Positions 1 through 64,000 of a DNA stretch of 64,000 bases are shown piece by piece. The notes under the pieces are model-generated. The model did not search any database. It was not told the origin of the DNA and saw only the letters and a program-made list of their open reading frames with translations. Position 1 is the first letter of the stretch. Each line of letters starts with the position of its first letter. This DNA comes from Burkholderiales bacterium (lineage in GTDB: Bacteria > Pseudomonadota > Gammaproteobacteria > Burkholderiales > SG8-39): contig JAHDYJ010000001.1 of NCBI GenBank assembly GCA_023383795.1, positions 31,266-95,265 of the forward strand. Reading direction: 5' to 3'. The position numbers were made by a program, and so were the translations under genes.

Positions 1-229
1 AGCCCGGCTGCATGATCTGGACGTGCCCGAGGCGCGAGCGGATCGTGCCTTCCCGCATGCCCCAGAACACCCACTCGATGAAGCCGCCCGCGAGCAGCAG
101 TGCGATCACGCCGAACGCGACGGATGCGACGCCGATGGAGCTGCGCCGCCGCTGGCGCAACACGTTGCGCATCGCCAGCCAGCCGTCGATCTTCAGGGCT
201 TCCGCGCTGCGGGCGAGCATCAGTGCCAC
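1..229 (-). CDS. ABC transporter permease, FtsX/MacB-like, N-terminal fragment running off the window
   Basis: Reverse-strand reading from GTG 229 (or ATG 220) gives ..ALKIDGWLAMRNVLRQRRRSSIGVASVAFGVIALLLAGGFIEWVFWGMREGTIRSRLGHVQIMQPG. This is the usual A-x-RN-x-x-R-x-x-RS motif plus first TM helix of FtsX-family permeases. It is absent from the ORF track because there is no stop in the window. Confidence 0.55.
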   Translation of the reverse strand, partial: MALMLARSAEALKIDGWLAMRNVLRQRRRSSIGVASVAFGVIALLLAGGFIEWVFWGMREGTIRSRLGHVQIMQPG

Positions 230-337
230 CGACCGGGCTCCGAGGGGCGACGGAAGTCGACCCAATGACCGCCCGAGCGTCGCTTCGCCGGGCGCGCGAA
301 TAGTATCATCGGCGCCAGACGCGACGCAGTCGCCGCC

Positions 338-1231
338 ATGGGCTCCGGCACCGATCCGACCACCTCGCATTTCGACTACCCGCTTGCGTTCTCGCGCAAC
401 ATCGGGTGGGTCACCGACGCCGAGCAGCAGAAGCTCCGGCGCGCGCGCGTCGCGATCGCCGGGCTCGGCGGCGTCGGCGGCGCGCATCTGCTCGCGCTCG
501 CGCGCCTCGGCATCGGCGCCTTCAACCTCGCCGAGGGCGACGTGTTCGAGGTCGCGAACTTCAACCGGCAGGTGGGCGCGACGGCGAACACCGTGGGGCG
601 GCGCAAGCTCGACGTCATGGCGGAGATGGCCCGGGACATCAATCCAGAGCTCGATCTCCGGCTCTTCCCGGACGGCGTCACGCGCGACAACGTCGCGGCG
701 TTCCTGGAGGACGCCGACATATACGTCGACGGCCTCGACTTCTTCGCCTTCGCGGCGCGCGGGCTCGTGTTCGAGGCGTGCGCGTCGCGCGGGGTCCCCG
801 CGGTGACCGTCGCGCCGCTCGGGATGGGCGCCGCGCTGCTCACCTTCCTCCCGGGCGGCATGACCTTCGAGGAGTACTTCCGCTGGAAGGGATGCTCGGA
901 GGACGAGATGGCGCTCCGCTTCCTCGTGGGGCTCTCGCCGGCGATGCTGCAGCGGGGCTATCTCGCCGATCCGCGCGCGGTCGACCTGCGCGCGGGACGC
1001 GGGCCGTCGACGACGATGGCGTGCCAGCTCTGCGCCGGCATCGCGGCGACCGAGGCGCTGAAGATCCTGCTCGGCCGCGGCCGCGTCATCGCCGCGCCGC
1101 GCGCCATGCAGTTCGACGCGTATCGGTGCAAGGTCGCCTACACGTGGCGGCCGTGGGGCAACGGCAATCCGCTGCAGCGCCTGGCGATGGCGGTCGCGCG
1201 CCGCGTGCTGCGGCGCCGGTCCGGAGCCTGA
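338..1231 (+). CDS. ThiF/MoeB/HesA-family E1-like adenylyltransferase
   Basis: 297-aa ORF. It carries the nucleotide-binding loop RVAIAGLGGVGGAHLLALARLG, the NFNRQ motif and the TTMACQLCAGIAATEALKILLG segment typical of the family. Confidence 0.85.
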   Translation: MGSGTDPTTSHFDYPLAFSRNIGWVTDAEQQKLRRARVAIAGLGGVGGAHLLALARLGIGAFNLAEGDVFEVANFNRQVGATANTVGRRKLDVMAEMARDINPELDLRLFPDGVTRDNVAAFLEDADIYVDGLDFFAFAARGLVFEACASRGVPAVTVAPLGMGAALLTFLPGGMTFEEYFRWKGCSEDEMALRFLVGLSPAMLQRGYLADPRAVDLRAGRGPSTTMACQLCAGIAATEALKILLGRGRVIAAPRAMQFDAYRCKVAYTWRPWGNGNPLQRLAMAVARRVLRRRSGA

Positions 1232-1248
1232 TCCGCAGGCGCCGCGCG

Positions 1249-2319
1249 ATGAGCGTCGTCGAAGAGATCCTGGACCTCGCGCGCTGGGCGCCGAGCGGCG
1301 ACAACACCCAGCCGTGGCGCTTCCGGGTGCATGCCGACGACCACTTCGTCGTGCACGGCTTCGACACGCGGAAGCACTGCGTCTACGACGTCGAAGGGCG
1401 CCCGAGCCAGATGTCGATCGGTGCGCTGCTGGAGAACATCGGCATCGCCGCGACGCAGTTCGGAGTGCGTGCGGAGGTCCGCCGGCGCGCCGAGTCGGGC
1501 GAAGAGACGCCCGCATTCGACGTCCGGCTTCGGCCGGACCCGGCGATCCGCCCCGATCCGCTGATCCCGGCGATCCGCGAGCGTGCCGTGCAACGACGGC
1601 CGATGCGCACCCGGCCGCTGTCGGCCGCGGAGAAGGCCGCGCTCGAGCAGGCCGTGGCGCCGGGCTACACCGTTGCGTGGCAGGAGGGCCGGGGCAACCG
1701 GTTCCGCATGGCGCGGCTGCTGTTCCGCAACGCGAAGCTGCGCCTCATCATGCCGGAGGCCTATCTCGTCCATCGCGACATCATCGAGTGGGGCGCACGA
1801 TATTCGGCGGACCGCGTACCCGATCAGGCCCTCGGCTTGAGCCCGGTCTCGCTCTGGCTGATGCGGCCCGTCATGAAGAGCTGGGAGCGCGTCGAGTTTG
1901 CCAACAAGTACTTCGCCGGGACGGTCATGCCCCGGATCGAGCTCGACCTGCTCCCGGGGCTCGCCTGCGCGGCGCACCTGGCGATCGTCGCCGACCGGGC
2001 GCCGGCGGCGATCGACGACTTCGTCGCGGCCGGCCGGGCGATGCAGCGGCTCTGGCTCACCGGCACCCGCCTCGGACTGTATCTGCAGCCGGAAATGACA
2101 CCGCTCATCTTCGCGCGCTACGTGAGGTCCGGCGCTCGCTTCTCGCGGGTCGACCGGGTCTGGGACGGCGCCCAGCGCGTCCGCGTGGATCTCGAGGCGA
2201 TTCTCGGCAAGGAGCACGCGGAGCGGGCCGTGTTCCTGGCCAGGATCGGCGCCGGCCCGCCGCCCCGGGCCCGCTCCGTGCGGCGGCCGCTCGCCGACCT
2301 GATGCTCGGTCCGGAGTGA
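1249..2319 (+). CDS. Nitroreductase-fold FMN oxidoreductase, double-length (Acg/SagB-like)
   Basis: In-frame ATG at 1249 inside ORF 406..2319. The upstream part of that ORF is Arg-rich and overlaps the ThiF gene. The N-terminus ILDLARWAPSGDNTQPWRF is the nitroreductase signature. At 356 aa it is roughly twice the length of a single nitroreductase domain. Confidence 0.8.
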   Translation: MSVVEEILDLARWAPSGDNTQPWRFRVHADDHFVVHGFDTRKHCVYDVEGRPSQMSIGALLENIGIAATQFGVRAEVRRRAESGEETPAFDVRLRPDPAIRPDPLIPAIRERAVQRRPMRTRPLSAAEKAALEQAVAPGYTVAWQEGRGNRFRMARLLFRNAKLRLIMPEAYLVHRDIIEWGARYSADRVPDQALGLSPVSLWLMRPVMKSWERVEFANKYFAGTVMPRIELDLLPGLACAAHLAIVADRAPAAIDDFVAAGRAMQRLWLTGTRLGLYLQPEMTPLIFARYVRSGARFSRVDRVWDGAQRVRVDLEAILGKEHAERAVFLARIGAGPPPRARSVRRPLADLMLGPE

Positions 2320-2593
2320 GTGAGCGGTCGCCGCCGACCCGCCCCCGTTCGGCCCGGGGCCGTGTCGGCCTCGCTTACGGCCACCCGGCGGCCCGCCGGA
2401 GCGATCTGCCGCTACGGCCCCCTTCGATGCCGCGACAAACAAACCCGCGCGTTGCCTTTGGCCATGGAGCGGGTCGGAAACGGCCCTCTTCCGTGAGGGT
2501 GCCAGCCGGTCGCGTCCAGGCCGTCGACTCGGTTTACAGGCGGCCTTTCCCCGGGCGTGTCTCCGTTTCCCGACATGGTATTTATACGTGTAT

Positions 2594-2640
2594 TTTCAAA
2601 CGCTTGAGTCAAGTGCGCCAAGTTGGGCCGATTCTTGCTA
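2594..2640 (+). promoter_or_regulatory. Candidate sigma-54 (-24/-12) promoter with upstream IHF-like site for PEP-CTERM cargo gene 1
   Basis: 2623-2640 TTGGGCCGATTCTTGCTA aligns to YTGGCACG-N4-TTGCW, with GG and GC spaced by exactly 10 nt (10/12 conserved positions). 2594-2606 TTTCAAACGCTTG is one mismatch from WATCAANNNNTTR and sits in a locally AT-rich patch. The promoter ends 81 bp upstream of ATG 2721. Confidence 0.5.
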
Positions 2641-2720
2641 CCCCTGGGGTGAAGGCCAATGTCGCGAGCGAAGCGGCGGCAGCCGGATCAATCTGGAATA
2701 GCAGCTAGGAGCAAACACAA

Positions 2721-3746
2721 ATGAAACGGTCCCACTTCCAGCGCATCGTGATCGGATCGGCGCTCGCGCTCGCGAGCTTCGGTGCGAACGCCGTGGTGTT
2801 CTTCAACGGCCTGCACGACATCGAGATCCTCAACCGCGAGAACGTCTACCGCTCGACGGCCACCTGCGCGGAGAGCGGCGGCTGCCTCGCGTTCGATCCC
2901 GCGAACGATCCGGTAGGCTTCCAGCGCGCCGATCCGTCGATCCCGAACAACATCCTGCAGGGCGACATCTTCGCCGGCGTGTTCGCGACCCGCGAGGTCA
3001 CGCACGTCGCTTCCGGGGTGACCACGTGGAGCGCGGACAACGTCGCCGCCGGGGGCATCGACACCTTCACCGGCTACTTCGCGCAGGCGGTCGCTGCCGT
3101 GCAACTCAACGCGATCGGCGCCCTGGACCGGATCATCCTCGGCACCACCCCGGTGGACCCCTTCGGCGTGCTCGGTGCGGGCGAGGTGGCGCGCATCTGG
3201 GTCGATACGGGTGCGGGGTCGCCGTTCGTGGGGGATGGCTTGGGGACGACGACCTTCTTGTCGATCGCCTCCGCCACCGACGGCTCGCTCTGGGCCGCGT
3301 TCGGCGTCGGCGCCACGAATGCGCCGGTCGACAACGACGGCTACACCTACTCCGAGGCGGAGATCGGGGGCGGGCTGGCGAACTTCGGCACCGGCACGTT
3401 CTACAGCGCGTGGGACATCCTGCTCCAGGGCCCGGCGTTCAACATCGCCGGCGTGAACCCGATCAACGACCCGACCGAAGGCATCTTCGGCGGGCTGCAG
3501 GCCGGCGACCCGCTGCTGACCGCGTTCCAGAACCTGTTCGGCGTCTGCTTCCCGGTCGCGGGCACCTACGCGTGCAACGACATCGTCGGCAACGGGCAGC
3601 TCAGCGTGAACCAGAACGTCAGCCCGTGGCAGTTCGCGAGCGAGGATCCGCTGCAGATCAACGTGGTCCCCGAGCCGGGCACGCTGGCGCTGCTGGGCGC
3701 GATGCTGGTCGCGGCCGGATTCGCCCGCCGCCGGATCGCGCGCTAA
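2721..3746 (+). CDS. PEP-CTERM sorting-domain protein (exosortase cargo)
   Basis: Signal peptide MKRSHFQRIVIGSALALASFGANA. The C-terminus VVPEPGTLALLGAMLVAAGFARRRIAR shows the PEP motif, a TM helix and an Arg cluster. SD AGGAG at 2707-2711. Confidence 0.92.
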   Translation: MKRSHFQRIVIGSALALASFGANAVVFFNGLHDIEILNRENVYRSTATCAESGGCLAFDPANDPVGFQRADPSIPNNILQGDIFAGVFATREVTHVASGVTTWSADNVAAGGIDTFTGYFAQAVAAVQLNAIGALDRIILGTTPVDPFGVLGAGEVARIWVDTGAGSPFVGDGLGTTTFLSIASATDGSLWAAFGVGATNAPVDNDGYTYSEAEIGGGLANFGTGTFYSAWDILLQGPAFNIAGVNPINDPTEGIFGGLQAGDPLLTAFQNLFGVCFPVAGTYACNDIVGNGQLSVNQNVSPWQFASEDPLQINVVPEPGTLALLGAMLVAAGFARRRIAR

Positions 3747-3789
3747 GGCGATCGACGCCGGGTCGCGAGACCCGGTCGATTTCCCGGAG

Positions 3790-3822
3790 CCCGCAGCGAA
3801 GAGCTGCGGGCTTTTTTCTTTT
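3790..3822 (+). terminator. Rho-independent terminator after cargo gene 1
   Basis: Stem CCCGCAGC (3790-3797) / GCTGCGGG (3803-3810), loop GAAGA, followed by CTTTTTTCTTTT. Confidence 0.75.
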
Positions 3823-3894
3823 CCGCGCATTGCCGCGGCGCCCGAAGCGGTTAGGATTGCGCAGCCTGTCCTCGCCCGCCAACCCTCCCGGCTC

Positions 3895-4854
3895 ATGCGC
3901 CACGTCCCCTGCGCCCTGTGCGGCGCCGATGCCCCGGTCCGCTACTCGCGGCCGACCGACCACATCAGCGGCGAGACCTTCGACGTGGTGCGCTGCCGGG
4001 AGTGCAGGCTCGTCTACGTCGATCCGCAGCCCGAGCCCGCGGAGCTGCCGCGCTACTACCCGTCAGTGCACCAGCAGTCGGAGCCGGCCGGCTACGAGAA
4101 GATGGACGCGCGGCCGCGCGCGAAGCTCGTGGGCGCGCTGCTGGGCGGCCGCACCGGCCGAGTGCTCGACGTGGGCTGCGGCAAGGGCCTGCTCCTCGCC
4201 GCGCTGCGCGACGCAGGCTGGGAAGTGTGCGGCACCGAGCTCTCCGAGGTCTCCGGCCGGTACGCGCGGAGCCGCGGCATTCCGGTGCACCAGGTGCCGG
4301 TCGAGGACGCCCCGCTGGAGGACGGAAGCTTCGATGTCGTCACCCTCTTTCACGTCCTCGAGCACCTGACCGATCCGAAGCACAGCCTCGCGCGGATTCG
4401 CGCCCTGCTGCGCCCCGACGGGTTCCTGGTCGTCGAAGTTCCCAACATCGGGAGCTGGTACGCGAGAGCGTTCGGCGACATCTGGTTCCATTACGACGTG
4501 CCGCGGCATCTCTACCACTTCGATCCCGCGACGCTGCGCAGGATGCTCGAGACGAGCGGCTTCGCGATCGAGCGGCAGACCACCCGCAACCTCCAGTACG
4601 ACGCGTTCGGCGCCGTGCAGAGCGCGCTCAACGCGGTGCTGCGGCGACGGAACCTGCTGAACGACTTCAACACGGGCGAAGTGGCGGCGAGGGACCTTCT
4701 GCGCGGCGGGCAACCCGTGCGCGACATGGGGGCGCTGGCGCTCAGCCAAGTCGCGCTCGGCATCGGCTTTCCGCTCCTCGCGCTCGCCGAGGTCCTGGCG
4801 AGTCCCTGGGTCGACGGGGGTACGCTGCGCTGCGTGGCCCGGCTCAAGGCGTAG
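3895..4854 (+). CDS. Class I SAM-dependent methyltransferase with N-terminal Cys-knuckle
   Basis: N-terminal CALCG...CRECRL four-Cys pair, SAM motif I VLDVGCGKGLL, and DVVTLFHVLEHL (Methyltransf_11/23-like). Confidence 0.85.
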   Translation: MRHVPCALCGADAPVRYSRPTDHISGETFDVVRCRECRLVYVDPQPEPAELPRYYPSVHQQSEPAGYEKMDARPRAKLVGALLGGRTGRVLDVGCGKGLLLAALRDAGWEVCGTELSEVSGRYARSRGIPVHQVPVEDAPLEDGSFDVVTLFHVLEHLTDPKHSLARIRALLRPDGFLVVEVPNIGSWYARAFGDIWFHYDVPRHLYHFDPATLRRMLETSGFAIERQTTRNLQYDAFGAVQSALNAVLRRRNLLNDFNTGEVAARDLLRGGQPVRDMGALALSQVALGIGFPLLALAEVLASPWVDGGTLRCVARLKA

Positions 4855-6046
4855 CCGCCCGGGCGAGCGCGCGGAATCGCTCGCCCGCCCGGTACCGCGC
4901 GAAGGCGGCGGAGACTTTGGCCGCCGACTCCGCATACGCGGGATTGGCGAGCAGATCGCGCACGGCGGCCAGAATTCGCGGCGCGCTCGCACGGTCGGCG
5001 CGGACCAGCCGGCCCGCGCCGGCGGCGGCGATGGCGCGCATGTTCAGGAACTGATCCAGGTTGCTCGCGACGCCGAGCACCGGCACGCCCGCCGCGAGGG
5101 CCTGCTGGCTGGTCGGACTGCCGCCGTTGCAGATCACCAGCTTCGACCGCTCGGCGACCTCGGTGCCGGGCAGATAGCGCGCGACGTAGGCGTTTCGAGG
5201 GGCCGCACCTCTCGCCTCGAGGCCGGCCGTCGCGACCGCGATCGTGCAGTCGACCTGCGACAGCGCTTCGAGCGTCGCGTCGAGGCCCGCCTGGTGCCCC
5301 GAGCTGCCCAGGGTGACATAGACGAGCGGCCGATCCCGTGGCAGTCGCGACCACCACTCCGGAAGCGCGACCGGCGGGGACCACAGGATCGGTCCGAGGA
5401 AGCGATGCTCGGGCGGCGCATCGCGCAGCGGAAAGAGCTCCGGCACGTCGGCATAGAGGACGCGGTCGCCGTCGGTATAGGCGCGACGCAGATCGCCGCC
5501 GAGCGGGGGAAGTCCGTGCCGGCGCCGCACGCGGGCGAGCGGACGCGCGTGGCGCTTGAACGCGAGGGGCCGCACGAGCTGGAACGCCGCGTCGGCCAGC
5601 GGGATCGGCAGGAACCGCGTCGCCGGATGGCTCGGAATCGGGTAGCGCGGGCACGCGTAGTAGGCGCTCCAGTAGGCGTTGGTGAGGTTCCAGTAGGGGA
5701 TCCCCGCGCGGCGCGCGCTCACCGAGAGCGACAGCCGGAAGTCTCCGACGACGACGTCGGGCCGGACGGCTTCGAGCACCGCCAGGTCCTCGCGAACGTA
5801 CTCCTCGAGCGTCTGCTCGTCGTACACCGGGCGGCCGACGGCGAGCGCGCGCAGGAACGCGCTCGGCTCGATCGACCGGATGCTGCGCACCTCGCCGCGG
5901 AAGGCGCTCACGGCCCACCGCGCGCGCGGATCGCACGCAAGCGCGACCTCGAATTCGGCCGGGTCGAGCGCCGCGGCCAATGCGAGCGGCCGCGCGACGT
6001 GCGCCAGCGTCACCGCCTCCGCGACGAATAGGATCTTATTGTCCAT
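4844..6046 (-). CDS. GT1-family (MGT/UDP-glycosyltransferase-type, GT-B) glycosyltransferase
   Basis: 400-aa ORF. The C-terminal nucleotide-sugar motif VICNGGSPTSQQALAAGVPVLGVASNLDQFLNMRAI resembles the hGGxGT..GvP....DQ..NA signature. It converges on the methyltransferase with an 11-bp overlap. Confidence 0.85.
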   Translation of the reverse strand: MDNKILFVAEAVTLAHVARPLALAAALDPAEFEVALACDPRARWAVSAFRGEVRSIRSIEPSAFLRALAVGRPVYDEQTLEEYVREDLAVLEAVRPDVVVGDFRLSLSVSARRAGIPYWNLTNAYWSAYYACPRYPIPSHPATRFLPIPLADAAFQLVRPLAFKRHARPLARVRRRHGLPPLGGDLRRAYTDGDRVLYADVPELFPLRDAPPEHRFLGPILWSPPVALPEWWSRLPRDRPLVYVTLGSSGHQAGLDATLEALSQVDCTIAVATAGLEARGAAPRNAYVARYLPGTEVAERSKLVICNGGSPTSQQALAAGVPVLGVASNLDQFLNMRAIAAAGAGRLVRADRASAPRILAAVRDLLANPAYAESAAKVSAAFARYRAGERFRALARAATP

Positions 6047-6140
6047 GCCCAGGCATGCGCGCGGGCGCGCAAACCTGGAAGCTTACTCGCGCGTCGGATG
6101 TCCCGCCGTGGCGCGGGCTCCGGGGGGCCGACACGACGTG

Positions 6141-6173
6141 CACAAAAAGAAATCCCCGCACTCGGCGGGGATT
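6141..6173 (-). terminator. Rho-independent terminator after cargo gene 2
   Basis: On the minus strand: AATCCCCGC-CGAGT-GCGGGGATT followed by TCTTTTTGTG. It lies about 28 bp downstream of the stop at 6201. Confidence 0.75.
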
Positions 6174-6200
6174 GGGCGGGTCGTTCCCTCGCGGCGCTTG

Positions 6201-7058
6201 CTACGCGCCGCGGCGCGCGGCGCGGAAGCGCCACAGGCCGGCGCCGGCGATCGCGAAGAGCAGCGCGGACGCGGGCTCGGGCACCTTGTTGTCGCCGGGC
6301 GTCGTGTACACCGCGAGCAGCTTCACGTAATCCTTGTTGCCGGCGCTGCAGAGGCTCACGTCGCCGGACCCGTTCTGGTCGTAGCACCCGGTGCCGATGA
6401 GCCAGTGGTTGGCGGACACGCCCGACTCGTTGACGGTCTTCTTCGAGTTCGTCGCCAAGTCGAAGTAGTTGCCGATCAGATCCCAGCCGTTCGCGGTGAG
6501 CTGGCTGTAGTTCAATCCGGCGAGCGTCGGCGAGCCGACCCCCGTGTACGCGAGCACGAAGAGGTCGGAGTCGTTGGAGCTCCAGCCGATCTCGACGCCG
6601 GTCAGCTTGACGCTCTCGTCGAAGCTGAAGAGGATCGAGTCGTAGCGCTGGTTGTTGTCCATCGCGTGCTCGGGCGAGTTGCCTTCCACCCCGTCTCCGC
6701 CGTCGCCGAGGCCGGCCGGCGCCGGGCTGGGTGCGTTCGCCATGTCGCGGTTCTGCACGCCGAGGCCGCTGCTGCCCCACGCCGGCAGGTACGCGGTCTG
6801 CAGCGGTCCGCTCCCCGAGCCCTGCGTGTTCGACCACGCCTGTGCGGTGACGTCGGTCGTCGGGGGCAGCGGCAGCGGGCTGCCGGAAACCGAAGACGCG
6901 TGCCGCGTGTTGCCGAAGTTGCACGCCGCCGTGGCGTTCTGGCCGAGGCAGTTCGTGCTGCTGTTGAAGTTGAACGTCCACTTGACCTCGGCCCATGCGG
7001 GCGCCGCCGCGAGCGCTGCCGCGCAACCCATGGCCCAGACGAGATTTTTTGCATTCAT
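6201..7058 (-). CDS. PEP-CTERM sorting-domain protein (exosortase cargo)
   Basis: Start moved to ATG 7058 (MNAKNLVWAMGCAAALAAAPAWA signal peptide, SD GGAGG at 7070-7074). The ORF-track start 7118 would add 20 non-signal residues. The C-terminus KVPEPASALLFAIAGAGLWRFRAARRGA is a PEP-CTERM signal. Confidence 0.9.
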   Translation of the reverse strand: MNAKNLVWAMGCAAALAAAPAWAEVKWTFNFNSSTNCLGQNATAACNFGNTRHASSVSGSPLPLPPTTDVTAQAWSNTQGSGSGPLQTAYLPAWGSSGLGVQNRDMANAPSPAPAGLGDGGDGVEGNSPEHAMDNNQRYDSILFSFDESVKLTGVEIGWSSNDSDLFVLAYTGVGSPTLAGLNYSQLTANGWDLIGNYFDLATNSKKTVNESGVSANHWLIGTGCYDQNGSGDVSLCSAGNKDYVKLLAVYTTPGDNKVPEPASALLFAIAGAGLWRFRAARRGA

Positions 7059-7085
7059 TGTTTGAGACCTCCGACTCCCAACCCA

Positions 7086-7133
7086 AAGCAAGCGGCATGC
7101 CGAGGGTTTTATTTCCATTAAATCAAACTGTTA
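7086..7133 (-). promoter_or_regulatory. Candidate sigma-54 (-24/-12) promoter plus IHF consensus site for PEP-CTERM cargo gene 2
   Basis: The minus strand at 7102-7086 reads CGGCATGCCGCTTGCTT and matches TGGCACG-N4-TTGCW at 10/12 positions with correct GG-N10-GC spacing. 7121-7133 (plus strand) AATCAAACTGTTA is a full match to WATCAANNNNTTR. The -12 GC lies about 30 nt upstream of ATG 7058. Confidence 0.55.
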
Positions 7134-7187
7134 AGGCCTCGCCGTCGTCGCCGCCGGACAGACCTGTAAAGCCGTGCGACGGCCCGG

Positions 7188-7214
7188 CTGGATTCCCGCT
7201 TGTGCCGGAATGAC
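7188..7214. repeat. REP-like imperfect palindrome (GATTCCCGC..GCGGGAATGAC family)
   Basis: CTGGATTCCCGC-TTGT-GCCGGAATGAC, just downstream of the prsT stop. Related copies are listed as separate features. Confidence 0.7.
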
Positions 7215-7229
7215 CCGTGCGGCGGGCTG

Positions 7230-10094
7230 TCATTGGGCGGCGAGCTTCTGCCACAGCGCCGCCGCGACTTCGCGGCTCGCGAACGCCGTGCCTTCCTTCA
7301 TGACCGGCTCGAGCTCCCGCCTCGCGTCCTGGTGCCGGCCGGCGCGCGCGAGCGCGGCCGCGAGGTGGTAGCGGATCTCCGGGTTCTGCGGATCGCGCAG
7401 CCGCGCGTCGCGCAGGTGACGGATGCCGCGGTCGACCTGTCCCTGCTCGACGAGCACCCAGCCGAGCGTGTCCTGCACCGCCGCGTCGTTCGGCGCGAGC
7501 GCGTGCGCGCGCTCGGCGTACTCGAGCGCCTTCGGATCCTTGCGCGCGAGCAGGATGTTCGCGAGATTGTTGAGCAGCACCGCGTCCTCGCCCTGCTCCT
7601 TCAGGAGCTGCTCGTACTGCGTCCGCGCGGCGGCGAGGTCGCCCGCGCGGAGCTTGCCCTCGGCGAGCGCGCGCCGCGCGACGCGGTCCCGCGGATGCTC
7701 GGCGAGCCACGATTCCAGGAACGCGATTCCGCCGGCCACGTTGCCCGACTCGACGTAGGCGACGAAGAGCCGCATCGCGACGTCGGTGCCCGGCTGCCTG
7801 TCGAGCGCGGCACGGTACTGCTCGAGCGCCTGCGGATAGCGCTTGCGCAGCATCGCCGCGTCGGCGAGCAGGAGGTATCCCACTGCCTGGTTCGGGGCGC
7901 GCTTGACGATCGCCCGCGCTCGCTGCTCGGCCTTCTCGGGCTCGCCGCGCCGCAAGTCGATCTCGGCGAGGATCACCTGCGCCGGCACGTAGTCGGGCTG
8001 GCCCGAGAGCGCCTTCTCGGCGCTGAACGCCGCGCCGGAGAGATTGTTCGCCGCGATCTGGTAGCGGGCGATCTGCGTCTGCCGCGCGGGCTCGAACGCC
8101 GCGAGCCGCGCCATCCGCGCAAAGACGCTCTGCGCCTCCTTCGCGTTCCCGACCGCGACGTAGGCCCGTCCGAGCGCGCCGAGCGCGTCCAGATTCTCCG
8201 GACGCGCGGCGTTGATGTCCTTCGCGACCTCGAGCGCCTTGTCCGGCGACTGCGCGGCCGCGTAGAGATCGACGAGGCGCGCTGCGGCCGCCACGTTGCC
8301 GCGCTCGACGGCGCGCGCCTTCTCGAGCCAGCGGATCGCCTCGGCCTGGCGGCCGGCAGCCAGCTCGGCGAGCGCAAGCTCGTACATCGCCGTGGTGCTC
8401 TTGGCGTCGCGCTTGAGGAGCGCCTCGAGCCGGCTGCGCGCCGCCGTATAGTCGCCGGCGGCGACGTCGAGCCGCGCGAGGTTGAGCTGCGCCGGCGCGA
8501 ACGTCGCGTCGGCCGCCACCGCCTGCGTGTAGGCCGCGCGCGCGGCTTTGGTGTCGCCGGCAGCGACGTGCGCGACACCGAGCAGGTTGAGCGCCTGCGG
8601 GTTGCCGGGCTCGCGCTTGACGACCGCCTGCGCGACCTCGACCGCCTGCCGGGTCTCGCCGCGCCGGATGTTCATCGCGACGAGGGCGACGCCGCTGCGT
8701 CCCTGGCCGGGATCCTTCCTGAACGCCTCCTGGAGGTGCTGCATGGCGAGGTCGTTCTCGCCGCGGCCGAGCAGGTTGACGCCGAACGCCGTGTGCACGT
8801 CGGCCGCTCCGCCGGTCGCCTGCAGCGCGTCCTCGAGGTACCGCGACGCGACGTTCAGCTGGCCGCGCGCCATGTGCGCGGCGCCGAGCAGCGCGAGCAC
8901 CTGCGGGTCGCCCGGCGCCCGCCGGCGCGCGGCCTCGAGCTGCTCGATCGCGGCGCGCTCCTCGCGCTGGGCGAGCAGCACCGAGGCGAGAAGCCGCCGC
9001 GCGCCGACGTCGTTCGGACGCACGGCGACGTACTGTTCGAGGTAGCGGCGCGCCTTCTCCGCCTGGCCGAGCCCGTAGTGCCCGACCCCACCGAGCAGCA
9101 GCAGCTCGGGCGCCTGCCGCTGCAGCACCTCGTGCGGCGCGGGATCGACCGTGCGGGTGAGCTCCTCGAGCGCTTCGCGCGCGCGGCGCTGGTCGCCGCG
9201 CTTCGCGGAGTAGACCGCGCGCAGGTACATCGCGCGCGGGTCGCGCGGGCGCTGCTTCGCCAGGACCTCGATGTCCTGCCCGGCCTCGTCCATCCGTCCG
9301 AGGTCCATGAGCAGCGCCGCGCGCGCGAGCCGCGCTTCCGCATGAGCGGCGTCTACCCCGAGCGCCTTCCCGAAGGCTTCGAGCGCGTCGCGCGCATCGC
9401 CCATCGCGAGCGCGAGCCGTCCTTTGAAGAACAGCGCGCCGGGATCCCGCGAGGCGAGCGCCATCGCCTGCTCGCCGAGCTTCGCGGCCTCGTCGCGCCG
9501 ACCCGCCTGCGCCTCGAGCTCGGCGAGCGCCAGCACCGCGGGCACGTAGCGCGCGTCCGCGGCGCGCGCCTCCTCGTACGAGCGTCGCGCGAGCGCGGTC
9601 TCGTCGATCGCGCGATACGCATGGCCGCGCAGCACGAGGAGCTCCGCCCGCTGCCCGGGCGGCGCCGTGGCCGCAGGCACGCGCTCGAGCAGCTCCTGAT
9701 GCTTGCCGAGCGCGAGCAACGCCTGCGCCATCGGCAGGGCGATCTCCGTGCGGTCGACGCCGAGCTGCAGCGCCCGCCCGAACGACGCCTCCGCGCCCGC
9801 CGCGTCACCCTGAGCGAGGAGCGCCTTGCCGAGCAGCACGTGCGCCGCGAGCAGGTTGGGATCCTGCTGCAAGGCGTTCTTGAGCTGGACGATCGCGCCG
9901 CCGAGGTCCCGTTTCTCGTACCGGCTCAGCGCGTCGTCGTAGAAGCGGAACGCCTGCTCGGGACGCTGGGCGGAGGCGGGCGCCGCGAGGGCGAGCGCCG
10001 CCATGATGGCCAGCGCGATCCCGAATGTGCGCAAGAGTCGCCCTTCGACCGGGATCGCTGCGTGCGTAAGACCGACTGACACGGTATTGTCCAT
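7230..10094 (-). CDS. prsT: PEP-CTERM system TPR-repeat protein PrsT
   Basis: 954-aa ORF with an N-terminal hydrophobic signal (FGIALAIMAALALAAPASA). The remainder is tandem TPR-like repeats (recurring A..Y..AL...P....A motifs). Size and position next to the export/chain-length genes match the PrsT family. Confidence 0.9.
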   Translation of the reverse strand: MDNTVSVGLTHAAIPVEGRLLRTFGIALAIMAALALAAPASAQRPEQAFRFYDDALSRYEKRDLGGAIVQLKNALQQDPNLLAAHVLLGKALLAQGDAAGAEASFGRALQLGVDRTEIALPMAQALLALGKHQELLERVPAATAPPGQRAELLVLRGHAYRAIDETALARRSYEEARAADARYVPAVLALAELEAQAGRRDEAAKLGEQAMALASRDPGALFFKGRLALAMGDARDALEAFGKALGVDAAHAEARLARAALLMDLGRMDEAGQDIEVLAKQRPRDPRAMYLRAVYSAKRGDQRRAREALEELTRTVDPAPHEVLQRQAPELLLLGGVGHYGLGQAEKARRYLEQYVAVRPNDVGARRLLASVLLAQREERAAIEQLEAARRRAPGDPQVLALLGAAHMARGQLNVASRYLEDALQATGGAADVHTAFGVNLLGRGENDLAMQHLQEAFRKDPGQGRSGVALVAMNIRRGETRQAVEVAQAVVKREPGNPQALNLLGVAHVAAGDTKAARAAYTQAVAADATFAPAQLNLARLDVAAGDYTAARSRLEALLKRDAKSTTAMYELALAELAAGRQAEAIRWLEKARAVERGNVAAAARLVDLYAAAQSPDKALEVAKDINAARPENLDALGALGRAYVAVGNAKEAQSVFARMARLAAFEPARQTQIARYQIAANNLSGAAFSAEKALSGQPDYVPAQVILAEIDLRRGEPEKAEQRARAIVKRAPNQAVGYLLLADAAMLRKRYPQALEQYRAALDRQPGTDVAMRLFVAYVESGNVAGGIAFLESWLAEHPRDRVARRALAEGKLRAGDLAAARTQYEQLLKEQGEDAVLLNNLANILLARKDPKALEYAERAHALAPNDAAVQDTLGWVLVEQGQVDRGIRHLRDARLRDPQNPEIRYHLAAALARAGRHQDARRELEPVMKEGTAFASREVAAALWQKLAAQ

Positions 10095-10260
10095 GCCGCC
10101 GACTCTGCACCGGGGCAGCGGGCAGGCGAAGCCTTTCTCTGTAAAAGATTGTTAAATCTGCGCTTTTGCGGGCTTATTCCACCGTCCTAAGCCGCTTCGA
10201 CTGTGGCTCGCCCTGTCGGCCGAGGCTACAATGAATTTTTTCGGCCCTGCACGAAGGGTC

Positions 10261-10289
10261 TTGTTTATAAAGCCGTTCAAGTCTAGGAT
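10261..10289 (+). promoter_or_regulatory. Candidate sigma-70 promoter for the export/biosynthesis operon
   Basis: TTGTTT-17 nt-TAGGAT inside the unusually AT-rich 233-bp divergent region between prsT (start 10094) and the export gene (start 10328). Both hexamers are weak. Confidence 0.3.
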
Positions 10290-10327
10290 CTTACTCACTG
10301 ATTTCACTACGGAATAGGGAGCGCGGC

Positions 10328-10957
10328 ATGCGTACCCATGGGTTTGGCTTCCCAGGCAAGGTCGTTTCCGCAGCACTCGTCGCCGCTGCGCTCGTCGTCG
10401 GGGGCTGCGCGACCTCAGAGCATCCGCCCGCGCCCGCGAGCGCGGCGACGCCGGAGTACCGCTACCTCGTCGGCCCGCTCGACACCGTGAACATCATCGT
10501 CTGGCGCAACCCGGAGCTCTCGATGAGCGTGCCGGTGCGGCCCGACGGCCGCATCACCACGCCGCTGGTCGAAGACCTGCCCGCGCTCGGCAAGGATCCG
10601 ACCACGCTCGCGCGCGACATCGAGAAGGCCCTCGAGAAGTACATCCGCGATCCGGTCGTCACGGTGATCGTCACGAACTTCGTCGGCCCCTTCAACGAGC
10701 AGATCCGCGTGATCGGCGAGGCGACGCGGCCGCAGGTGCTGCCCTACCGCCAGAACATGACCGTGCTCGACGTCATGATCGCGGTCGGCGGGCTGACCGA
10801 TTTCGCCGACGGCAACAACGCGCGCATCCTCCGCACGTCGGAGGGCAACAAGATCTACAGCGTGAGGCTCAAGGACCTCGTCAAGCGCGGCGACGTTTCG
10901 GCGAACGTCGACGTGAAGCCGGGCGACGTTCTCGTCATACCGGAGAGCTGGTTCTAG
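10328..10957 (+). CDS. Polysaccharide export lipoprotein, Wza/EpsE-like (XrtA/PEP-CTERM system type)
   Basis: Lipoprotein signal ending LVVGGC. The body YRYLVGPLDTVNIIVWRNPELS...VRPDGRITTPLVEDLPALGKDP...ARILR...VKPGDVLVIPE is typical of the Poly_export/SLBB fold. SD AGGGAG at 10316-10321. Confidence 0.9.
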   Translation: MRTHGFGFPGKVVSAALVAAALVVGGCATSEHPPAPASAATPEYRYLVGPLDTVNIIVWRNPELSMSVPVRPDGRITTPLVEDLPALGKDPTTLARDIEKALEKYIRDPVVTVIVTNFVGPFNEQIRVIGEATRPQVLPYRQNMTVLDVMIAVGGLTDFADGNNARILRTSEGNKIYSVRLKDLVKRGDVSANVDVKPGDVLVIPESWF

Positions 10958-10970
10958 CAAGGATGAGGTA

Positions 10971-10990
10971 ATCCCCGCGCATGCGGGGAT
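10971..10990. repeat. REP-like perfect palindrome
   Basis: ATCCCCGCGC/ATGCGGGGAT, 14 bp after the export gene stop. It is nearly identical to 13922-13941 (ATCCCCGCGCAAGCGGGGAT). Confidence 0.7.
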
Positions 10991-11040
10991 CGAGGGAGCC
11001 CTAGAACCTATCTCAAGATGAGAATGCGGTCGCGAAAGAG

Positions 11041-11173
11041 GGGATCTACAAGGGCGGTTGGGAAGGGAAGGGTCCCAACCCTTCCCTCGGGCCCCTTGTT
11101 CGTTCGGGGATATACAAGGGGCGGGAAGGCATGAGGGGGCCCCTTCCCTTCCCCCTCGGCGCCCCTTGTTCGT
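11041..11173. repeat. Two tandem ~65-nt hairpin-forming repeat units
   Basis: Unit A is 11041-11103 and unit B is 11106-11173. Both start GGGAT(C/A)TACAAGGG and end GCCCCTTGTTCGT. Each has internal GGGAAGG.../...CCTTCCC arms and so predicts a long stem-loop. Confidence 0.75.
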
Positions 11174-11337
11174 ACGACCTCGGCTCGGGACGAAGCACGG
11201 CCGCGATTTCGAGATAGCTGCTAGATCGGGCACGGCCCGGATTCCCGCGAACCCTCGGGTCATCGGGGGCGGGGAGTGCGGGTTCCGAAAGACCGGGCTC
11301 TCCGGCGCGTTTGTGTTTGTTAAGGGAATGACGATCG

Positions 11338-12906
11338 ATGGATGAACTGGTTCGTCAACTGACCGAGATCCTGCGCGGCATCTGGCAGCGCCGCTGGCTC
11401 GGGCTCGCGATCGCGTGGATCGTCGCCGTCGTCGGCGCCGTGGCGCTCCTGCGCATGCCCGACCAGTTCGAGGCCTCCGCGCGGGTGTACGTCGACACGC
11501 AGTCGGTCCTGCGGCCGCTCATGTCCGGCCTTGCGATCCAGCCGAACGTGGACCAGCAGCTCAACATCCTGAGCCGCACGCTGATCAGCCGGCCGAACGT
11601 CGAGAAGCTGATCCGCATGACCGACATGGACCTCAAGCTCCGGTCGCAGCGCGAGCGCGAGCGGGCGATCGACGAGCTGATGCGCACGATCAGGATCTCC
11701 GGCATCGGCCGCGAGAACCTGTACACGCTGTCTTTCCGCGACGCGAATCCCGAGCACGCAAGGAAGATCGTGCAGTCGCTGCTCTCGATCTTCGTCGAGT
11801 CCACCCTCGGCGACAAGCGCCAGGACACCGCCCAGGCGCGCCGGTTCATCGAGGAGCAGATCCGCACCTACGAGCAGCGCCTCGCCGAGGCCGAGAACCG
11901 CCTGAAGGAGTTCAAGCTGAAATACATGGGGCTCATGGGTCCGGAGGGCCGCGACTACTTCGGGCGCATAACGGCCCTCGCCGAGCAGGTGAACGGCGCA
12001 CGCATGGAGCTCGGCGCCGCCGAGCAGGCGCGCGATGCGCTGAAGCGCGAGCTCGCCGGCGAGGATCCGGTGTTCCTGCCCGACGGCCAGGCGGGCGCCG
12101 CGGGATCGCAGGCCGGCATCATCCCCGAGCTCGACGCGCGCATCGACGCGATGAAGAAGGGCCTCGACGAGCTGCTGCGCCGGTACACCGAGCAGCATCC
12201 CGACGTGGTCGGCACCCGGCGGGTGATCGCCGATCTCGAGGCGCAGCGCGCCAAGGAGATCGAAGCGCGCAAGAAGGACGCGCCGGCGAAATCCGGGTTC
12301 GGCTCGATCGACCGCAACCCGGTCTACCAGCAGCTCAAGATCGCGCACGCGGAGGCCGAGGCGAGAGTCGCCGCGCTGCGCGCCAAGGTCGGCGCGTACG
12401 AGGCCGAGTACCGGCGCCTGCAGGCGTCGCAGCAGATGCTGCCGCAGGTCGAAGCCGAGTTCGCCCAGCTCAACCGCGACTACGACGTGCAGAAGCGCAA
12501 CTACGAGGCACTGGTCGCACGGCGCGAGTCGGCCTCGATGGCGAGCGATATGGAGGCGGCCGGCACCGCCGATTTCCGGATCATCGACCCCCCGCGCGTG
12601 TCACCGAAGCCGGTGGCGCCGAACCGCCTGCTGCTGCTGCCGCTCGCGCTCGTCGTCGCGCTCGGCGCCGGCATCGCCGCGAGCTTCGCCTGGAGCCAGA
12701 TCCGGCCGACGTTCCACGACGGACGCGCGCTGCGCGCGATCGCGGGGCGCCCGGTGCTGGGCTCGGTGTCGCTCGTTCCCGACAGGAAGCTGCTGGCGAG
12801 GCGCCAGCGGCTCAACTTCGCGTTCTTCGGCTCGCTCGCAGGGCTCTTCGCCTGCTACGGCGCGGGCATCGCGTTCCTGGTCCTCACGGGCCGCATTGTT
12901 GTGTGA
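11338..12906 (+). CDS. Polysaccharide chain-length determinant (PCP family, PEP-CTERM locus subfamily, EpsF-like)
   Basis: 522 aa. N-terminal TM WLGLAIAWIVAVVGAVALL, a long coiled-coil-rich periplasmic region, and C-terminal TMs LLLLPLALVVALGAGIAASFAW and FFGSLAGLFACYGAGIAFLVL. This is PCP topology. Confidence 0.9.
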   Translation: MDELVRQLTEILRGIWQRRWLGLAIAWIVAVVGAVALLRMPDQFEASARVYVDTQSVLRPLMSGLAIQPNVDQQLNILSRTLISRPNVEKLIRMTDMDLKLRSQRERERAIDELMRTIRISGIGRENLYTLSFRDANPEHARKIVQSLLSIFVESTLGDKRQDTAQARRFIEEQIRTYEQRLAEAENRLKEFKLKYMGLMGPEGRDYFGRITALAEQVNGARMELGAAEQARDALKRELAGEDPVFLPDGQAGAAGSQAGIIPELDARIDAMKKGLDELLRRYTEQHPDVVGTRRVIADLEAQRAKEIEARKKDAPAKSGFGSIDRNPVYQQLKIAHAEAEARVAALRAKVGAYEAEYRRLQASQQMLPQVEAEFAQLNRDYDVQKRNYEALVARRESASMASDMEAAGTADFRIIDPPRVSPKPVAPNRLLLLPLALVVALGAGIAASFAWSQIRPTFHDGRALRAIAGRPVLGSVSLVPDRKLLARRQRLNFAFFGSLAGLFACYGAGIAFLVLTGRIVV

Positions 12907-12915
12907 GGTGAACCA

Positions 12916-13839
12916 GTGAGCATCATCGAGCAGGCCGCCGAGCGGCTGGAGCAACTGCGCAAGGCGGGAATCGAGGTCCCGGTCATCACTCCCGGTTCCG
13001 CGCAGCCCGAGGGCGCGGCCGCCGCGGGCGCGCCGGGCGCCGCGGCGCCAGTGGACGCCCAGCAGGCCGCGCCGTCGGGCGGCGCGCCGAAGAAGCAGTC
13101 GCGCCGCGTCGCGCTGGACCTCGAGCGGCTGCAGGCCGCCGGGCTCGTCACGCCCGCGTCCTCGAACTCCAAGATCGCGGGCGAGATGCGCGTGATCAAG
13201 CGGCCGTTGCTCGCGAACGCACAGGGCAAGGGCGCGCCCAAGGTCGAGCGCGGCAACCTCATCATGGTGACGAGCTCGCTCGCGAGCGAGGGCAAGACCT
13301 TCGTCGCGGTCAACCTGGCGCTGAGCATCGCCATGGAGGTCGACAGCACCGTGCTCCTCGTGGACGGGGACGTGGTCGCCCCCGGGGTCATGCACACGCT
13401 CGGGTTGAGCGAATCGAAGGGGCTCATCGATCTCCTGACGACCCCCGGGCTCGAGGTCGGCGACGTCATGTTCAAGACCAACGTCGAGCGGCTCTCGATC
13501 CTGCCCGCAGGCACCGCGCACGACCGGGCTTCGGAGCTCCTCGCGGGCGACGGCATGGCGCGGCTGATCCGGGACCTGGCGGCGCGCTACCCCGAGCGCA
13601 TCATCCTGTTCGATTCGCCGCCGCTCCTCGCGACCACCGAATCGCGCTCGCTGGCCGCCCACATGGGCCAGATCGTGATGGTGGTCGAGGCCGACCGCAC
13701 GCCGCGCGGCACGGTCGAGGACGCGCTGTCGAAGATCGAGGCGTGCCCGGTCGTGATGACCGTGCTGAACAAAGCGGTCGAGTCCGAGCTCGGGTCGTAC
13801 TACAGCTACCGCAGCGGCGAAGGCAGAAAGCGCGCATGA
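12916..13839 (+). CDS. BY-kinase-like P-loop ATPase (exopolysaccharide/PEP-CTERM locus tyrosine autokinase, EpsG-like)
   Basis: GTG start with SD GAGGTG. Walker A SSLASEGKT, A' LLVDGD, Walker B IILFDSPP, and a Tyr-rich tail GSYYSYRSG. Confidence 0.9.
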   Translation: MSIIEQAAERLEQLRKAGIEVPVITPGSAQPEGAAAAGAPGAAAPVDAQQAAPSGGAPKKQSRRVALDLERLQAAGLVTPASSNSKIAGEMRVIKRPLLANAQGKGAPKVERGNLIMVTSSLASEGKTFVAVNLALSIAMEVDSTVLLVDGDVVAPGVMHTLGLSESKGLIDLLTTPGLEVGDVMFKTNVERLSILPAGTAHDRASELLAGDGMARLIRDLAARYPERIILFDSPPLLATTESRSLAAHMGQIVMVVEADRTPRGTVEDALSKIEACPVVMTVLNKAVESELGSYYSYRSGEGRKRA

Positions 13840-15521
13840 TCGTCCCGGAGCGTGGCATCCCGAGCCACGCCAGGGGCGGCCTGGCCGGCGATGGAGCGCC
13901 ATCCTCGCGCTTGCTTGCGTCATCCCCGCGCAAGCGGGGATCCGGCGGGCGTTGGGGTGCGGTCCGCCGCGGACTGGATTCCCGCTCGCGCGGGAGCGAC
14001 GGGCGATCCGACGCCGTTCCGCTGATCTTCGCCGCGGCGCTCGCGCTCGTCCCGGGCCTCGCCGCGGCCGACCAGTGGAGGCTCGAGCCCGGCGTGCGCG
14101 GGACGATCACCTACACCGACAACGTCGGACTCTCCGCGCCCGGAACGGAAAACAGCTCCGCAATCATCAGCGTCGCTCCCCGGATCGGCTTCACTGGAAG
14201 GGGCTCGCGCTACTCGGTGAACGGGTCCTACGAGCTGAGCGCCAACTACTACACGAGCGCCGGGCGGTCCGACAGCTACTACAGCAACATGAACCTGTTC
14301 GGCAACGTCGAGGCGATCGAACGGTTCTTCTACGTCGACGGCGGGATAAACATCCTGCAGAATTTCTTCTCCCCGCTCGGGCCGATCACGATCGACAACT
14401 CGCTCGACACCGGCAACCGCGTCACCACCTACGTCTACCGCCTCAATCCGTACCTGCAGGGCACGTTCGGCCGCGACACGAACTACCTGCTGCGCTGGAA
14501 CAACACCTGGACCGACTACAGCCGGAGCGGCCTGCGCGAGTCCTACATCTCCGAAATCATCGGCAGCGTCGGCCGACCGGCCGGCGTCGAGCGGAGGTTA
14601 GGCTGGGCCGTCGAGTACAACGGCACCTACTACAAGTACAACAACCAGGAGCCGTTCGACATCCAGGTCGGCCGCGCGATCCTCTCCTACCAGCTCACGC
14701 CCGAGCTCCAGGTCTCCGGACGCGGCGGCTACGAGAGCAACAACCTCTCGCTCAACCCCTACTCCGACTGGATCTACGGCGCGGGCCTCGACTGGCGTCC
14801 GACCGCGCGGACGAGCGTCAACGGCTACTGGGAGAACCGGTTCTTCGGCGACTCGTTCTCGGCGAACATCCAGCACCGGCATCGCCTCGTCGGATTGCGC
14901 CTGACCGGGTCGCGGGACGTCACCACCTCCACGCAGCAGCTCCAGCTCGGCACGGGTCTCGTGTTCGACGTCGTGGATGCCGCGTTCACGAGCCGCTTTC
15001 CCGACCCGGTTCAGCGCCAGCAGGCGGTGCTCCAGTTCCTGCAGCAGACCAGCCTCCCGCTGTTCCTCACGCAGCCGATCGCCTTCTACAGCAACCAGGT
15101 CCTGCTACGGGAGCGCGTCGAGGCCGCGGTCTCGCTCAACGGCGCGCGCAACAGCGTGGTGCTGACCGTCTACTGGACCGACCAGGAGCCGATCACCGGC
15201 GCCGGCACGGCGCTCGATCCCTTCCTGGCGACCACCCAGTCCTACGAGCAGCGGGGCGCCTCGCTGAACTACACGTACCGGCTGACCGGGAGCAGCGACG
15301 TGTCGCTCCTCGCGCTGCGCAACCACACGAAGTTCCGAACGACAGCAACCCCTGGAGAGACCGATTACACCATCTTGCGGGCCCTGTACACGAAGCGCCT
15401 CAGCCCGCGCACTTCCTGGTTCGCCGGCGTGCGCTACCAGTGGCAGGACCCGAGCAACGCCTCCTTCTCTGAGTACCGCGAGGCCGCCGTCTACGGCGGC
15501 ATCGACTACACCTACAGATAG
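13836..15521 (+). CDS. PEP-CTERM-system-associated outer-membrane beta-barrel protein; start uncertain
   Basis: After a signal-like AVPLIFAAALALVPGLAAA/DQW, the body shows alternating aromatic/polar beta-strand patterns (YELSANYYTS, YVYRLNPYLQGTF, VEYNGTYYKYNN, LNYTYRLTGS, ..GGIDYTYR). ATG 13836 overlaps the preceding stop (ATGA) but adds about 80 REP-derived residues. The alternative in-frame TTG is at 13911. Confidence 0.8.
   Translation: MIVPERGIPSHARGGLAGDGAPSSRLLASSPRKRGSGGRWGAVRRGLDSRSRGSDGRSDAVPLIFAAALALVPGLAAADQWRLEPGVRGTITYTDNVGLSAPGTENSSAIISVAPRIGFTGRGSRYSVNGSYELSANYYTSAGRSDSYYSNMNLFGNVEAIERFFYVDGGINILQNFFSPLGPITIDNSLDTGNRVTTYVYRLNPYLQGTFGRDTNYLLRWNNTWTDYSRSGLRESYISEIIGSVGRPAGVERRLGWAVEYNGTYYKYNNQEPFDIQVGRAILSYQLTPELQVSGRGGYESNNLSLNPYSDWIYGAGLDWRPTARTSVNGYWENRFFGDSFSANIQHRHRLVGLRLTGSRDVTTSTQQLQLGTGLVFDVVDAAFTSRFPDPVQRQQAVLQFLQQTSLPLFLTQPIAFYSNQVLLRERVEAAVSLNGARNSVVLTVYWTDQEPITGAGTALDPFLATTQSYEQRGASLNYTYRLTGSSDVSLLALRNHTKFRTTATPGETDYTILRALYTKRLSPRTSWFAGVRYQWQDPSNASFSEYREAAVYGGIDYTYR
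13922..14000. repeat. Two REP-like palindromes inside the 5' part of the next ORF
   Basis: 13922-13941 ATCCCCGCGCAAGCGGGGAT and 13976-14000 GGATTCCCGCTCGCGCGGGAGCGAC. They translate as the stereotyped SSPRKRGS and DSRSRGSDG. Confidence 0.7.
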
Positions 15522-15530
15522 GTCGCCGTC

Positions 15531-16628
15531 ATGTACGAAGCCTTCTACGGGCTGTCAGGGAAGCCCTTTCAGCTCAATCCCGATCCGTCGTTCTACTTCG
15601 CGAGCCGCGGGCACAAGCGCGCGTTCGCGTATCTCGAGTACGGGCTCGTGCAGGGCGAGGGCTTCATCGTCATCACCGGCGAGGTCGGGGCGGGCAAGAC
15701 CACGGTGCTGCGCAACCTCGTCGAGCACCTCGACCACAACCGCGTGCAGGCGGCCCAGCTCGTCAGCACGCAGCTCGACGCCGACAACCTGCTGCGCGCG
15801 GTGGCCACGGCCTTCGGCATCCGCGTCAAGCACGAGGACAAGGCGCGTATCCTGGCCGAGATCGAGGCCTACCTCACCGCGCTCGTGCTCGCGCACAAGC
15901 GTGCGCTCCTGATCGTCGACGAGGCGCAGAACCTCTCGGCGCAGGCGGTCGAGGAGCTGCGCATGCTGTCGAACTTCCAGCTCGGCAACCAGGCGCTGCT
16001 GCAGAGCTTCCTGATCGGCCAGCCGGGGCTGCGCGAGATCATGCAGAGCAGCCAGATGCAGCAGCTGCGCCAGCGCGTGCTCGCCTCCTACCACCTCGGC
16101 GCGCTCGATCGCGCCGAGACCCAGGCCTACGTCGAGCACCGCCTGCGCCGCGTGGGCTGGAACGGCAGCCGGCCGAAGTTCGAGTCGAGCGCGTTCGACC
16201 TGATCCACGAGTTCAGCGGCGGCATCCCGCGCAAGATCAACACGCTCTGCAACCGGCTCATGCTCGCCGGCTACCTCGTCGAGAAGCAGGCGTTCAACCG
16301 CCAGGACGTGGCGGTGGTGATCCGCGAGATCACCGAGGAGTCCGGCATGGAGGTGGTGAACGGCGGGAGCGCACCGAAGCCGAAGGCGGCGTCCGGTCCC
16401 GAGAGCGGCCCGCTCATGTCGCACCCGGTCTTCGATCTCCCGCAGCGGCAGGGCGCAGCGCCCACCATCCCGGAGATGGAGTCGCGCGTCGCGCGCCTCG
16501 AGCGCACGCTCTCGGCGACGCTCGATCTCCTCTACCGCGTGATGCACGGCGGGCAGAACCGGCCCAAGACCGGCCAGGAGCAAGACGCCGGGCAGCAGAA
16601 CCCGCCCGGCACGCAGGAGAAGAAGTGA
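15531..16628 (+). CDS. XrtA/PEP-CTERM system-associated AAA ATPase (ExeA/GspA-like)
   Basis: MYEAFYGLSGKPFQLNPDPSFYF N-terminus, Walker A GEVGAGKT and Walker B LLIVDEAQNL. These are typical of the ExeA-like secretion ATPase family found in these loci. Confidence 0.9.
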   Translation: MYEAFYGLSGKPFQLNPDPSFYFASRGHKRAFAYLEYGLVQGEGFIVITGEVGAGKTTVLRNLVEHLDHNRVQAAQLVSTQLDADNLLRAVATAFGIRVKHEDKARILAEIEAYLTALVLAHKRALLIVDEAQNLSAQAVEELRMLSNFQLGNQALLQSFLIGQPGLREIMQSSQMQQLRQRVLASYHLGALDRAETQAYVEHRLRRVGWNGSRPKFESSAFDLIHEFSGGIPRKINTLCNRLMLAGYLVEKQAFNRQDVAVVIREITEESGMEVVNGGSAPKPKAASGPESGPLMSHPVFDLPQRQGAAPTIPEMESRVARLERTLSATLDLLYRVMHGGQNRPKTGQEQDAGQQNPPGTQEKK

Positions 16629-17791
16629 TGGGCGACTTCCCGCGCGCGATCGGCCCGCTCCTCTGCGTGGTCGGCGCGCGGCCGAACTACATGAAGATGG
16701 CGCCGATCATCCGGGCGTTCGGCGCGCGGCCCGACCTGCCGCGCTCGGTGCTGGTGCACACCGGCCAGCACTACGACGCCTCGATGAACGACCGCCTCTT
16801 CGCCGATCTCGCGCTGCCGCTGCCCGACGTGAACCTCGAGGTCGGCTCGGGGTCGCACGCGGTGCAGACCGCCGAGATCATGCGCCGCTTCGAGCCGGTG
16901 CTCGACGCGCAGCAGCCCGCCTGCGTGATCGTGGTGGGCGACGTCAACTCCACCCTCGCCTGCAGCCTGGTCGCGGCCAAGAAGCTGGTGCCGGTGGTGC
17001 ACGTCGAGGCGGGGCTGCGCAGCTTCGACCGCGCGATGCCCGAGGAGGTGAACCGCGTCCTCACCGACCAGATCGCCGACGTGCTCTACACCACCGAGCG
17101 CGCCGCGCACGGGAACCTGGCGCGCGAGGGCATCGCGCCCGAGCGGATCCACTTCGTCGGCAACGTGATGATCGACTCGCTCGTCGCGAACCGCGAGCGC
17201 GCCCCCTCGCCCGCCGAGGCGCTGCGCCGCGCCGGCGCGCCGACCGCGGCCGCCGCGGCCCCGAGCGGCTACGGCGTCGTGACGCTGCACCGCCCCTCGA
17301 ACGTGGACCGCGCCGAGGCGCTGTCGCAGGCGCTCGGCATCCTGCGCGAGGCGAGCGAGCGCCTGCCGCTCGTCTGCGCGCTGCACCCGCGCACGCAGCA
17401 GAACATCGAGCGCTTCGGGCTCGGAAGCCTGCTCGCAACCGATCGCTTCGTCGTCCTGCCTCCGCTCGGCTATCTCGACATGCTCGGCCTGATGGGGGGC
17501 GCACGGCTCGTCCTCACCGACTCGGGCGGCATGCAGGAGGAGACCACCGCGCTCGGCGTGCCCTGCCTGACCCTGCGCGAGAACACCGAGCGGCCGATCA
17601 CCGCCGAGCAGGGCACCAACACCATCGTGGGCCGCAACCGCGAGCTCGTCCTCTCGCTCCTCGACGAGATCCTGCGCACCGGCGGCAAGCGCGGCCGCAT
17701 GCCTGAGCTCTGGGACGGGCACGCCGCCGAGCGGATCGCCGCGCACCTCGCGCGCTGGCTCGCCGAGCGCAAAGTCCCCGCCGGAGCCTGA
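16625..17791 (+). CDS. wecB: UDP-N-acetylglucosamine 2-epimerase (non-hydrolysing)
   Basis: VVGARPNYMKMAPI..HTGQHYD..M...F..DL.LP.PD..L.VGSGSHA.QTA...VVGDVNSTLA..LVAAK..VPVVHVEAGLRSFDRAMPEEVNR is a near-textbook WecB motif string. The start is GTG 16625 or ATG 16628, both overlapping the upstream TGA. Confidence 0.93.
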   Translation: MMGDFPRAIGPLLCVVGARPNYMKMAPIIRAFGARPDLPRSVLVHTGQHYDASMNDRLFADLALPLPDVNLEVGSGSHAVQTAEIMRRFEPVLDAQQPACVIVVGDVNSTLACSLVAAKKLVPVVHVEAGLRSFDRAMPEEVNRVLTDQIADVLYTTERAAHGNLAREGIAPERIHFVGNVMIDSLVANRERAPSPAEALRRAGAPTAAAAAPSGYGVVTLHRPSNVDRAEALSQALGILREASERLPLVCALHPRTQQNIERFGLGSLLATDRFVVLPPLGYLDMLGLMGGARLVLTDSGGMQEETTALGVPCLTLRENTERPITAEQGTNTIVGRNRELVLSLLDEILRTGGKRGRMPELWDGHAAERIAAHLARWLAERKVPAGA

Positions 17792-17793
17792 CC

Positions 17794-18654
17794 GTGGTCG
17801 CCGCCGAGCCGATCCGCACGCGGATCGTCAACGCCCTCACCGTCGACGTCGAGGACTACTTCCAGGTCTCGGCGTTCGCGCCGCACATCGGGCGCGACGA
17901 GTGGGACCGGATACCCGTGCGCGTCGAGCAGAACGTGGAGCTGATCCTGGCGATGCTCGCCGAGCACGGCGTGCACGCCACCTTCTTCACGCTGGGCTGG
18001 GTCGCCGAGCGCTGCCCCGGACTGGTGCGCAGGATCGCGGACGCGGGCCACGAGGTCGCGAGCCACGGCTACGCGCACCATCGCGCGAGCGAGCTCGCGC
18101 CCGGGGAGTTCCGCGACGACATCGGCCGCGCCAAGGCGGTGCTCGAGGACGCGACCGGAGCGAGGGTGCTCGGCTACCGCGCGCCGAGCTTCTCCATCAG
18201 CGGCCGCAACGACTGGGCGTTCGAGTGCATCGCCGAGGCGGGCTACCGCTACAGCTCGAGCATCTACCCGATCAAGCACGACCATTACGGCATGCCGAGC
18301 GCGCCGCGCTTCCCGCACCGCCCGCATCCGGACCTGCTCGAGCTTCCGGTCACGACGACCCGGATGCTCGGCCACAACCTCCCGGCGGGCGGCGGCGGCT
18401 ACTTCCGGCTGATGCCCTATCCGGTCTCGCGGTGGTTCATCCGGCGCGTGAACAACATCGACGGCCAGCCGGCGATCTTCTACTTCCACCCGTGGGAGGT
18501 CGATCCCGGGCAGCCGCGCGTGCACGGCATCGGCGCGAAGACGCGCTTCCGCCACTACCTGAACCTGAAGCAGACGGAGCAGCGGCTGCGCCGCCTGCTC
18601 GCCGACTTCCGCTGGGACAGGGTCGATCGGGTCTTCCTGGAGCGGCGTGGATGA
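17794..18654 (+). CDS. XrtA-system polysaccharide deacetylase (CE4/NodB-related)
   Basis: GTG start 2 nt after the wecB stop. NALTVDVEDYFQVSAF..., HGVHATFFTLGWVAE and EVASHGYAH are characteristic of the PEP-CTERM-locus deacetylase family. Confidence 0.9.
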   Translation: MVAAEPIRTRIVNALTVDVEDYFQVSAFAPHIGRDEWDRIPVRVEQNVELILAMLAEHGVHATFFTLGWVAERCPGLVRRIADAGHEVASHGYAHHRASELAPGEFRDDIGRAKAVLEDATGARVLGYRAPSFSISGRNDWAFECIAEAGYRYSSSIYPIKHDHYGMPSAPRFPHRPHPDLLELPVTTTRMLGHNLPAGGGGYFRLMPYPVSRWFIRRVNNIDGQPAIFYFHPWEVDPGQPRVHGIGAKTRFRHYLNLKQTEQRLRRLLADFRWDRVDRVFLERRG

Positions 18655-18714
18655 ATGGGATCGGCGCCGGCGAGCAGTCGGGTGCGCGGCACCACCCCGG
18701 CCGCTGCGCGGCCA

Positions 18715-18853
18715 CCCCTCCTCAAAGAGGAGGGGAGAGGAGTTTCCCCTCCTTTTCAAGGAAGGGTGTCGCGTGCAGCGCGGCGGGGTGGTTCGCGCGC
18801 AGCGCGTCCCCTCCTTGGGAAGGAGGGGTGCCGGCGAAGCCGGCGGGGTGGTT
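18715..18853. repeat. Cluster of three CCCCTCC-loop-GGAGGGG hairpins plus a duplicated CGGCGGGGTGGTT
   Basis: Hairpins: 18715-18735 CCCCTCCTCAAAGAGGAGGGG, 18746-18766 CCCCTCCTTTTCAAGGAAGGG, 18808-18828 CCCCTCCTTGGGAAGGAGGGG. CGGCGGGGTGGTT occurs at 18781-18793 and 18841-18853. Confidence 0.75.
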
Positions 18854-18879
18854 GACGCCGAACCACGCGACGTAACGCC

Positions 18880-19938
18880 ATGAAGATGTCCCTCTCCGAG
18901 GTCTCCCCGGCGCTCACGGTCCGCCCCTACACGGCGGCCGACCGCGACCGCTGGACGGCCTTCGTCGAGCGCTGCCCGGAAGCGACGTTTTTCCACCGCA
19001 TCGAGTGGAAGGACGTGATCGAGCGCGCTTTCCGGCATCGCACGCACTACCTCGTCGCCGAGCGCGAGACCGAGCTCGTGGGCGTGCTTCCGCTCGCCGA
19101 GGTGAAGAGCTTCCTCTTCGGCCACTCGCTCGCCTCGCTCCCCTTCTGCGTCTACGGCGGCTCGGCGGCGACCGACCCCGGCGCGGCGGCGGCACTGCAC
19201 GCCGCCGCCCGCGACCTCGCGCGCGAGCGCGGCGCGAGCCACCTCGAGCTGCGCCACCGCGAGGCGAAGGAGCCCGACTGGCCGCGGCAGGACCTCTACG
19301 TCACCTTCCGGAAAGAGATCCTGCCCGACGTCGAGGCGAACATGCTCGCGATCCCCCGCAAGCAGCGCGCGATGGTGCGCAAGGGCATCCAGCGCGGCCT
19401 GCGCGCCGAATTCGACGCAAGCGTGGACCGCTTCTTCGCGCTCTACGCCGACAACGTCCACCGTCACGGCACGCCCGCGCTTCCCAGGCGCTACTTCGCG
19501 CTGCTGAAGGAAACGTTCGGCGACGCCTGCAAGGTCCTCACCGTGGTCGACCCGCAGGGCGCGCCGGTGTCGAGCGTGCTGACCTTCTACTTCCGCGGCG
19601 AGGTGCTGCCCTACTACGCCGGCGACCACGAGCGAGCGCGCGAGCTTGCCGCGAACGACTTCAAGTACTGGGCACTGCTCGAGGACGGCTGCGAGCGGGG
19701 CTACCGGGTCTTCGACTACGGCCGCAGCAAGCAGGGCACCGGCAGCTTCGACTTCAAGAAGAACTGGGGCTTCGAGCCGACCCCGCTCGCCTACGAGTAC
19801 GCGCTCCTGCAAGGCGACCGCATCCCCGAGAACAATCCGCTCAATCCCAAGTACCGCGCCTTCATCGCCGCGTGGCGCCGCTTGCCGATCGGGCTCGCAA
19901 ACGCGCTCGGGCCGTACATCGTCCGGAGCCTCGGCTGA
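18880..19938 (+). CDS. FemAB-family protein, XrtA/PEP-CTERM system-associated
   Basis: 352 aa. FFHRIEWKDVIERAF..., VLPYYAGD and FDYGRSKQGTGSFDFKKNWGFEP match the FemAB/BioF2-like acyltransferase fold. Its position directly upstream of xrtA matches described loci. Confidence 0.88.
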   Translation: MKMSLSEVSPALTVRPYTAADRDRWTAFVERCPEATFFHRIEWKDVIERAFRHRTHYLVAERETELVGVLPLAEVKSFLFGHSLASLPFCVYGGSAATDPGAAAALHAAARDLARERGASHLELRHREAKEPDWPRQDLYVTFRKEILPDVEANMLAIPRKQRAMVRKGIQRGLRAEFDASVDRFFALYADNVHRHGTPALPRRYFALLKETFGDACKVLTVVDPQGAPVSSVLTFYFRGEVLPYYAGDHERARELAANDFKYWALLEDGCERGYRVFDYGRSKQGTGSFDFKKNWGFEPTPLAYEYALLQGDRIPENNPLNPKYRAFIAAWRRLPIGLANALGPYIVRSLG

Positions 19939-19960
19939 TTCCACGAAGCCGGAGCATGAG

Positions 19961-21520
19961 GTGAAGCCCGAGATGCACTTCGCTCCCGAGCAGCGGGTCG
20001 GAACCGCCACGGCGGGCCGCCTCGCCGCGATCGCGGCCGCGCTCGTCTCGCTCGGCCTGATCGCCGCGTTCTGGCCCACGGCGCAGTCGATCGAGGCGAT
20101 CTGGCGGCGCTCGGAGACCTACGCGCACGGCTACGTCGTCGTTCCGATCCTCCTGTGGCTCGTGTGGCGCGAGCGCGACGCGCTGGCGCGGCTGCCGGTG
20201 CGGCCCTTCTGGCCCGCGCTCGCGCTGGTGGCCGCGGCCGGCTTCGCCTGGATGCTCGGCAGCCTCGCCGGCGTCCTCGGACTCGAGCACTTCGCGCTCC
20301 TCTTCATGGTGCTCGGCGGCATCGTCGCGGTGGTCGGCCTGCCGATCGCCCGCGCGATCGCGTTCCCGCTCGCGTTCCTCTTCTTCGCGGTCCCGGTCGG
20401 CGAGTTCCTCGTGCCGATGCTGATCGACCGCACGGCCGACGCGACCGTCGCCGCGCTGCGGCTGACGGGCGTGCCGGTCTTCCGCGAGGGCAACCACTTC
20501 GCGATCCCCTCCGGGCGGTGGTCGGTCGTCGAGGCGTGCAGCGGCATCCGCTATCTGCTCGCCTCGCTGATGGCCGGAACGCTGTACGCCTATCTCACCT
20601 ACCGCTCGCTGCGCCGGCGCCTCCTCTTCGTCGGCGTGTCGATCGTCGTGCCGATCATCGCGAACTGGCTGCGCGCCTACATGATCGTGATGATCGGGCA
20701 TCTCTCGGGCAACACGCTCGCGGTCGGCGTCGATCACATCCTCTACGGCTGGATCTTCTTCGGCGTCGTCATCCTGGTCATGTTCTGGATCGGATCGTTC
20801 TGGCGCGAGGACGAGCCGGACGCGCCGGCGGCGCCCGCACGCCCGGCGGCGCCCGCGCCGGCCGCGCATCGCGCCGCGCCGGTCGCGCTCGCGATCGTCG
20901 CGGCGCTCGCGCTGGGCGCGCTCTGGCGGCCGCTCGGCGCCGCGCTCGAAGAGCGGGCGCAAGTCGCCCCGGCCGGGATCCCCGCGGTGCAGAGCGCTGC
21001 CGGCTGGCAGAGCGCACCTGCTCCGGACCCGGTCTGGACGCCCCACTACGTGGGCCCGCAACGCGAGGCGCACCAGTGGTTCGCCAAGGACGGCCGGGTG
21101 GTCGGCGTGTACGTGGCCCTCTACAGCCGCCAGACCCAGGGAAACGAGCTCATCGTCTCGCACAACCAGCTCGTGCCCCCCAACGACAAGCAATGGGTCA
21201 AGGTCGCGGAAGGCCGGCGCGCCATGGACTGGAACGGCGATTCGATCACCGTGCGCGCGGCGGAGATCGCGGGCGGGCCGCAGCCGCTCGCCGCGCGCGC
21301 GTGGTACTGGGTGAACGGGCGGTTCACCGCGAGCGACGCCTTGGCGAAGGCGCTGCTCGCCCTCGCCAAGGTGACGCTCGATCCCGACCACTCCGCGGTG
21401 ATCGTGATCTACACGCCGAAGACCGACCCTGCGGCGCGCGGAGAGACGGCGCTCGACGCCTTCGCGCGCGAGATGGCGCCCGCCGTGATGAGCGCGCTGC
21501 GCGCGGCGACCAGGCATTGA
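19961..21520 (+). CDS. xrtA: Exosortase A (XrtA) fused to a C-terminal EpsI-family domain
   Basis: Multi-TM N-terminal half with the exosortase catalytic motifs VVEACSGIRYL (Cys), IANWLRAYMIVMIGH (Arg) and DHILYGWIFFG (His). A Pro/Ala linker EDEPDAPAAPARPAAPAPAA follows, then a TM (VALAIVAALALGALW) and a ~190-aa periplasmic EpsI-like domain. The start is GTG 19961 (SD GGAG at 19951-19954) or ATG 19973. Confidence 0.92.
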   Translation: MKPEMHFAPEQRVGTATAGRLAAIAAALVSLGLIAAFWPTAQSIEAIWRRSETYAHGYVVVPILLWLVWRERDALARLPVRPFWPALALVAAAGFAWMLGSLAGVLGLEHFALLFMVLGGIVAVVGLPIARAIAFPLAFLFFAVPVGEFLVPMLIDRTADATVAALRLTGVPVFREGNHFAIPSGRWSVVEACSGIRYLLASLMAGTLYAYLTYRSLRRRLLFVGVSIVVPIIANWLRAYMIVMIGHLSGNTLAVGVDHILYGWIFFGVVILVMFWIGSFWREDEPDAPAAPARPAAPAPAAHRAAPVALAIVAALALGALWRPLGAALEERAQVAPAGIPAVQSAAGWQSAPAPDPVWTPHYVGPQREAHQWFAKDGRVVGVYVALYSRQTQGNELIVSHNQLVPPNDKQWVKVAEGRRAMDWNGDSITVRAAEIAGGPQPLAARAWYWVNGRFTASDALAKALLALAKVTLDPDHSAVIVIYTPKTDPAARGETALDAFAREMAPAVMSALRAATRH

Positions 21521-21552
21521 GCATGTGGAGCGGGTCGATGCACGACGTCAGC

Positions 21553-21579
21553 CTGGATTCCCGCTTGCGCGGCGATGGC
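21553..21579. repeat. REP-like palindrome between xrtA and the next glycosyltransferase
   Basis: CTGGATTCCCGCTTGCGCGGCGATGGC, of the same family as 7188-7214. Confidence 0.65.
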
Positions 21580-21610
21580 CTCGCATTCGGCTTGTGCGGC
21601 AACGGCGGCC

Positions 21611-22795
21611 ATGCCTGACTTCGACCGTCGCCCGCTCGTCCTGCACGTCGTCTACCGCTTCGCGGTGGGCGGCCTGGAGAACGGCGTCGTCAACCTGATC
21701 AACCGCCTGCCGCACGACGCGTGGCGGCACGGCGTCGTCGCGCTCACCGAGGTCTCGCCCGAGTTCTGCCGCCGCATCGAGCGGAGCGACGTCCTCTACG
21801 AAGCGCTCGACAAGGGGCCCGGGCATCTCGTCGGGATGTACCCGCGCCTCTATCGTCTCGTCCGCAGGCTCAAGCCGGCGATCGTCCACACGCGCAACAT
21901 GGCCGCGCTCGAGGCGACGCTGCCCGCGTGGGCGGCGGGCGCGCCGGTGCGCATCCACGGCGAGCACGGCTGGGACACCGCCGATCTCGACGGCGAGAGC
22001 GTGCGGCTGCGGTGGACCCGCCGCGCGTTCAGCCCGTTCGTCACCGGGTACGTCGCGCTCTCGCAGCATCTGCAGGACTATCTGCAGCGGCGCGTCGGCA
22101 TCGACCGCGAGCGCGTGTGGCAGCTCTACAACGGCGTCGACACCGCGCGTTTCTTCCCGGGCGGCGCCAATCGCCCCCGCGTCGCGGACTGCCCGTTCGC
22201 CGACCCGGGGCTGTGGCTCGTCGGCACGGTCGGCCGGATGCAGGCGGTGAAGGATCCCGTCAACCTCGCCCGCGCGTTCGTGCGCTCGATCGAGCGCAAC
22301 CCGCCGGCGCGCGCCAGGCTGCGCCTCGTCATGGTGGGCGACGGCCCGCTGCGGCCGGAGGTCGAGCGCACCCTCACCGCGGCCGGCATGCGCGAGCTCG
22401 CGTGGCTCCCCGGCGAGCGGGCCGACGTGCCCGAGATCATGCGCGGCCTCGACTGCTTCGTGCTTCCCTCGCTCGCCGAGGGCATCTCCAACACGATCCT
22501 GGAGGCGATGGCGAGCGGGCTCACCGTGATCGCGACGCGCGTGGGCGGCAACGCCGAGCTCGTCGAGGAGGGTCTCACCGGGCGCCTGGTGCCCCCGGCC
22601 GACAGCGAGGCGCTCGCCACGCGCATCCTCGACTACCTGCACCATCCCGAGGTCCTGCGCCGCCACGGCCGCGCCGGCCGCAACCGCGCGGAGCGCCAGT
22701 TCAGCCTCGACCGCATGGTCGCCGACTATGACCGGCTCTACCGGCGCCAACTGCAGCGCCGCGGCGTGCCGCATCCCTCGCTCACCCGGGCCTAG
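21611..22795 (+). CDS. GT4 glycosyltransferase (PEP-CTERM/EpsH1 system-associated sugar transferase type)
   Basis: Start at ATG 21611. LVLHVVYRFAVGGLENGVVNLINRL N-terminus, and the C-terminal EGISNTILEAMASGLTVIATRVGGNAELVEEGLTGRLV (E-x7-E GT4 motif). Confidence 0.88.
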   Translation: MPDFDRRPLVLHVVYRFAVGGLENGVVNLINRLPHDAWRHGVVALTEVSPEFCRRIERSDVLYEALDKGPGHLVGMYPRLYRLVRRLKPAIVHTRNMAALEATLPAWAAGAPVRIHGEHGWDTADLDGESVRLRWTRRAFSPFVTGYVALSQHLQDYLQRRVGIDRERVWQLYNGVDTARFFPGGANRPRVADCPFADPGLWLVGTVGRMQAVKDPVNLARAFVRSIERNPPARARLRLVMVGDGPLRPEVERTLTAAGMRELAWLPGERADVPEIMRGLDCFVLPSLAEGISNTILEAMASGLTVIATRVGGNAELVEEGLTGRLVPPADSEALATRILDYLHHPEVLRRHGRAGRNRAERQFSLDRMVADYDRLYRRQLQRRGVPHPSLTRA

Positions 22796-22802
22796 CAGAG
22801 CG

Positions 22803-24731
22803 ATGTGCGGCATCGTGGGCGTGCTCGACGTGCGCGGCAAGCGCGAGATCGCGCGCGAGCTCGTCGAGCGCATGAACGAGATCCAGCACCACCGCGGCCC
22901 CGACGAGGGCGGCTTTCATCTCGAGCCCGGGCTCGGGCTCGGCCACCGACGCCTCTCGATCATCGACCTCGCCACGGGCCAGCAGCCGCTCTACAACGAG
23001 GACGGGACGGTCTGCGTCGTCTTCAACGGCGAGATCTACAACTACCGCGAGCTGATCCCCGAGCTCGTCCGCCTCGGCCACGTCTTCCGCACCCGGAGCG
23101 ACACCGAGGTGATCGTGCACGCCTGGGAGGCCTGGGGCGAGGCGTGCGTCAGGCGCTTCCGCGGCATGTTCGCCTTCGCGCTGTGGGACCGCGACCGCGA
23201 GACGCTCTTCCTCGCGCGCGACCGCCTCGGCGTGAAGCCGCTCTACTACGCCGCGCTCGCCGACGGCACGGTGATCTTCGGCTCGGAGCTGAAGGCGCTC
23301 GCCGCACACCCCGGCCTCGACCGCGCGCTCGACCCGTACGCGATCGAGGAGTACTTCGCCCTCGGCTACGTCCCCGAGCCCCGCACGATCTACCGCGGCG
23401 CGCGCAAGCTCCCGCCCGCGCACACGCTCACCGTCGTGCGCGGCCGCGCGCTCCCCGCACCGCAGGAGTACTGGGACGTCCGCTTCACCGTCGACAACCG
23501 CATCGGCGAGGCCGAGGCGTGCGAGGAGCTGGTTCGCCGGCTGCGCGAGTCGGTGGCGCTCCGCCTGATCTCGGAAGTGCCGCTCGGCGCGTTCCTCTCC
23601 GGCGGCGTCGACTCGAGCGCGGTGGTGGCGATGATGGCCGGACTCTCGACCGAGCCCGTCGAGACCTGCTCGATCGCGTTCGCCGATCCGGCGTTCGACG
23701 AATCCAGGTACGCGCAGGAGGTCGCCGACCGCTACCGCACGCGCCACCACGTCGACCGCGTCGAGAGCGACGACTTCGACCTGATCGACACGCTCGCCGC
23801 CACTTACGACGAGCCGTACGCCGACAGCTCGGCGATCCCCACCTACCGGGTGTGCCAGCTCGCCCGCACCCACGTGACGGTCGCGCTCTCGGGCGACGGC
23901 GGCGACGAGAGCTTCGGCGGCTACCGGCGCTACCGCATGCACGTGGGCGAGGAGCGCATGCGCGCGGCGCTACCGCTTTCGGTCCGGCGCCCGGTCTTCG
24001 GGCTCCTCGGCCGAATGTACCCGAAGGCCGACTGGGCGCCGCGCGTCTTCCGCGCGAAGAGCACCTTCCAGGCGCTCGCCCGCGACTCGGTCGAGGCCTA
24101 CTTCCACGGCGTGTCGATCCTGCGCGACGACATGCGCGCGCAGCTCTTCGGCAACACCTTGAAGGCCGAGCTCGGCGGCTACAACGCGGTGGAAGTCTTC
24201 CACCGCCACGCCGAGCGCGCGAACCGCGACGACCCGCTCGCGCTCGTGCAGTACCTCGACCTGAAGACCTACCTCGTCGGCGACATCAACACCAAGGTGG
24301 ACCGCGCCAGCATGGCGCACTCGCTCGAGGTGCGCGAGCCGCTGATGGATCACCCGCTGGTGGAATGGCTCGCGAGCCTGCCCTCGGCGCTGAAGGTCGC
24401 CGGGGGCGAGGGCAAGTACTGCCTGAAGAAGGCGATGGAGCCGCACCTGCCCGCCGGCATCCTCTACCGGCCGAAGATGGGCTTCGCGGTGCCGCTCGCC
24501 GCGTGGTTCCGCGGCCCCTTGCGCAGCCGCGTGCGCGAGGCCGTGCTCGGTCCGCGGCTGCTCGACACCGGCCTCTGCAACCCGGCCTACCTCCGGCATC
24601 TGCTGGAGGCGCACCAGTCGGGCGTGCGCGACTACAGCGCCCCGCTGTGGACGCTCCTGATGTTCGACGCGTTCCTCGGGCACGAAGCTTCGGCCCGCCC
24701 CGCGCCGGCCACGCTGCGGGCGGCCGGATGA
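22803..24731 (+). CDS. Asparagine synthase (glutamine-hydrolysing)-family amidotransferase, exosortase A system-associated
   Basis: MCGIVG N-terminal nucleophile Cys, HRGPDE, RLSIIDL, NGEIYNY, and the PP-loop GAFLSGGVDSSAVVAMM. Confidence 0.92.
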   Translation: MCGIVGVLDVRGKREIARELVERMNEIQHHRGPDEGGFHLEPGLGLGHRRLSIIDLATGQQPLYNEDGTVCVVFNGEIYNYRELIPELVRLGHVFRTRSDTEVIVHAWEAWGEACVRRFRGMFAFALWDRDRETLFLARDRLGVKPLYYAALADGTVIFGSELKALAAHPGLDRALDPYAIEEYFALGYVPEPRTIYRGARKLPPAHTLTVVRGRALPAPQEYWDVRFTVDNRIGEAEACEELVRRLRESVALRLISEVPLGAFLSGGVDSSAVVAMMAGLSTEPVETCSIAFADPAFDESRYAQEVADRYRTRHHVDRVESDDFDLIDTLAATYDEPYADSSAIPTYRVCQLARTHVTVALSGDGGDESFGGYRRYRMHVGEERMRAALPLSVRRPVFGLLGRMYPKADWAPRVFRAKSTFQALARDSVEAYFHGVSILRDDMRAQLFGNTLKAELGGYNAVEVFHRHAERANRDDPLALVQYLDLKTYLVGDINTKVDRASMAHSLEVREPLMDHPLVEWLASLPSALKVAGGEGKYCLKKAMEPHLPAGILYRPKMGFAVPLAAWFRGPLRSRVREAVLGPRLLDTGLCNPAYLRHLLEAHQSGVRDYSAPLWTLLMFDAFLGHEASARPAPATLRAAG

Positions 24732-25963
24732 GCCTGCGCATCCTGCACGTGCTGGACCACTCGCTGCCGCTGCAGAGCGGTTACGCGTTCCGCACGCTAG
24801 CGATCCTGCGCGAGCAGCGCGCGCTCGGCTGGGAGACCTTCCACCTCACCTCGCCGAAGCACTACGCGAGCCAGGCGGCCGCGGAGACGGTCGAAGGCTG
24901 GCACTTCCATCGCACGCCGATGCCCAAGGGCGGCCTCGACCGCGTGCCTGCGCTCGGCGAGCTGAAGCTCATGTCCGCCCTCGCGCGCCGGATCGCGGAT
25001 GTCGCGCGCCGCGTGGGCCCGGACATCATGCACGTCCATTCTCCCGTCCTGAACGCGCTGCCCTCGTTCCGGGTCGGACGGCGGCTCGGCATCCCGGTGG
25101 TCTACGAGCTGCGCGCGCTGTGGGAGGACGCCGCCGTCGATCACGGCACGACGCGCGAGGGGAGCCTGCGCTACCGCGCGTCGCGTGCCCTGGAAACCTA
25201 CGCCTTGCGCCGCGCGGCCCGGATCACGACGATCTGCGAGGGGTTGCGCGGCGAGATCGTCGCGCGCGGCATCGCGCCCGAGCGGGTCACGGTGATTCCC
25301 AACGCGGTCGACGTCGAGGCCTTCCGCGCCGGGCGCGCGCCCGACGCGGCGCTGCGCGAGTCGCTCGGCCTCGGCCGCGGCACGGTGCTCGGCTTCGCCG
25401 GCTCGTTCTACGGCTACGAGGGACTCGACCTCCTGCTCGAAGCGTTCGCCCTGCTCCGTCCCCGCCATCCCGATCTGCGGGTGCTGCTCGTCGGCGGCGG
25501 CATGCAGGAGGAAGCCCTCAAGGGGCAAGCGGCCCGCCTCGGGGTCGAGGCGCAGATCGTCTTCACCGGGCGCGTGGCGCACGAGGACGTGCAGCGCTAC
25601 TACGACCTCATCGACATCCTCGTCTACCCGCGGCGCTCGATGCGCCTGACCGAGCTGGTGACGCCATTGAAGCCGCTCGAGGCCATGGCGCAAGGACGCA
25701 TCGTCGTCGCCTCCGACGTCGGCGGCCATCGCGAGCTCGTCCGCGGCGGGGAGACCGGATACCTCTTCGCGGCGGGCAGCGCGCCACGGCTCGCCGAGAC
25801 CCTCGCGACCGCCCTCGACCGGCGCGGCGAATGGCCGCGCATGATCGCCGCCGGCCGCCGCTTCGTCGAGGAGGAGCGGACCTGGCGCCGCAGCGTGCAG
25901 CGCTACGTCGACGTCTACCGCGCCCTGCTGCCGGGCGCGCCCGAACTGCAGCCTGCCGCATGA
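24728..25963 (+). CDS. GT4 glycosyltransferase (exosortase A-associated type)
   Basis: ATG 24728 overlaps the upstream TGA (ATGA). LRILHVLDHSLPLQSGYAFRT N-terminus and TPLKPLEAMAQGRIVVASDVGGHRELVRGGETGYLF. Confidence 0.88.
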   Translation: MSLRILHVLDHSLPLQSGYAFRTLAILREQRALGWETFHLTSPKHYASQAAAETVEGWHFHRTPMPKGGLDRVPALGELKLMSALARRIADVARRVGPDIMHVHSPVLNALPSFRVGRRLGIPVVYELRALWEDAAVDHGTTREGSLRYRASRALETYALRRAARITTICEGLRGEIVARGIAPERVTVIPNAVDVEAFRAGRAPDAALRESLGLGRGTVLGFAGSFYGYEGLDLLLEAFALLRPRHPDLRVLLVGGGMQEEALKGQAARLGVEAQIVFTGRVAHEDVQRYYDLIDILVYPRRSMRLTELVTPLKPLEAMAQGRIVVASDVGGHRELVRGGETGYLFAAGSAPRLAETLATALDRRGEWPRMIAAGRRFVEEERTWRRSVQRYVDVYRALLPGAPELQPAA

Positions 25964-25992
25964 GCTCGACCGCACCCGTGAGGAACTGAACC

Positions 25993-27918
25993 GTGTGCGG
26001 CATCCACGGCATCTTCGATTTCACCGGCGCGCTGGTCGACACCCGACTCCTCGGCGCGATGGGACGGATCACCGCCCACCGCGGTCCCGACGACGAGGGC
26101 CACCACGCCGACGGCAACTGCGCGATCGGCATGCGGCGCCTGTCGATCATCGACCTCGCGGGCGGCCACCAGCCGATCGGCAGCGCCGACGGAACCCTCT
26201 GGGTCGTGTGCAACGGCGAGATCTACAACTTCCGCGAACTGCGCCGCGAGCTCGAGGCGCAGGGGCATCGCTTCAAGACCGAGTCCGACACCGAAGTGCT
26301 CGTCCACGCGTACGCAGAGCACGGCGAGGGCTTCGTGTCGCGGCTGAACGGGATGTTCGCCTTCGCGCTGTGGGACGCGCGCAAGCGCCGGCTCCTCATC
26401 GGCCGCGACCGCTTGGGCATCAAGCCGCTCTACTACCTGAACGACGGCCGGCGGCTCGCCTTCGCCTCCGAGGCGAAGGCGCTGCTCGAGCTGCCCGGCG
26501 TCAGGCCGGAGGTCGAGCCGGCCGCGCTGCGCGCCTACCTCGAGCTCGGCTACGTGCCCGCGCCGCTCTCGATCTTCCGCGGCATCGCCAAGCTCCCGAT
26601 CGGCTCCCTGATCAGCGTCGCGCGGGACGGTGTCGAGATCCGCGCCTACTGGTCGCCGCCGGTGGAGGTCGACCCCGCACCCTCGGTCGAAGACTGGACG
26701 CGGCGCGTCCGTGCGCGCATGGAAGAGTCGGTGCGCATGCAGATGGTGAGCGACGTGCCGATCGGAGCGTTCCTCTCCGGCGGCATCGACTCGAGCACAG
26801 TGCTCGCGTTCATGGCGCGGCACAGCGGCGCGCCGGTGCGCACGTACTCGATCGGCTTCGACGGCGGCGCCGCCGACCAGTACTACAACGAGCTCCCGTA
26901 CGCGCGCCAGGTGGCCGAGCGGTTCGGCTCCGATCACCACGAGATCCTGGTGCGCCCCGACGTCGTCGGGCTGCTGCCGAAGCTCCTGTGGCACATGGAC
27001 GAGCCGATCGCGGACAGCGCGTTCGTCACCACGTACCTCGTGGCGGAGTTCGCGCGCCGCGAGGTGACCGTGATCCTCTCCGGCGTCGGCGGCGACGAGC
27101 TCTTCGGCGGCTACCGGCGCTACCTCGGCGAGCAGTACATGAAGTACTTCGGGCTGCTGCCCGCCCCGCTGCGGCGCGCGGCCGTCGCGCTCGCCGGACG
27201 GCTCCCGAGCGACCGCCACTCGAAGCTCCTCAACCTCTCGCGCTACGCCAAGCACTTCCTCGGCGCGGCGGAGCTGCCCTTCGAGGAGCGCTACCGCGCG
27301 TACGTGGGGGTGTTCGGCCAGGAAGAGGCGCACGAGCTGCTCGCAGCGGCGTCGGAGCAGCGCGTCGACGCGCTCGGGGCGGCCTTCGCGGCCGCGACGG
27401 GGAGCGACGCGATCGCTCGCATGTTCGCGGTCGACGCCCGCACCCAGCTCCCCGACGACCTGCTGCTCCTCACCGACAAGATGACGATGGCGACCTCGCT
27501 CGAGTGCCGGGTGCCGCTCCTCGACCACGAGCTCGTGGAGCTCGCGGCGCGCATCCCGGGCGGCGTGAAGGTTGCGGGCGGCGAGCTGAAGCACCTCATG
27601 AAGAAGGCGCTCGACGGAGTGCTTCCGCCTGAGATCCTGAACCGCGCGAAGCGCGGCTTCGGCGCGCCGATGGGCGCCTGGCTCAAGTCCGAGCTTCTCG
27701 AGCTGCTCGAGTCCGCGCTCTCGCGCGAGAGCGTCGAGTCGCGCGGGTTCCTGCGCCACGCGCCGATCCGGCGGTTGATCGACGATCATCGCGCGAACCG
27801 CGTCGACGGCACCGATCGCCTGCTCGCGCTGCTCAACTTCGAGATCTGGTGCCGCGTGTACCTCGACGGCCGCGCCTCGCAGGACGTCGCCGGCGAGCTC
27901 AGGGAGGCGGTGGCGTGA
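25993..27918 (+). CDS. Asparagine synthase-family amidotransferase (second canonical copy)
   Basis: GTG start followed by CGIHGIF, HRGPDDEG, RLSIIDL, NGEIYNF, and the PP-loop GAFLSGGIDSSTVLAFM. Confidence 0.92.
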   Translation: MCGIHGIFDFTGALVDTRLLGAMGRITAHRGPDDEGHHADGNCAIGMRRLSIIDLAGGHQPIGSADGTLWVVCNGEIYNFRELRRELEAQGHRFKTESDTEVLVHAYAEHGEGFVSRLNGMFAFALWDARKRRLLIGRDRLGIKPLYYLNDGRRLAFASEAKALLELPGVRPEVEPAALRAYLELGYVPAPLSIFRGIAKLPIGSLISVARDGVEIRAYWSPPVEVDPAPSVEDWTRRVRARMEESVRMQMVSDVPIGAFLSGGIDSSTVLAFMARHSGAPVRTYSIGFDGGAADQYYNELPYARQVAERFGSDHHEILVRPDVVGLLPKLLWHMDEPIADSAFVTTYLVAEFARREVTVILSGVGGDELFGGYRRYLGEQYMKYFGLLPAPLRRAAVALAGRLPSDRHSKLLNLSRYAKHFLGAAELPFEERYRAYVGVFGQEEAHELLAAASEQRVDALGAAFAAATGSDAIARMFAVDARTQLPDDLLLLTDKMTMATSLECRVPLLDHELVELAARIPGGVKVAGGELKHLMKKALDGVLPPEILNRAKRGFGAPMGAWLKSELLELLESALSRESVESRGFLRHAPIRRLIDDHRANRVDGTDRLLALLNFEIWCRVYLDGRASQDVAGELREAVA

Positions 27919-29153
27919 GGATCCTCTACGTCTGCCACCGCTTTCCGTATCCGCCGAAGCGCGGCGGGAAGATCCGGCCGTTCAACATGATCCGACACCT
28001 CGCGTCATCGCACGAGGTGACGGTGGCCTCCCTCGCGCGCTCGCGCGAAGAGGCGGCGGAGGCGGCCGGCATCGCGCCCTTCTGCGCCGGCTACCATGTG
28101 GCCACGGTGCGCTCGCCGGTCCAGTGGGCGCGGATGCTCGCGACCCTGCCCACGCCGATCACCGCCTCGGCGTCGTACTTCCACTCGGCCGAGCTGGCGC
28201 GGACGATCCGGCGCCTGCTCCGCGAGCGGCGGTTCGACCTCGTCTTCGTCCACTGCTCGTCGGTCGCGCACTACGTGGCGGATGTTCGCGACGTTCCGAA
28301 GATCCTCGACTTCGGCGACATGGACTCGCAGAAGTGGCTCGAGTACGCGCGCTACAGGCCGTTTCCCCTGAGCCTCGGCTACCGGTGGGAGGGCATGAAG
28401 CTCCTCGCCGAGGAGAAGCGCCTTGCGCGCCGGTTCGACCTCTGCACCGCAACCACGCGCGCAGAATGGGAGACGTTGGAAGGCTACCGGACCGGCGCCG
28501 CGACCGACTGGTTCCCGAACGGCGTCGACAGCGCCTATTTCGCGCCCGCCGCCGAGCCGTACGAGCCCGACACGATCTCGTTCGTCGGGCGGATGGACTA
28601 CTACCCGAACCAGGAGTGCATGTTCGACTTCTGCCGCAACACGCTTCCACTGCTGCGCGCACGGCGGCCGCACCTGCAGCTCCTGATCGTCGGCGCCGAT
28701 CCCTCGCCCGCGGTCCGCCGGCTCGGCGAGCTCCCCGGCGTGACCGTCACGGGCTCGGTGCCCGACGTGCGCCCGTATCTGGCTCGCTCGGCGCTCACGG
28801 TAGCGCCGCTCAACATCGCCCGCGGCACGCAGAACAAGATCCTCGAGGCGATGGCTGCGGGCGTCCCAGTCGTCACGAGCCGCGTCGCGGCGGGCGGCGT
28901 CGACGCCGCGGACGGGGAGCATTTCCTGGTCGCGGGAACGCCGGCCGAGTACCGCGACGCGATCTTGCGCATACTCGAGGATCCGGGCGAGCGCCGGCGC
29001 CTCTCGCAGGCCAGCCGGGCGCGCATGCTCTCGCATCACGCCTGGGAGAAGTCCATGCAGCGGCTCGACCGGATCGTCGAGCGCACCCTATCAACGCATC
29101 GTCCGGCGGCGGGCGCGCATGCGCAGAGCGCCGTGGACGTCACGAGGGCATAG
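27915..29153 (+). CDS. GT4 glycosyltransferase (PEP-CTERM/EpsH1 system-associated sugar transferase type)
   Basis: GTG 27915 overlaps the upstream TGA (GTGA). RILYVCHRFPYPPKRGGKIRPFNMIRHL N-terminus and GTQNKILEAMAAGVPVVTSRVAAGGVDA. Confidence 0.88.
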   Translation: MRILYVCHRFPYPPKRGGKIRPFNMIRHLASSHEVTVASLARSREEAAEAAGIAPFCAGYHVATVRSPVQWARMLATLPTPITASASYFHSAELARTIRRLLRERRFDLVFVHCSSVAHYVADVRDVPKILDFGDMDSQKWLEYARYRPFPLSLGYRWEGMKLLAEEKRLARRFDLCTATTRAEWETLEGYRTGAATDWFPNGVDSAYFAPAAEPYEPDTISFVGRMDYYPNQECMFDFCRNTLPLLRARRPHLQLLIVGADPSPAVRRLGELPGVTVTGSVPDVRPYLARSALTVAPLNIARGTQNKILEAMAAGVPVVTSRVAAGGVDAADGEHFLVAGTPAEYRDAILRILEDPGERRRLSQASRARMLSHHAWEKSMQRLDRIVERTLSTHRPAAGAHAQSAVDVTRA

Positions 29154-30065
29154 GTGGCACAACAGCAGGTCGGAACGGAAGACACACCGGTGGCGGCCGC
29201 GCCATGGCCGGTGATGGTGCTCGCGCACAACGAGGAGCGGCACATCGCCGCGTGCCTGGACAGCATCTTCGACAGTGAGCCCGGGCGGGCGTTCGACGTT
29301 TTCGTCATGGCGAACGGCTGCACCGACCGCACCGAGGAGATCGTGCGGCAGTATGGCGCGCGCCGCCCCGCCGTCCATGTCATCTCGATCGCGCTCGGCG
29401 ACAAGTGCAACGCGTGGAACGTCTTCATCCACGAGACGGTGCCTGCGCAGGCGCCCGGCCGGCCGGTCTATTTCTTCATGGACGGCGACGCGCGCGCCGT
29501 GCCGGGCTCGTTCAGCGCCATGGCGCGCGCACTCGAGAGCGATCCGCGCGCGCACGCGGCCTCCGCCGTGCCGATGAGCGGGCGCAGCGGCGAGGCCGAC
29601 CGGCGCGAGATCCTCGAGAAGCGCGGCCTCGTCGCGAATCTCTACTCGCTGCGCGGAAGCTTCGTCGAGCGCCTCCGCGAGACGGGGGTGCGCATCCCGC
29701 TCAAGCTCGAGGGCGACGACGGCCTGATCGGCGCGCTCATCAAGTGGGATCTGGACCCGAAGCGCAACAAGTTCGACGATACCCGGATCGTGCCCTGCGC
29801 CGACGCCGGGTTCGTCTTCGAGTCGATGTCGCCTTCGCGCCCTGCGGACTGGCGCGGCTACTGGAAGCGCGCGGTCCGCTACGGCCGCCGTCGATTCGAG
29901 TTCCAGCTCCTCGGGCGAAGCCTCAAGACGAACGGTCTGGCCGGGCTGCCGCGCGACATCACCGAGCTATATAAGGACGCGGACTCGCTCTCGGTCCGCT
30001 GGAACGGGCTGTACACCTTGCCCGACTGGTTCGCGCTTGCCGCCATGCGTAGGCACCGCAGATAG
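29154..30065 (+). CDS. GT2-like (GT-A fold) glycosyltransferase
   Basis: VMVLAHNEERHIAACLDSI, VFVMANGCTDRTEEIV and a DGD motif (FFMDGDARAV). GTG 29154 directly abuts the upstream TAG. The start is uncertain. Confidence 0.75.
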   Translation: MAQQQVGTEDTPVAAAPWPVMVLAHNEERHIAACLDSIFDSEPGRAFDVFVMANGCTDRTEEIVRQYGARRPAVHVISIALGDKCNAWNVFIHETVPAQAPGRPVYFFMDGDARAVPGSFSAMARALESDPRAHAASAVPMSGRSGEADRREILEKRGLVANLYSLRGSFVERLRETGVRIPLKLEGDDGLIGALIKWDLDPKRNKFDDTRIVPCADAGFVFESMSPSRPADWRGYWKRAVRYGRRRFEFQLLGRSLKTNGLAGLPRDITELYKDADSLSVRWNGLYTLPDWFALAAMRRHRR

Positions 30066-30075
30066 ACTGGAAGCC

Positions 30076-30846
30076 ATGGTATCGGCAGTTTCCAAGCTGA
30101 CAGCGATCCTTACGCATACGCGGAATCCGATCCCGCTGCTGTTGGACTACGCTGGCGTACAGCGAAGCCCCTATCGAGTCTCCAGCCGTTCGGTGGTTCT
30201 GGAGCTGAGGCCCGGAATGGGGGACCGCTACGGATTCTACGAGGTGGCGATTCGAGACGACTATTTCAGCGCCGGGCAGACCATAAGCCCGGGCGACACC
30301 GTGATCGATATCGGCGCGAACGTCGGGTGCTTCGCTCTGATCGCCGCGAGGCGGGTTGGGCCGACCGGACGCGTCATTGCCGTCGAACCTGACGAGCGCA
30401 CCTTTCGGCAGCTGGAGCGGAATATCGAGCTCAATGACGCCACCAACGTCACCGCCCGATGCGTTGCAATAGGCGGATATCGAGGTTCGATCCCCTTCTT
30501 CATCCGATCAGACAGTGCGCTTTTCAATTCAATCTACTCGCATCCGCAACACGTCGCGGCCTCACGGACGGTCCCGATGATCACCTTGGCAGATCTCATG
30601 AGCGAGGAGGCAATCGACGCGTGCCGGTATCTGAAACTGGATTGCGAAGGCGCCGAGTACGACATCGTGGAGTCGCTGACCTCCGAAGTCTCCGGACGCA
30701 TTGCCCAGATCACCCTGGAGTTACACAGGATTCAGGGAAAGGATCCGGGCGTGCTTAGAAAGAAGCTACAGGATCTCGGCTTCGCGCGCGCGAGCGAGAG
30801 CGGTCTGCTGTATTACCGGCGCGACCCGCAGGGCGCGGCCGCCTGA
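30076..30846 (+). CDS. FkbM-family SAM-dependent methyltransferase
   Basis: ATG 30076 (upstream stop at 30063-30065). VIDIGANVGCFALIAARRVGPTGRVIAVEPDERTFRQLERNIELN and LKLDCEGAEYDIV are FkbM hallmarks. GC is visibly lower here: 52% and 62% in two hand-counted 60-nt rows. Confidence 0.88.
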   Translation: MVSAVSKLTAILTHTRNPIPLLLDYAGVQRSPYRVSSRSVVLELRPGMGDRYGFYEVAIRDDYFSAGQTISPGDTVIDIGANVGCFALIAARRVGPTGRVIAVEPDERTFRQLERNIELNDATNVTARCVAIGGYRGSIPFFIRSDSALFNSIYSHPQHVAASRTVPMITLADLMSEEAIDACRYLKLDCEGAEYDIVESLTSEVSGRIAQITLELHRIQGKDPGVLRKKLQDLGFARASESGLLYYRRDPQGAAA

Positions 30847-30898
30847 CGCAGCGAATGACGACAACCGTCCGGCGCAGACCGGCCATGAGACCAGCCCC

Positions 30899-32215
30899 AT
30901 GAACATCAGCATCTTCGGCCTCGGATACGTCGGCGCAGTGTCGCTTGCGTGCCTCGCGCGCGACGGTCATCGCGTGGTCGGCGTGGACATCGACCAGGCC
31001 AAGCTCGACCTGATCGCCTCCGGCAAGACGCCGGTGGTCGAGGAAGGCATGGTGGAGCTCATGGCCGAGACGGCCGGGAGCGGGCGGGTCTCGGTCACCC
31101 GCGACGTGACCGAAGCGGTGCACGCGACCGATCTCTCGCTCGTCTGCGTCGGTACGCCCTCGGCGGCGAACGGCAGCCAGGATCAGGGCGCGATCGTCCG
31201 GCTCGCGCACGACATGGGTGCGGCGCTGCGCACCAAGCGCGACGGCCACGTCGTCGTGTTTCGCTCCACCCTCGTCCCGGGGACGGTCGAGGAGACTCTG
31301 CGCCCGATCCTCGAGCGCGAGTCCGGGAAGCGCGACGGCGTGGGCTTCCACGCCTGCTTCCAGCCCGAGTTCCTGCGCGAGGGCTCGTCGATCCGCGACT
31401 ACGACAAACCGCCCTTCACCGTGGTAGGCGCCGCCGCCGAGGCGCCGGTGGCCGCACTGAAGGCGCTCTTCGGGCATCTGCCCTGCGAGTTCCACGCCAC
31501 GTCGATCCGCGCGGCGGAGATGCTCAAGTACTGCTGCAACAACTTCCACGCGCTCAAGATCGCGTTCGCGAACGAGACTGCGCGGCTGTGCGAGGCGCTC
31601 GGCGTCGACCCGTTCGAGGTCATGGAGCTGGTCTGCCGCGACACCCAGCTCAACATCTCGCGAGCCTACCTCAGGCCCGGCTTCGCATTCGGCGGCTCGT
31701 GCCTGCCGAAGGACCTGCGCGCGACGATCTACCTGGCGAAGATGCGCGACGTCGAGCTGCCGATGCTCGGCGGCATCCTGCCTTCCAACCGCACGCACAT
31801 CGAGCGCGCGATCGCAAAGGTGCTCGAGTCCGGGCGCAAGCGAATCGGCATGATCGGGCTCTCGTTCAAGTCGGGCACCGACGACCTGCGCGAAAGCCCG
31901 CTCGTGACGCTGGCCGAGCAACTCATCGGCAAAGGGCTGCAGCTCCTGGTCTACGACCCCGAGGTCCAGCTTTCGCGGCTGCTCGGTGCCAACCGGCGGT
32001 TCATCGAGCAGCACGTGCCGCACATCGGCTCGCTCATGTGCGACGACCTCCAGGACGTGATCGGCGAGTCCGATCTCCTCGTCGTCGGGATGAACGATGC
32101 GCACACCGTCCGGATGCTCAAAGAGCGCGTGCAGGCCAACCAGATCGTGCTCGACCTCGTGAACATCGGGCGCCGCGACGACCTGCGCGGGAGGTACATC
32201 GGGCTGTGCTGGTGA
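30899..32215 (+). CDS. algD: GDP-mannose 6-dehydrogenase (AlgD-like)
   Basis: MNISIFGLGYVGAVSLACLA...VCVGTPS...FQPEFLREGSSIRDY...GFAFGGSCLPKD...GLSFKSGTDDLRESP...GLCW. It is collinear with my recollection of P. aeruginosa AlgD, down to the ..G(I/L)CW terminus. The catalytic Cys motif is present. Confidence 0.88.
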   Translation: MNISIFGLGYVGAVSLACLARDGHRVVGVDIDQAKLDLIASGKTPVVEEGMVELMAETAGSGRVSVTRDVTEAVHATDLSLVCVGTPSAANGSQDQGAIVRLAHDMGAALRTKRDGHVVVFRSTLVPGTVEETLRPILERESGKRDGVGFHACFQPEFLREGSSIRDYDKPPFTVVGAAAEAPVAALKALFGHLPCEFHATSIRAAEMLKYCCNNFHALKIAFANETARLCEALGVDPFEVMELVCRDTQLNISRAYLRPGFAFGGSCLPKDLRATIYLAKMRDVELPMLGGILPSNRTHIERAIAKVLESGRKRIGMIGLSFKSGTDDLRESPLVTLAEQLIGKGLQLLVYDPEVQLSRLLGANRRFIEQHVPHIGSLMCDDLQDVIGESDLLVVGMNDAHTVRMLKERVQANQIVLDLVNIGRRDDLRGRYIGLCW

Positions 32216-33372
32216 GCGCAGAGCGTCCGTCGCGCGCCCCGGCGCCGGAGCGCGCGGCCGAGCGCATCGTCTCGGTCGGGCTGGTCGGGCCGCTGCCGCC
32301 GCCCGCGGGCGGCATGGCGAACCAGACGCGCCAGCTCGCGCGCCTTCTCGCCGAGGGCGGGCTTCGGGTCGAGCTCGTCCAGGTGAACGCGCCCTACGCC
32401 CCGGCGTGGATCGCGCGCGTGCGCGGGATTCGCGCGCTTTTTCGGCTCGTCCCGTATCTCGTCCGGCTCTGGCGCTGCGCCGGGCGGGTCGATCTCTTCC
32501 ACGTCATGGCGAACTCGGGCTGGGCCTGGCATCTCTTCGCCGCCCCGGCGGTGTGGATCGCACGCCTGCGCGCCAAGCCCGCGCTCGTCAACTACCGGGG
32601 CGGCGGCGCCGAGGCGTTCCTCGCCCGGCAGGCGCGCTGGGTCAAGCCGACGCTCGATCGCGCAGCGTCGCTCGTCGTGCCGTCCGGGTTCCTGCAGGCT
32701 GTGTTCGCGGCGCACGGCATCCGCGCCGAGATCGTGCCGAACATCGTCGACCTCGCGCGGTTCCGGCCCGGACCGCCGCGCGCGCCGGTGCCGCACCTGA
32801 TCGTGACGCGCAACCTCGAGGAGATCTACGACAACGCGAGCGCGGTCCGCGCGCTCGCCCGGATCCGCGCGCGCCATCCGAACGCGCGCCTCACGCTCGC
32901 CGGGAGCGGCCCCTGCCGCGCCGCGCTCGAGCGGCTCTGCGCGGAACTCGGCGTCGCCGACGCCGTGCGCTTCGCCGGGCAGCTCGACAACGAGCGGATC
33001 GCGGAGCTGTACGCGACGGCGGACCTGCTGCTCAACCCCTCGCGGGTCGACAACATGCCGATCTCGCTGCTCGAGGCGATGGCGAGCGGCGTGCCGATCG
33101 TGAGCACGAACGTGGGCGGCGTGCCCTACGTGGTGCAGGACGGCGTCAGCGCCCTGCTCGTGCCGCCGGGGGACGCGGACGCGCTCGCGCAGGCCGCGCT
33201 GCGCGTGCTCGAGGAGCCGGAGCTCGCGGCGCGCCTGCGCACCGCGGGGCTCGACGCCGTGCAAGCCCACGCATGGGCGCGGGTGCGGCCGCGCCTGCTC
33301 GACGTCTACATGGCGTGCCTGGGCCGCGACGGCGCACCGGCCGAGCGCGGCGTCGCCCCCTCGGGGAAGTGA
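32212..33372 (+). CDS. GT4 glycosyltransferase
   Basis: GTG 32212 overlaps the algD-like TGA (GTGA). IVSVGLVGPLPPPAGGMANQTRQLARLL N-terminus and DNMPISLLEAMASGVPIVSTNVGGVPYVVQDGVSALLV. Confidence 0.85.
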   Translation: MSAERPSRAPAPERAAERIVSVGLVGPLPPPAGGMANQTRQLARLLAEGGLRVELVQVNAPYAPAWIARVRGIRALFRLVPYLVRLWRCAGRVDLFHVMANSGWAWHLFAAPAVWIARLRAKPALVNYRGGGAEAFLARQARWVKPTLDRAASLVVPSGFLQAVFAAHGIRAEIVPNIVDLARFRPGPPRAPVPHLIVTRNLEEIYDNASAVRALARIRARHPNARLTLAGSGPCRAALERLCAELGVADAVRFAGQLDNERIAELYATADLLLNPSRVDNMPISLLEAMASGVPIVSTNVGGVPYVVQDGVSALLVPPGDADALAQAALRVLEEPELAARLRTAGLDAVQAHAWARVRPRLLDVYMACLGRDGAPAERGVAPSGK

Positions 33373-33384
33373 GAGGCGCCGCGC

Positions 33385-34740
33385 ATGCCCGGCCCGTACA
33401 CGCGTCTCGTCTCCGGCGTCCTCTTTCCGCTCCACGAGCGGGCCAAGGGCCACGACAGCGCGCGCCGGCTGCGGGCGCTCGAATCGAGCCAGTGGCTGGC
33501 GCCCGATGCGATCCGGGCGCTCCAGGCGCAGCGCCTGCGCGAGTTCCTGGTGGAGATCGGCGCCGAGGTGCCGTACTACGGGCAGCTCTTCGCGCAGGCG
33601 AAGTTCGATCCCGCGTCGGTGCGCACCCGGGCCGATCTCGAGCGGCTGCCGTTCCTGACCAAGCCGCTGATCCGTGCGAACGCCGAGGCGCTCAAGGCAC
33701 GCGATGCCGAACGCCTGAAGCGCTACAACACCGGCGGCTCCTCGGGCGAGCCGCTCGTCTTCTACATCGGCCGCGATCGGGTCAGCCACGACGTGGCGGC
33801 GAAGTGGCGCGCGACCCGCTGGTGGGGCGTGGACATCGGCGATCCCGAGATCGTGGTCTGGGGCAGTCCGATCGAGCTCGGCGCCCAGGATCGGCTGCGC
33901 TCGCTGCGCGACCGGCTGCTTCGCACGCGGCTGCTGCCGGCGTTCGAGATGTCGGAAGCGAACCTCGACGCGTTCGTCGCCGCGATCCGCGCGGCGCGCC
34001 CGGCGATGCTCTTCGGCTATCCCTCGTCGCTCGCGCTCATCGCCCGGCACGCCGAGCGGCGGGCGGTGAGGATGGACGACCTCGGCGTGAAGGTCGCGTT
34101 CGTGACCGCCGAGAAGCTCTACGACGACCAGCGCGAGACGATCGCGCGGGTCTTCGGCTGCCGGATCGCCAACGGCTACGGCGGGCGCGACGCCGGCTTC
34201 GTCGCGCACGAGTGCCCGAGCCGCAACATGCACATCACCGCCGAGGACATCGTCGTCGAGACCGTGCGGCCGGACGGCTCGCGCACGGCCTCGGGCGAGG
34301 CGGGCGAGATCGTCGTGACCCACCTCGCGACCAGGGATTTCCCGTTCGTGCGCTACCGCACGGGGGACATCGGCGTGCTGGACGACCGGCCCTGCCCCTG
34401 CGGGCGAGGTCTGCCGCTCCTCGGCGAGATCCAGGGGCGGACGACGGATTTCGTCGTCGCCGCGGACGGCACCGTGATGCACGGCCTCGCGCTGATCTAC
34501 GTGCTCCGCGACAATCCCGCGATCGAGTCCTTCAAGATCATCCAGGAGAGCATCGACGTGACGCGGGTGCTGCTCGTCCCCGGCAAGGGATATTGCGAAG
34601 ACGTCCGTGGCGCCGTCGAGAAGGGGTTGAAAGCGCGACTCGGCGAGCACGTGAAGATCGTGACCGAGCAGGTGCCGCACATCGCCGCGGAGGGTTCCGG
34701 CAAGTTCCGCTACGTCGTCAGCAACGTCGCGACGCGCTGA
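33385..34740 (+). CDS. Phenylacetate-CoA ligase-family (PaaK/CapK-like) adenylate-forming enzyme
   Basis: 451 aa. LPFLTKPLIR, the AMP-binding loop YNTGGSSGEPLVFY, NGYGGRDAG, YRTGDIG, and a terminal GKFRYV lysine motif. Confidence 0.82.
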   Translation: MPGPYTRLVSGVLFPLHERAKGHDSARRLRALESSQWLAPDAIRALQAQRLREFLVEIGAEVPYYGQLFAQAKFDPASVRTRADLERLPFLTKPLIRANAEALKARDAERLKRYNTGGSSGEPLVFYIGRDRVSHDVAAKWRATRWWGVDIGDPEIVVWGSPIELGAQDRLRSLRDRLLRTRLLPAFEMSEANLDAFVAAIRAARPAMLFGYPSSLALIARHAERRAVRMDDLGVKVAFVTAEKLYDDQRETIARVFGCRIANGYGGRDAGFVAHECPSRNMHITAEDIVVETVRPDGSRTASGEAGEIVVTHLATRDFPFVRYRTGDIGVLDDRPCPCGRGLPLLGEIQGRTTDFVVAADGTVMHGLALIYVLRDNPAIESFKIIQESIDVTRVLLVPGKGYCEDVRGAVEKGLKARLGEHVKIVTEQVPHIAAEGSGKFRYVVSNVATR

Positions 34741-34756
34741 CGAGAGCGATGCAGCG

Positions 34757-36580
34757 ATGACGATCGTCTTCGGACTCTATTCGGCCGCGCCCGAGGGACG
34801 CGGCACGAACGTGCTGGCGGCCCTGGAGCGCGAGATCGACGAGAGCTCGGATGCCCGCACGGTGCTGCAGGCGCCCGGCTTCATGCTGCGCCGCTGCGGC
34901 GACGACGGGCCGGCGGCCGCCACGGTGATCGGAACGACCAGCGACGGCGTCCGCGTCGCGGTCGTCGGGCGCCCCGCCGGCCGAGACGCGCTCGCGAGCG
35001 ATATCGCGCAGCTCGCCTGGTCCGCCGTCGTGGACCGCCTCGCCTCGCTCGACGGCTACTGGATCGCGCTCGGATATCACGCGCAGAGCCATCGGCTGGA
35101 GGTGGTGTGCGACCGTCTCGGCGTGGCGTGGCTCTACTGGGCGAGGGTGCCGGGCGGCGTGGCGCTCTCGAGCGACTTCGGTGCGCTCGCCCGCTCGCTG
35201 CCGGCGCAGCCGCGCCTGGACGATACCGCCTGCCTCCTCTCTTTGACCATGACCTACCCGCTCGGAGACGCCACCTGCTTCGAGGCGATCCGGGTCGTCT
35301 CGCCGGGCGAGGTCCTGCAGTTCAGCGGCGATGCGGTCGCCTCGCGCCGCCACGCGACCCAGCCCGCCTACGGCGACCGCTTCGCCGGCGCGCCGCGCGC
35401 CGCCAAGTTCGAGGCGCTCGATGCGATCCTCGACGCGAGCTACCGGATCTGGTCGATGCCGGACGGCGCGCCGCCCTGGGCCGTTGCGCTCTCCGCGGGG
35501 AACGACTCCCGATACGGCCTGGGAGTGCTCCTTCGACACGGGCAGCGCCCGGCGTGCGCGACCTTCGGGCTCCCGGGGAGCCACGACGTGCAAGGCGCAA
35601 CTGCAGTCTGCCGCAGGGAAGGGCTCGCGCACACGCTCTTCACGACGGACCGGCGCACGTCCTGGGATTCCTGGCGCGCCGGCGTGCAGCGGCTCGGTGT
35701 CGTGGCGGGCTACCAGTACGGCGCGGGCTGGGCGCACGACTGGCGGCAGACGCTGGGCGCGCTCGGCGGCCAGGTCGTCCTCGGGTTCCTGGGCGATGCG
35801 CTCTCGGGGAGCCACCTCGTCGACCGCACCGGCGGCGACTGGCTCGCGAACTGGACGGCGTGGAGCCTCGACGCGCGGGACGACGGCTCGTGGCCGGGCG
35901 CCGACATGCTCCGCCCCGAGTGGCGAGGCGCCGTGCGCGAGGTCGTGCGAAACGCGCTCGAGGAGGCGAGCCGCGTGCAGGTCGCCTTCGCGCATCAGAA
36001 GGCGCTGCACCTCGACCTGCTCTCGCGCCAGCGGCGGATCACCGCCTCGCAGATCAACTTCCTGACCGACGCGATTCCGGTCGCGCCGCTGCTCTACACG
36101 TCGGAGATGGTCGAGTTCTGGTCGAACCTGGAATACGCGGACATGCGAGGCCAGGCGCTCTATCTCGCGTACGCGCGCGACCGGTTTCCGCGGCTGTTCG
36201 CGCCGCCCCGGCGCCCGTCGCTCTATCGCCGGGCGCGCGGCGTGCTCGTCAACTTCGTCGTCGGACGCTTTCCGGATCTCAAGCGCCGCCTCGCGCCGCC
36301 GGAGATCGACGTGCGGGCGCTGCAGGCGCAGCACGTCGAACGCTTGCGATCGCTTCTCGACGACTGCGGGGAGGCAATCGATCACATCGTCGACACCGCT
36401 GCGCTCGCGGGCTGGCTCGACCGCTTCGACGCTCGAGAGGGCGTCATCGCGCGGCAGCTCCAGCGCTACTGGAACCTTCTGCTGCTGGTGGAAGCCGGAC
36501 TCCGAGGGCGACGCGAGCGTTCCGCCACGGCGCCCCATCGGCCCGACACCGCGATCGTCGGCCGAGTCGATCTGCCATGA
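34757..36580 (+). CDS. Asparagine-synthase-like protein lacking the N-terminal Cys nucleophile, with a degenerate PP-loop
   Basis: 607 aa. It begins MTIVFGLY (no Cys2) and keeps an AsnB-like layout (..LDGYWIALGY....VCDRLGVAWLYWA..). Its PP-loop-like WAVALSAGNDSRYGLG stands in place of SGGxDSS. Confidence 0.6.
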   Translation: MTIVFGLYSAAPEGRGTNVLAALEREIDESSDARTVLQAPGFMLRRCGDDGPAAATVIGTTSDGVRVAVVGRPAGRDALASDIAQLAWSAVVDRLASLDGYWIALGYHAQSHRLEVVCDRLGVAWLYWARVPGGVALSSDFGALARSLPAQPRLDDTACLLSLTMTYPLGDATCFEAIRVVSPGEVLQFSGDAVASRRHATQPAYGDRFAGAPRAAKFEALDAILDASYRIWSMPDGAPPWAVALSAGNDSRYGLGVLLRHGQRPACATFGLPGSHDVQGATAVCRREGLAHTLFTTDRRTSWDSWRAGVQRLGVVAGYQYGAGWAHDWRQTLGALGGQVVLGFLGDALSGSHLVDRTGGDWLANWTAWSLDARDDGSWPGADMLRPEWRGAVREVVRNALEEASRVQVAFAHQKALHLDLLSRQRRITASQINFLTDAIPVAPLLYTSEMVEFWSNLEYADMRGQALYLAYARDRFPRLFAPPRRPSLYRRARGVLVNFVVGRFPDLKRRLAPPEIDVRALQAQHVERLRSLLDDCGEAIDHIVDTAALAGWLDRFDAREGVIARQLQRYWNLLLLVEAGLRGRRERSATAPHRPDTAIVGRVDLP

Positions 36581-37305
36581 GACCGGATTTCGAGACCGCC
36601 TGGCGCCGCCGCTTCGAGACGTTCGGCCGCGAGCACGAGGACGACGCCGGCATCGCCGGCTGGAGCGAGGCCGGCCTGCAGGCGAGGTTCCGGAACTTCG
36701 CGCGTTCCTGGCGCCCGGCCGCCGCCGGCGCGTTCTGGCTCGACGCCGGATGCGGCGCGGGAACCTACGCGCGAACGCTGGCCTCGTCGGGGCAACACGT
36801 GCTCGCGCTCGACTATTCGCTGCCCTCGCTCGTCAAGGCTCGTTCGCGAGCGCAAGAGCAGCCGCTTCTCTGGGTTGCGGGCGACGTCACCGCGCTTCCA
36901 CTGCGGTCGGACTCCTTCGATGGTGTCGTCTGCTTCGGCGTCCTGCAGTCGCTGTCCGGGCCCGAACGAGCGATCTCCGAGCTTGCGCGGGTCCTGCGCC
37001 CGGATGGCGAGCTCTGGGTCGACGCGCTCAACGCACGCTGCCTGCCGAACCTGTTCGGCCGCTGGCGCGCCAAGGCGCGCGGACAAGAAACCCGCCTCCG
37101 GTACGACACGGTCGGGATCCTCAAGCGCGCCCTTCGCGAGGGCGGATTCCGGTCGGTGCGCATTTCGTGGGTGCCGATCCTGCCCGAGCGCCTCCGCTTC
37201 GCGCAGGCGCTGCTGGAATCGCGCGTCGTTCGCTGGTTGCTCGGGGCCCTGCCGTGGCTGGGGAGCGCCGTGAGCCACGCGTACGTGCTCACGGCCCGGC
37301 GATAG
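36577..37305 (+). CDS. Class I SAM-dependent methyltransferase
   Basis: ATG 36577 overlaps the upstream TGA (ATGA). Motif I WLDAGCGAGTYARTLA, plus DGVVCFGVLQSL and LRPDGELWV. Confidence 0.85.
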   Translation: MRPDFETAWRRRFETFGREHEDDAGIAGWSEAGLQARFRNFARSWRPAAAGAFWLDAGCGAGTYARTLASSGQHVLALDYSLPSLVKARSRAQEQPLLWVAGDVTALPLRSDSFDGVVCFGVLQSLSGPERAISELARVLRPDGELWVDALNARCLPNLFGRWRAKARGQETRLRYDTVGILKRALREGGFRSVRISWVPILPERLRFAQALLESRVVRWLLGALPWLGSAVSHAYVLTARR

Positions 37306-37342
37306 AACACCCAACTCGACGACATCCGCCTGCACTCCTCTC

Positions 37343-38533
37343 ATGCCCTGGATAAAGCGACTCGCTCGTGCGACCCGCGATCTCATCGGCCGCACGGGAC
37401 CGCCACGAGCGCCAGAACAGCATCTCGACGCCGCGATGGCGTGGCTCTGCCGTGCCCAGGACGCCACGCCGGACGACGGCGTTTCACGGAGCTATACGCT
37501 GCGGCACATGAAGAGCCATGGACGAGCGGGATGGCTCGCCTCGTATCCCGAGACCACCGGCTACATCATCCCGACCTTTCTCGCCTATGCGTCGCTGACC
37601 GGAAAGCGCGAGTGCCGCGACCGCGCCATCCGGATGGCGCGGTGGGAAGCGGAGATCCAGATGGAGAACGGCGCGGTGCAGGGCGGCGTGATCGGCTTCC
37701 CGCCAACGCCGGCGATCTTCAACACCGGGCAGGTGCTGTTCGGCTGGGCCGCGGCCTACCGGGAAACGGGCGACGAGGCGTTCCTGCGCTCGGCCCGGCG
37801 CGGCGCGGATTTCCTCGTCGCGGCGATGGACGAGGACGGCGCGTGGCGACGCCACGGCTCGCGTTACGCCAGGGCTGGAGTAAACGTGTACGACGCGCGC
37901 ACGGCGTGGGGTCTGCTAGAGGCGCACGCGGTCACCGGCGATGCTGCATACCGGCAAGCGGTCGTGCGCAACCTCGAGTTCGTCCTGACGAAGCAGCGGC
38001 CGAACGGCTGGTTCGAGGAGTGCTGCCTGGACGACAACGATCGGCCCCTGCTGCACACGATCGCCTACACGATGGAAGGGCTGCTCGAAGCGGGCCTCAC
38101 GCTCGGCGACGAGCGCTTCACTGCGGCCGCACGGCGCACAGCGGAGGCGCTTCTCGACCGCCAGCGCACCGACGGCAGCCTCGCGGGCCGGTTCGACGCC
38201 GCGTGGAACGGGTCCGCGCGCTGGAGTTGCCTCACGGGCGACGCACAGACCGCGATCGTCTGGCTCAGGCTGCACGAGGCGACCGGCGACGAGCGCTACC
38301 TACGCGCCGCCGAGCGGATGAACCGCTATCTCTCGATCACCCAGGATCTGGAAGCCGCCGATCCCGGCGTTCGCGGCGGCATCAAGGGATCGCATCCCAT
38401 CTGGGCGGAGTACGGCAGGTACGAGTACCTGAACTGGGCCGCGAAGTTCTTCGCGGACGCTCTCATGCTCGAGATCCGCGCGAAGCGCGGAACAAGAAGC
38501 GTGGAGACCCCCTCGGAGAGTACAGTGTCCTAG
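37343..38533 (+). CDS. Cytoplasmic alpha/alpha-toroid protein (prenyltransferase/squalene-cyclase-like repeats); function unknown
   Basis: 396 aa with no signal peptide. Four roughly 55-aa-spaced QW-like repeats: QMENGAVQGG, MDEDGAWRRH, KQRPNGWFEE, RQRTDGSLAG. Confidence 0.6.
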   Translation: MPWIKRLARATRDLIGRTGPPRAPEQHLDAAMAWLCRAQDATPDDGVSRSYTLRHMKSHGRAGWLASYPETTGYIIPTFLAYASLTGKRECRDRAIRMARWEAEIQMENGAVQGGVIGFPPTPAIFNTGQVLFGWAAAYRETGDEAFLRSARRGADFLVAAMDEDGAWRRHGSRYARAGVNVYDARTAWGLLEAHAVTGDAAYRQAVVRNLEFVLTKQRPNGWFEECCLDDNDRPLLHTIAYTMEGLLEAGLTLGDERFTAAARRTAEALLDRQRTDGSLAGRFDAAWNGSARWSCLTGDAQTAIVWLRLHEATGDERYLRAAERMNRYLSITQDLEAADPGVRGGIKGSHPIWAEYGRYEYLNWAAKFFADALMLEIRAKRGTRSVETPSESTVS

Positions 38534-38564
38534 ATCGGACCGCCCGAGCGGAGGAGAACGGCAG

Positions 38565-40925
38565 GTGAGCAGGGTCTCGAGGCGTCGCAGGCAGGTCGTG
38601 CTCGGAGCTTCGGGCGTGGCGGCGTTGGCTCTCGCCCCACGTGTCCGCCTGGCGCGGGCCGGCGCGGTCGAGAGCGCCACCGGGCGCGCAATCCTGCGCT
38701 GGGCCCGGGAAAGATTCGCGTTGCCCGGAAGCGCCTCCGATGCGAATCCCGCAATTCCCGTCACTTCCAAGCACTGTCGCTGGGTGCTTTGCCCGGACGA
38801 CGGGAAGTTCTACATCTTCGGCGGCGACTACCCGTCGCGCTGGCAACCGCTCCAGTCGGGCCAGAATGCGTTGCTGACCTACGACCCCAGAACGCGGGCC
38901 TGGGAGCAGGCCTATCCGTTCTGGGGCAAGGCCGGGCAACACTATCCGGTGCACATGGACGAGGTTGCCGTGTGCTGGGATTCGAAGCGCAAGCTGTTCT
39001 GGTTCACGTCCGGGTATCAAGGCGGGATCACCGGAGACGAGGCGACCAGATACACCGGCATCCCGACCTCCGGCATCGTGCAGGCGTTCGATCCGCGCAA
39101 GCGGGACTGGCTGACCCCATTCGGCCCCGACAAGGCCCAGGTGCACGTCGCTCTCGGCGGGGGACAGCACAACCGTTCGGTGTACGACGTCGCGCGCGAT
39201 CTGATCCTCGCGGCCTACTACGACGGAAGCTTCGGCACCGGCTTGATGGAGTTCGATCCGAGCACCGGGGAGTACAAGCGCAACCGCGTCCAAGGGCTCG
39301 GGAACTGGCATCCCACAGCAGGCGAGACCATCCACCTCCTCGACAGCAAGCTCTACTGCGTCGGCGGTCTCGCGGGGGTCACGCGCGACATCGCGGAGAT
39401 CGACACGCGCACCTATCGGGGGCGCGTCCTCGCCAGCCTTCCGGCGGCCACCTACCCGGACCAGGACTTCTCCCACCTTCCGGAGATCGACGCCTTCCTG
39501 ATCTGGACCGAGGAGCCCAAGGCCTACCTCGTCGACAGGAAGACCGGGGCCATCAGCGACGGTCCGCCGAACCCGCTCCTGCGCGACGGCGCCGGCTACC
39601 GGCCGCAGCACAACAACCGCCATCCGAGCGGCGTCATCGTCATCGGATGGAGCGCGAGCGACAAGGTCCATGGGAGACAGCTCTCGGAGTACTGGCACTA
39701 CACGCTGAGATCCGACTCCGCGTGGATTCCGGCGAGCGGCAACGCGAAAGCGCTCACCGAGGACGCGAGCGGCGCGGCGGTCAATCTCCTGGCGAGCGTC
39801 GCCGCGCCAAGAGGTCCGCATAGCGGGATAGTCGGAGTGGCGGCCGTGACCTTGGCGTGGGGGAGCGGCGCCTACGCCCGCGACTACTCGAGCTACGGCG
39901 CGCTACTCCTCAACAACGGCGGGGACGGGGACTACTACGGAACCGAGGTGTACGCGTTCGACTTCGACGCGAGAAGATGGGCACGGCTGAGCGACCCCTC
40001 GGCCGCGATGAGCGGGGACAAGACGCGCGACCATCTCCGGGACCCGATGGACCCTCTGTATTTCAATCAAGAAGAGTGCGAGCACGGTCCCGCGGTGGCG
40101 GAGTACGGCGCGGGGCCGCTGCCCGCGGGTACGACGCCGGGCGTGCCGCACAACTACGACGGCACCCTCTGGCTGCCCGGCAGCGTGGTCGGCAACAAGC
40201 GCGGCGCGTTCGTGCGGCCGCACAGCACCGCTGTCTATGGTGCACGATCGACCGGCCGTGCGCACTACTTCGATCTCGATACGAAGACCTGGGGCCGGTT
40301 CAGCGCGAATCGCGCGATGCTGCCCTCCAGCCGCATTCCGATCCACGGGTACGACGAGAAGGAACAACGCGTTTGGCACGACCTCGGCTATCTCGATCTC
40401 CGGATGAGGCGACACGTGGCCAAGCCCTGGGCGGGCACGCTTCCGAATCAATCGTCCGCGTGCTTCGACCCCGTCCGCCGGCTCTTCCTCGGCCTGACGG
40501 CCAGCACGACGCCGGACCCGGCTCCAGGGGAAATGTGGGCGATCGCAGTGGACAGCTCGACGACCCGTGCAGGCCTCAACCTGCAAGCCGTCTCCGGCAG
40601 GAGATGGACGCGCGGGAACGCGTTTCACGCCGGGCTCGCATACGTGCCCGATCTCGACTGCTATTACTTCTACAGCCAGGGAAGCCGGCTGATGGGCTTC
40701 CAGCCGCAGAAGATCTGGAAGATCCAGCCACCCGCCAGCAGCCCGCTCACTAATCCCTGGCTCGTGACCGAGATCACGATGCACGGCGATACGGTCGTTG
40801 CGGACACCCGCGGATTCGCGACCTACAAACGCATCCAGTGGGTAGCGCCGCTCAAGTGCCTCGCGATTTACAACGGGCCCATCGATACCGGGTTCGTGTA
40901 CTTGTACAGGCCGGATGGACTGTAG
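38565..40925 (+). CDS. Large secreted Kelch/beta-propeller-like protein with twin-arginine (Tat) signal; function unknown
   Basis: GTG 38565 with SD GGAGGAG at 38550-38556. N-terminus MSRVSRRRRQVVLGASGVAALALAPRVRLARA. Kelch-like strands include GKFYIFGGD, SKLYCVGG and LLLNNGGDGDYYG. Residue composition is diverse throughout. Confidence 0.8.
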   Translation: MSRVSRRRRQVVLGASGVAALALAPRVRLARAGAVESATGRAILRWARERFALPGSASDANPAIPVTSKHCRWVLCPDDGKFYIFGGDYPSRWQPLQSGQNALLTYDPRTRAWEQAYPFWGKAGQHYPVHMDEVAVCWDSKRKLFWFTSGYQGGITGDEATRYTGIPTSGIVQAFDPRKRDWLTPFGPDKAQVHVALGGGQHNRSVYDVARDLILAAYYDGSFGTGLMEFDPSTGEYKRNRVQGLGNWHPTAGETIHLLDSKLYCVGGLAGVTRDIAEIDTRTYRGRVLASLPAATYPDQDFSHLPEIDAFLIWTEEPKAYLVDRKTGAISDGPPNPLLRDGAGYRPQHNNRHPSGVIVIGWSASDKVHGRQLSEYWHYTLRSDSAWIPASGNAKALTEDASGAAVNLLASVAAPRGPHSGIVGVAAVTLAWGSGAYARDYSSYGALLLNNGGDGDYYGTEVYAFDFDARRWARLSDPSAAMSGDKTRDHLRDPMDPLYFNQEECEHGPAVAEYGAGPLPAGTTPGVPHNYDGTLWLPGSVVGNKRGAFVRPHSTAVYGARSTGRAHYFDLDTKTWGRFSANRAMLPSSRIPIHGYDEKEQRVWHDLGYLDLRMRRHVAKPWAGTLPNQSSACFDPVRRLFLGLTASTTPDPAPGEMWAIAVDSSTTRAGLNLQAVSGRRWTRGNAFHAGLAYVPDLDCYYFYSQGSRLMGFQPQKIWKIQPPASSPLTNPWLVTEITMHGDTVVADTRGFATYKRIQWVAPLKCLAIYNGPIDTGFVYLYRPDGL

Positions 40926-40939
40926 GCACTTCGAGTCGC

Positions 40940-42467
40940 CTACGACGGCAACGTATAACGGTCCATCGCCCTCGCCACCGCCCACGGGAAGAGTGCGCTG
41001 CGCAGGCGCGTAGGTCCGTATCCCAGCTCGAGCAGCGAAGGAAGCCGCCACAGTCCTGGCATCCGCTTCATCCACGCGGCCGTTCCTTCCGTCGCGCGGA
41101 TCACGAACCGATCGAGCTCGAGGTTGCGCCACCGGCGGGAGCGCGCCCCGGCGCAGCCAGGCGCCTCGGTTCTCGGCAAGCCAACGAAGGTAGTCCGCCA
41201 GCGCCGCCGGGGTGAGGAAAGCCGGGTCGTCATGCAGCATGACGGATGCGGCGAGCTTGCGCGTGCCGAAGCGCTCACGCGGTACGCCGGCGCTCTCGAC
41301 GATGCGACGGCAGATCGGACGACTGTAGTCCCCCGGCACGTCCCAGGGCGCCATCTCGGCCGAGTGGGTGATCGCGTGCACATCCGCGATCTGACGCACC
41401 CCCCAGAACGCCACCGGGCAATGGAGGAAACCGGTCCAAAGGCGGTACTCGCCAAGCGCACTGCCGGAGGGATCGCCGCGCACGATGTCGGGGCTCAGGT
41501 CGTACGCCTGCTTTGCCCACATCTTGTCGCCGTGGTAGCCCGTGAGCAGAACGCGATCGGCGAGATGTTGCTCCGCGGTCTTGAACCGCACCTCCTCGCC
41601 CATGCCGTTGACGGCCAAAAACGGAACCTCGGGCATCTCGAGCGCGCGCCAACCGTCGAGCGGCACGACGACCGGGCGCAGGCCGAGCACCCGTGCGTTC
41701 TCCGCCCCGCTGTCGATTTCACCGCAGCGCTCGCGCAGCGCGCGCTCGCGGTCGCGTTCGGGCCAGGCGCGATCGAAGCAGAGAACCTCCTCGCAGCCCG
41801 CGTTGCGCGCCAGGGTGGCGACCGTCGAGGAGTCATAGCCCGTCGACAGCGTGCCGAGCATCCGGTAGCGCCGCGCTCTCGATTCCGCGGCGAGATTCTC
41901 CGCAAGCCCGTCGAGGCTCCCCGCGAGGAACGCACGGTACTTGGCGAAGCTGGAGAAATCGCGCAGGGTACGCGGCTTCGGCTCGCGCGATAGCGCCATC
42001 GCGTCCCAGGCGAGATTGTCGAAGTAGACAAGCTCGAGCGGGCCTGCAGAGGTGCGCAGCGTGCGCACGTAGCGCTCGAGTCCGCGCACCACGCTCGACA
42101 GGTCGCGGTAGTAATGCGGGTAGCTCGGATCGAGGCTTGCCCCCGAAGCTGCGAGCACGCAGGGCAGGGAGTTCGAGACCCACGTCGTTTTCGCGTCGTT
42201 CAGGGCATGAAGCCGGTCCACCGTGGAGCCCGCCGAAACGAAGACCACCTTGCCCTCGCGGAACCGCCCCCCGCTCCCCGCTACGAGATCGGTCCGGTCG
42301 AACGCCCCGGCCGCATGGTCGCCGGGCCATGCCACCTCGCCGAACCAGTCGTCCGTGGCCTCGACGTCGCGGCCGTGAAATACCTGCGGGACCAGCGCGC
42401 CGCGTCTGCAAGCCGCGAGCCACGCTAGCGGCGGCCAGTCACGCATCAGCGTGTAGCCGAATCGCAC
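40940..42467 (-). pseudogene. PP-loop / asparagine-synthase-like protein, apparently frameshifted near 41125-41165
   Basis: Frame A (from ATG 42467) is protein-like up to ..ADYLRWLAENRGAWLRRG, with PP-loop-like LGTLSTGYDSSTVATLA. It then runs Arg/Ala/Gly/Val-rich, antisense through the Kelch gene, to 39903. A second frame reads RRWRNLELDRFVIRATEGTAAWMKRMPGLWRLPSLLELGYGPTRLRSALFPWAVARAMDRYTLPS* and stops at 40940, 14 bp from the Kelch stop. Confidence 0.6.
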
Positions 42468-43952
42468 CTATCGGCCTCCGCCAGGGCGCCCAAGAACCCT
42501 GCGGACCTGTCCCAGGAAGAAGCGCTCCGCACCATCGGGGTATCCCGCCACCCGCCAGGCGAGGAGCGATGCGGCGCAGTACGTCACTACCCCCACGAGC
42601 ACTTTTGCGATCAGGACAACGAGTGCGGCGCCACCGAGGTGAGGCACTGCGATTACTGCGACCGCCATCACTGCAGATGCGGCCATCGGACGCCAGAGGC
42701 GAGCTGCCAGACCCCGGGTCGTGACCGCGCTGACGCGAGTGACCGCCGCGAAGACGAAGATCATCAAGACCACCGCCGCAGCAAGTCTGCCGATCGCCAC
42801 GCCCTCCACCCCGTGCGTGCCGACGAGGGGGAGCGCAATCCCGACCAGCAGAACCGCACTGACCCAGGAGCAGGCGGCCGCCACACCCGGTCGCCCAATT
42901 CCAAGGAAGAGACTCACCGACAACGACTGGCCAGTGCTGACGGCGTTACAGAGCGCCAGAAACACGAGCAGGACGGCGGCATCCACCCACTGCGCTCCGA
43001 GAAGCACGGGAACGAGCTCCTGCGCAACGAGCGCAAGGCCAACGGCAGACGGTACTGTTACTGCGGCCACTGTGCCCAGCACGTTGAGATAGGCCGCTGC
43101 GAGGCGACCCGCCTCGTCCTGGATCTTGGCAAAGCCCGGCACGAGCGCCTGGTTGAGCGGTGCGGCGATCTCGCTCCCAGGCAGCCGGGCGATCTCGGCC
43201 GAGATCGTGTACAGCCCCATCTGGCGCGTCGAACCGAGCCCGCCGACGATCACCTCGTCCGCGCGCATCTCGGCGAAGTGGCCGATGCTGCGCACCAGCA
43301 TCCACTGCGAGTAGGACCACAGCTCGCGGATGCGCGCGAGCGAGAAGCGCGGTCGGTAGGGATGCAGCGCGTAGCTCAGCGCGCAGGCCACCGCGTAGCT
43401 CGCGGCCGTGCCGATCACCAGCGCCCAGTAGCTGCGAAGCCATAGGGCCGCGCCGACGGTGACGACGAAGCCGAGCACCTTGCCGGTAACCTGCAGGCGG
43501 AACTCCTTGTGAAACTGGAGCTCCTTCCTGAACGCCACGGTACCGATGTTGGCGAAGCCGCCGACCACGATCGCCGGGCAGAGCACCCAGAGCACCAGTG
43601 TGACACGCGGCTCGTCGAAGTAGTCGGCGGCGAACGGCGCGCCGGCCGCGATGGCAGCGGCGACCACCACGCTCTGGATGATGCGCAGCGTCCACGCGGT
43701 GTCGTAGTGCTCGCGCGTCGCGGCCTGGTTCTGGATCAAGGCCAGGGCCACGCCGAACGAGAGCCACGCCTCCACGAAGGCGACGACGAGCATCGCCATC
43801 GCCACCAGGCCGAAATCGGCCGGCGCGAGAAGCCGCGCAAGGATCACGGTGCTCACGAGCCCGAGCAGGCGCATCGCCCACCGCAGCGCGACGGACCATG
43901 CCGCGCCCTTCAGGACGGCGGTCCGCAGATCGGGCGTCGGGTGCTCGTCCAT
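42468..43952 (-). CDS. Wzx-type polysaccharide flippase (MOP superfamily)
   Basis: 494 aa, about 12-14 hydrophobic helices. N-terminal LKGAAWSVALRWAMRLLGLVSTVILARLLAPADFGLVAM is the typical Polysacc_synt signature. Its stop directly abuts the next start at 42467. Confidence 0.88.
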   Translation of the reverse strand: MDEHPTPDLRTAVLKGAAWSVALRWAMRLLGLVSTVILARLLAPADFGLVAMAMLVVAFVEAWLSFGVALALIQNQAATREHYDTAWTLRIIQSVVVAAAIAAGAPFAADYFDEPRVTLVLWVLCPAIVVGGFANIGTVAFRKELQFHKEFRLQVTGKVLGFVVTVGAALWLRSYWALVIGTAASYAVACALSYALHPYRPRFSLARIRELWSYSQWMLVRSIGHFAEMRADEVIVGGLGSTRQMGLYTISAEIARLPGSEIAAPLNQALVPGFAKIQDEAGRLAAAYLNVLGTVAAVTVPSAVGLALVAQELVPVLLGAQWVDAAVLLVFLALCNAVSTGQSLSVSLFLGIGRPGVAAACSWVSAVLLVGIALPLVGTHGVEGVAIGRLAAAVVLMIFVFAAVTRVSAVTTRGLAARLWRPMAASAVMAVAVIAVPHLGGAALVVLIAKVLVGVVTYCAASLLAWRVAGYPDGAERFFLGQVRRVLGRPGGGR

Positions 43953-43961
43953 CGCCGGGGG

Positions 43962-46316
43962 CTACTTCAGCACCACATCGATCTCGCCGTCTCGCTCGAG
44001 ACCGCCATCGGCCCCGAACTTCAGGCGAACATCGCGCGACTCACGGCGACCACGCGCGACGATGCCGTGGACGCTCGACTCCAGGCGCGAGAGGGCGATC
44101 GCGCGAAGCTCGGTGGGCCGCCCGTCCTCGGTGCGCAGCCACAGCGCGGTGCCCGCGAAGTCGAGATCGAACAGACTGGTAGGCGCGCCGCGCGGCAGCA
44201 CGAGGCAGTCGACGCGATTGCCGCAGATGATCCGGATGCCCACCGCGGCGCCCGTCTGCGTCACCTCGACGGTGGGAACGGCCGCATCGGTGGGGGCCGG
44301 CTTGATCAGCGTTGCGGCAATCATGGGACCACCGGTCGTCTGCATGCGGCAAACAGGCGCCGGAGAACGCTCACCGTAGCGCGGCGACACCCAGCCCGCC
44401 AGCGGCTCGCGCGAGCCTTCGACGAGTTGCAGATCCCCGTGTGCCGCGCTCAAGGCGACGAGCAGCCGCGCATCGCCGGCCCGGGCGAGGATCGCGCGCG
44501 CGTCGTGACGCCCCGCGGTCGCATCCGGAGCGAAATGCAGCGAGAGCCACGCCCGCTCCGCGATCGCGGCCGCGGGGAGCAGATCGTACGCGACCCAGTA
44601 GTGACCGCGAACGTGCACCACGCCTCGCACGTGGCCGCCGTAGGGCGTCTCGCTTTCCACCGTGGCCTCCGCCCAAGAGAGGCCGCCGCCCGTGGCGAGC
44701 GGTCGCATCTCGACTGCGGCCTTCAGCCCGCCCGACGGAAAGTCGCCCGGGCCGCGATCGAGCGGATCGCGGCCTTCGATGTAGAGCGCGTTGTGCGCGG
44801 CCGCTCCCAGGAAGTGCGCGCGCCAGGCGGGCTCGCCTTCGGGCCAGCGCTCCCTCGCCGAGCGGTACGTGAAGGTTCCCGCGTCGACGATAATCGGGTG
44901 GCCGCGGAGCCGCAGATAAACCGACAAGAGGTCGGCGTGCATGTGCCCGGGATTCGAGAGACGGCCGGGAACCGGGCCGGTCCGGAAGGCGAGGCAGCCG
45001 TCGAGATCGGCGTCGGGCAGGACGGCGAAGCCGCCGTCGGGAAACGCGATCGGAGCGTCATCGACGCCGCTCGCGCCGGGGCCGGCGAGCTTGCCCCCGA
45101 GGAGCCACTCTGCTCGCTCGCGCCCCGGCGCATTCGCGCGCGACTCCGCAACGCGCCCGTCGAAGAGCGCACGCAGGATCTCTCGATGCGCGGCTGCGCC
45201 GACGCCGTCGAACTCGTCCAGCGGGAAAAGGTGCGTCTCGACGCAATCGCCGATGGCGAAGGACTTCGCCTCGGGACCGGCGAGCGCCGCCTGGAACCTG
45301 AGCATCGCCTCGAGTCGCGCTTCGACCCACGGCTCGAGCGCGATCCCGTTGCGCCCTGCAAGCAGCACGATCGCGGTGAGCATCTCGCAGACTAGTTCGT
45401 GGTAGTGCACCGAGTGCTCGAAGCTCGTGCCGTCCTCGAACACCTGCCGGCGAAGCTCGCGCCAGAAGAGCGCCTCGCCGTCGAGCCGCCACTGCCCGGC
45501 CTCGCGGAACTCGGGGTAGAGGATGCCGAGGTAGAACATCAGGAATCCGTCGGCGAGCAGGTGGTTGTTCGGCGCTGACGTTCCGAGCCGCGCGTGAACA
45601 AAGCGCGCGTCGGCGAGCAGGATCCTGAAGAGCCCGAGCTCGAGCGCGGGATCGGAGTCGCCTGCGCCGGCGAGGAACGCCAACGTCCACGTCAGCGCGA
45701 CCGACCGGTGCACCGCAATGAGCGGGCTGGAGTAACCTGCCGCTCCGGGCACGCCGTCGGTCGCCCGTGTCCACGATTCGACGAGCTGTCGCAGCACCGG
45801 AACCGCTTGCGCGCCGTACGCTCGGGCGCGCGCGAGCTGCACCGCGGCCAGCAAGTGGTGCGCCTTGTGCTGCGCCACGGTGTCGCGGCCAGGCCCGAGC
45901 GGAAGCCTGTTCCAGTCGGGAAGATCCGGCGCACGCCGCGCCGCATCGCCGTCCGAATAGACGTAGCGCTGCCAGTCGCCGGCCGCCCGCATCGCCTGGG
46001 CGCGGCGGTCGGGCCGCTCGGCCGCGAGCCGCGCCGCCAGCGGCGCGACCTCGGCCTGGTCCAGGAAGAAGCGCGGCGCCGCGCGCTCGCGGAAGTGCGC
46101 GGCGAGCAGGTCCCGCGCATGTGCGGCATCGCCGGATCGCACGGCCTCTCTCACGCCTGCAAGCGCGGGCAGGTCGTCGCGCAGCGCGCCGATCAGCTCG
46201 GCGTCGGAGCAGAGTCGCACCGCGCTCGCCGCGGACGGCTCCGCGAAGCGACGCAATGCCGCCCGGCCGGATCGCGCGGCGCGGCGGATGCGGGTCAGCA
46301 GATCGGTCTTCGCCAT
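43962..46316 (-). CDS. Heparinase II/III-family protein (no signal peptide)
   Basis: 784 aa. NNHLLADGF, EHSVHYHELV and NPGHMHADLLS match the alpha-toroid plus beta-sandwich heparinase II/III / alginate-lyase-like family. The N-terminus MAKTDLLTRIRRAARSG has no signal. Confidence 0.8.
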   Translation of the reverse strand: MAKTDLLTRIRRAARSGRAALRRFAEPSAASAVRLCSDAELIGALRDDLPALAGVREAVRSGDAAHARDLLAAHFRERAAPRFFLDQAEVAPLAARLAAERPDRRAQAMRAAGDWQRYVYSDGDAARRAPDLPDWNRLPLGPGRDTVAQHKAHHLLAAVQLARARAYGAQAVPVLRQLVESWTRATDGVPGAAGYSSPLIAVHRSVALTWTLAFLAGAGDSDPALELGLFRILLADARFVHARLGTSAPNNHLLADGFLMFYLGILYPEFREAGQWRLDGEALFWRELRRQVFEDGTSFEHSVHYHELVCEMLTAIVLLAGRNGIALEPWVEARLEAMLRFQAALAGPEAKSFAIGDCVETHLFPLDEFDGVGAAAHREILRALFDGRVAESRANAPGRERAEWLLGGKLAGPGASGVDDAPIAFPDGGFAVLPDADLDGCLAFRTGPVPGRLSNPGHMHADLLSVYLRLRGHPIIVDAGTFTYRSARERWPEGEPAWRAHFLGAAAHNALYIEGRDPLDRGPGDFPSGGLKAAVEMRPLATGGGLSWAEATVESETPYGGHVRGVVHVRGHYWVAYDLLPAAAIAERAWLSLHFAPDATAGRHDARAILARAGDARLLVALSAAHGDLQLVEGSREPLAGWVSPRYGERSPAPVCRMQTTGGPMIAATLIKPAPTDAAVPTVEVTQTGAAVGIRIICGNRVDCLVLPRGAPTSLFDLDFAGTALWLRTEDGRPTELRAIALSRLESSVHGIVARGRRESRDVRLKFGADGGLERDGEIDVVLK

Positions 46317-46427
46317 TCGATCGGACTATGGCGGTCGCGCCGGTAGGTGCATACCGAGGCGTACTGCGCAGCCTGCGCACACGAGCGCGGGCACGCGAGC
46401 GAACGGCTCTGGCACAATCTCCACCAG

Positions 46428-47480
46428 ATGCGCGTGTACATCATCATCTTGAACTGGAACGGCTGGCGCGAAACGCTGGAGTGCCTTGCGAGCGTCTTTC
46501 GCCTCAAGTATCCGGATTTCGTCGTCGTGGTATGCGACAACGGGTCCGACGACGGCTCGCTCGAGAAGATCGCCGCGTGGGCAAACGGCGACGAGCGCGC
46601 AAGGGAGTCGCGGTTTCTCGCGATACCGCAGACGCCCGACGCTGCACGCCGGATACCGTTCGCGAAGCATGCGCGCGCCGAAGCTGAAGCGGGTGCGCCA
46701 GCGACAACCAGACTCGTGCTGATCGACAACGGCGCGAATCTCGGCTTCGCCGGCGGCTGCAACGTCGGTCTCCGCTTCGCCCTCGGGCAGGCTGACATGG
46801 CGTACGCTTGGCTGCTAAACAACGATGCGGTGGTCGATCCCGAGGCGCTCAGCGCCCTCGTCGGTACGATGAAACGAGATCCCGGAATCGGTATCTGCGG
46901 CAGTCAAGTGCGGTCGTATGACAAGCCTAACGTGATCCAGACACAAGGCGGGACACTGAATCGATGGCTTTGTACGACTCATTCGCTGGCCTGCGGGGTC
47001 GAGGTTGCTTCCGCACCCCCCGCGCCGTCGCAGGTCGATTACGTTCCCGGCGCATCGATGCTCGTCTCCCGGGCGTATCTGGAAAAGGTCGGGCTCATGG
47101 AGGAATCGTACTTTCTCTACTTCGAGGAGATCGACTGGGCCGAGCGGGGAAGAAGCTCGTTCCGACTCGCGATCTGCCCGGAAAGCGTCATTTATCATGT
47201 CGGCGGCGCGAGCATCGGCACTCGCGACGAGAAGGGAGAGCGGGGCGTTCGGTCCGAGTACTTTCTGCTCCGCAATCGACTCGTGTTTGCGCACCGCTTC
47301 TACAGACGCAGGCTGATCACCGTCTACGCCGGATTCCTGGCCTCCATTGTTAGCCGCTTGGCCCGAGGGCAGTGGTCTCGCGCCCGGATTGCGTTCCTGG
47401 CGCTGATCGGCCGCGCTCCGGCCGTTGGGACGCAAGCACCTCCTAAGCGCCCTGCATCATACGGAAGCTCCGCGGATTGA
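46428..47480 (+). CDS. GT2 glycosyltransferase (rhamnosyltransferase-like)
   Basis: Start at ATG 46428: MRVYIIILNWNGWRETLECLASV, VVVCDNGSDDGS, NLGFAGGCNVG, LLNNDAVV, and EEIDWAERG. Confidence 0.88.
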   Translation: MRVYIIILNWNGWRETLECLASVFRLKYPDFVVVVCDNGSDDGSLEKIAAWANGDERARESRFLAIPQTPDAARRIPFAKHARAEAEAGAPATTRLVLIDNGANLGFAGGCNVGLRFALGQADMAYAWLLNNDAVVDPEALSALVGTMKRDPGIGICGSQVRSYDKPNVIQTQGGTLNRWLCTTHSLACGVEVASAPPAPSQVDYVPGASMLVSRAYLEKVGLMEESYFLYFEEIDWAERGRSSFRLAICPESVIYHVGGASIGTRDEKGERGVRSEYFLLRNRLVFAHRFYRRRLITVYAGFLASIVSRLARGQWSRARIAFLALIGRAPAVGTQAPPKRPASYGSSAD

Positions 47481-48778
47481 GACACGCACTTTTCGTCGTT
47501 TTCCACTATCCGCCCGAGGCGAGCAGCAGCGGGGTCCTGCGGACCCTGAAGTTCTCGCGCTACCTGGCGGATTTCGGCTGGCGCGTGACCGTCCTCACGC
47601 TCGAGCGCAAGGCCTACGAAATCACCGATGAGCGACTCGAGGCGCAGGTGCCGGACTCGGTGCGGGTGGTACGCACGGCTTACCTCAACACCAAGCGGCA
47701 TCTCGCGATTCGCGGGGTGTACCCGGCCGCGCTCGCGGTGCCCGACACCTGGATCGGCTGGTTCCCCTGGGCGGTCGCGGCGGGCCGCAGGATCCTCGGC
47801 GAGGACCCGGTGGACCTCGTCTTCTCGACGAGCCCCCATCCGACCGCGCACCTGATCGGCCGTGCCCTCGCACGGCGCGCGCGAGCGCCGCACGTCATCG
47901 ACTTCCGCGATCCGTGGCACGAGGAGCCGCCCGAGCGCGGGACGCCGGCGGTGGTGGCGTGGGCGGCGCCGCGCCTCGAGCGCAGGGTCGTCCGGTCTGC
48001 CGCGCACGTCGTCACCAGCACCACCGAGCTGCGCGACCTGCTGCACGCGCGCTACGCCGATGAGCGCGCGGAGAAATTCACGGCGATCCTGAACGGCTAC
48101 GACGAGGCCGACTTCGCCGCGCTGCCCGAGCGCGCGCCGGCGCGCACCGACCGGCTCGTCGCGGTGCACGCCGGCAACATCAACGCCGAGTTCCGCGACC
48201 CGTGCCCGCTGCTCGAGGCGATCGCGCGCGCGAACGCCGAGGGGCGGCTCGACGCTTCGAAGATCCTCCTGCGGTTCATCGGCGGCGGGCCGTATGCAGA
48301 CGCCGAGCGGATGCGGAAGTGCGTGGCGGACACCGGGCTCACCGGTGCGGTGGAGTTCGTGCCGCGCGTGCCCTACGCCGAAGCGCTGGCGGCGCTTGCG
48401 AGCGCGGACCTGCTGCTGCTGCTGCAGGCTTCCGAGGACACGGTGTCGCTCGTGCCGGCCAAGCTCTACGAGTACCTGCGCTCGATGCGCCCGGTGCTTG
48501 CGCTGGTGCTGCCAGGGGCGACAAGCGAAGTCATCGCGCGCACGGGCGGGGGCTGGCTCGCCGATCCGCGCGACGGCGCCGCGCTGCAGAAGACCGTCGT
48601 CGAGATCTACGCGCTGTGGCAGCGGGGCGAGCTCGCCGGCCGGCACGCGAGCATGGAGGCGCTGCGCCAGTTCGACCGGCGGCGGCTCACCGGCGAGCTC
48701 GCCGCGATCTTCGATGCCACGGTGGACGCCCGGGCGCGCCGCAACGGCATCGCCGCGGGCAACGCGGGCAGACTCTGA
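47477..48778 (+). CDS. GT-B fold (GT4-like) glycosyltransferase
   Basis: TTG 47477 overlaps the upstream TGA (TTGA). ALFVVFHYPPEASSSGVLRTLKFSRYLADFGWRVTVLT N-terminus and C-terminal VPAKLYEYLRSMRPVLALV. Confidence 0.78.
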   Translation: MRHALFVVFHYPPEASSSGVLRTLKFSRYLADFGWRVTVLTLERKAYEITDERLEAQVPDSVRVVRTAYLNTKRHLAIRGVYPAALAVPDTWIGWFPWAVAAGRRILGEDPVDLVFSTSPHPTAHLIGRALARRARAPHVIDFRDPWHEEPPERGTPAVVAWAAPRLERRVVRSAAHVVTSTTELRDLLHARYADERAEKFTAILNGYDEADFAALPERAPARTDRLVAVHAGNINAEFRDPCPLLEAIARANAEGRLDASKILLRFIGGGPYADAERMRKCVADTGLTGAVEFVPRVPYAEALAALASADLLLLLQASEDTVSLVPAKLYEYLRSMRPVLALVLPGATSEVIARTGGGWLADPRDGAALQKTVVEIYALWQRGELAGRHASMEALRQFDRRRLTGELAAIFDATVDARARRNGIAAGNAGRL

Positions 48779-48786
48779 GCGCCGCC

Positions 48787-49767
48787 ATGCCGCAGTCGAT
48801 CGCCGCCGCCCTCGCCCGCGCGCTCGGGAGCGTGCTCTCGCCGGGCGGCGCGCGCGGGCGCCTGTCGATCCTGATCTACCACCGCGTCCTCGCGACCCCC
48901 GACGCCCTCCTCGACGGCACGATCGACGCGGCGAAGTTCGAGGAGCAGATGGCACTGCTTGCGTCGGGCTTCAACGTCCTGCCGCTTCGCGAGGCCGTCG
49001 AGCGTCTCGTCGCGGGGAACCTGCCCGCCCGCGCCGCATGCGTCACGTTCGACGACGGCTATGCGGACAACCACGACGTCGCGCTGCCGATCCTCAAGCG
49101 CCTCGGCGTTCCCGCGACCTTCTTCGTCGCGACCGGCTTCCTCGACGGCGGCCGCATGTGGAACGACACGGTCGTCGAGGCGATCCGACGGGCGACGAAG
49201 CCCGCGCTCGAGCTCGCGGAGATCGGCCTCGGTCCCTTCCCGCTCGGCTCGACCGCCGAGCGCCGCGCGGCGGTGCACGCGCTGCTGCGGGCGATCAAGC
49301 ACCGGCCACCCGCGGAGCGCGCCGCAGCGGTCGAGCGGATCGCGGCGACCATCGGCACCCCCCTCCCCGACGGCCTGATGATGACGAGGGAGAAGGTCCG
49401 GAACCTGCACGCCGCCGGCATGGAGATCGGCGGCCATACGGTCACGCACCCGATCCTCACCCGGATCCCGGACGAGGAAGCCGAGTGCGAGATGGCCGAC
49501 GGCAAGGCGGTGCTGGAGGAAACAATCGGCGGACCGGTGAGACTCTTCGCCTATCCGAACGGCGTTCCCACCAAGGACTTCGCACCGAGACACGTGGCGC
49601 TCGCGAAGCGCGTCGGGTTCTCGGCCGCCGTCACCACGTCCTGGGGCGCGGCGCGGTCCGACTCCGACGTGTTCCAGCTCCCGCGCTTCACGCCTTGGGA
49701 TCGCCAGCCCGCCAGGTTCGGCGCGCGACTGCTCCTCAACGCGCGCCGGCCTGGTATCGAAATCTAG
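48787..49767 (+). CDS. Polysaccharide deacetylase (CE4/NodB homology)
   Basis: ATG 48787. ILIYHRV, VTFDDGYADNHDVALPILKRLGVPATFFV, IGGHTVTHPIL and FAYPNG. Confidence 0.88.
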   Translation: MPQSIAAALARALGSVLSPGGARGRLSILIYHRVLATPDALLDGTIDAAKFEEQMALLASGFNVLPLREAVERLVAGNLPARAACVTFDDGYADNHDVALPILKRLGVPATFFVATGFLDGGRMWNDTVVEAIRRATKPALELAEIGLGPFPLGSTAERRAAVHALLRAIKHRPPAERAAAVERIAATIGTPLPDGLMMTREKVRNLHAAGMEIGGHTVTHPILTRIPDEEAECEMADGKAVLEETIGGPVRLFAYPNGVPTKDFAPRHVALAKRVGFSAAVTTSWGAARSDSDVFQLPRFTPWDRQPARFGARLLLNARRPGIEI

Positions 49768-49801
49768 TAGGTTCTAGAAACGAGATCTCTTCTGCAGTAG
49801 A

Positions 49802-50980
49802 TCATCTCTTCTGGCAATCAATGACCGTCGCATCGCCGATGCAGTCGTAGACGACCGCGCCGGTCGGCGGCTCCTGCAGGAACTCGAACCGCACCCGATC
49901 CGGGGTCGAGATCGTCAGGACCCAGCCGGGTGGCGGCGGCTCCGGAGGATCCGGCGGGTCGCCGAATGCGTGGGTCCAGCACCAGATCTGCGCGCTACGG
50001 ACCCAATCAGTGCCGGCGAGAACCCCCGACCCCGAGCAGAAGCCCGCACCGGGGTCGAAGATCGCCGCGCCTACACGACGTATGCCCGGATAATCCACAA
50101 GGACAGTCCCGGGTGGTTCCGGGATGTGCTCCCATGCCCACGTGCCGATGTGAAGAACGGACACACTGCCGTCCACAGCACCGTGCCCGCCATAGAGGTA
50201 GACAAGATCGTTGATACTGTCGTAAGCCATCTGGCTGAAGTACCGGCCCGACGGTGGATCCTGCGCCGTCACGCTCGTCCAGGCCATCGTCACCGGATCG
50301 AACAGCCACAGGTCATTGAGTATCTTGTAATCGCTGGAGACACCGCCGAAGAGAAGGAATCTGCGCAACGAGGAAATGTACAGAAGCTGTCCCTGCGTGC
50401 GGTTTCGCGCGGGCATCGAGGCGGGCGCATTCACTTCCCTGTACGTACGGTTCCGGAAATCGAGGACGAGTGTCTTGCGCCCCGGATAGCCGGTGTGCGA
50501 CCCCGCAAACACGACGAACAGATCGTGGTCGGGCGACGTCGCCGATCCGGCGCCCCCGGACTTGGTTCGCGCCTCGATCCCGTCGAAATCGGCATTGGTC
50601 AGGATGCGCCACGTCCGCGTGATCATGCTGAAGGCCATCGGATTCGGCCCGATAGTCCGTCCGCCGTCCATCGCGAGGTATTCCTGGTTCACGTGATCCC
50701 AGCCGAAGATCTGCAGGTCGCCGTTCTGCGGGTCGGGCGTCTGCGAGGCGTTCACGTACACCGTCTCCAACGTGTTGGTCCCGGGGTCGTAGCACTGCAG
50801 ACTGCCCCCGTAGCCAAGGGCGCAGTGCCGGCCGTCGACGGTGTTCTGAACCCAGTCGAACCATCCACCACCGGGATTCAGCATGCCGCCGCGGTTGCTC
50901 CACTCGTTGCCCCGCGCGTCGCCTGGAGGCAGCGCCATCAGGACCAGCAGCGTCGAGAACACGAACGTCGAGCGCTTCAT
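49802..50980 (-). CDS. Secreted Kelch-repeat beta-propeller protein; function unknown
   Basis: Signal peptide MKRSTFVFSTLLVLMALPPGDA and SD GGAGGAG. Kelch strands RFLLFGGVSSDYKILNDLWLFDPVTMAWTSV and LVYLYGGHG. A Pro-rich linker DPPDPPEPPPPG is followed by a small 2-Cys tail. GC is about 52-57% in hand-counted rows. Confidence 0.82.
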   Translation of the reverse strand: MKRSTFVFSTLLVLMALPPGDARGNEWSNRGGMLNPGGGWFDWVQNTVDGRHCALGYGGSLQCYDPGTNTLETVYVNASQTPDPQNGDLQIFGWDHVNQEYLAMDGGRTIGPNPMAFSMITRTWRILTNADFDGIEARTKSGGAGSATSPDHDLFVVFAGSHTGYPGRKTLVLDFRNRTYREVNAPASMPARNRTQGQLLYISSLRRFLLFGGVSSDYKILNDLWLFDPVTMAWTSVTAQDPPSGRYFSQMAYDSINDLVYLYGGHGAVDGSVSVLHIGTWAWEHIPEPPGTVLVDYPGIRRVGAAIFDPGAGFCSGSGVLAGTDWVRSAQIWCWTHAFGDPPDPPEPPPPGWVLTISTPDRVRFEFLQEPPTGAVVYDCIGDATVIDCQKR

Positions 50981-51230
50981 TTGCCCTCCTCCCCTTCTCC
51001 GGCGCCTGCTGGCGCGGGAGCCCGGCCAACGGCGCCGGCAGACGAGACCTCGGCGGTGAAGCTACCCCGCGGCCGGCGAATCGTCAATCCGCGTCCGCCA
51101 TGCGAGGGCGTCGAGAGCCGGTGCAATCCGGGTGCGGCCGCCGCCCGGTCACCGTTCACATTCCCGACGGTTGGCAAGCGGCCGATTTGTGTTGTACGCT
51201 GGATTCGAAGGTCCGTCCGAAGGGGGAGCC

Positions 51231-51578
51231 ATGAAGCTCAAACGCGTTCGGGCAGCGGTCTGCGCCCTGATCGCCGCCGGTTTCACGTCATTCGCAACTG
51301 CTCAATCGTCGGACGACGACGCCAGATTGAAGGCCTACGGGAAACGCCTGTCGTCCCAGTGCACGAACTGCCATCGGATCGAAGGCAGCGACGACCGGAT
51401 CCCCTCGATCGCGGGCTGGCCGACCGAGGAGTTCATATTCGTCCTCAAGGCCTACCGGGATGGCGGGCGCGCCGAGCCGACGATGGCGGCTGGCGCCCAT
51501 CGGCTAGACGAGAATCAGATGAAGGCCCTTGCGAGCTACTTCGGCTCGCTCAAGCCTTCGGGTCCCCGGCTGCGGTAG
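51231..51578 (+). CDS. Small periplasmic c-type cytochrome (class I-like)
   Basis: ATG 51231 with SD GGGGGAG. Signal MKLKRVRAAVCALIAAGFTSFATA, a single haem motif CTNCH and a downstream Met (PTMAAG). Confidence 0.8.
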   Translation: MKLKRVRAAVCALIAAGFTSFATAQSSDDDARLKAYGKRLSSQCTNCHRIEGSDDRIPSIAGWPTEEFIFVLKAYRDGGRAEPTMAAGAHRLDENQMKALASYFGSLKPSGPRLR

Positions 51579-51580
51579 TT

Positions 51581-51657
51581 GTGATTCCCGCGGAAGCGGG
51601 AGGCCAGCTCGTGCGCGAATCAACGATCCACTGGATCTCCGCTTTCGCGGGGATGAC
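51581..51657. repeat. Two REP-like palindromes
   Basis: 51581-51605 GTGATTCCCGCGGAAGCGGGAGGCC and 51631-51657 CTGGATCTCCGCTTTCGCGGGGATGAC. The second lies inside the last ~13 codons of the convergent amidotransferase gene. Confidence 0.7.
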
Positions 51658-53554
51658 TGGCGCGGAGACCCTCTAACGCAGAGGGCGGGCTCGCGGCGGC
51701 CCGGGCGTTTCGCTGCTGGTGCCACTGCTCGAGCATCATCAGCACCCACACCATGACGCCGTAGTAAGAAGCGTGGTGCTCGAGGTGCGAAGACATGAGC
51801 TCGTCGATGAACTCCGGGCGAACGATGTGGCGCCGCCTGAGGTCACCCAGGCTGTCCATGGCAAGCTCGCGCAGCGGCGCGTGACTCGCGAGCCACGGGC
51901 CGACCGGCAGCCCGAAGCCGTGCTTGGTCTTCGCGAGGATCTCGCGCGGGAGAAAGTCCGCGAGCGCCCGCTTGAAGAAGTAGCGCAGACGCGTGCCCTT
52001 GAGCTTGAGACGCGGCCCGAGATGCGCCGAGAACTCCACCACGCGCTCGTCCAGCATGGGGAACGCTGACTCCACGCCGGCGAGGTCGCACATCCGCGTG
52101 ACCTTGGGGAGATCGTTGTCGGCCAGCGTGTACTTCAGGTCGAGCGCGAGCTGGCGGTTGATGAGCGATCGCGCAGCGGTCCGCTCGTACGTTTCGGCGA
52201 GCTGGCGCAGCGGCGCGCCCGGATCGACGGCGGCGAGGAAGTCCTCGCGAAAGACGCTCGCCGGGCCGAGATGCTCGAGCAGGTTGTAGTGCTCGAGCCG
52301 CGCGGGCATCGGCTTTGACGCGAGGCGAATGTACGCCCGCGCCTTGCGCACGCCGGGGAGCGCGCCTGCGCCGGGCGTCATGAAGGCGAGCGGCTCGACG
52401 AGCCCCGCGCGCAGCCATCCGGGCAGCCGGCCGTAGAACGAGAGGAGATGCTGGGTCGCGTAGCGCGCGTTGCCGCCGAAGAGCTCGTCGCCGCCGTCGC
52501 CGCCGAGCAGGCAGGCGACGCCCTCGGCGGCCGCGAGCCGCGCACAGTAGTAGGTGGGCACCGCCGAGGCGTTGCCGAAGGGTTGGTCGTACGCGCGCGC
52601 GATCATCGGTATCGCGGCGACCACATCGTCGGGGGTGACGTAGTACTCGAACTGCCGCGTACCGAAGTGCTTGGCCGCGATCCGCGCGTAGGCCATCTCA
52701 TCGTAGCCGGCGGCGTCGAAGCCGATCGAGAACGTCTTCGCGGGCTCCCCGCGCACGGCGCCGAGCAACCCGGCGACGGTCGAGCTGTCGGTGCCGCCGC
52801 TCAGGAACGCGCCGACCGCGCCGGCGGCCGCGGCGCCGGCGACGCTCTCGCGCAGGCACAGGACGAATCGCTCCTTGAGCGCGCCGAAAGGCGCCGTCTC
52901 GTCCTCGACGTAGCGCATCTGCCAGTAGTGACCGACTTGGACGTCGCCGGCCTTGAACAGGGCGTACGTTCCGGGCGTCAGGCGCGAGACGCCGCGGATC
53001 ACCGAGCGCGGGGCCGGGATCATGTGGAAGTACGCGTAGTCGTAGATCGCCTGAGGGTCGATATCGAACGGGATCCCCGGGTGCGAGACGACAGCATCGA
53101 CGCGCGAACCGAAGGCCACGAGCCCGCCCGACGGCGCGGCGTAGGCCATCGGGCACGTTCCGGTGCGATCGACGGCGAGCAGCACCTCGCCTTTCGCCTC
53201 GTCGATCAGCGCCAGCGCGAAAGCGCCCTGGAGCCTCGCGAGCGCGTCGACGCCGTGCTTCTTGTAGGCCGCAAGGAAGCTGCGCGGGAAGCCCGCCCAG
53301 GCCGCCTCCGCAGCAAGGGCGGCATCGGCCCAGCGCGGCCGGCCGACGATGCCGCACACGCGACCCTTTTCCGCCGCCTCGGCGATGCTCACCGCTCCGT
53401 CACGCCCGGAGGCGGCGATGCCGCCGCCTTTCACGCGCTGCGATCGCTGCATCTCGCCGGGGCCGACTGCGAGGGCGTCGCACATCCGAGCCAGGACATC
53501 TGCAGCTTCCGGCGGCGCGGGGCCCGGCGCGAAGAAACCGCACAGGCCGCTCAC
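51620..53554 (-). CDS. Asparagine synthase-family amidotransferase (third canonical PP-loop copy; offset N-terminal Cys)
   Basis: GTG 53554 gives MSGLCGFF. PP-loop GAFLSGGTDSSTVAGLL, LLGGDGGDELFGG, and a C-terminal KHGFGLPVGPWL. The C-terminal ..ASHPRESGDPVDR is encoded by a REP element. Confidence 0.88.
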   Translation of the reverse strand: MSGLCGFFAPGPAPPEAADVLARMCDALAVGPGEMQRSQRVKGGGIAASGRDGAVSIAEAAEKGRVCGIVGRPRWADAALAAEAAWAGFPRSFLAAYKKHGVDALARLQGAFALALIDEAKGEVLLAVDRTGTCPMAYAAPSGGLVAFGSRVDAVVSHPGIPFDIDPQAIYDYAYFHMIPAPRSVIRGVSRLTPGTYALFKAGDVQVGHYWQMRYVEDETAPFGALKERFVLCLRESVAGAAAAGAVGAFLSGGTDSSTVAGLLGAVRGEPAKTFSIGFDAAGYDEMAYARIAAKHFGTRQFEYYVTPDDVVAAIPMIARAYDQPFGNASAVPTYYCARLAAAEGVACLLGGDGGDELFGGNARYATQHLLSFYGRLPGWLRAGLVEPLAFMTPGAGALPGVRKARAYIRLASKPMPARLEHYNLLEHLGPASVFREDFLAAVDPGAPLRQLAETYERTAARSLINRQLALDLKYTLADNDLPKVTRMCDLAGVESAFPMLDERVVEFSAHLGPRLKLKGTRLRYFFKRALADFLPREILAKTKHGFGLPVGPWLASHAPLRELAMDSLGDLRRRHIVRPEFIDELMSSHLEHHASYYGVMVWVLMMLEQWHQQRNARAAASPPSALEGLRASHPRESGDPVDR

Positions 53555-54717
53555 TTGTCCGCTCCGGCCGGGTCGGGCTGCGCGCGCGGCGCCCGGCGCA
53601 GCGCTGCGCGCACCTTGCGCGCCGCCGGCCGGACGAGCCGCTCGTTCAGTCTGTGCATGCGCCCCCGCACGGTCGGGCTATACGCCACCACCCTGTACAG
53701 AGTCTCGCTGCGTTCGGTCCAGCGCGCCTTGTACGGATTCTGCCCCGGCCCGAGCCAGTAGCGGCGCAGCCCGCTCGCGAAGAGCTGCTGCAGCATCTGC
53801 ACGCCGAGATACGATCCGGGCGAGATCGTCTCGAGCGCCTGATCGAAGTCGGCGCGCAGGGCGAACACCTCGCCGCAACAGGCGAGCTGGTATTCCATCG
53901 CCACCGGCTTGCCGTCTAGACGCAGGCACCACATGGAAAGCCAGCCCTGCTCGCGGGCGTGGTGCGTCAGGCGGCGGATGAACGCCCCGGGCCGCGGATT
54001 GTCGAGCGTGAGCCCGGTGTCCGCCTTCCAGCTCCGCGCCGAGACCGCGACGAGTTGTTCGAGGAGCGCATCGGCGTGCTCGGGAGAGACGTCTGCGCCA
54101 CGCATCCACTGCAGCTCGAGACCGCCGGCCTTGCGCAGCCGGTTGCCGGCGAGGTTGTTCGCCTTCTTGAGGCTCCGCGACCGCCGGCCGTAGAACGCGT
54201 CCCAGGACTCGCCGAGGTCGATGTAGGCGTTCGCGTCCCAGGGCGACCGCTCGCATTCGAAGTGCGCACGCGAGGCCGGCGTCGCAAGCGCGGCCGCGAC
54301 GGCGTCTTCGGGCAGGTAGCGCAGGTCGAGCACGTCCCATTCGCGCGCGCACGCCTTCATCGCGCGCAGGAGCGCAGCGCAAACCGCTGGGGCATCGGCT
54401 CGATCGCAAACGACATCGCAGAACTGGGTGTCGGGAACGGTCAGGAACTCGAGGCTGCGCGCGGGCAGCCCGGCGTGCCGCGCCTGCTGCAGCACCAGGG
54501 GGCAGATCCCGACGACCCCATCGGATCTCCGCGAAACGAGGGCGATGCGCAGGGCGCAACCCGCGTCCCGGCGCCACCGCCAGGCGGCGTCGAACCACTC
54601 GTGCCGCAGGAAGAGGTCGCGCCCGCGCGCAGCCGGCGCCAGGCGGTTCCACGTCTCGCGAAGGGCGAGGAATTCCGCCTCGTCGGCGATCCAATCGACT
54701 GCAAGTTCGGGGGTCAC
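53551..54717 (-). CDS. GNAT-fold acyltransferase of the CelD/BioF2/FemAB-like type
   Basis: Start moved to GTG 54717 (VTPELAVDWIADEAEF..). The upstream part of ORF 53551..55263 is antisense to the ligase-like gene. FLRHEWFDAAW, SRSLKKANNLAGNRL and ISPGSYL are present. Its stop overlaps the downstream GTG (GTGA). Confidence 0.8.
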   Translation of the reverse strand: MTPELAVDWIADEAEFLALRETWNRLAPAARGRDLFLRHEWFDAAWRWRRDAGCALRIALVSRRSDGVVGICPLVLQQARHAGLPARSLEFLTVPDTQFCDVVCDRADAPAVCAALLRAMKACAREWDVLDLRYLPEDAVAAALATPASRAHFECERSPWDANAYIDLGESWDAFYGRRSRSLKKANNLAGNRLRKAGGLELQWMRGADVSPEHADALLEQLVAVSARSWKADTGLTLDNPRPGAFIRRLTHHAREQGWLSMWCLRLDGKPVAMEYQLACCGEVFALRADFDQALETISPGSYLGVQMLQQLFASGLRRYWLGPGQNPYKARWTERSETLYRVVAYSPTVRGRMHRLNERLVRPAARKVRAALRRAPRAQPDPAGADK

Positions 54718-54789
54718 TGAGGGTATGATTCTGCGGTGCAATAGTAGCAGCCCCCGCAGGGCTGCTCTTGTGACCGTTTCCGCGCCCCG

Positions 54790-56133
54790 ATGCGAGACAT
54801 CGTACTCACGGCGATCATCTTCGGCCTGCTGCCGGTCTGCGTCATGCGCCCGTGGATCGGCATCCTCGCCTGGTACTGGCTCGGGCTGATGAACCCGCAC
54901 ATGTTCACCTGGGGCTTCGCGCGGACCATGCCGTTCGCGATGATGATCGCCGTCGCCACGCTGATCGGGACGCTCATCGCCCGCGATCGCAAGTCGATTC
55001 CGTGGAACCGCGAGCTCGTGCTCGTTGCGATGTTCATGGGCTACGTCACCTTCACGAACTTCTTCGCATGGGAACCCGCGGCCGCCTGGGCGTACTGGGA
55101 GCAGTTCGGCAAGATCCTGCTGATGACGTTCGTCGCGACGATGCTCATCTACGGCAAGGATCGCATCCGGGCCCTGATGCTCGTCATCGGCGCGAGCTTC
55201 GCGTTCTACGGCATCAAGGGCGCCGTGTTCACGATCAGGGGCGGCGGCATCCACAATGTGCAAGGACCGGAGGGCGTCTTCATCGGCGGGAACACCTTTC
55301 TCGGCCTGGCCCTGAACATGGCGATCCCCGTGCTCGTCGCGCTGGCGCGTGACGAGCAGAACCGCAAGCTCAAGTACTTCCTGAACTTCTCCGCCGCGTG
55401 CTGCGTGATCTCGAGCGTCTTCACCTACTCGCGCGGAGCGCTGCTCGGCCTCGCCGTCGTGTTGCCGCTGCTGCTGTTGCGCGACCCGCGGAAGGCGTGG
55501 GGCGGGATGATCTTCCTGATCGCCGCGGGATATCTCGTGATCACAATCGCGCCGGAGCGGCTCTGGCAGCGCGCCGAGACGATCCAGACCTACGAGGAGG
55601 ACGGCTCGGCGATGGCGCGGCTGCGCTCATGGAGCGTCGCTTGGAACATCGCGAAGGACCGTCCGATCACCGGCGCCGGCTTCCAGTACGAGTACTCGCC
55701 GAACCGCGCGAGATGGTTCAGCTATCAGGACGAGCGATTCCAGGATCTGGGCGGCGGCACCCAGTCGGCGCACAGCGCGTTCTTCCAGGTACTGGGTCAG
55801 CACGGGTTCGTCGGCCTGGGGATCTATCTCTTCCTGATGGCCTCCGCGCTCCTGCACCTGACGAGGCTGCGAAGACAGGCGCGCGCACTCCCCGATACCG
55901 GGTGGATCGCGACCTACGCGGACGGCTTGCGCATCGGCATCATCGCCTTCGCGATCAGCGGCGCGTTCCTAAACGTCGCCTACTTCGACCTCTACTACAT
56001 CTACATCGCGATGACGGCGATCCTCGCGCGCGAGCTCAAGACAGTCTTGCAGCCTGCCACCGCCGCAACCGCGCGTCCGGTACCTGCCGTCGGTGCGCCG
56101 GCCGGGATCCTGCAGAGCGAGCGGCGCTCCTAG
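54790..56133 (+). CDS. O-antigen-ligase-like (Wzy_C) membrane protein, exosortase A system-associated 'O-glycosylation ligase' type
   Basis: 447 aa, at least 10 TM helices. RPWIGILAWYWLGLMNPH N-terminus, FTYSRGALLG, a large loop with GAGFQYEY...SAHSAFFQVLGQHGFVGL (the Wzy_C His motif region). Confidence 0.85.
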   Translation: MRDIVLTAIIFGLLPVCVMRPWIGILAWYWLGLMNPHMFTWGFARTMPFAMMIAVATLIGTLIARDRKSIPWNRELVLVAMFMGYVTFTNFFAWEPAAAWAYWEQFGKILLMTFVATMLIYGKDRIRALMLVIGASFAFYGIKGAVFTIRGGGIHNVQGPEGVFIGGNTFLGLALNMAIPVLVALARDEQNRKLKYFLNFSAACCVISSVFTYSRGALLGLAVVLPLLLLRDPRKAWGGMIFLIAAGYLVITIAPERLWQRAETIQTYEEDGSAMARLRSWSVAWNIAKDRPITGAGFQYEYSPNRARWFSYQDERFQDLGGGTQSAHSAFFQVLGQHGFVGLGIYLFLMASALLHLTRLRRQARALPDTGWIATYADGLRIGIIAFAISGAFLNVAYFDLYYIYIAMTAILARELKTVLQPATAATARPVPAVGAPAGILQSERRS

Positions 56134-56150
56134 GCAGCAGCGAAGCGGCG

Positions 56151-56810
56151 CTACCGGTCGCGCTGGTCCCCGGCGGAATCCTTGGCGGCGTCAACCGAAG
56201 GTTCGGTGGACTTCCAGGCCCCGACGGCCTGGAGCTGCCGCTTCAAGCCCGGGAAACTGACGCCGAGCTGGTACGCCTTCTGGGCGTGTGCGTTGGCCTG
56301 TGCGTAGTCCTTGGTGTCGACGTACGCCAAACCGAGGTTGTAATGGGCGAAACCCGAACTCGCATTGATCTCGAGGGCCTTCCGGTACTGGGCGATCGCG
56401 GCGTCCGTGCGCCCGAGCTTGTGCAGGAAAACGCCGTAGATCACGTAGGTCTCGTCGTGCTGGGGATAGCGCTCGAGCGCCGCCTTGAAGCGCTGCTCTG
56501 CGAGACCGGGGCGTTGCACTCCGATCGCCACCTGGGAGATGCCCGCAAGGGCGCGCGGATGGTTCGGGACGTACTTGAGCATGAACTCCAGGTCGGCCAG
56601 CGCGCCCTCGTAACGCCGCCGCTCGAGCGCCCCGACGGCCCGCCGGTAATGATTCTGGTCGAGGTTGCGGAGCATCTGCGCGCCTTCGGTGGATGCGCCG
56701 GCGGTGTAGTAATCCCGCCCAGCGTCTTGCGCCGCGGCGCCCAGCGCGAGCGCGCAAGAGAGCGCCGCTGCGGCAACCAGCGTCGCCGAGAAGCGGATTC
56801 TTTGCCCCAT
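56151..56810 (-). CDS. Secreted TPR-repeat protein
   Basis: Signal MGQRIRFSATLVAAAALSCALALGAAAQ. Three to four TPR units (YEGALADLEFMLKYVPNHPRAL, AEQRFKAALERYPQHDET, AIAQYRKALEINASSGFAHYNLGLAY, AQANAHAQKAYQLG). Confidence 0.85.
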   Translation of the reverse strand: MGQRIRFSATLVAAAALSCALALGAAAQDAGRDYYTAGASTEGAQMLRNLDQNHYRRAVGALERRRYEGALADLEFMLKYVPNHPRALAGISQVAIGVQRPGLAEQRFKAALERYPQHDETYVIYGVFLHKLGRTDAAIAQYRKALEINASSGFAHYNLGLAYVDTKDYAQANAHAQKAYQLGVSFPGLKRQLQAVGAWKSTEPSVDAAKDSAGDQRDR

Positions 56811-56862
56811 CGGGTGCTCCTACGTATGGATGAACGACACCGAAGCTCTGAAGGCGCCGGAC

Positions 56863-58269
56863 TCATCGGGTCAATAGTAACCGCTGAAGCCGCGATGGCA
56901 AGGGCATTCGTCGCTCAATTGCGTGCGCGTCTCGGCGGCAACCAGGAACCCCCGCCGGGAGCGGCTTGCGCTCCAGTGCGAGCCGCCACTTTGCCGACCC
57001 TCGCGCATACGCGCCGGCGGTGCCCGAAGTGCGCGGCACACCGTCGAAATCGAGCAGCGCATGCGTGGCCCGGTCGCGGACCTCGGGCCAGTCCACTCTA
57101 ATCGCCTCGGGCTCGCGCGGCGCCAGGTCGAGCTCGCCAAGGGGAGCGAACGGGTCGCGCAGCACGCGGGCCGCCGCCGCGAGGTCGCCGACCACGTTGC
57201 CGCTCGCCTGATCGGCGGTGATCGGCACGCCGGCGAAGACCGCGTTGCCGAACGCGCGCTGGCGACGCTCGGGGTTGCCGCCGACGATCGAGATTCCGTC
57301 ATCCCTTGCGATCACGGTGTTGCCGAAGACGTCGATCGACTCGGGACGCCCATTGTGCGGCTGGATCCTTACGGCGCTGCCGGACGCGTTCACGAGCACG
57401 TTGCTGTAGAGCGCGACGTTGCCCTCGCCCTGGAAGAGCGCCTCGGTGGTGTTCTCGTGGAAGAAATTGCCGTAGATCAGGTAGAGGTCGTCGGCGCCTG
57501 GCCCCTCGGTCGGGAAATGCCCGACGAGCAGGTTGGGCCGCGCCAGCTCGGCACCGGCGGCGTTGTTTGCCTTGCTGAAGACGTTGTGCCTGATGACGGT
57601 CGCGCTCGGCCGGGAGGGCATGTCCGGCAGGTCCGGCCGCGCGCGCTGGTGCTTGATCTGCAGGTTGTAGCCGAGCGTGTCGCGCACGAGGTTCCCTTCG
57701 ATCAGGCCGCCGACGAAGGGCGCCCTGCCGTCGGAGTTCCCGAGGTACATGCCGGTGCCGGCGCCGACGATCACGTTGTTGCGGATCACCCAACCCCACG
57801 CGGGGCACTTGGTCGAGATACCCACGATCTGCTGGCCAGCACCGTACCCGAGGATGCGAAGGTCCTCGATCGTGATGTGATGCGCGAAGCGGGCACGCCC
57901 TTCGGCCTTGACCGCATCAACCGGAACTCCCGCGCCATCGAGATCGAGACCGGCAATCTCCACGTAGCTCGAATCGACGATGCTCACGGTATTCTGGCCC
58001 GGCTGCGCGACGAAGCGGGGCCGGTTGCGCGGATCGCCGCCCTCGATGCGGATCGGCGCACTAGGTTCGCCGTTGAGGCCGCGGATCGGCAGACCCCGGA
58101 CGTAGTCGCCCGGGGCGAGCCGCAGGACATCGCCCGGCTGCAGGCGGGCGAGCAGCGCCCGGTAGTCCGCGGGCGTTGCCTCGACGACGACCGCGTGGGC
58201 GGCCGGTGCCGCCGCGAGCGCGGCGACGACGGCCGCACCGGCGAACTTGACGGAGATCGTGGTCCGCAT
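56863..58269 (-). CDS. Secreted right-handed parallel beta-helix (PbH1/pectate-lyase-fold) protein
   Basis: Start moved to ATG 58269 (MRTTISVKFAGAAVVAALAAAPAAHA signal). Periodic [IV]xxN coils are seen: VIRNNVIVG, LIEGNLVRD, VIRHNVFSK, LIYGNFFHE, LYSNVLVNA, VFGNTVIAR, AFGNAVFAG. Confidence 0.82.
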   Translation of the reverse strand: MRTTISVKFAGAAVVAALAAAPAAHAVVVEATPADYRALLARLQPGDVLRLAPGDYVRGLPIRGLNGEPSAPIRIEGGDPRNRPRFVAQPGQNTVSIVDSSYVEIAGLDLDGAGVPVDAVKAEGRARFAHHITIEDLRILGYGAGQQIVGISTKCPAWGWVIRNNVIVGAGTGMYLGNSDGRAPFVGGLIEGNLVRDTLGYNLQIKHQRARPDLPDMPSRPSATVIRHNVFSKANNAAGAELARPNLLVGHFPTEGPGADDLYLIYGNFFHENTTEALFQGEGNVALYSNVLVNASGSAVRIQPHNGRPESIDVFGNTVIARDDGISIVGGNPERRQRAFGNAVFAGVPITADQASGNVVGDLAAAARVLRDPFAPLGELDLAPREPEAIRVDWPEVRDRATHALLDFDGVPRTSGTAGAYARGSAKWRLALERKPLPAGVPGCRRDAHAIERRMPLPSRLQRLLLTR

Positions 58270-58452
58270 CGATTCTCGCTGAAGGCGGAATTGTGTCGTT
58301 CTCGGGCGGGATCGGCGCGTGGCAGAATTCGGCGCATGCTCCGTCGTGCCGCACGTTCGCGGCGCGATCGCCCGATGCGCGTGGCTGCGAGACCGCAAAC
58401 CCGATCCTCCACACAAGCCCCTCGAGCCGCCGACGCCAGGCCGGCGGCCGCG

Positions 58453-59664
58453 ATGGGCGCGGGCGACATTATCCGCCTCCCGTACGTCTACCGGGTTCCG
58501 CTGTGCCGGCCGTTCTGGAGCGGGCGGACGTACGCCGCCCTCGCACGCTGCATCGGTGCCGGGCGCGTCGTGTACGGTCCGGACATCGCGCGGCTCGAGG
58601 CGCGGCTGGCAGCGTTCCTGGGGACGCCGGCCGCCATCGCGTGCAACAGCGGGCGCGCGGCGCTCGAGCTCGCGCTGCGCGCCACCGGGGTCGACGCCGG
58701 CGACGAGGTCGTCGTGCCGACGTTCTGTTGCGCGAGCATCATTCCGCCGATCCTTGCGGTCGGCGCTGTGCCGGTGCTCGCCGACGTCGGCGCGGGTCTG
58801 ACGTTGACCCCGGAGACCGTGGAAGCCGCACTGAGCTCGCGCACGCGGGCGGTCGTCGTCGCGCATCTCTTCGGCAACCCGGCGCCGATCGAGGCGATCG
58901 AAGCGCTTTGCCGGGCGCGGGGGCTCGTCGTCGTCGACGACGCGGCGCAGGCGCTGGGGGCGGAAGTGGAAGGAAGGCGCCTGGGCACTTTCGGCGACGC
59001 CGGCATCGTGAGCTTCGGCAACGGCAAGGTGTGCTTCGGCACCGGCGGCGGCGTCCTGGTGTCGCGCGAGCGTGCGGTGCTCGAGCAGGCCCGCGCGGTC
59101 CGCTTTGCGCCTCCGGCGTTCGCATCCACCCTGACGCGGGCGGCAGGGGTCACGGTCTGGCGCCGGTGGCGCCGCTGGTCGCTCCCGTTGCAAGTCGCGT
59201 TACGCCGCATGCTGCCGGCAGAAGCTGCGACCGCATACGCCGGACGGTCGATGGCGAATCTCGACGCGACCGTGGCCTCGAGCCTGCTGGACACGCTCGA
59301 CGCCAACCTCGCTGCGCGACGCGCCCGCGTCGATGAATATCGCGCGCTGCTCGGCGACGAGGTCTCGTGGGGGCTGGTGCCGCACGCGGCGGGTTCGGCG
59401 TGCCTGACCCAGGTCGTGAGCTTCCACGGCGGGGAGCACGCCGCCCTCGCCGTCGTGAAGACGCTCCGCGACCATGGTTACGAGGTGGACCGGAGTTACC
59501 GCCCGTTGCATCTCCAGTCCGCATACGAGCGGCATGCGCGCGGCGCGCTGCCGAACGCCGCGCGCGCTTGGCCGTCGCTCGTGGAACTGCCGTGCGAGCC
59601 GACGGTCCGGATGGAAGACGTCCGGCGGATCGCGGAGGCCGTCAGGGCAGCCGCTGGCACGTAG
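58453..59664 (+). CDS. DegT/DnrJ/EryC1/StrS-family PLP-dependent sugar aminotransferase
   Basis: ATG 58453 within ORF 56923..59664, whose upstream part is antisense to the beta-helix gene. NSGRAALELAL, DEVVVPTF, VDDAAQALG, and SFGNGKV (the PLP lysine). Confidence 0.85.
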   Translation: MGAGDIIRLPYVYRVPLCRPFWSGRTYAALARCIGAGRVVYGPDIARLEARLAAFLGTPAAIACNSGRAALELALRATGVDAGDEVVVPTFCCASIIPPILAVGAVPVLADVGAGLTLTPETVEAALSSRTRAVVVAHLFGNPAPIEAIEALCRARGLVVVDDAAQALGAEVEGRRLGTFGDAGIVSFGNGKVCFGTGGGVLVSRERAVLEQARAVRFAPPAFASTLTRAAGVTVWRRWRRWSLPLQVALRRMLPAEAATAYAGRSMANLDATVASSLLDTLDANLAARRARVDEYRALLGDEVSWGLVPHAAGSACLTQVVSFHGGEHAALAVVKTLRDHGYEVDRSYRPLHLQSAYERHARGALPNAARAWPSLVELPCEPTVRMEDVRRIAEAVRAAAGT

Positions 59665-59688
59665 CCATCGACCGTTCCGCGAGTCCGC

Positions 59689-60381
59689 ATGAGGGTGCTC
59701 GAGAAGATCAGGCGGATCCCCGCCGTGTACGCGAAGGAAGGGCTCGGCGGGCTCGGCCGCGCCGTCGCGGGCCGCCTGATCGAGCACACGGAGTTCGTCG
59801 CCGCGCAGCGCGACCTGCGCGAGCCGCCGCTCCCGGCAGGATGCAGCCTCGCGTTCGAGATCCGGCGCGTCGACGACGCGCTCTTCGAGCGGTTCAGGTC
59901 GATGCCTGCGCCGCTGCCGCGCCATTTCGAGTATCGCATCGTCTACGGAATGCGAAACTGCTATGCAGCATGGGTCGGCGACGACCTCGGCGCGGTCATG
60001 TGGCCGGTCTTCGCGGCCGACAACCGGAGAATGGTGACACGGTGGCGTTTCCTGCTGCCCGACGAGGCGCGGGTGTCCAACATCTGGGCCTCCCCGGCGT
60101 ATCGCGGCACCGGCCTCATCGACGCTTGCTTCGAGCGCTTCGAGCGGCTCTTCGCCGCGGCGGGATTTCGCTACTTCTACACGTTCACGTGGGTCGGGAA
60201 TCATGCCTCGCGAAAGCTCTCCGCTCGCCGCGGCTACCGCGAGGTCGGGACCATCCATCGCTACGCCCTCCCGTGGCTGCGCGAGGGGAACGGGCTCTAC
60301 ATCCGGTCGGCGATTCCGCGGGAGCCGTTGGCCACGCACCATCCCGGGGGCGACATGGAGCTGCCCGAACGCATCGGGTAG
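59689..60381 (+). CDS. GNAT-family N-acetyltransferase
   Basis: 230 aa. The acetyl-CoA-binding-like segment IWASPAYRGTGLIDACFERFERLFAAAGFRYFYTFTWVGNHASRKLSARRGYREVG. Confidence 0.75.
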   Translation: MRVLEKIRRIPAVYAKEGLGGLGRAVAGRLIEHTEFVAAQRDLREPPLPAGCSLAFEIRRVDDALFERFRSMPAPLPRHFEYRIVYGMRNCYAAWVGDDLGAVMWPVFAADNRRMVTRWRFLLPDEARVSNIWASPAYRGTGLIDACFERFERLFAAAGFRYFYTFTWVGNHASRKLSARRGYREVGTIHRYALPWLREGNGLYIRSAIPREPLATHHPGGDMELPERIG

Positions 60382-60423
60382 CCGGCGGCGACCCTTCCTC
60401 GGCCCAACCGCTCGAGCTCACAC

Positions 60424-61485
60424 TCACGCGGGCGAGCGCGAAGGCTGCCGCCACCGCGCCACGGCGCCGCGCAGCCGCGCGACGCCGTCCTTGAAGGGGC
60501 TGAGCACCTTCTCGCCCGAGCGGCAGAGCACGGGCGTCGTCCCGAGCCGGTGCTTGAAGCGGTAGATGCCGTGGAGCGGGTGGCTCTCGTCGGCGGCCGC
60601 GGCAGGCACGCCGCCGCGGTTGAGGAGGCGGTAGCCCTCGTCCTTGAACGTCGTCACCGCGTACCAGTAGAGGCCGGTCTGCGCGCCGAGCTTGTAGCCC
60701 GCCTCGGTGCTGCCGCTGAACACCGAGTAGGCCTTGCGCGCGAAGGTCGCATAGAGAATCGCGGCGATCACCGCGCCGCCCTGCTTCGCCATCAGCAGCC
60801 GCGCGGCCCCCGGCGCGAGGAGCGCCGCGTGAAGCCGCCGGTAGTACTCTGCATCGGAGGGCAGCTCGAAGCCCTGCTCGCGCTCGAGCCGTCGCTCGAG
60901 GGCGGACTCGCGCACGGCCGCAAGCGCCTCGATCGCGTCGGTGCCCGCGGTCCACGCGAACTCGACGCCGGCTTGCCCGAGCTTGCGGATGCGGTCGCGC
61001 TGGTCCTTCCTGACCGCCTGCCACAGCGCATCCGCATCGGCCTGTAGATCCACCTCGAACTCGGTCCGATCGGTCGTCGCATAGCCGCGCGACGGGAGCG
61101 AGAGGGTGCTCGCGCCGGAGAAGTTCGAGCCGACGAGGATGCGCGCGCAGCCGAGCCGCCGCGCGAAGCGCTCGGTCTCGTCGAGGAGCGCCGCGACGAG
61201 CGCCGGGTCGCCGCCCTTGGCGACCGGATAGGCCGGGAGCTCGAGGCTTCGCAGGATCCAGCTCGCCAGCGGGCGCCTCGACTGCCGGAAGAGCGCCAGC
61301 GCGACGCCGGCGGCACCGCCCGCGTCCCCGTCCCTGCCGAGGACGAACACCGGCCGGCAGCCCTGCACCTGCCTCTGCAGCTCGGCCCAGTGCGAGCTGT
61401 GGAAGACCGTGCCGTCGAGGGCCTCGACGGCGGCGTCCCAGTCCTGCGGCGGCGACGCTTCGCTAGTCTCGAACGTGAGGGTCAT
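60424..61485 (-). CDS. FemAB-like / GNAT-fold peptidyl- or aminoacyl-transferase-like protein
   Basis: 353 aa. VFHSSHWAELQ, KDQRDRIRKLGQAGVEF and AYSVFSGSTEAGYKLGAQTGLYWYAVTTFKDEGYRLLNRGGV. It has the same architecture as 18880-19938. Confidence 0.75.
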   Translation of the reverse strand: MTLTFETSEASPPQDWDAAVEALDGTVFHSSHWAELQRQVQGCRPVFVLGRDGDAGGAAGVALALFRQSRRPLASWILRSLELPAYPVAKGGDPALVAALLDETERFARRLGCARILVGSNFSGASTLSLPSRGYATTDRTEFEVDLQADADALWQAVRKDQRDRIRKLGQAGVEFAWTAGTDAIEALAAVRESALERRLEREQGFELPSDAEYYRRLHAALLAPGAARLLMAKQGGAVIAAILYATFARKAYSVFSGSTEAGYKLGAQTGLYWYAVTTFKDEGYRLLNRGGVPAAAADESHPLHGIYRFKHRLGTTPVLCRSGEKVLSPFKDGVARLRGAVARWRQPSRSPA

Positions 61486-61530
61486 TCACGGCGATCTCGA
61501 CAATTGCGGCTTCGACCGGTAGGACTACGA

Positions 61531-62496
61531 TCATCGGGCGAGGGATTCGAGCGTCGACCGCGCTTCCTTGAGAAGCGCGCCGCAGGAGGTTCTGACCAGA
61601 AACCGAAGTCCCACGCGGCGGGGCAGGGAGCGGGATGCCGCTTCCGCCGACCGCCACATATCGAGCAGTTGAAACAGCATGACCCATTGCAATGCGAGGC
61701 GAACTGCGGGATCGGCGTCCAGGCCGTATTCCCGACAGAACACGGTGCGCAGTCTTTCCGAGGAGATGCGCAGTAGCACGAACCGCGGGCTGCAAAGGAA
61801 CAATGCGAGCTGATTTAGGAAGGATGCCAAGTCGTACACGACGACATTCTCGAAGGACGCGTGCACGTCGACCCCTACGACGCGATCTCCGGAGAGCATC
61901 AGATTGTCCGGCTTGAAGTCGCCGTGTATCCAGCTCCTCGGAAGACGCGGACGTCCAGCGAGCGCGGCCGCCTCGCACAGAAACTCGACGGCGCTGCGAA
62001 AAAGCCGGTCCGGTACCGGTCTCGTCTCGGCCATGGCGTGGACCTGCGCGAGTTTGTCGTCCAGATCCAGCGCGCCCGGCGGCAAAACGCGAGCGCCATG
62101 GAACGCGTTCAGCCATTGGCCCGCCAGCGAGCAGAGTCGCTCGGCGTTCGCGGCGGAGAACGGCCGACGCGCCAGCTCTTGCCTCAGGGTCAGGCCATCG
62201 ATCCACTCGATGACGATTTCGGCCGCCTGCTCGCGAAGCACCATCGGCTCTGGCACTGAGAAGCGGCCGGCGCCCATTGCCTCATGAACCCGGGCCAGCG
62301 CGCCGAATTCCGCGACCGCCATCTCCGGGACGGGAGAGCCCGTCGCATCATCGATGCAGATCTTCACCCAGAGTGCACGCCCGGAGTCCGCGTCCCGAGC
62401 CTTGAAGACGCGGGAGTTCCTTCGGATGACGATCGGGCCCAGTGGGATCAGCTGGGGGGATGGGCTTCTCGGCCCGATAGTCGCGTCGCCAGTCAC
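61531..62496 (-). CDS. Protein-kinase-like / aminoglycoside-phosphotransferase-fold kinase
   Basis: GTG 62496. The catalytic loop SWIHGDFKPDNLML is followed by VVGVDVH (a DxD-like metal site), an APH/choline-kinase-like arrangement. Confidence 0.75.
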   Translation of the reverse strand: MTGDATIGPRSPSPQLIPLGPIVIRRNSRVFKARDADSGRALWVKICIDDATGSPVPEMAVAEFGALARVHEAMGAGRFSVPEPMVLREQAAEIVIEWIDGLTLRQELARRPFSAANAERLCSLAGQWLNAFHGARVLPPGALDLDDKLAQVHAMAETRPVPDRLFRSAVEFLCEAAALAGRPRLPRSWIHGDFKPDNLMLSGDRVVGVDVHASFENVVVYDLASFLNQLALFLCSPRFVLLRISSERLRTVFCREYGLDADPAVRLALQWVMLFQLLDMWRSAEAASRSLPRRVGLRFLVRTSCGALLKEARSTLESLAR

Positions 62497-62536
62497 ACGG
62501 ATCAGTTCGTCTGCAGGGGGACCAGACGCCTCTCGC

Positions 62537-63184
62537 TCAGGACAAATGCCGAGCGACGACGATGATCTCCTCAGTCAACAACGGCATCGGTCGTATCCGC
62601 CTGGTTTCACACAGCCCGGCACCGGCAAGAAGCCGCCGAAGCTCGTCCTCCGTGATCGGATGCGCGGCGGGCGGCGGATTGCCGATCAGCCGCTTGACCG
62701 CTCGCCGCATACGCTGGTACGGCGTGCTCAGCGACTGAGTGAAAACCACATCGCCGATCGTCACGGCTGCGACAGCCTTCAGGAAGGACACCTGCTCCGG
62801 CAGGGGAAAGTGCATCAGCACGCGTGCGCACAATGCTGCATCAAAGCGCTCGGAGCGCGCAGCCATCTGATGCACGTCGCATGCAAAGGACGAGAATCGC
62901 GATCCAAATCGCGCCAGCCGACGGTCCGCAATCTCGAGCATCGCGGGCGAGATATCGACGCCCATCACGGAGTATCCCGCCTCCAGTAGCGGCTCTGCCA
63001 GACGGCCAGTGCCGCACGGGAGATCGAGTATTCGACCGGGCTTGGGCACGTCGGCGAACGCACGAAGCACGCTCGACTTCTCGAGCCAGTTGAAGACGCG
63101 TCCAGTCAGCCTGGAGAAGCGCTCGTCGTCGTAGCGTGCGGCGATCTTCCGATCCTGATAGTGCGTCTGAGGATTCCAATCCAT
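62537..63184 (-). CDS. Class I SAM-dependent methyltransferase
   Basis: Start moved to ATG 63184 (MDWNPQTHYQDRKIAARYDDERF). Motif I ILDLPCGTGRLAEPLL, plus VMGVDISPAML and FDAALCARVLMHF. Confidence 0.85.
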   Translation of the reverse strand: MDWNPQTHYQDRKIAARYDDERFSRLTGRVFNWLEKSSVLRAFADVPKPGRILDLPCGTGRLAEPLLEAGYSVMGVDISPAMLEIADRRLARFGSRFSSFACDVHQMAARSERFDAALCARVLMHFPLPEQVSFLKAVAAVTIGDVVFTQSLSTPYQRMRRAVKRLIGNPPPAAHPITEDELRRLLAGAGLCETRRIRPMPLLTEEIIVVARHLS

Positions 63185-63584
63185 GACCGCTCTACACCGA
63201 CTACGGGCTGACCCGCGCGGGAATCGAATGGCTCCGGTGACTTGGGAGCATGATACCGATCCTTCCGCGCAATGCCTGCGTTGGACAACGCCGCAGGACC
63301 CTCGGGCATGCTTCACCATCACCGTTCGAGGCTGCGATCCCATGTGCCGCTCCAAGCCGGCACATTCTTTCGGCACGGCTCGACGGCGCCGCCGGTCGAC
63401 AGCTTCGCCCGGCGGCATTCCGCGTAGGGCGCGGTGCGACTCGCACGACGCAAGGTCAGCCATTTTACGCAGGCCGCGGTCGCTGTCGGAAGTCGCGACG
63501 GTGAATTACTGTCAATGAAGTGCAAAATGTCCCACTTCGAGCCGCTGCCCGCCGCGCGATGCCGACGACCCCACGAAGAACGGC

Positions 63585-64000
63585 TCAGCTGCCTGCCCGT
63601 GCGATCGGCCTCGCGCGCGCGATGCGCGCTCCCGCCGTCGCCACGATCACCGCACCGAGCTGGACCACAGCCCAGCGAACGAACAGGACGTCCTCGCCCA
63701 GCAGCCGCGCGCGGTCCGGTCCGAGCAGGAACTGCGCCCCCGAGAACACGTTCCCGTACTTCTCCACCCGCGGCTCGAGACCGTGCGTCAGCAGCCACCA
63801 GCCGCAGGGCAGCGCAACCAGCGTCGCGACCACGCCCGCAAGCGCGGCGGCCGGCCGCAGCGGCATGCTCGCGAGCCAGACGACGTTCGCGGCGAACAGG
63901 ACGACGAGCAGGTAGAGGTAACCGCCGCCGCCGAGGCCGAAGAACGCGTCGCGGGCGATGAGCTCGTTCAGGTTGTCGGTGGAGGACCAGTCGAAAGCGA
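63585..64000 (-). CDS. Membrane protein, C-terminal fragment (N-terminus beyond window)
   Basis: The minus-strand frame stays open from the window edge: ..FDWSSTDNLNELIARDAFFGLGGGGYLYLLVVLFAANVVWLASMPLRPAAALAGVVATLVALPCGWWLLTHGLEPRVEKYGNVFSGAQFLLGP... with hydrophobic helices. The ORF track only shows the part from the internal Met (63585..63866). Confidence 0.5.
   Translation of the reverse strand, partial: AFDWSSTDNLNELIARDAFFGLGGGGYLYLLVVLFAANVVWLASMPLRPAAALAGVVATLVALPCGWWLLTHGLEPRVEKYGNVFSGAQFLLGPDRARLLGEDVLFVRWAVVQLGAVIVATAGARIARARPIARAGS

Follow-up and report, generated by a model that had tools for sequence, protein, structure and literature searches.

Five conserved families of asparagine-synthetase-fold proteins encoded in one XrtA/PEP-CTERM exopolysaccharide cluster of a Burkholderiales bacterium

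The window analysed here, a stretch of 64,000 nucleotides from contig JAHDYJ010000001.1 of a Burkholderiales bacterium, carries what its sequence identifies as an XrtA (exosortase A)/PEP-CTERM exopolysaccharide cluster encoding five members of the AsnB superfamily, referred to below as A to E. In each, an Ntn-type domain at the N-terminus is followed by a PP-loop ATP-pyrophosphatase domain. From sequence comparison the five represent different, independently conserved families, which have been assembled as modules rather than duplicated and decayed in place. The question that this raises is what such a set of enzymes does within a single locus. The explanation that we favour, with somewhat better than even confidence, is that of a modular five-family cluster in which A and B amidate uronates, and in which the carboxylates adenylated by E, C and D are joined to nitrogen nucleophiles of other kinds.

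Six-frame open reading frames, searched with family HMMs and scanned for the motif S[GAST]GxDS, gave exactly five ORFs of the AsnB-type/PP-loop fold in the window and no sixth, all of them inside the cluster. The initial annotation had placed the five at these same coordinates, and the motifs that it quoted are all present, namely FLSGGVDSS in A, FLSGGIDSS in B, FLSGGTDSS in E, LSAGNDS in C and LSTGYDSS in D. Its assignment of all five to the asparagine-synthase superfamily also stands, for C and D through Foldseek searches with predicted models and for C through hhalign as well, such that the failure to align with AsnB that it had allowed for in the Cys-less copies was found for neither. NCBIfam models likewise bear out the view of an exosortase-A polysaccharide locus with a nucleotide-sugar dehydrogenase: XrtA-system models matched above cutoff for an export protein, chain-length determinant, kinase, OMP, ATPase, deacetylase, FemAB protein, XrtA, three GTs, PrsT and an O-ligase. 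The core XrtA block (16625-21520, + strand) comprises a WecB epimerase, an XrtA-system deacetylase, a FemAB-family protein and an exosortase A-EpsI fusion (TIGR00236, TIGR03006, TIGR03019 and TIGR03109, all above their cutoffs). The dehydrogenase (30899-32215, + strand) had been called AlgD-like, but is a generic NDP-sugar 6-dehydrogenase (TIGR03026, 363 bits) whose nearest specific matches are UDP-glucose 6-dehydrogenases; it is the likely source of a uronic acid. A heparinase II/III-like protein is encoded at 43962-46220 (- strand; Pfam Hepar_II_III_C 87 bits, Hepar_II_III_N 69 bits), and uronate polymers are the substrates of heparinase II/III family enzymes. The dehydrogenase and the heparinase-like gene together provide the uronate context of the locus.

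Within this context A (22803-24731, + strand) can be assigned as a true TIGR03108, WbpS-type enzyme, the XrtA/PEP-CTERM system amidotransferase, since it scores 1078 bits against a cutoff of 816.9. It also matches Pfam Asn_synthase (339 bits) and GATase_7, and its Ntn glutaminase domain reads as complete (MCGI, HRGPD, RRLSIID, NGEIYN and SDTEV), with SGGVDS as the PP-loop. B (25993-27918, + strand) is likewise a complete glutamine-hydrolysing amidotransferase of the AsnB family, and by pairwise BLAST shares 42% identity with A across its full length. It keeps every glutaminase motif and matches Pfam Asn_synthase at 336 bits, but with 551 bits falls under the TIGR03108 cutoff of 817. Both A and B retain all of the glutaminase and synthetase motifs. 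Each is also translationally coupled to a GT4 glycosyltransferase gene through a four-base overlap, with the start of the downstream GT4 gene overlapping the stop of A (ATGA) and the downstream GT stp1 gene overlapping the end of B (GTGA). An orthologue of B occupies an equivalent position in another locus (L018).

The family of A includes WbpS, WbqG and PGN_1234, and amidation of the uronate carboxyl has been established for WbqG and PGN_1234 (PMC7468200), so that the role proposed in the initial annotation has experimental backing for this family. Most likely, A and B would amidate uronates with glutamine. In the proposed mechanism glutamine is hydrolysed and the ammonia channelled to the synthetase site, where the C6 carboxylate of a hexuronic acid would be adenylated and converted to a primary amide; candidate substrates are a nucleotide sugar or the undecaprenyl-PP-linked repeat unit. 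It is distinctly unlikely that A and B are instead genuine asparagine synthetases, provisioning asparagine for Asn-rich PEP-CTERM proteins exported with the EPS. Both do exceed the asn_synth_AEB equivalog cutoff (493 bits for A and 502 for B, against 267), the PEP-CTERM and XDP1 proteins of the window contain 6.2% and 8.4% Asn compared with 1.6% in A, and the high Asn content of PEP-CTERM proteins has been noted for Aquincola (PMC9850573). However, the best above-cutoff match of A is to TIGR03108, whose tested members make uronamides and not asparagine (PMC7468200), both genes are coupled to glycosyltransferases, and asparagine supply is silent on C, D and E.

The third copy with a canonical PP-loop is E (51620-53554, - strand; Pfam Asn_synthase 266 bits), an asparagine-synthase-related protein that keeps the synthetase motifs SGGTDSS and GGDGGDELFGG yet has a remodelled N-terminal domain. 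It had been counted as intact, but the glutaminase motifs sought in its sequence are absent: the protein begins MSGLCG, with Cys at position 5 rather than 2, (V/W)GRPR replaces NGEIYN, and the Pfam GATase_7 match is confined to residues 94-155. The synthetase site is thus retained and the glutamine site lost. E is not a member of TIGR03108 (314 bits), its best PDB sequence match is TsnB9 (7ylz, E 5e-21), and its homologues number more than 7,700 hits. In the family alignment G3 and G6 are invariant and C5 is found in at least 90% of sequences; this near-invariant Cys5 is unaccounted for by the explanation favoured here. The GTG start of E overlaps the stop of an upstream gene (GTGA), which encodes a FemAB-like GNAT of the Acetyltransf_6 type (53551-54717, - strand; PF13480 77.5 bits), and the two are translationally coupled.

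C (34757-36580, + strand) is a Cys-less member of a rare family, with 35 homologue clusters at 90% identity, and carries the PP-loop S-A-G-N-D-S-R, in which S246, G248, D250, S251 and R252 are invariant. No Pfam model matched it and the glutaminase motifs sought in its sequence are absent; its match to asn_synth_AEB is weak (E 8e-6). Profile comparison and predicted fold nevertheless identify it as an AsnB homologue: its family profile matches that of the E family in hhalign (probability 97%, E 5e-11), the PDB profile match is TsnB9 (7ylz, E 3e-6), and an AF2 model (pLDDT 88) finds TsnB9 in Foldseek at TM 0.69-0.72, followed by CarA, BLS and AsnB. C would act in a fixed four-gene cassette, the members of which are a CapK/PaaK-like adenylate-forming enzyme that in every case lies directly upstream (33385-34740, + strand; NCBIfam DVU_1553-family and PaaK), C itself, a SAM-dependent methyltransferase translationally coupled through an ATGA overlap with the C stop (36577-37305, + strand; NCBIfam methyltransferase matches) and lastly an (alpha/alpha)6-barrel protein of GH127, C5-epimerase-C or LanC-like type (37343-38533, + strand; Pfam GH127_cat 40 bits, C5-epim_C, SQHop_cyclase_C). 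The CapK_C gene adjoins C in L005, L018 and L019, and in these loci, as in the window, the methyltransferase gene lies downstream of C and is followed on its 3' side by the barrel gene.

These neighbours could also be taken to mean that the Cys-less copies, and C especially, modify the carboxylate of a peptide or PEP-CTERM protein, in the manner of a lasso cyclase or of TsrC/PesC-like amidation, a reading to which we attach very little probability. It draws on the CapK-like, methyltransferase and LanC-like neighbours of C, on weak NCBIfam LanKC and LanM matches from an ORF at 37508-38533, on partial matches of A, B and E to the lasso cyclase model and on the knowledge that peptide C-termini are amidated or nitrilated by AS-like enzymes (PMC13060819). 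The lasso-cyclase scores, however, are 116-254 bits, far under the cutoff of 525, neither a precursor peptide gene nor a leader peptidase was seen in the C cassette, and the barrel protein scores higher with glycoside-active GH127 and C5-epimerase. In every locus examined the cassette is set among GTs, Wzx and a dehydrogenase. Moreover, as ATP-dependent enzymes the Cys-less copies would be cytoplasmic, but exosortase processing has been proposed to occur after passage through the inner membrane (PMC7468200).

D (40940-42467, - strand) is a Cys-less, BLS/CarA-like protein that predicted structure places in the AsnB fold. Its large unannotated family comprises at least 888 clusters when grouped at 90% identity and 2,286 representatives when grouped at 50%, mostly full-length at ~500 aa, and in the PP-loop S-T-G-Y-D-S residues S208, G210, Y211, D212 and S213 are invariant. 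No Pfam or NCBIfam model matched D, its sequence profile links it to AsnB no more than marginally (hhalign probability 21%) and its single PDB profile match is to a GMP synthase PP-loop (E 0.7). The AF2 model (pLDDT 90) finds beta-lactam synthetase, CarA, TsnB9 and AsnB in Foldseek (E 2.5e-11 to 1e-6, the former value for 1jgt), with TM-scores of only 0.45-0.51. Directly upstream on the same strand is a Wzx-type MOP flippase (42468-43952, - strand; NF007773 186 bits), and D-family genes adjoin Polysacc_synt flippases in L005, L007 and L009. D may thus be a mobile accessory gene whose usual place is beside a flippase. One family member (L008) lies outside any polysaccharide context, which counts against the favoured explanation. 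A convergent gene for a 786-aa Kelch-repeat protein (38565-40925, + strand; Pfam Kelch_6, Kelch_1) has counterparts next to D in L001-L003.

The interval given for D has 1528 nt, not a multiple of 3, and the frame as written runs on to 39903. Compared with four intact, 99%-identical metagenome copies (L001-L004), D contains one extra G near 41129, and an intact 508-aa protein (P0036) is 99% identical to it. This single extra G, which is the only real damage among the five, may be a sequencing error, and in this assembly D would be inactive or mis-sequenced; a second frameshifted copy (P0043) is found in another assembly.

The frameshift is one of several features on which the initial annotation's "decay series" with "degenerate loops" might rest, namely that C, D and E are relics devoid of catalytic activity, retained to scaffold A and B or to partner them non-catalytically: two D copies are interrupted, C and D lack the Cys nucleophile and have non-canonical PP-loops, and E has lost its glutamine-binding residues. 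This nonetheless seems unlikely. The five copies fall into separate conserved families, with A and B 32-33% identical to E, C weakly matched to A and B, and D matching none of the other four by pairwise BLAST. The C, D and E families have many invariant residues, including S-x-G-x-D-S and a downstream G-D motif, and the invariance of the loops within the C and D families argues for purifying selection, not decay. All three differences 3' of the D frameshift are synonymous in the repaired frame, D often occurs without a canonical AsnB gene alongside (L007, L008), its family is numerous and mostly full-length, and catalysis is known for the Cys-less relatives BLS, CarA and TsnB9. The modules also vary separately, D being present in L005 and absent from L018 and L019, and B being present in L018 and absent from L005 and L019.

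With regard to function, what C and D retain is limited to the fold of two domains, the S-x-G-x-D-S loop that is invariant within each family and a G-D motif where AsnB has SGEGSDE; the catalytic Glu of the latter is, in a low-confidence alignment, matched by an aromatic residue in C and D. E, C and D would be unable to make ammonia from glutamine. Most likely they would carry out ATP-driven adenylation of carboxylates and couple these to another nitrogen nucleophile, as do beta-lactam synthetase, CarA, TsnB9 and the lasso cyclases. Free ammonia, an amino acid or amino alcohol, or an amine of the same sugar could serve as this nucleophile. Cys-less AS-like enzymes are known both to form lactams and to ligate amides (PMC6594144, PMC13060819). 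The coupling would be a cytoplasmic-side step that precedes flipping of the unit by Wzx.

Among known systems the closest to A is that of WbpS, WbqG and PGN_1234 (TIGR03108, eps_aminotran_1), with which it shares Cys2, all glutamine-site motifs and SGGxDS, and its gene lies two downstream of xrtA with a GT4 gene between; B, E, C and D differ in not being members. In the Wbp/Vim linking-sugar pathway, VimE and VimA are the parallels of the deacetylase and FemAB genes found here (PMC7468200). Beta-lactam synthetase (1jgt) and CarA (1q15), which form amides in an ATP-dependent manner with non-ammonia nitrogen (PMC6594144), rank first among the structural matches of D and high among those of C, and share with C and D a two-domain AsnB fold whose N-domain is not a glutaminase, as well as the lack of a Cys nucleophile. 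The sequences are no more than 12-16% identical, however, and the surroundings are not those of a clavam or carbapenem pathway. By sequence profile and by fold alike, C is best matched by the hydroxyamidotransferase TsnB9, of the trichostatin biosynthesis pathway, although the alignment is limited to the PP-loop region and the second half of the N-domain, identity is ~15%, and C lacks the N-terminal Cys. With regard to whole clusters, the expectation of one amidotransferase, which made five seem striking, was overstated, as two to three asparagine synthase genes are already published for such loci, with two reported in Zoogloea and Aquincola (PMC9012009) and three in the syntenic cluster of Rubrivivax, Thauera and Rhodoferax (PMC3684757). 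As described there, these floc and biofilm clusters (Rubrivivax gelatinosus psc1, ~75 kb, and Thauera MZ1T among them) are of the XrtA type with wbpS-like asparagine synthases and include only Pfam-recognisable copies, the gene table of PMC3684757 and the background section of PMC9012009 having no equivalent of C or D. The new element is thus the two cryptic members C and D, neither family having a database model, set within a cluster whose ThiF-like, PrsT, export, FemAB, CapK and wzx flanking genes are, on the same descriptions, common to the Rubrivivax type.

Scans against NCBIfam and Pfam place in the window one continuous exosortase A (XrtA)/PEP-CTERM exopolysaccharide cluster, the genes of which were called from third-position GC together with a codon-usage log-odds model because the window is around 70% GC. 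The cluster carries a PEP-CTERM protein (2721-3746), the XDP1 exosortase-dependent surface protein (6201-7058, minus strand) and PrsT (7230-10034), followed by an export protein, chain-length determinant, tyrosine kinase, TIGR03016 outer-membrane protein and ATPase (10487-16628), and then by WecB, an XrtA-system deacetylase, a FemAB-family protein and an XrtA-EpsI fusion (16625-21520). The fusion itself (19961-21520; TIGR03109, 345 bits) is accompanied by 12 other XrtA-system families, and the cluster has three glycosyltransferase genes of XrtA-system GT4 families (stp2, stp3 and stp1). An NDP-sugar dehydrogenase (30899-32215) and a heparinase II/III-like gene (43962-46220, minus strand) support a uronate context, and there are also a Wzx flippase (42468-43952, minus strand) and an exosortase-A-associated O-ligase-like protein (54790-56133). 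Several functions are represented more than once: there are three GNAT paralogues of the FemAB/Acetyltransf_6 type (18880-19938; 53551-54717 and 60424-61485, both minus strand), two polysaccharide deacetylases, of XrtA-system TIGR03006 type (17794-18654) and of generic, Polysacc_deac_1-like CE4 type (48787-49767), and two Kelch-repeat beta-propeller proteins (38565-40925; 49802-50980, minus strand). At one cluster edge (338-2319) a ThiF/E1-like adenylyltransferase gene precedes an Acg/Rv3131-type FMN oxidoreductase-like gene, both halves of this interval being spanned as a single fused protein by the models PRK14851 and PRK07877. At the right end an APH-family phosphotransferase-like gene and a class I methyltransferase (61531-63505, minus strand) are adjoined by a DegT-type aminotransferase (58453-59664), and these may be further sugar-tailoring genes. 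An Rfam scan of the window returned no RNA families.

Within this locus lie the five AsnB-superfamily open reading frames that the initial annotation had picked out, all of them present with the motifs quoted: A (22803-24731), B (25993-27918) and C (34757-36580) on the plus strand and D (40940-42467) and E (51620-53554) on the minus strand. A search of every six-frame reading frame with three family profiles (hmmsearch) and an S[GAST]GxDS scan gives these five and no more. The Pfam domain Asn_synthase (PF00733) is found above its gathering score in A (339 bits), B (336 bits) and E (266 bits), for which a two-domain AsnB fold is predicted from sequence; C and D have no Pfam match at all. The PP-loop motif SGGxDS is exact in the first three, and C (SAGNDS) and D (STGYDS) carry S-x-G-x-D-S variants of it. 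The nucleophilic Cys directly follows the initiator Met in A (MCGI) and B (VCGI, with V read as M) and is missing from C (MTIVFG) and D (MRFGYT). The glutamine-site residues (HRGPD, R-LSI-D, the N-G-E of NGEIYN and SD-EV) are complete in A and B and were not found as a full set in the other three: E and C have (V/W)-G-R in place of N-G-E and lack the remaining motifs, and the N-terminal domain of D does not align by sequence. Could such proteins be directed at peptides? The lasso peptide cyclase model NF033535 does score A (254 bits), B (236 bits) and E (116 bits), all below its cutoff of 525, with no match for C and D, and no lasso precursor or B-protein gene was seen in the locus; peptide-directed chemistry fits the data less well than action on the polysaccharide.

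A exceeds the curated cutoff of TIGR03108 (1078 against 816.9 bits) as an XrtA/PEP-CTERM system amidotransferase of the WbpS type. With scores of 551 for B, 314 for E and 15 for C, and no match for D, the other four lie outside this family. B shares 42% identity with A along the full length and scores above the cutoff of the broad asn_synth_AEB model (502 bits); both proteins start M-C-G-I and contain HRGPD, RRLSIID, NGEIYN and SDTEV. The TIGR03108 members WbqG and Porphyromonas gingivalis PGN_1234 have experimental support for converting uronic acids to uronamides (PMC7468200), and by analogy with them the amidation chemistry first suggested for A is probable. A and B would both act as glutamine-dependent amidotransferases on uronate carboxylates, each translationally coupled to a GT4 gene through a four-base start/stop overlap (ATGA or GTGA) at 24728-24731 and 27915-27918, respectively. 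A different role, the supply of asparagine for Asn-rich PEP-CTERM proteins, draws on an Asn content of 6.2% in the PEP-CTERM protein and 8.4% in XDP1 against 1.6% in A, values that agree with a published remark that PEP-CTERM proteins are rich in this residue (PMC9850573). Set beside the uronamide role of the tested homologues, asparagine supply fits the data less well.

E had been taken for a third intact copy, a view that its N-terminal domain does not bear out. The Asn_synthase domain is full, the GATase model matches residues 94-155 only, NGEIYN is replaced by (V/W)GRPR, and HRGPD, RLSIID and SDTEV are absent. The MSGLCG N-terminus is common to 27 family members, with G3 and G6 invariant and C5 present in at least 90%, and since the Cys is at position 5 propeptide cleavage would be needed to expose it as an N-terminal residue. 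On account of this N-terminus, the partial GATase match and the missing motifs, E should be left out of the intact enzymes that depend on glutamine. An upstream start that would bring the Cys to position 2 was considered and rejected: the reading frame has no start codon before the GTG at 53554, a CTG Leu codon precedes the Cys, and 27 of 27 homologues start MSGLCG. In a GTGA (53551-53554) this GTG shares bases with the stop codon of the preceding Acetyltransf_6 gene, the middle GNAT of the three, so that the two genes are translationally coupled. Genes of the E family are widespread in XrtA loci.

C can be placed by both profile and structure. NCBIfam gives it no more than a weak match (E 8e-6), and its family comprises 35 clusters at 90% identity, nearly all from Burkholderiales-type metagenome bins; a profile scan of 185,579 species-representative genomes found six loci, all in metagenome-assembled genomes. 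The family profile matches TsnB9 (7ylz; E 3e-6) and aligns almost end to end with the E family (hhalign probability 97%). The AlphaFold model of C (pLDDT 88) retrieves TsnB9 in Foldseek at a TM-score of 0.69-0.72 and thereafter, as significant matches, solely CarA, beta-lactam synthetase, Escherichia coli AsnB and human ASNS. C is part of a cassette of fixed order, namely a CapK/PaaK-like adenylating enzyme, C, a SAM methyltransferase and an (alpha/alpha)6 barrel protein (33385-38533), which is conserved in every one of the four loci inspected (the window and the comparison loci L005, L018 and L019), and in the window the stop of C overlaps the start of the methyltransferase by four bases (36577-36580). 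The CapK-like protein and the methyltransferase weakly match the NCBIfam models for the DVU_1553 and DVU_1556 families. Between the cassette and D stands the Kelch gene at 38565-40925, which L005 lacks; there D comes after the barrel gene in the same orientation.

D matches nothing in Pfam or NCBIfam and cannot be placed from sequence alone, as a PDB profile search with its family yields just the PP-loop of a GMP synthase (E 0.7); profile support for AsnB membership is marginal (hhalign probability 21%) and the N-terminal domain has no sequence alignment to glutaminase domains. It is the fold that places it. The AF2 model (pLDDT 90) of P0036, an intact 508-residue homologue 99% identical to D, finds as its only significant Foldseek matches beta-lactam synthetase (E 2.5e-11), CarA, TsnB9, AsnB and ASNS, at TM-scores of 0.45-0.51. 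The initial annotation had made its reading depend on the Cys-less copies aligning with AsnB at all, and they do, both by fold and C also by profile. The D family, of around 500 residues, is large, with at least 888 clusters at 90% identity and 2,286 representatives at 50% identity (1,303 with E <= 1e-30), and spans Proteobacteria, Acidobacteria, Rokubacteria and Nitrosococcus. The many invariant residues of its N-terminal domain speak against drift and for a function, substrate binding for example. Family genes adjoin a Wzx flippase in L005 and in Nitrosococcus oceani (L007), and in L009, a further exosortase locus, the family gene lies near one; the gene context of one member, L008, is unrelated.

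In the window the D gene carries a frameshift. The interval is 1528 nt long, third-position GC changes frame near 41100, and the last 62 C-terminal residues of P0036 lie in another frame with a stop at 40940. An intact gene of 1527 nt is found with the same neighbours in four metagenome contigs (L001-L004), against which the window has an extra G at around 41129 (41125-41135, GGTGGCGC; GGTG-G-CGC against GGTGCGC), the sole uncompensated indel over the 4.6-7.7 kb aligned per contig. The near-identity to these contigs (16 of 1527 positions differ, around 99% identity), together with the synonymous nature of all three differences 3' of the frameshift in the repaired frame, means that the lesion is either very recent, in which case D could be a real pseudogene, or a sequencing error. 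P0043, a copy in another assembly, is frameshifted differently. The lower identity of the flanks, about 94%, points either to exceptional constraint on D or to recent gene exchange. An 854-residue reading frame (39903-42467, minus strand) was rejected as a gene: it arises where D, its frame shifted, is read on into the strand opposite the Kelch gene, in DNA of 70% GC.

The five proteins had been described as a decay series, which the family data do not support: each belongs to its own conserved family, and in those of C and D the variant loops are invariant. S246, G248, D250, S251 and R252 are fixed in the C family and S208, G210, Y211, D212 and S213 in the D family, so that these loops are under selection, and both families keep a G-D motif at the position of SGEGSDE in AsnB. 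To regard C, D and E as non-catalytic relics fits these data less well than regarding them as working enzymes. Recent tandem duplication was likewise discarded, as pairwise identities are too low and the proteins too divergent to be recent in-place duplicates. D occurs in L005 and not in L018 or L019, and B in L018 and not in L005 or L019. The window is therefore a union of separable modules.

To what does exosortase attach PEP-CTERM proteins? The locus may bear on this question. Amide-decorated uronic acids, whether uronamides or amides of amino acids or amino alcohols, are common in bacterial surface glycans, and to our knowledge few of the enzymes making them have been identified. In the proposed mechanism E, C and D would activate a carboxylate by adenylation and join it to some nitrogen nucleophile that is not ammonia released from glutamine, on the cytoplasmic face and ahead of Wzx export. 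A tentative extension, rated as distinctly less than probable, is that the C and D families represent a hitherto overlooked kind of amide ligase, with an AsnB fold and no glutaminase, that is devoted to surface polysaccharides. Immediately ahead of export by Wzx they would join an amino acid or amine to a uronate carboxylate of the lipid-linked repeat unit, or form a lactam on it, and in XrtA systems the amine or amide so placed could be a handle where exosortase couples PEP-CTERM proteins. With one WbpS-type enzyme, one extra glutamine-dependent paralogue, three glutaminase-less AsnB-fold enzymes, three FemAB-like GNATs and two deacetylases, the locus makes a compact test bed for amide-uronate chemistry.

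C and D resemble beta-lactam and carbapenam synthetases in combining an AsnB fold with the lack of an N-terminal Cys nucleophile. In those synthetases catalysis reportedly depends on a Tyr-Glu dyad and a Lys, as described by Raber et al. in 2009. By hhalign an aromatic F/Y of C (GFLGDAL) and D (TGYHGDK; alignment confidence low for D) lies opposite the first acidic residue of GGDGGDE in E. The gene context differs from that of beta-lactam pathways, the neighbours being glycosyltransferases, Wzx, a dehydrogenase and exosortase-system genes. Other Cys-less asparagine synthetase-like enzymes active in adenylation and amide formation include, besides beta-lactam synthetases, lasso cyclases and peptide C-terminal amidases/nitrile synthetases (PMC6594144, PMC13060819). 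A literature search for uronamide-forming enzymes of this kind gave ASNS papers only.

At the level of the cluster, the left-side gene order (ThiF-like, PrsT, export genes, FemAB, CapK) is that of the 75-kb psc1 cluster of Rubrivivax gelatinosus, Thauera MZ1T and Rhodoferax, which lists a UBA/THIF-type gene at the ThiF position and three wbpS-like genes (PMC3684757); for the Zoogloea and Aquincola floc clusters two asparagine synthetase genes are described (PMC9012009). The closest homologues and the synteny with Rubrivivax both point to a Burkholderiales-like source. Several AsnB genes per cluster are thus already known, and of the initial interpretation superfamily membership and amidation by A stand, while decay and a striking multiplicity fall away. 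What is new is the fold-level annotation of the C and D families, for which there is no database model and of which D is large, the conserved C cassette and the single-base frameshift in D; the worth lies in annotation and hypothesis and not in a new mechanism. Of anchors such as exosortase might use, just one has been worked out, the linking sugar of the T9SS Wbp/Vim pathway, an N-aminoacyl uronamide, and an amino-acid-modified sugar has been suggested as the exosortase acceptor (PMC7468200). In that pathway VimA is similar to the FemAB family of XrtA systems, and VimE belongs to the CE4 deacetylases, a type that accompanies FemAB-family genes in exosortase loci (PMC7468200); the three FemAB-like GNATs of the window parallel VimA.
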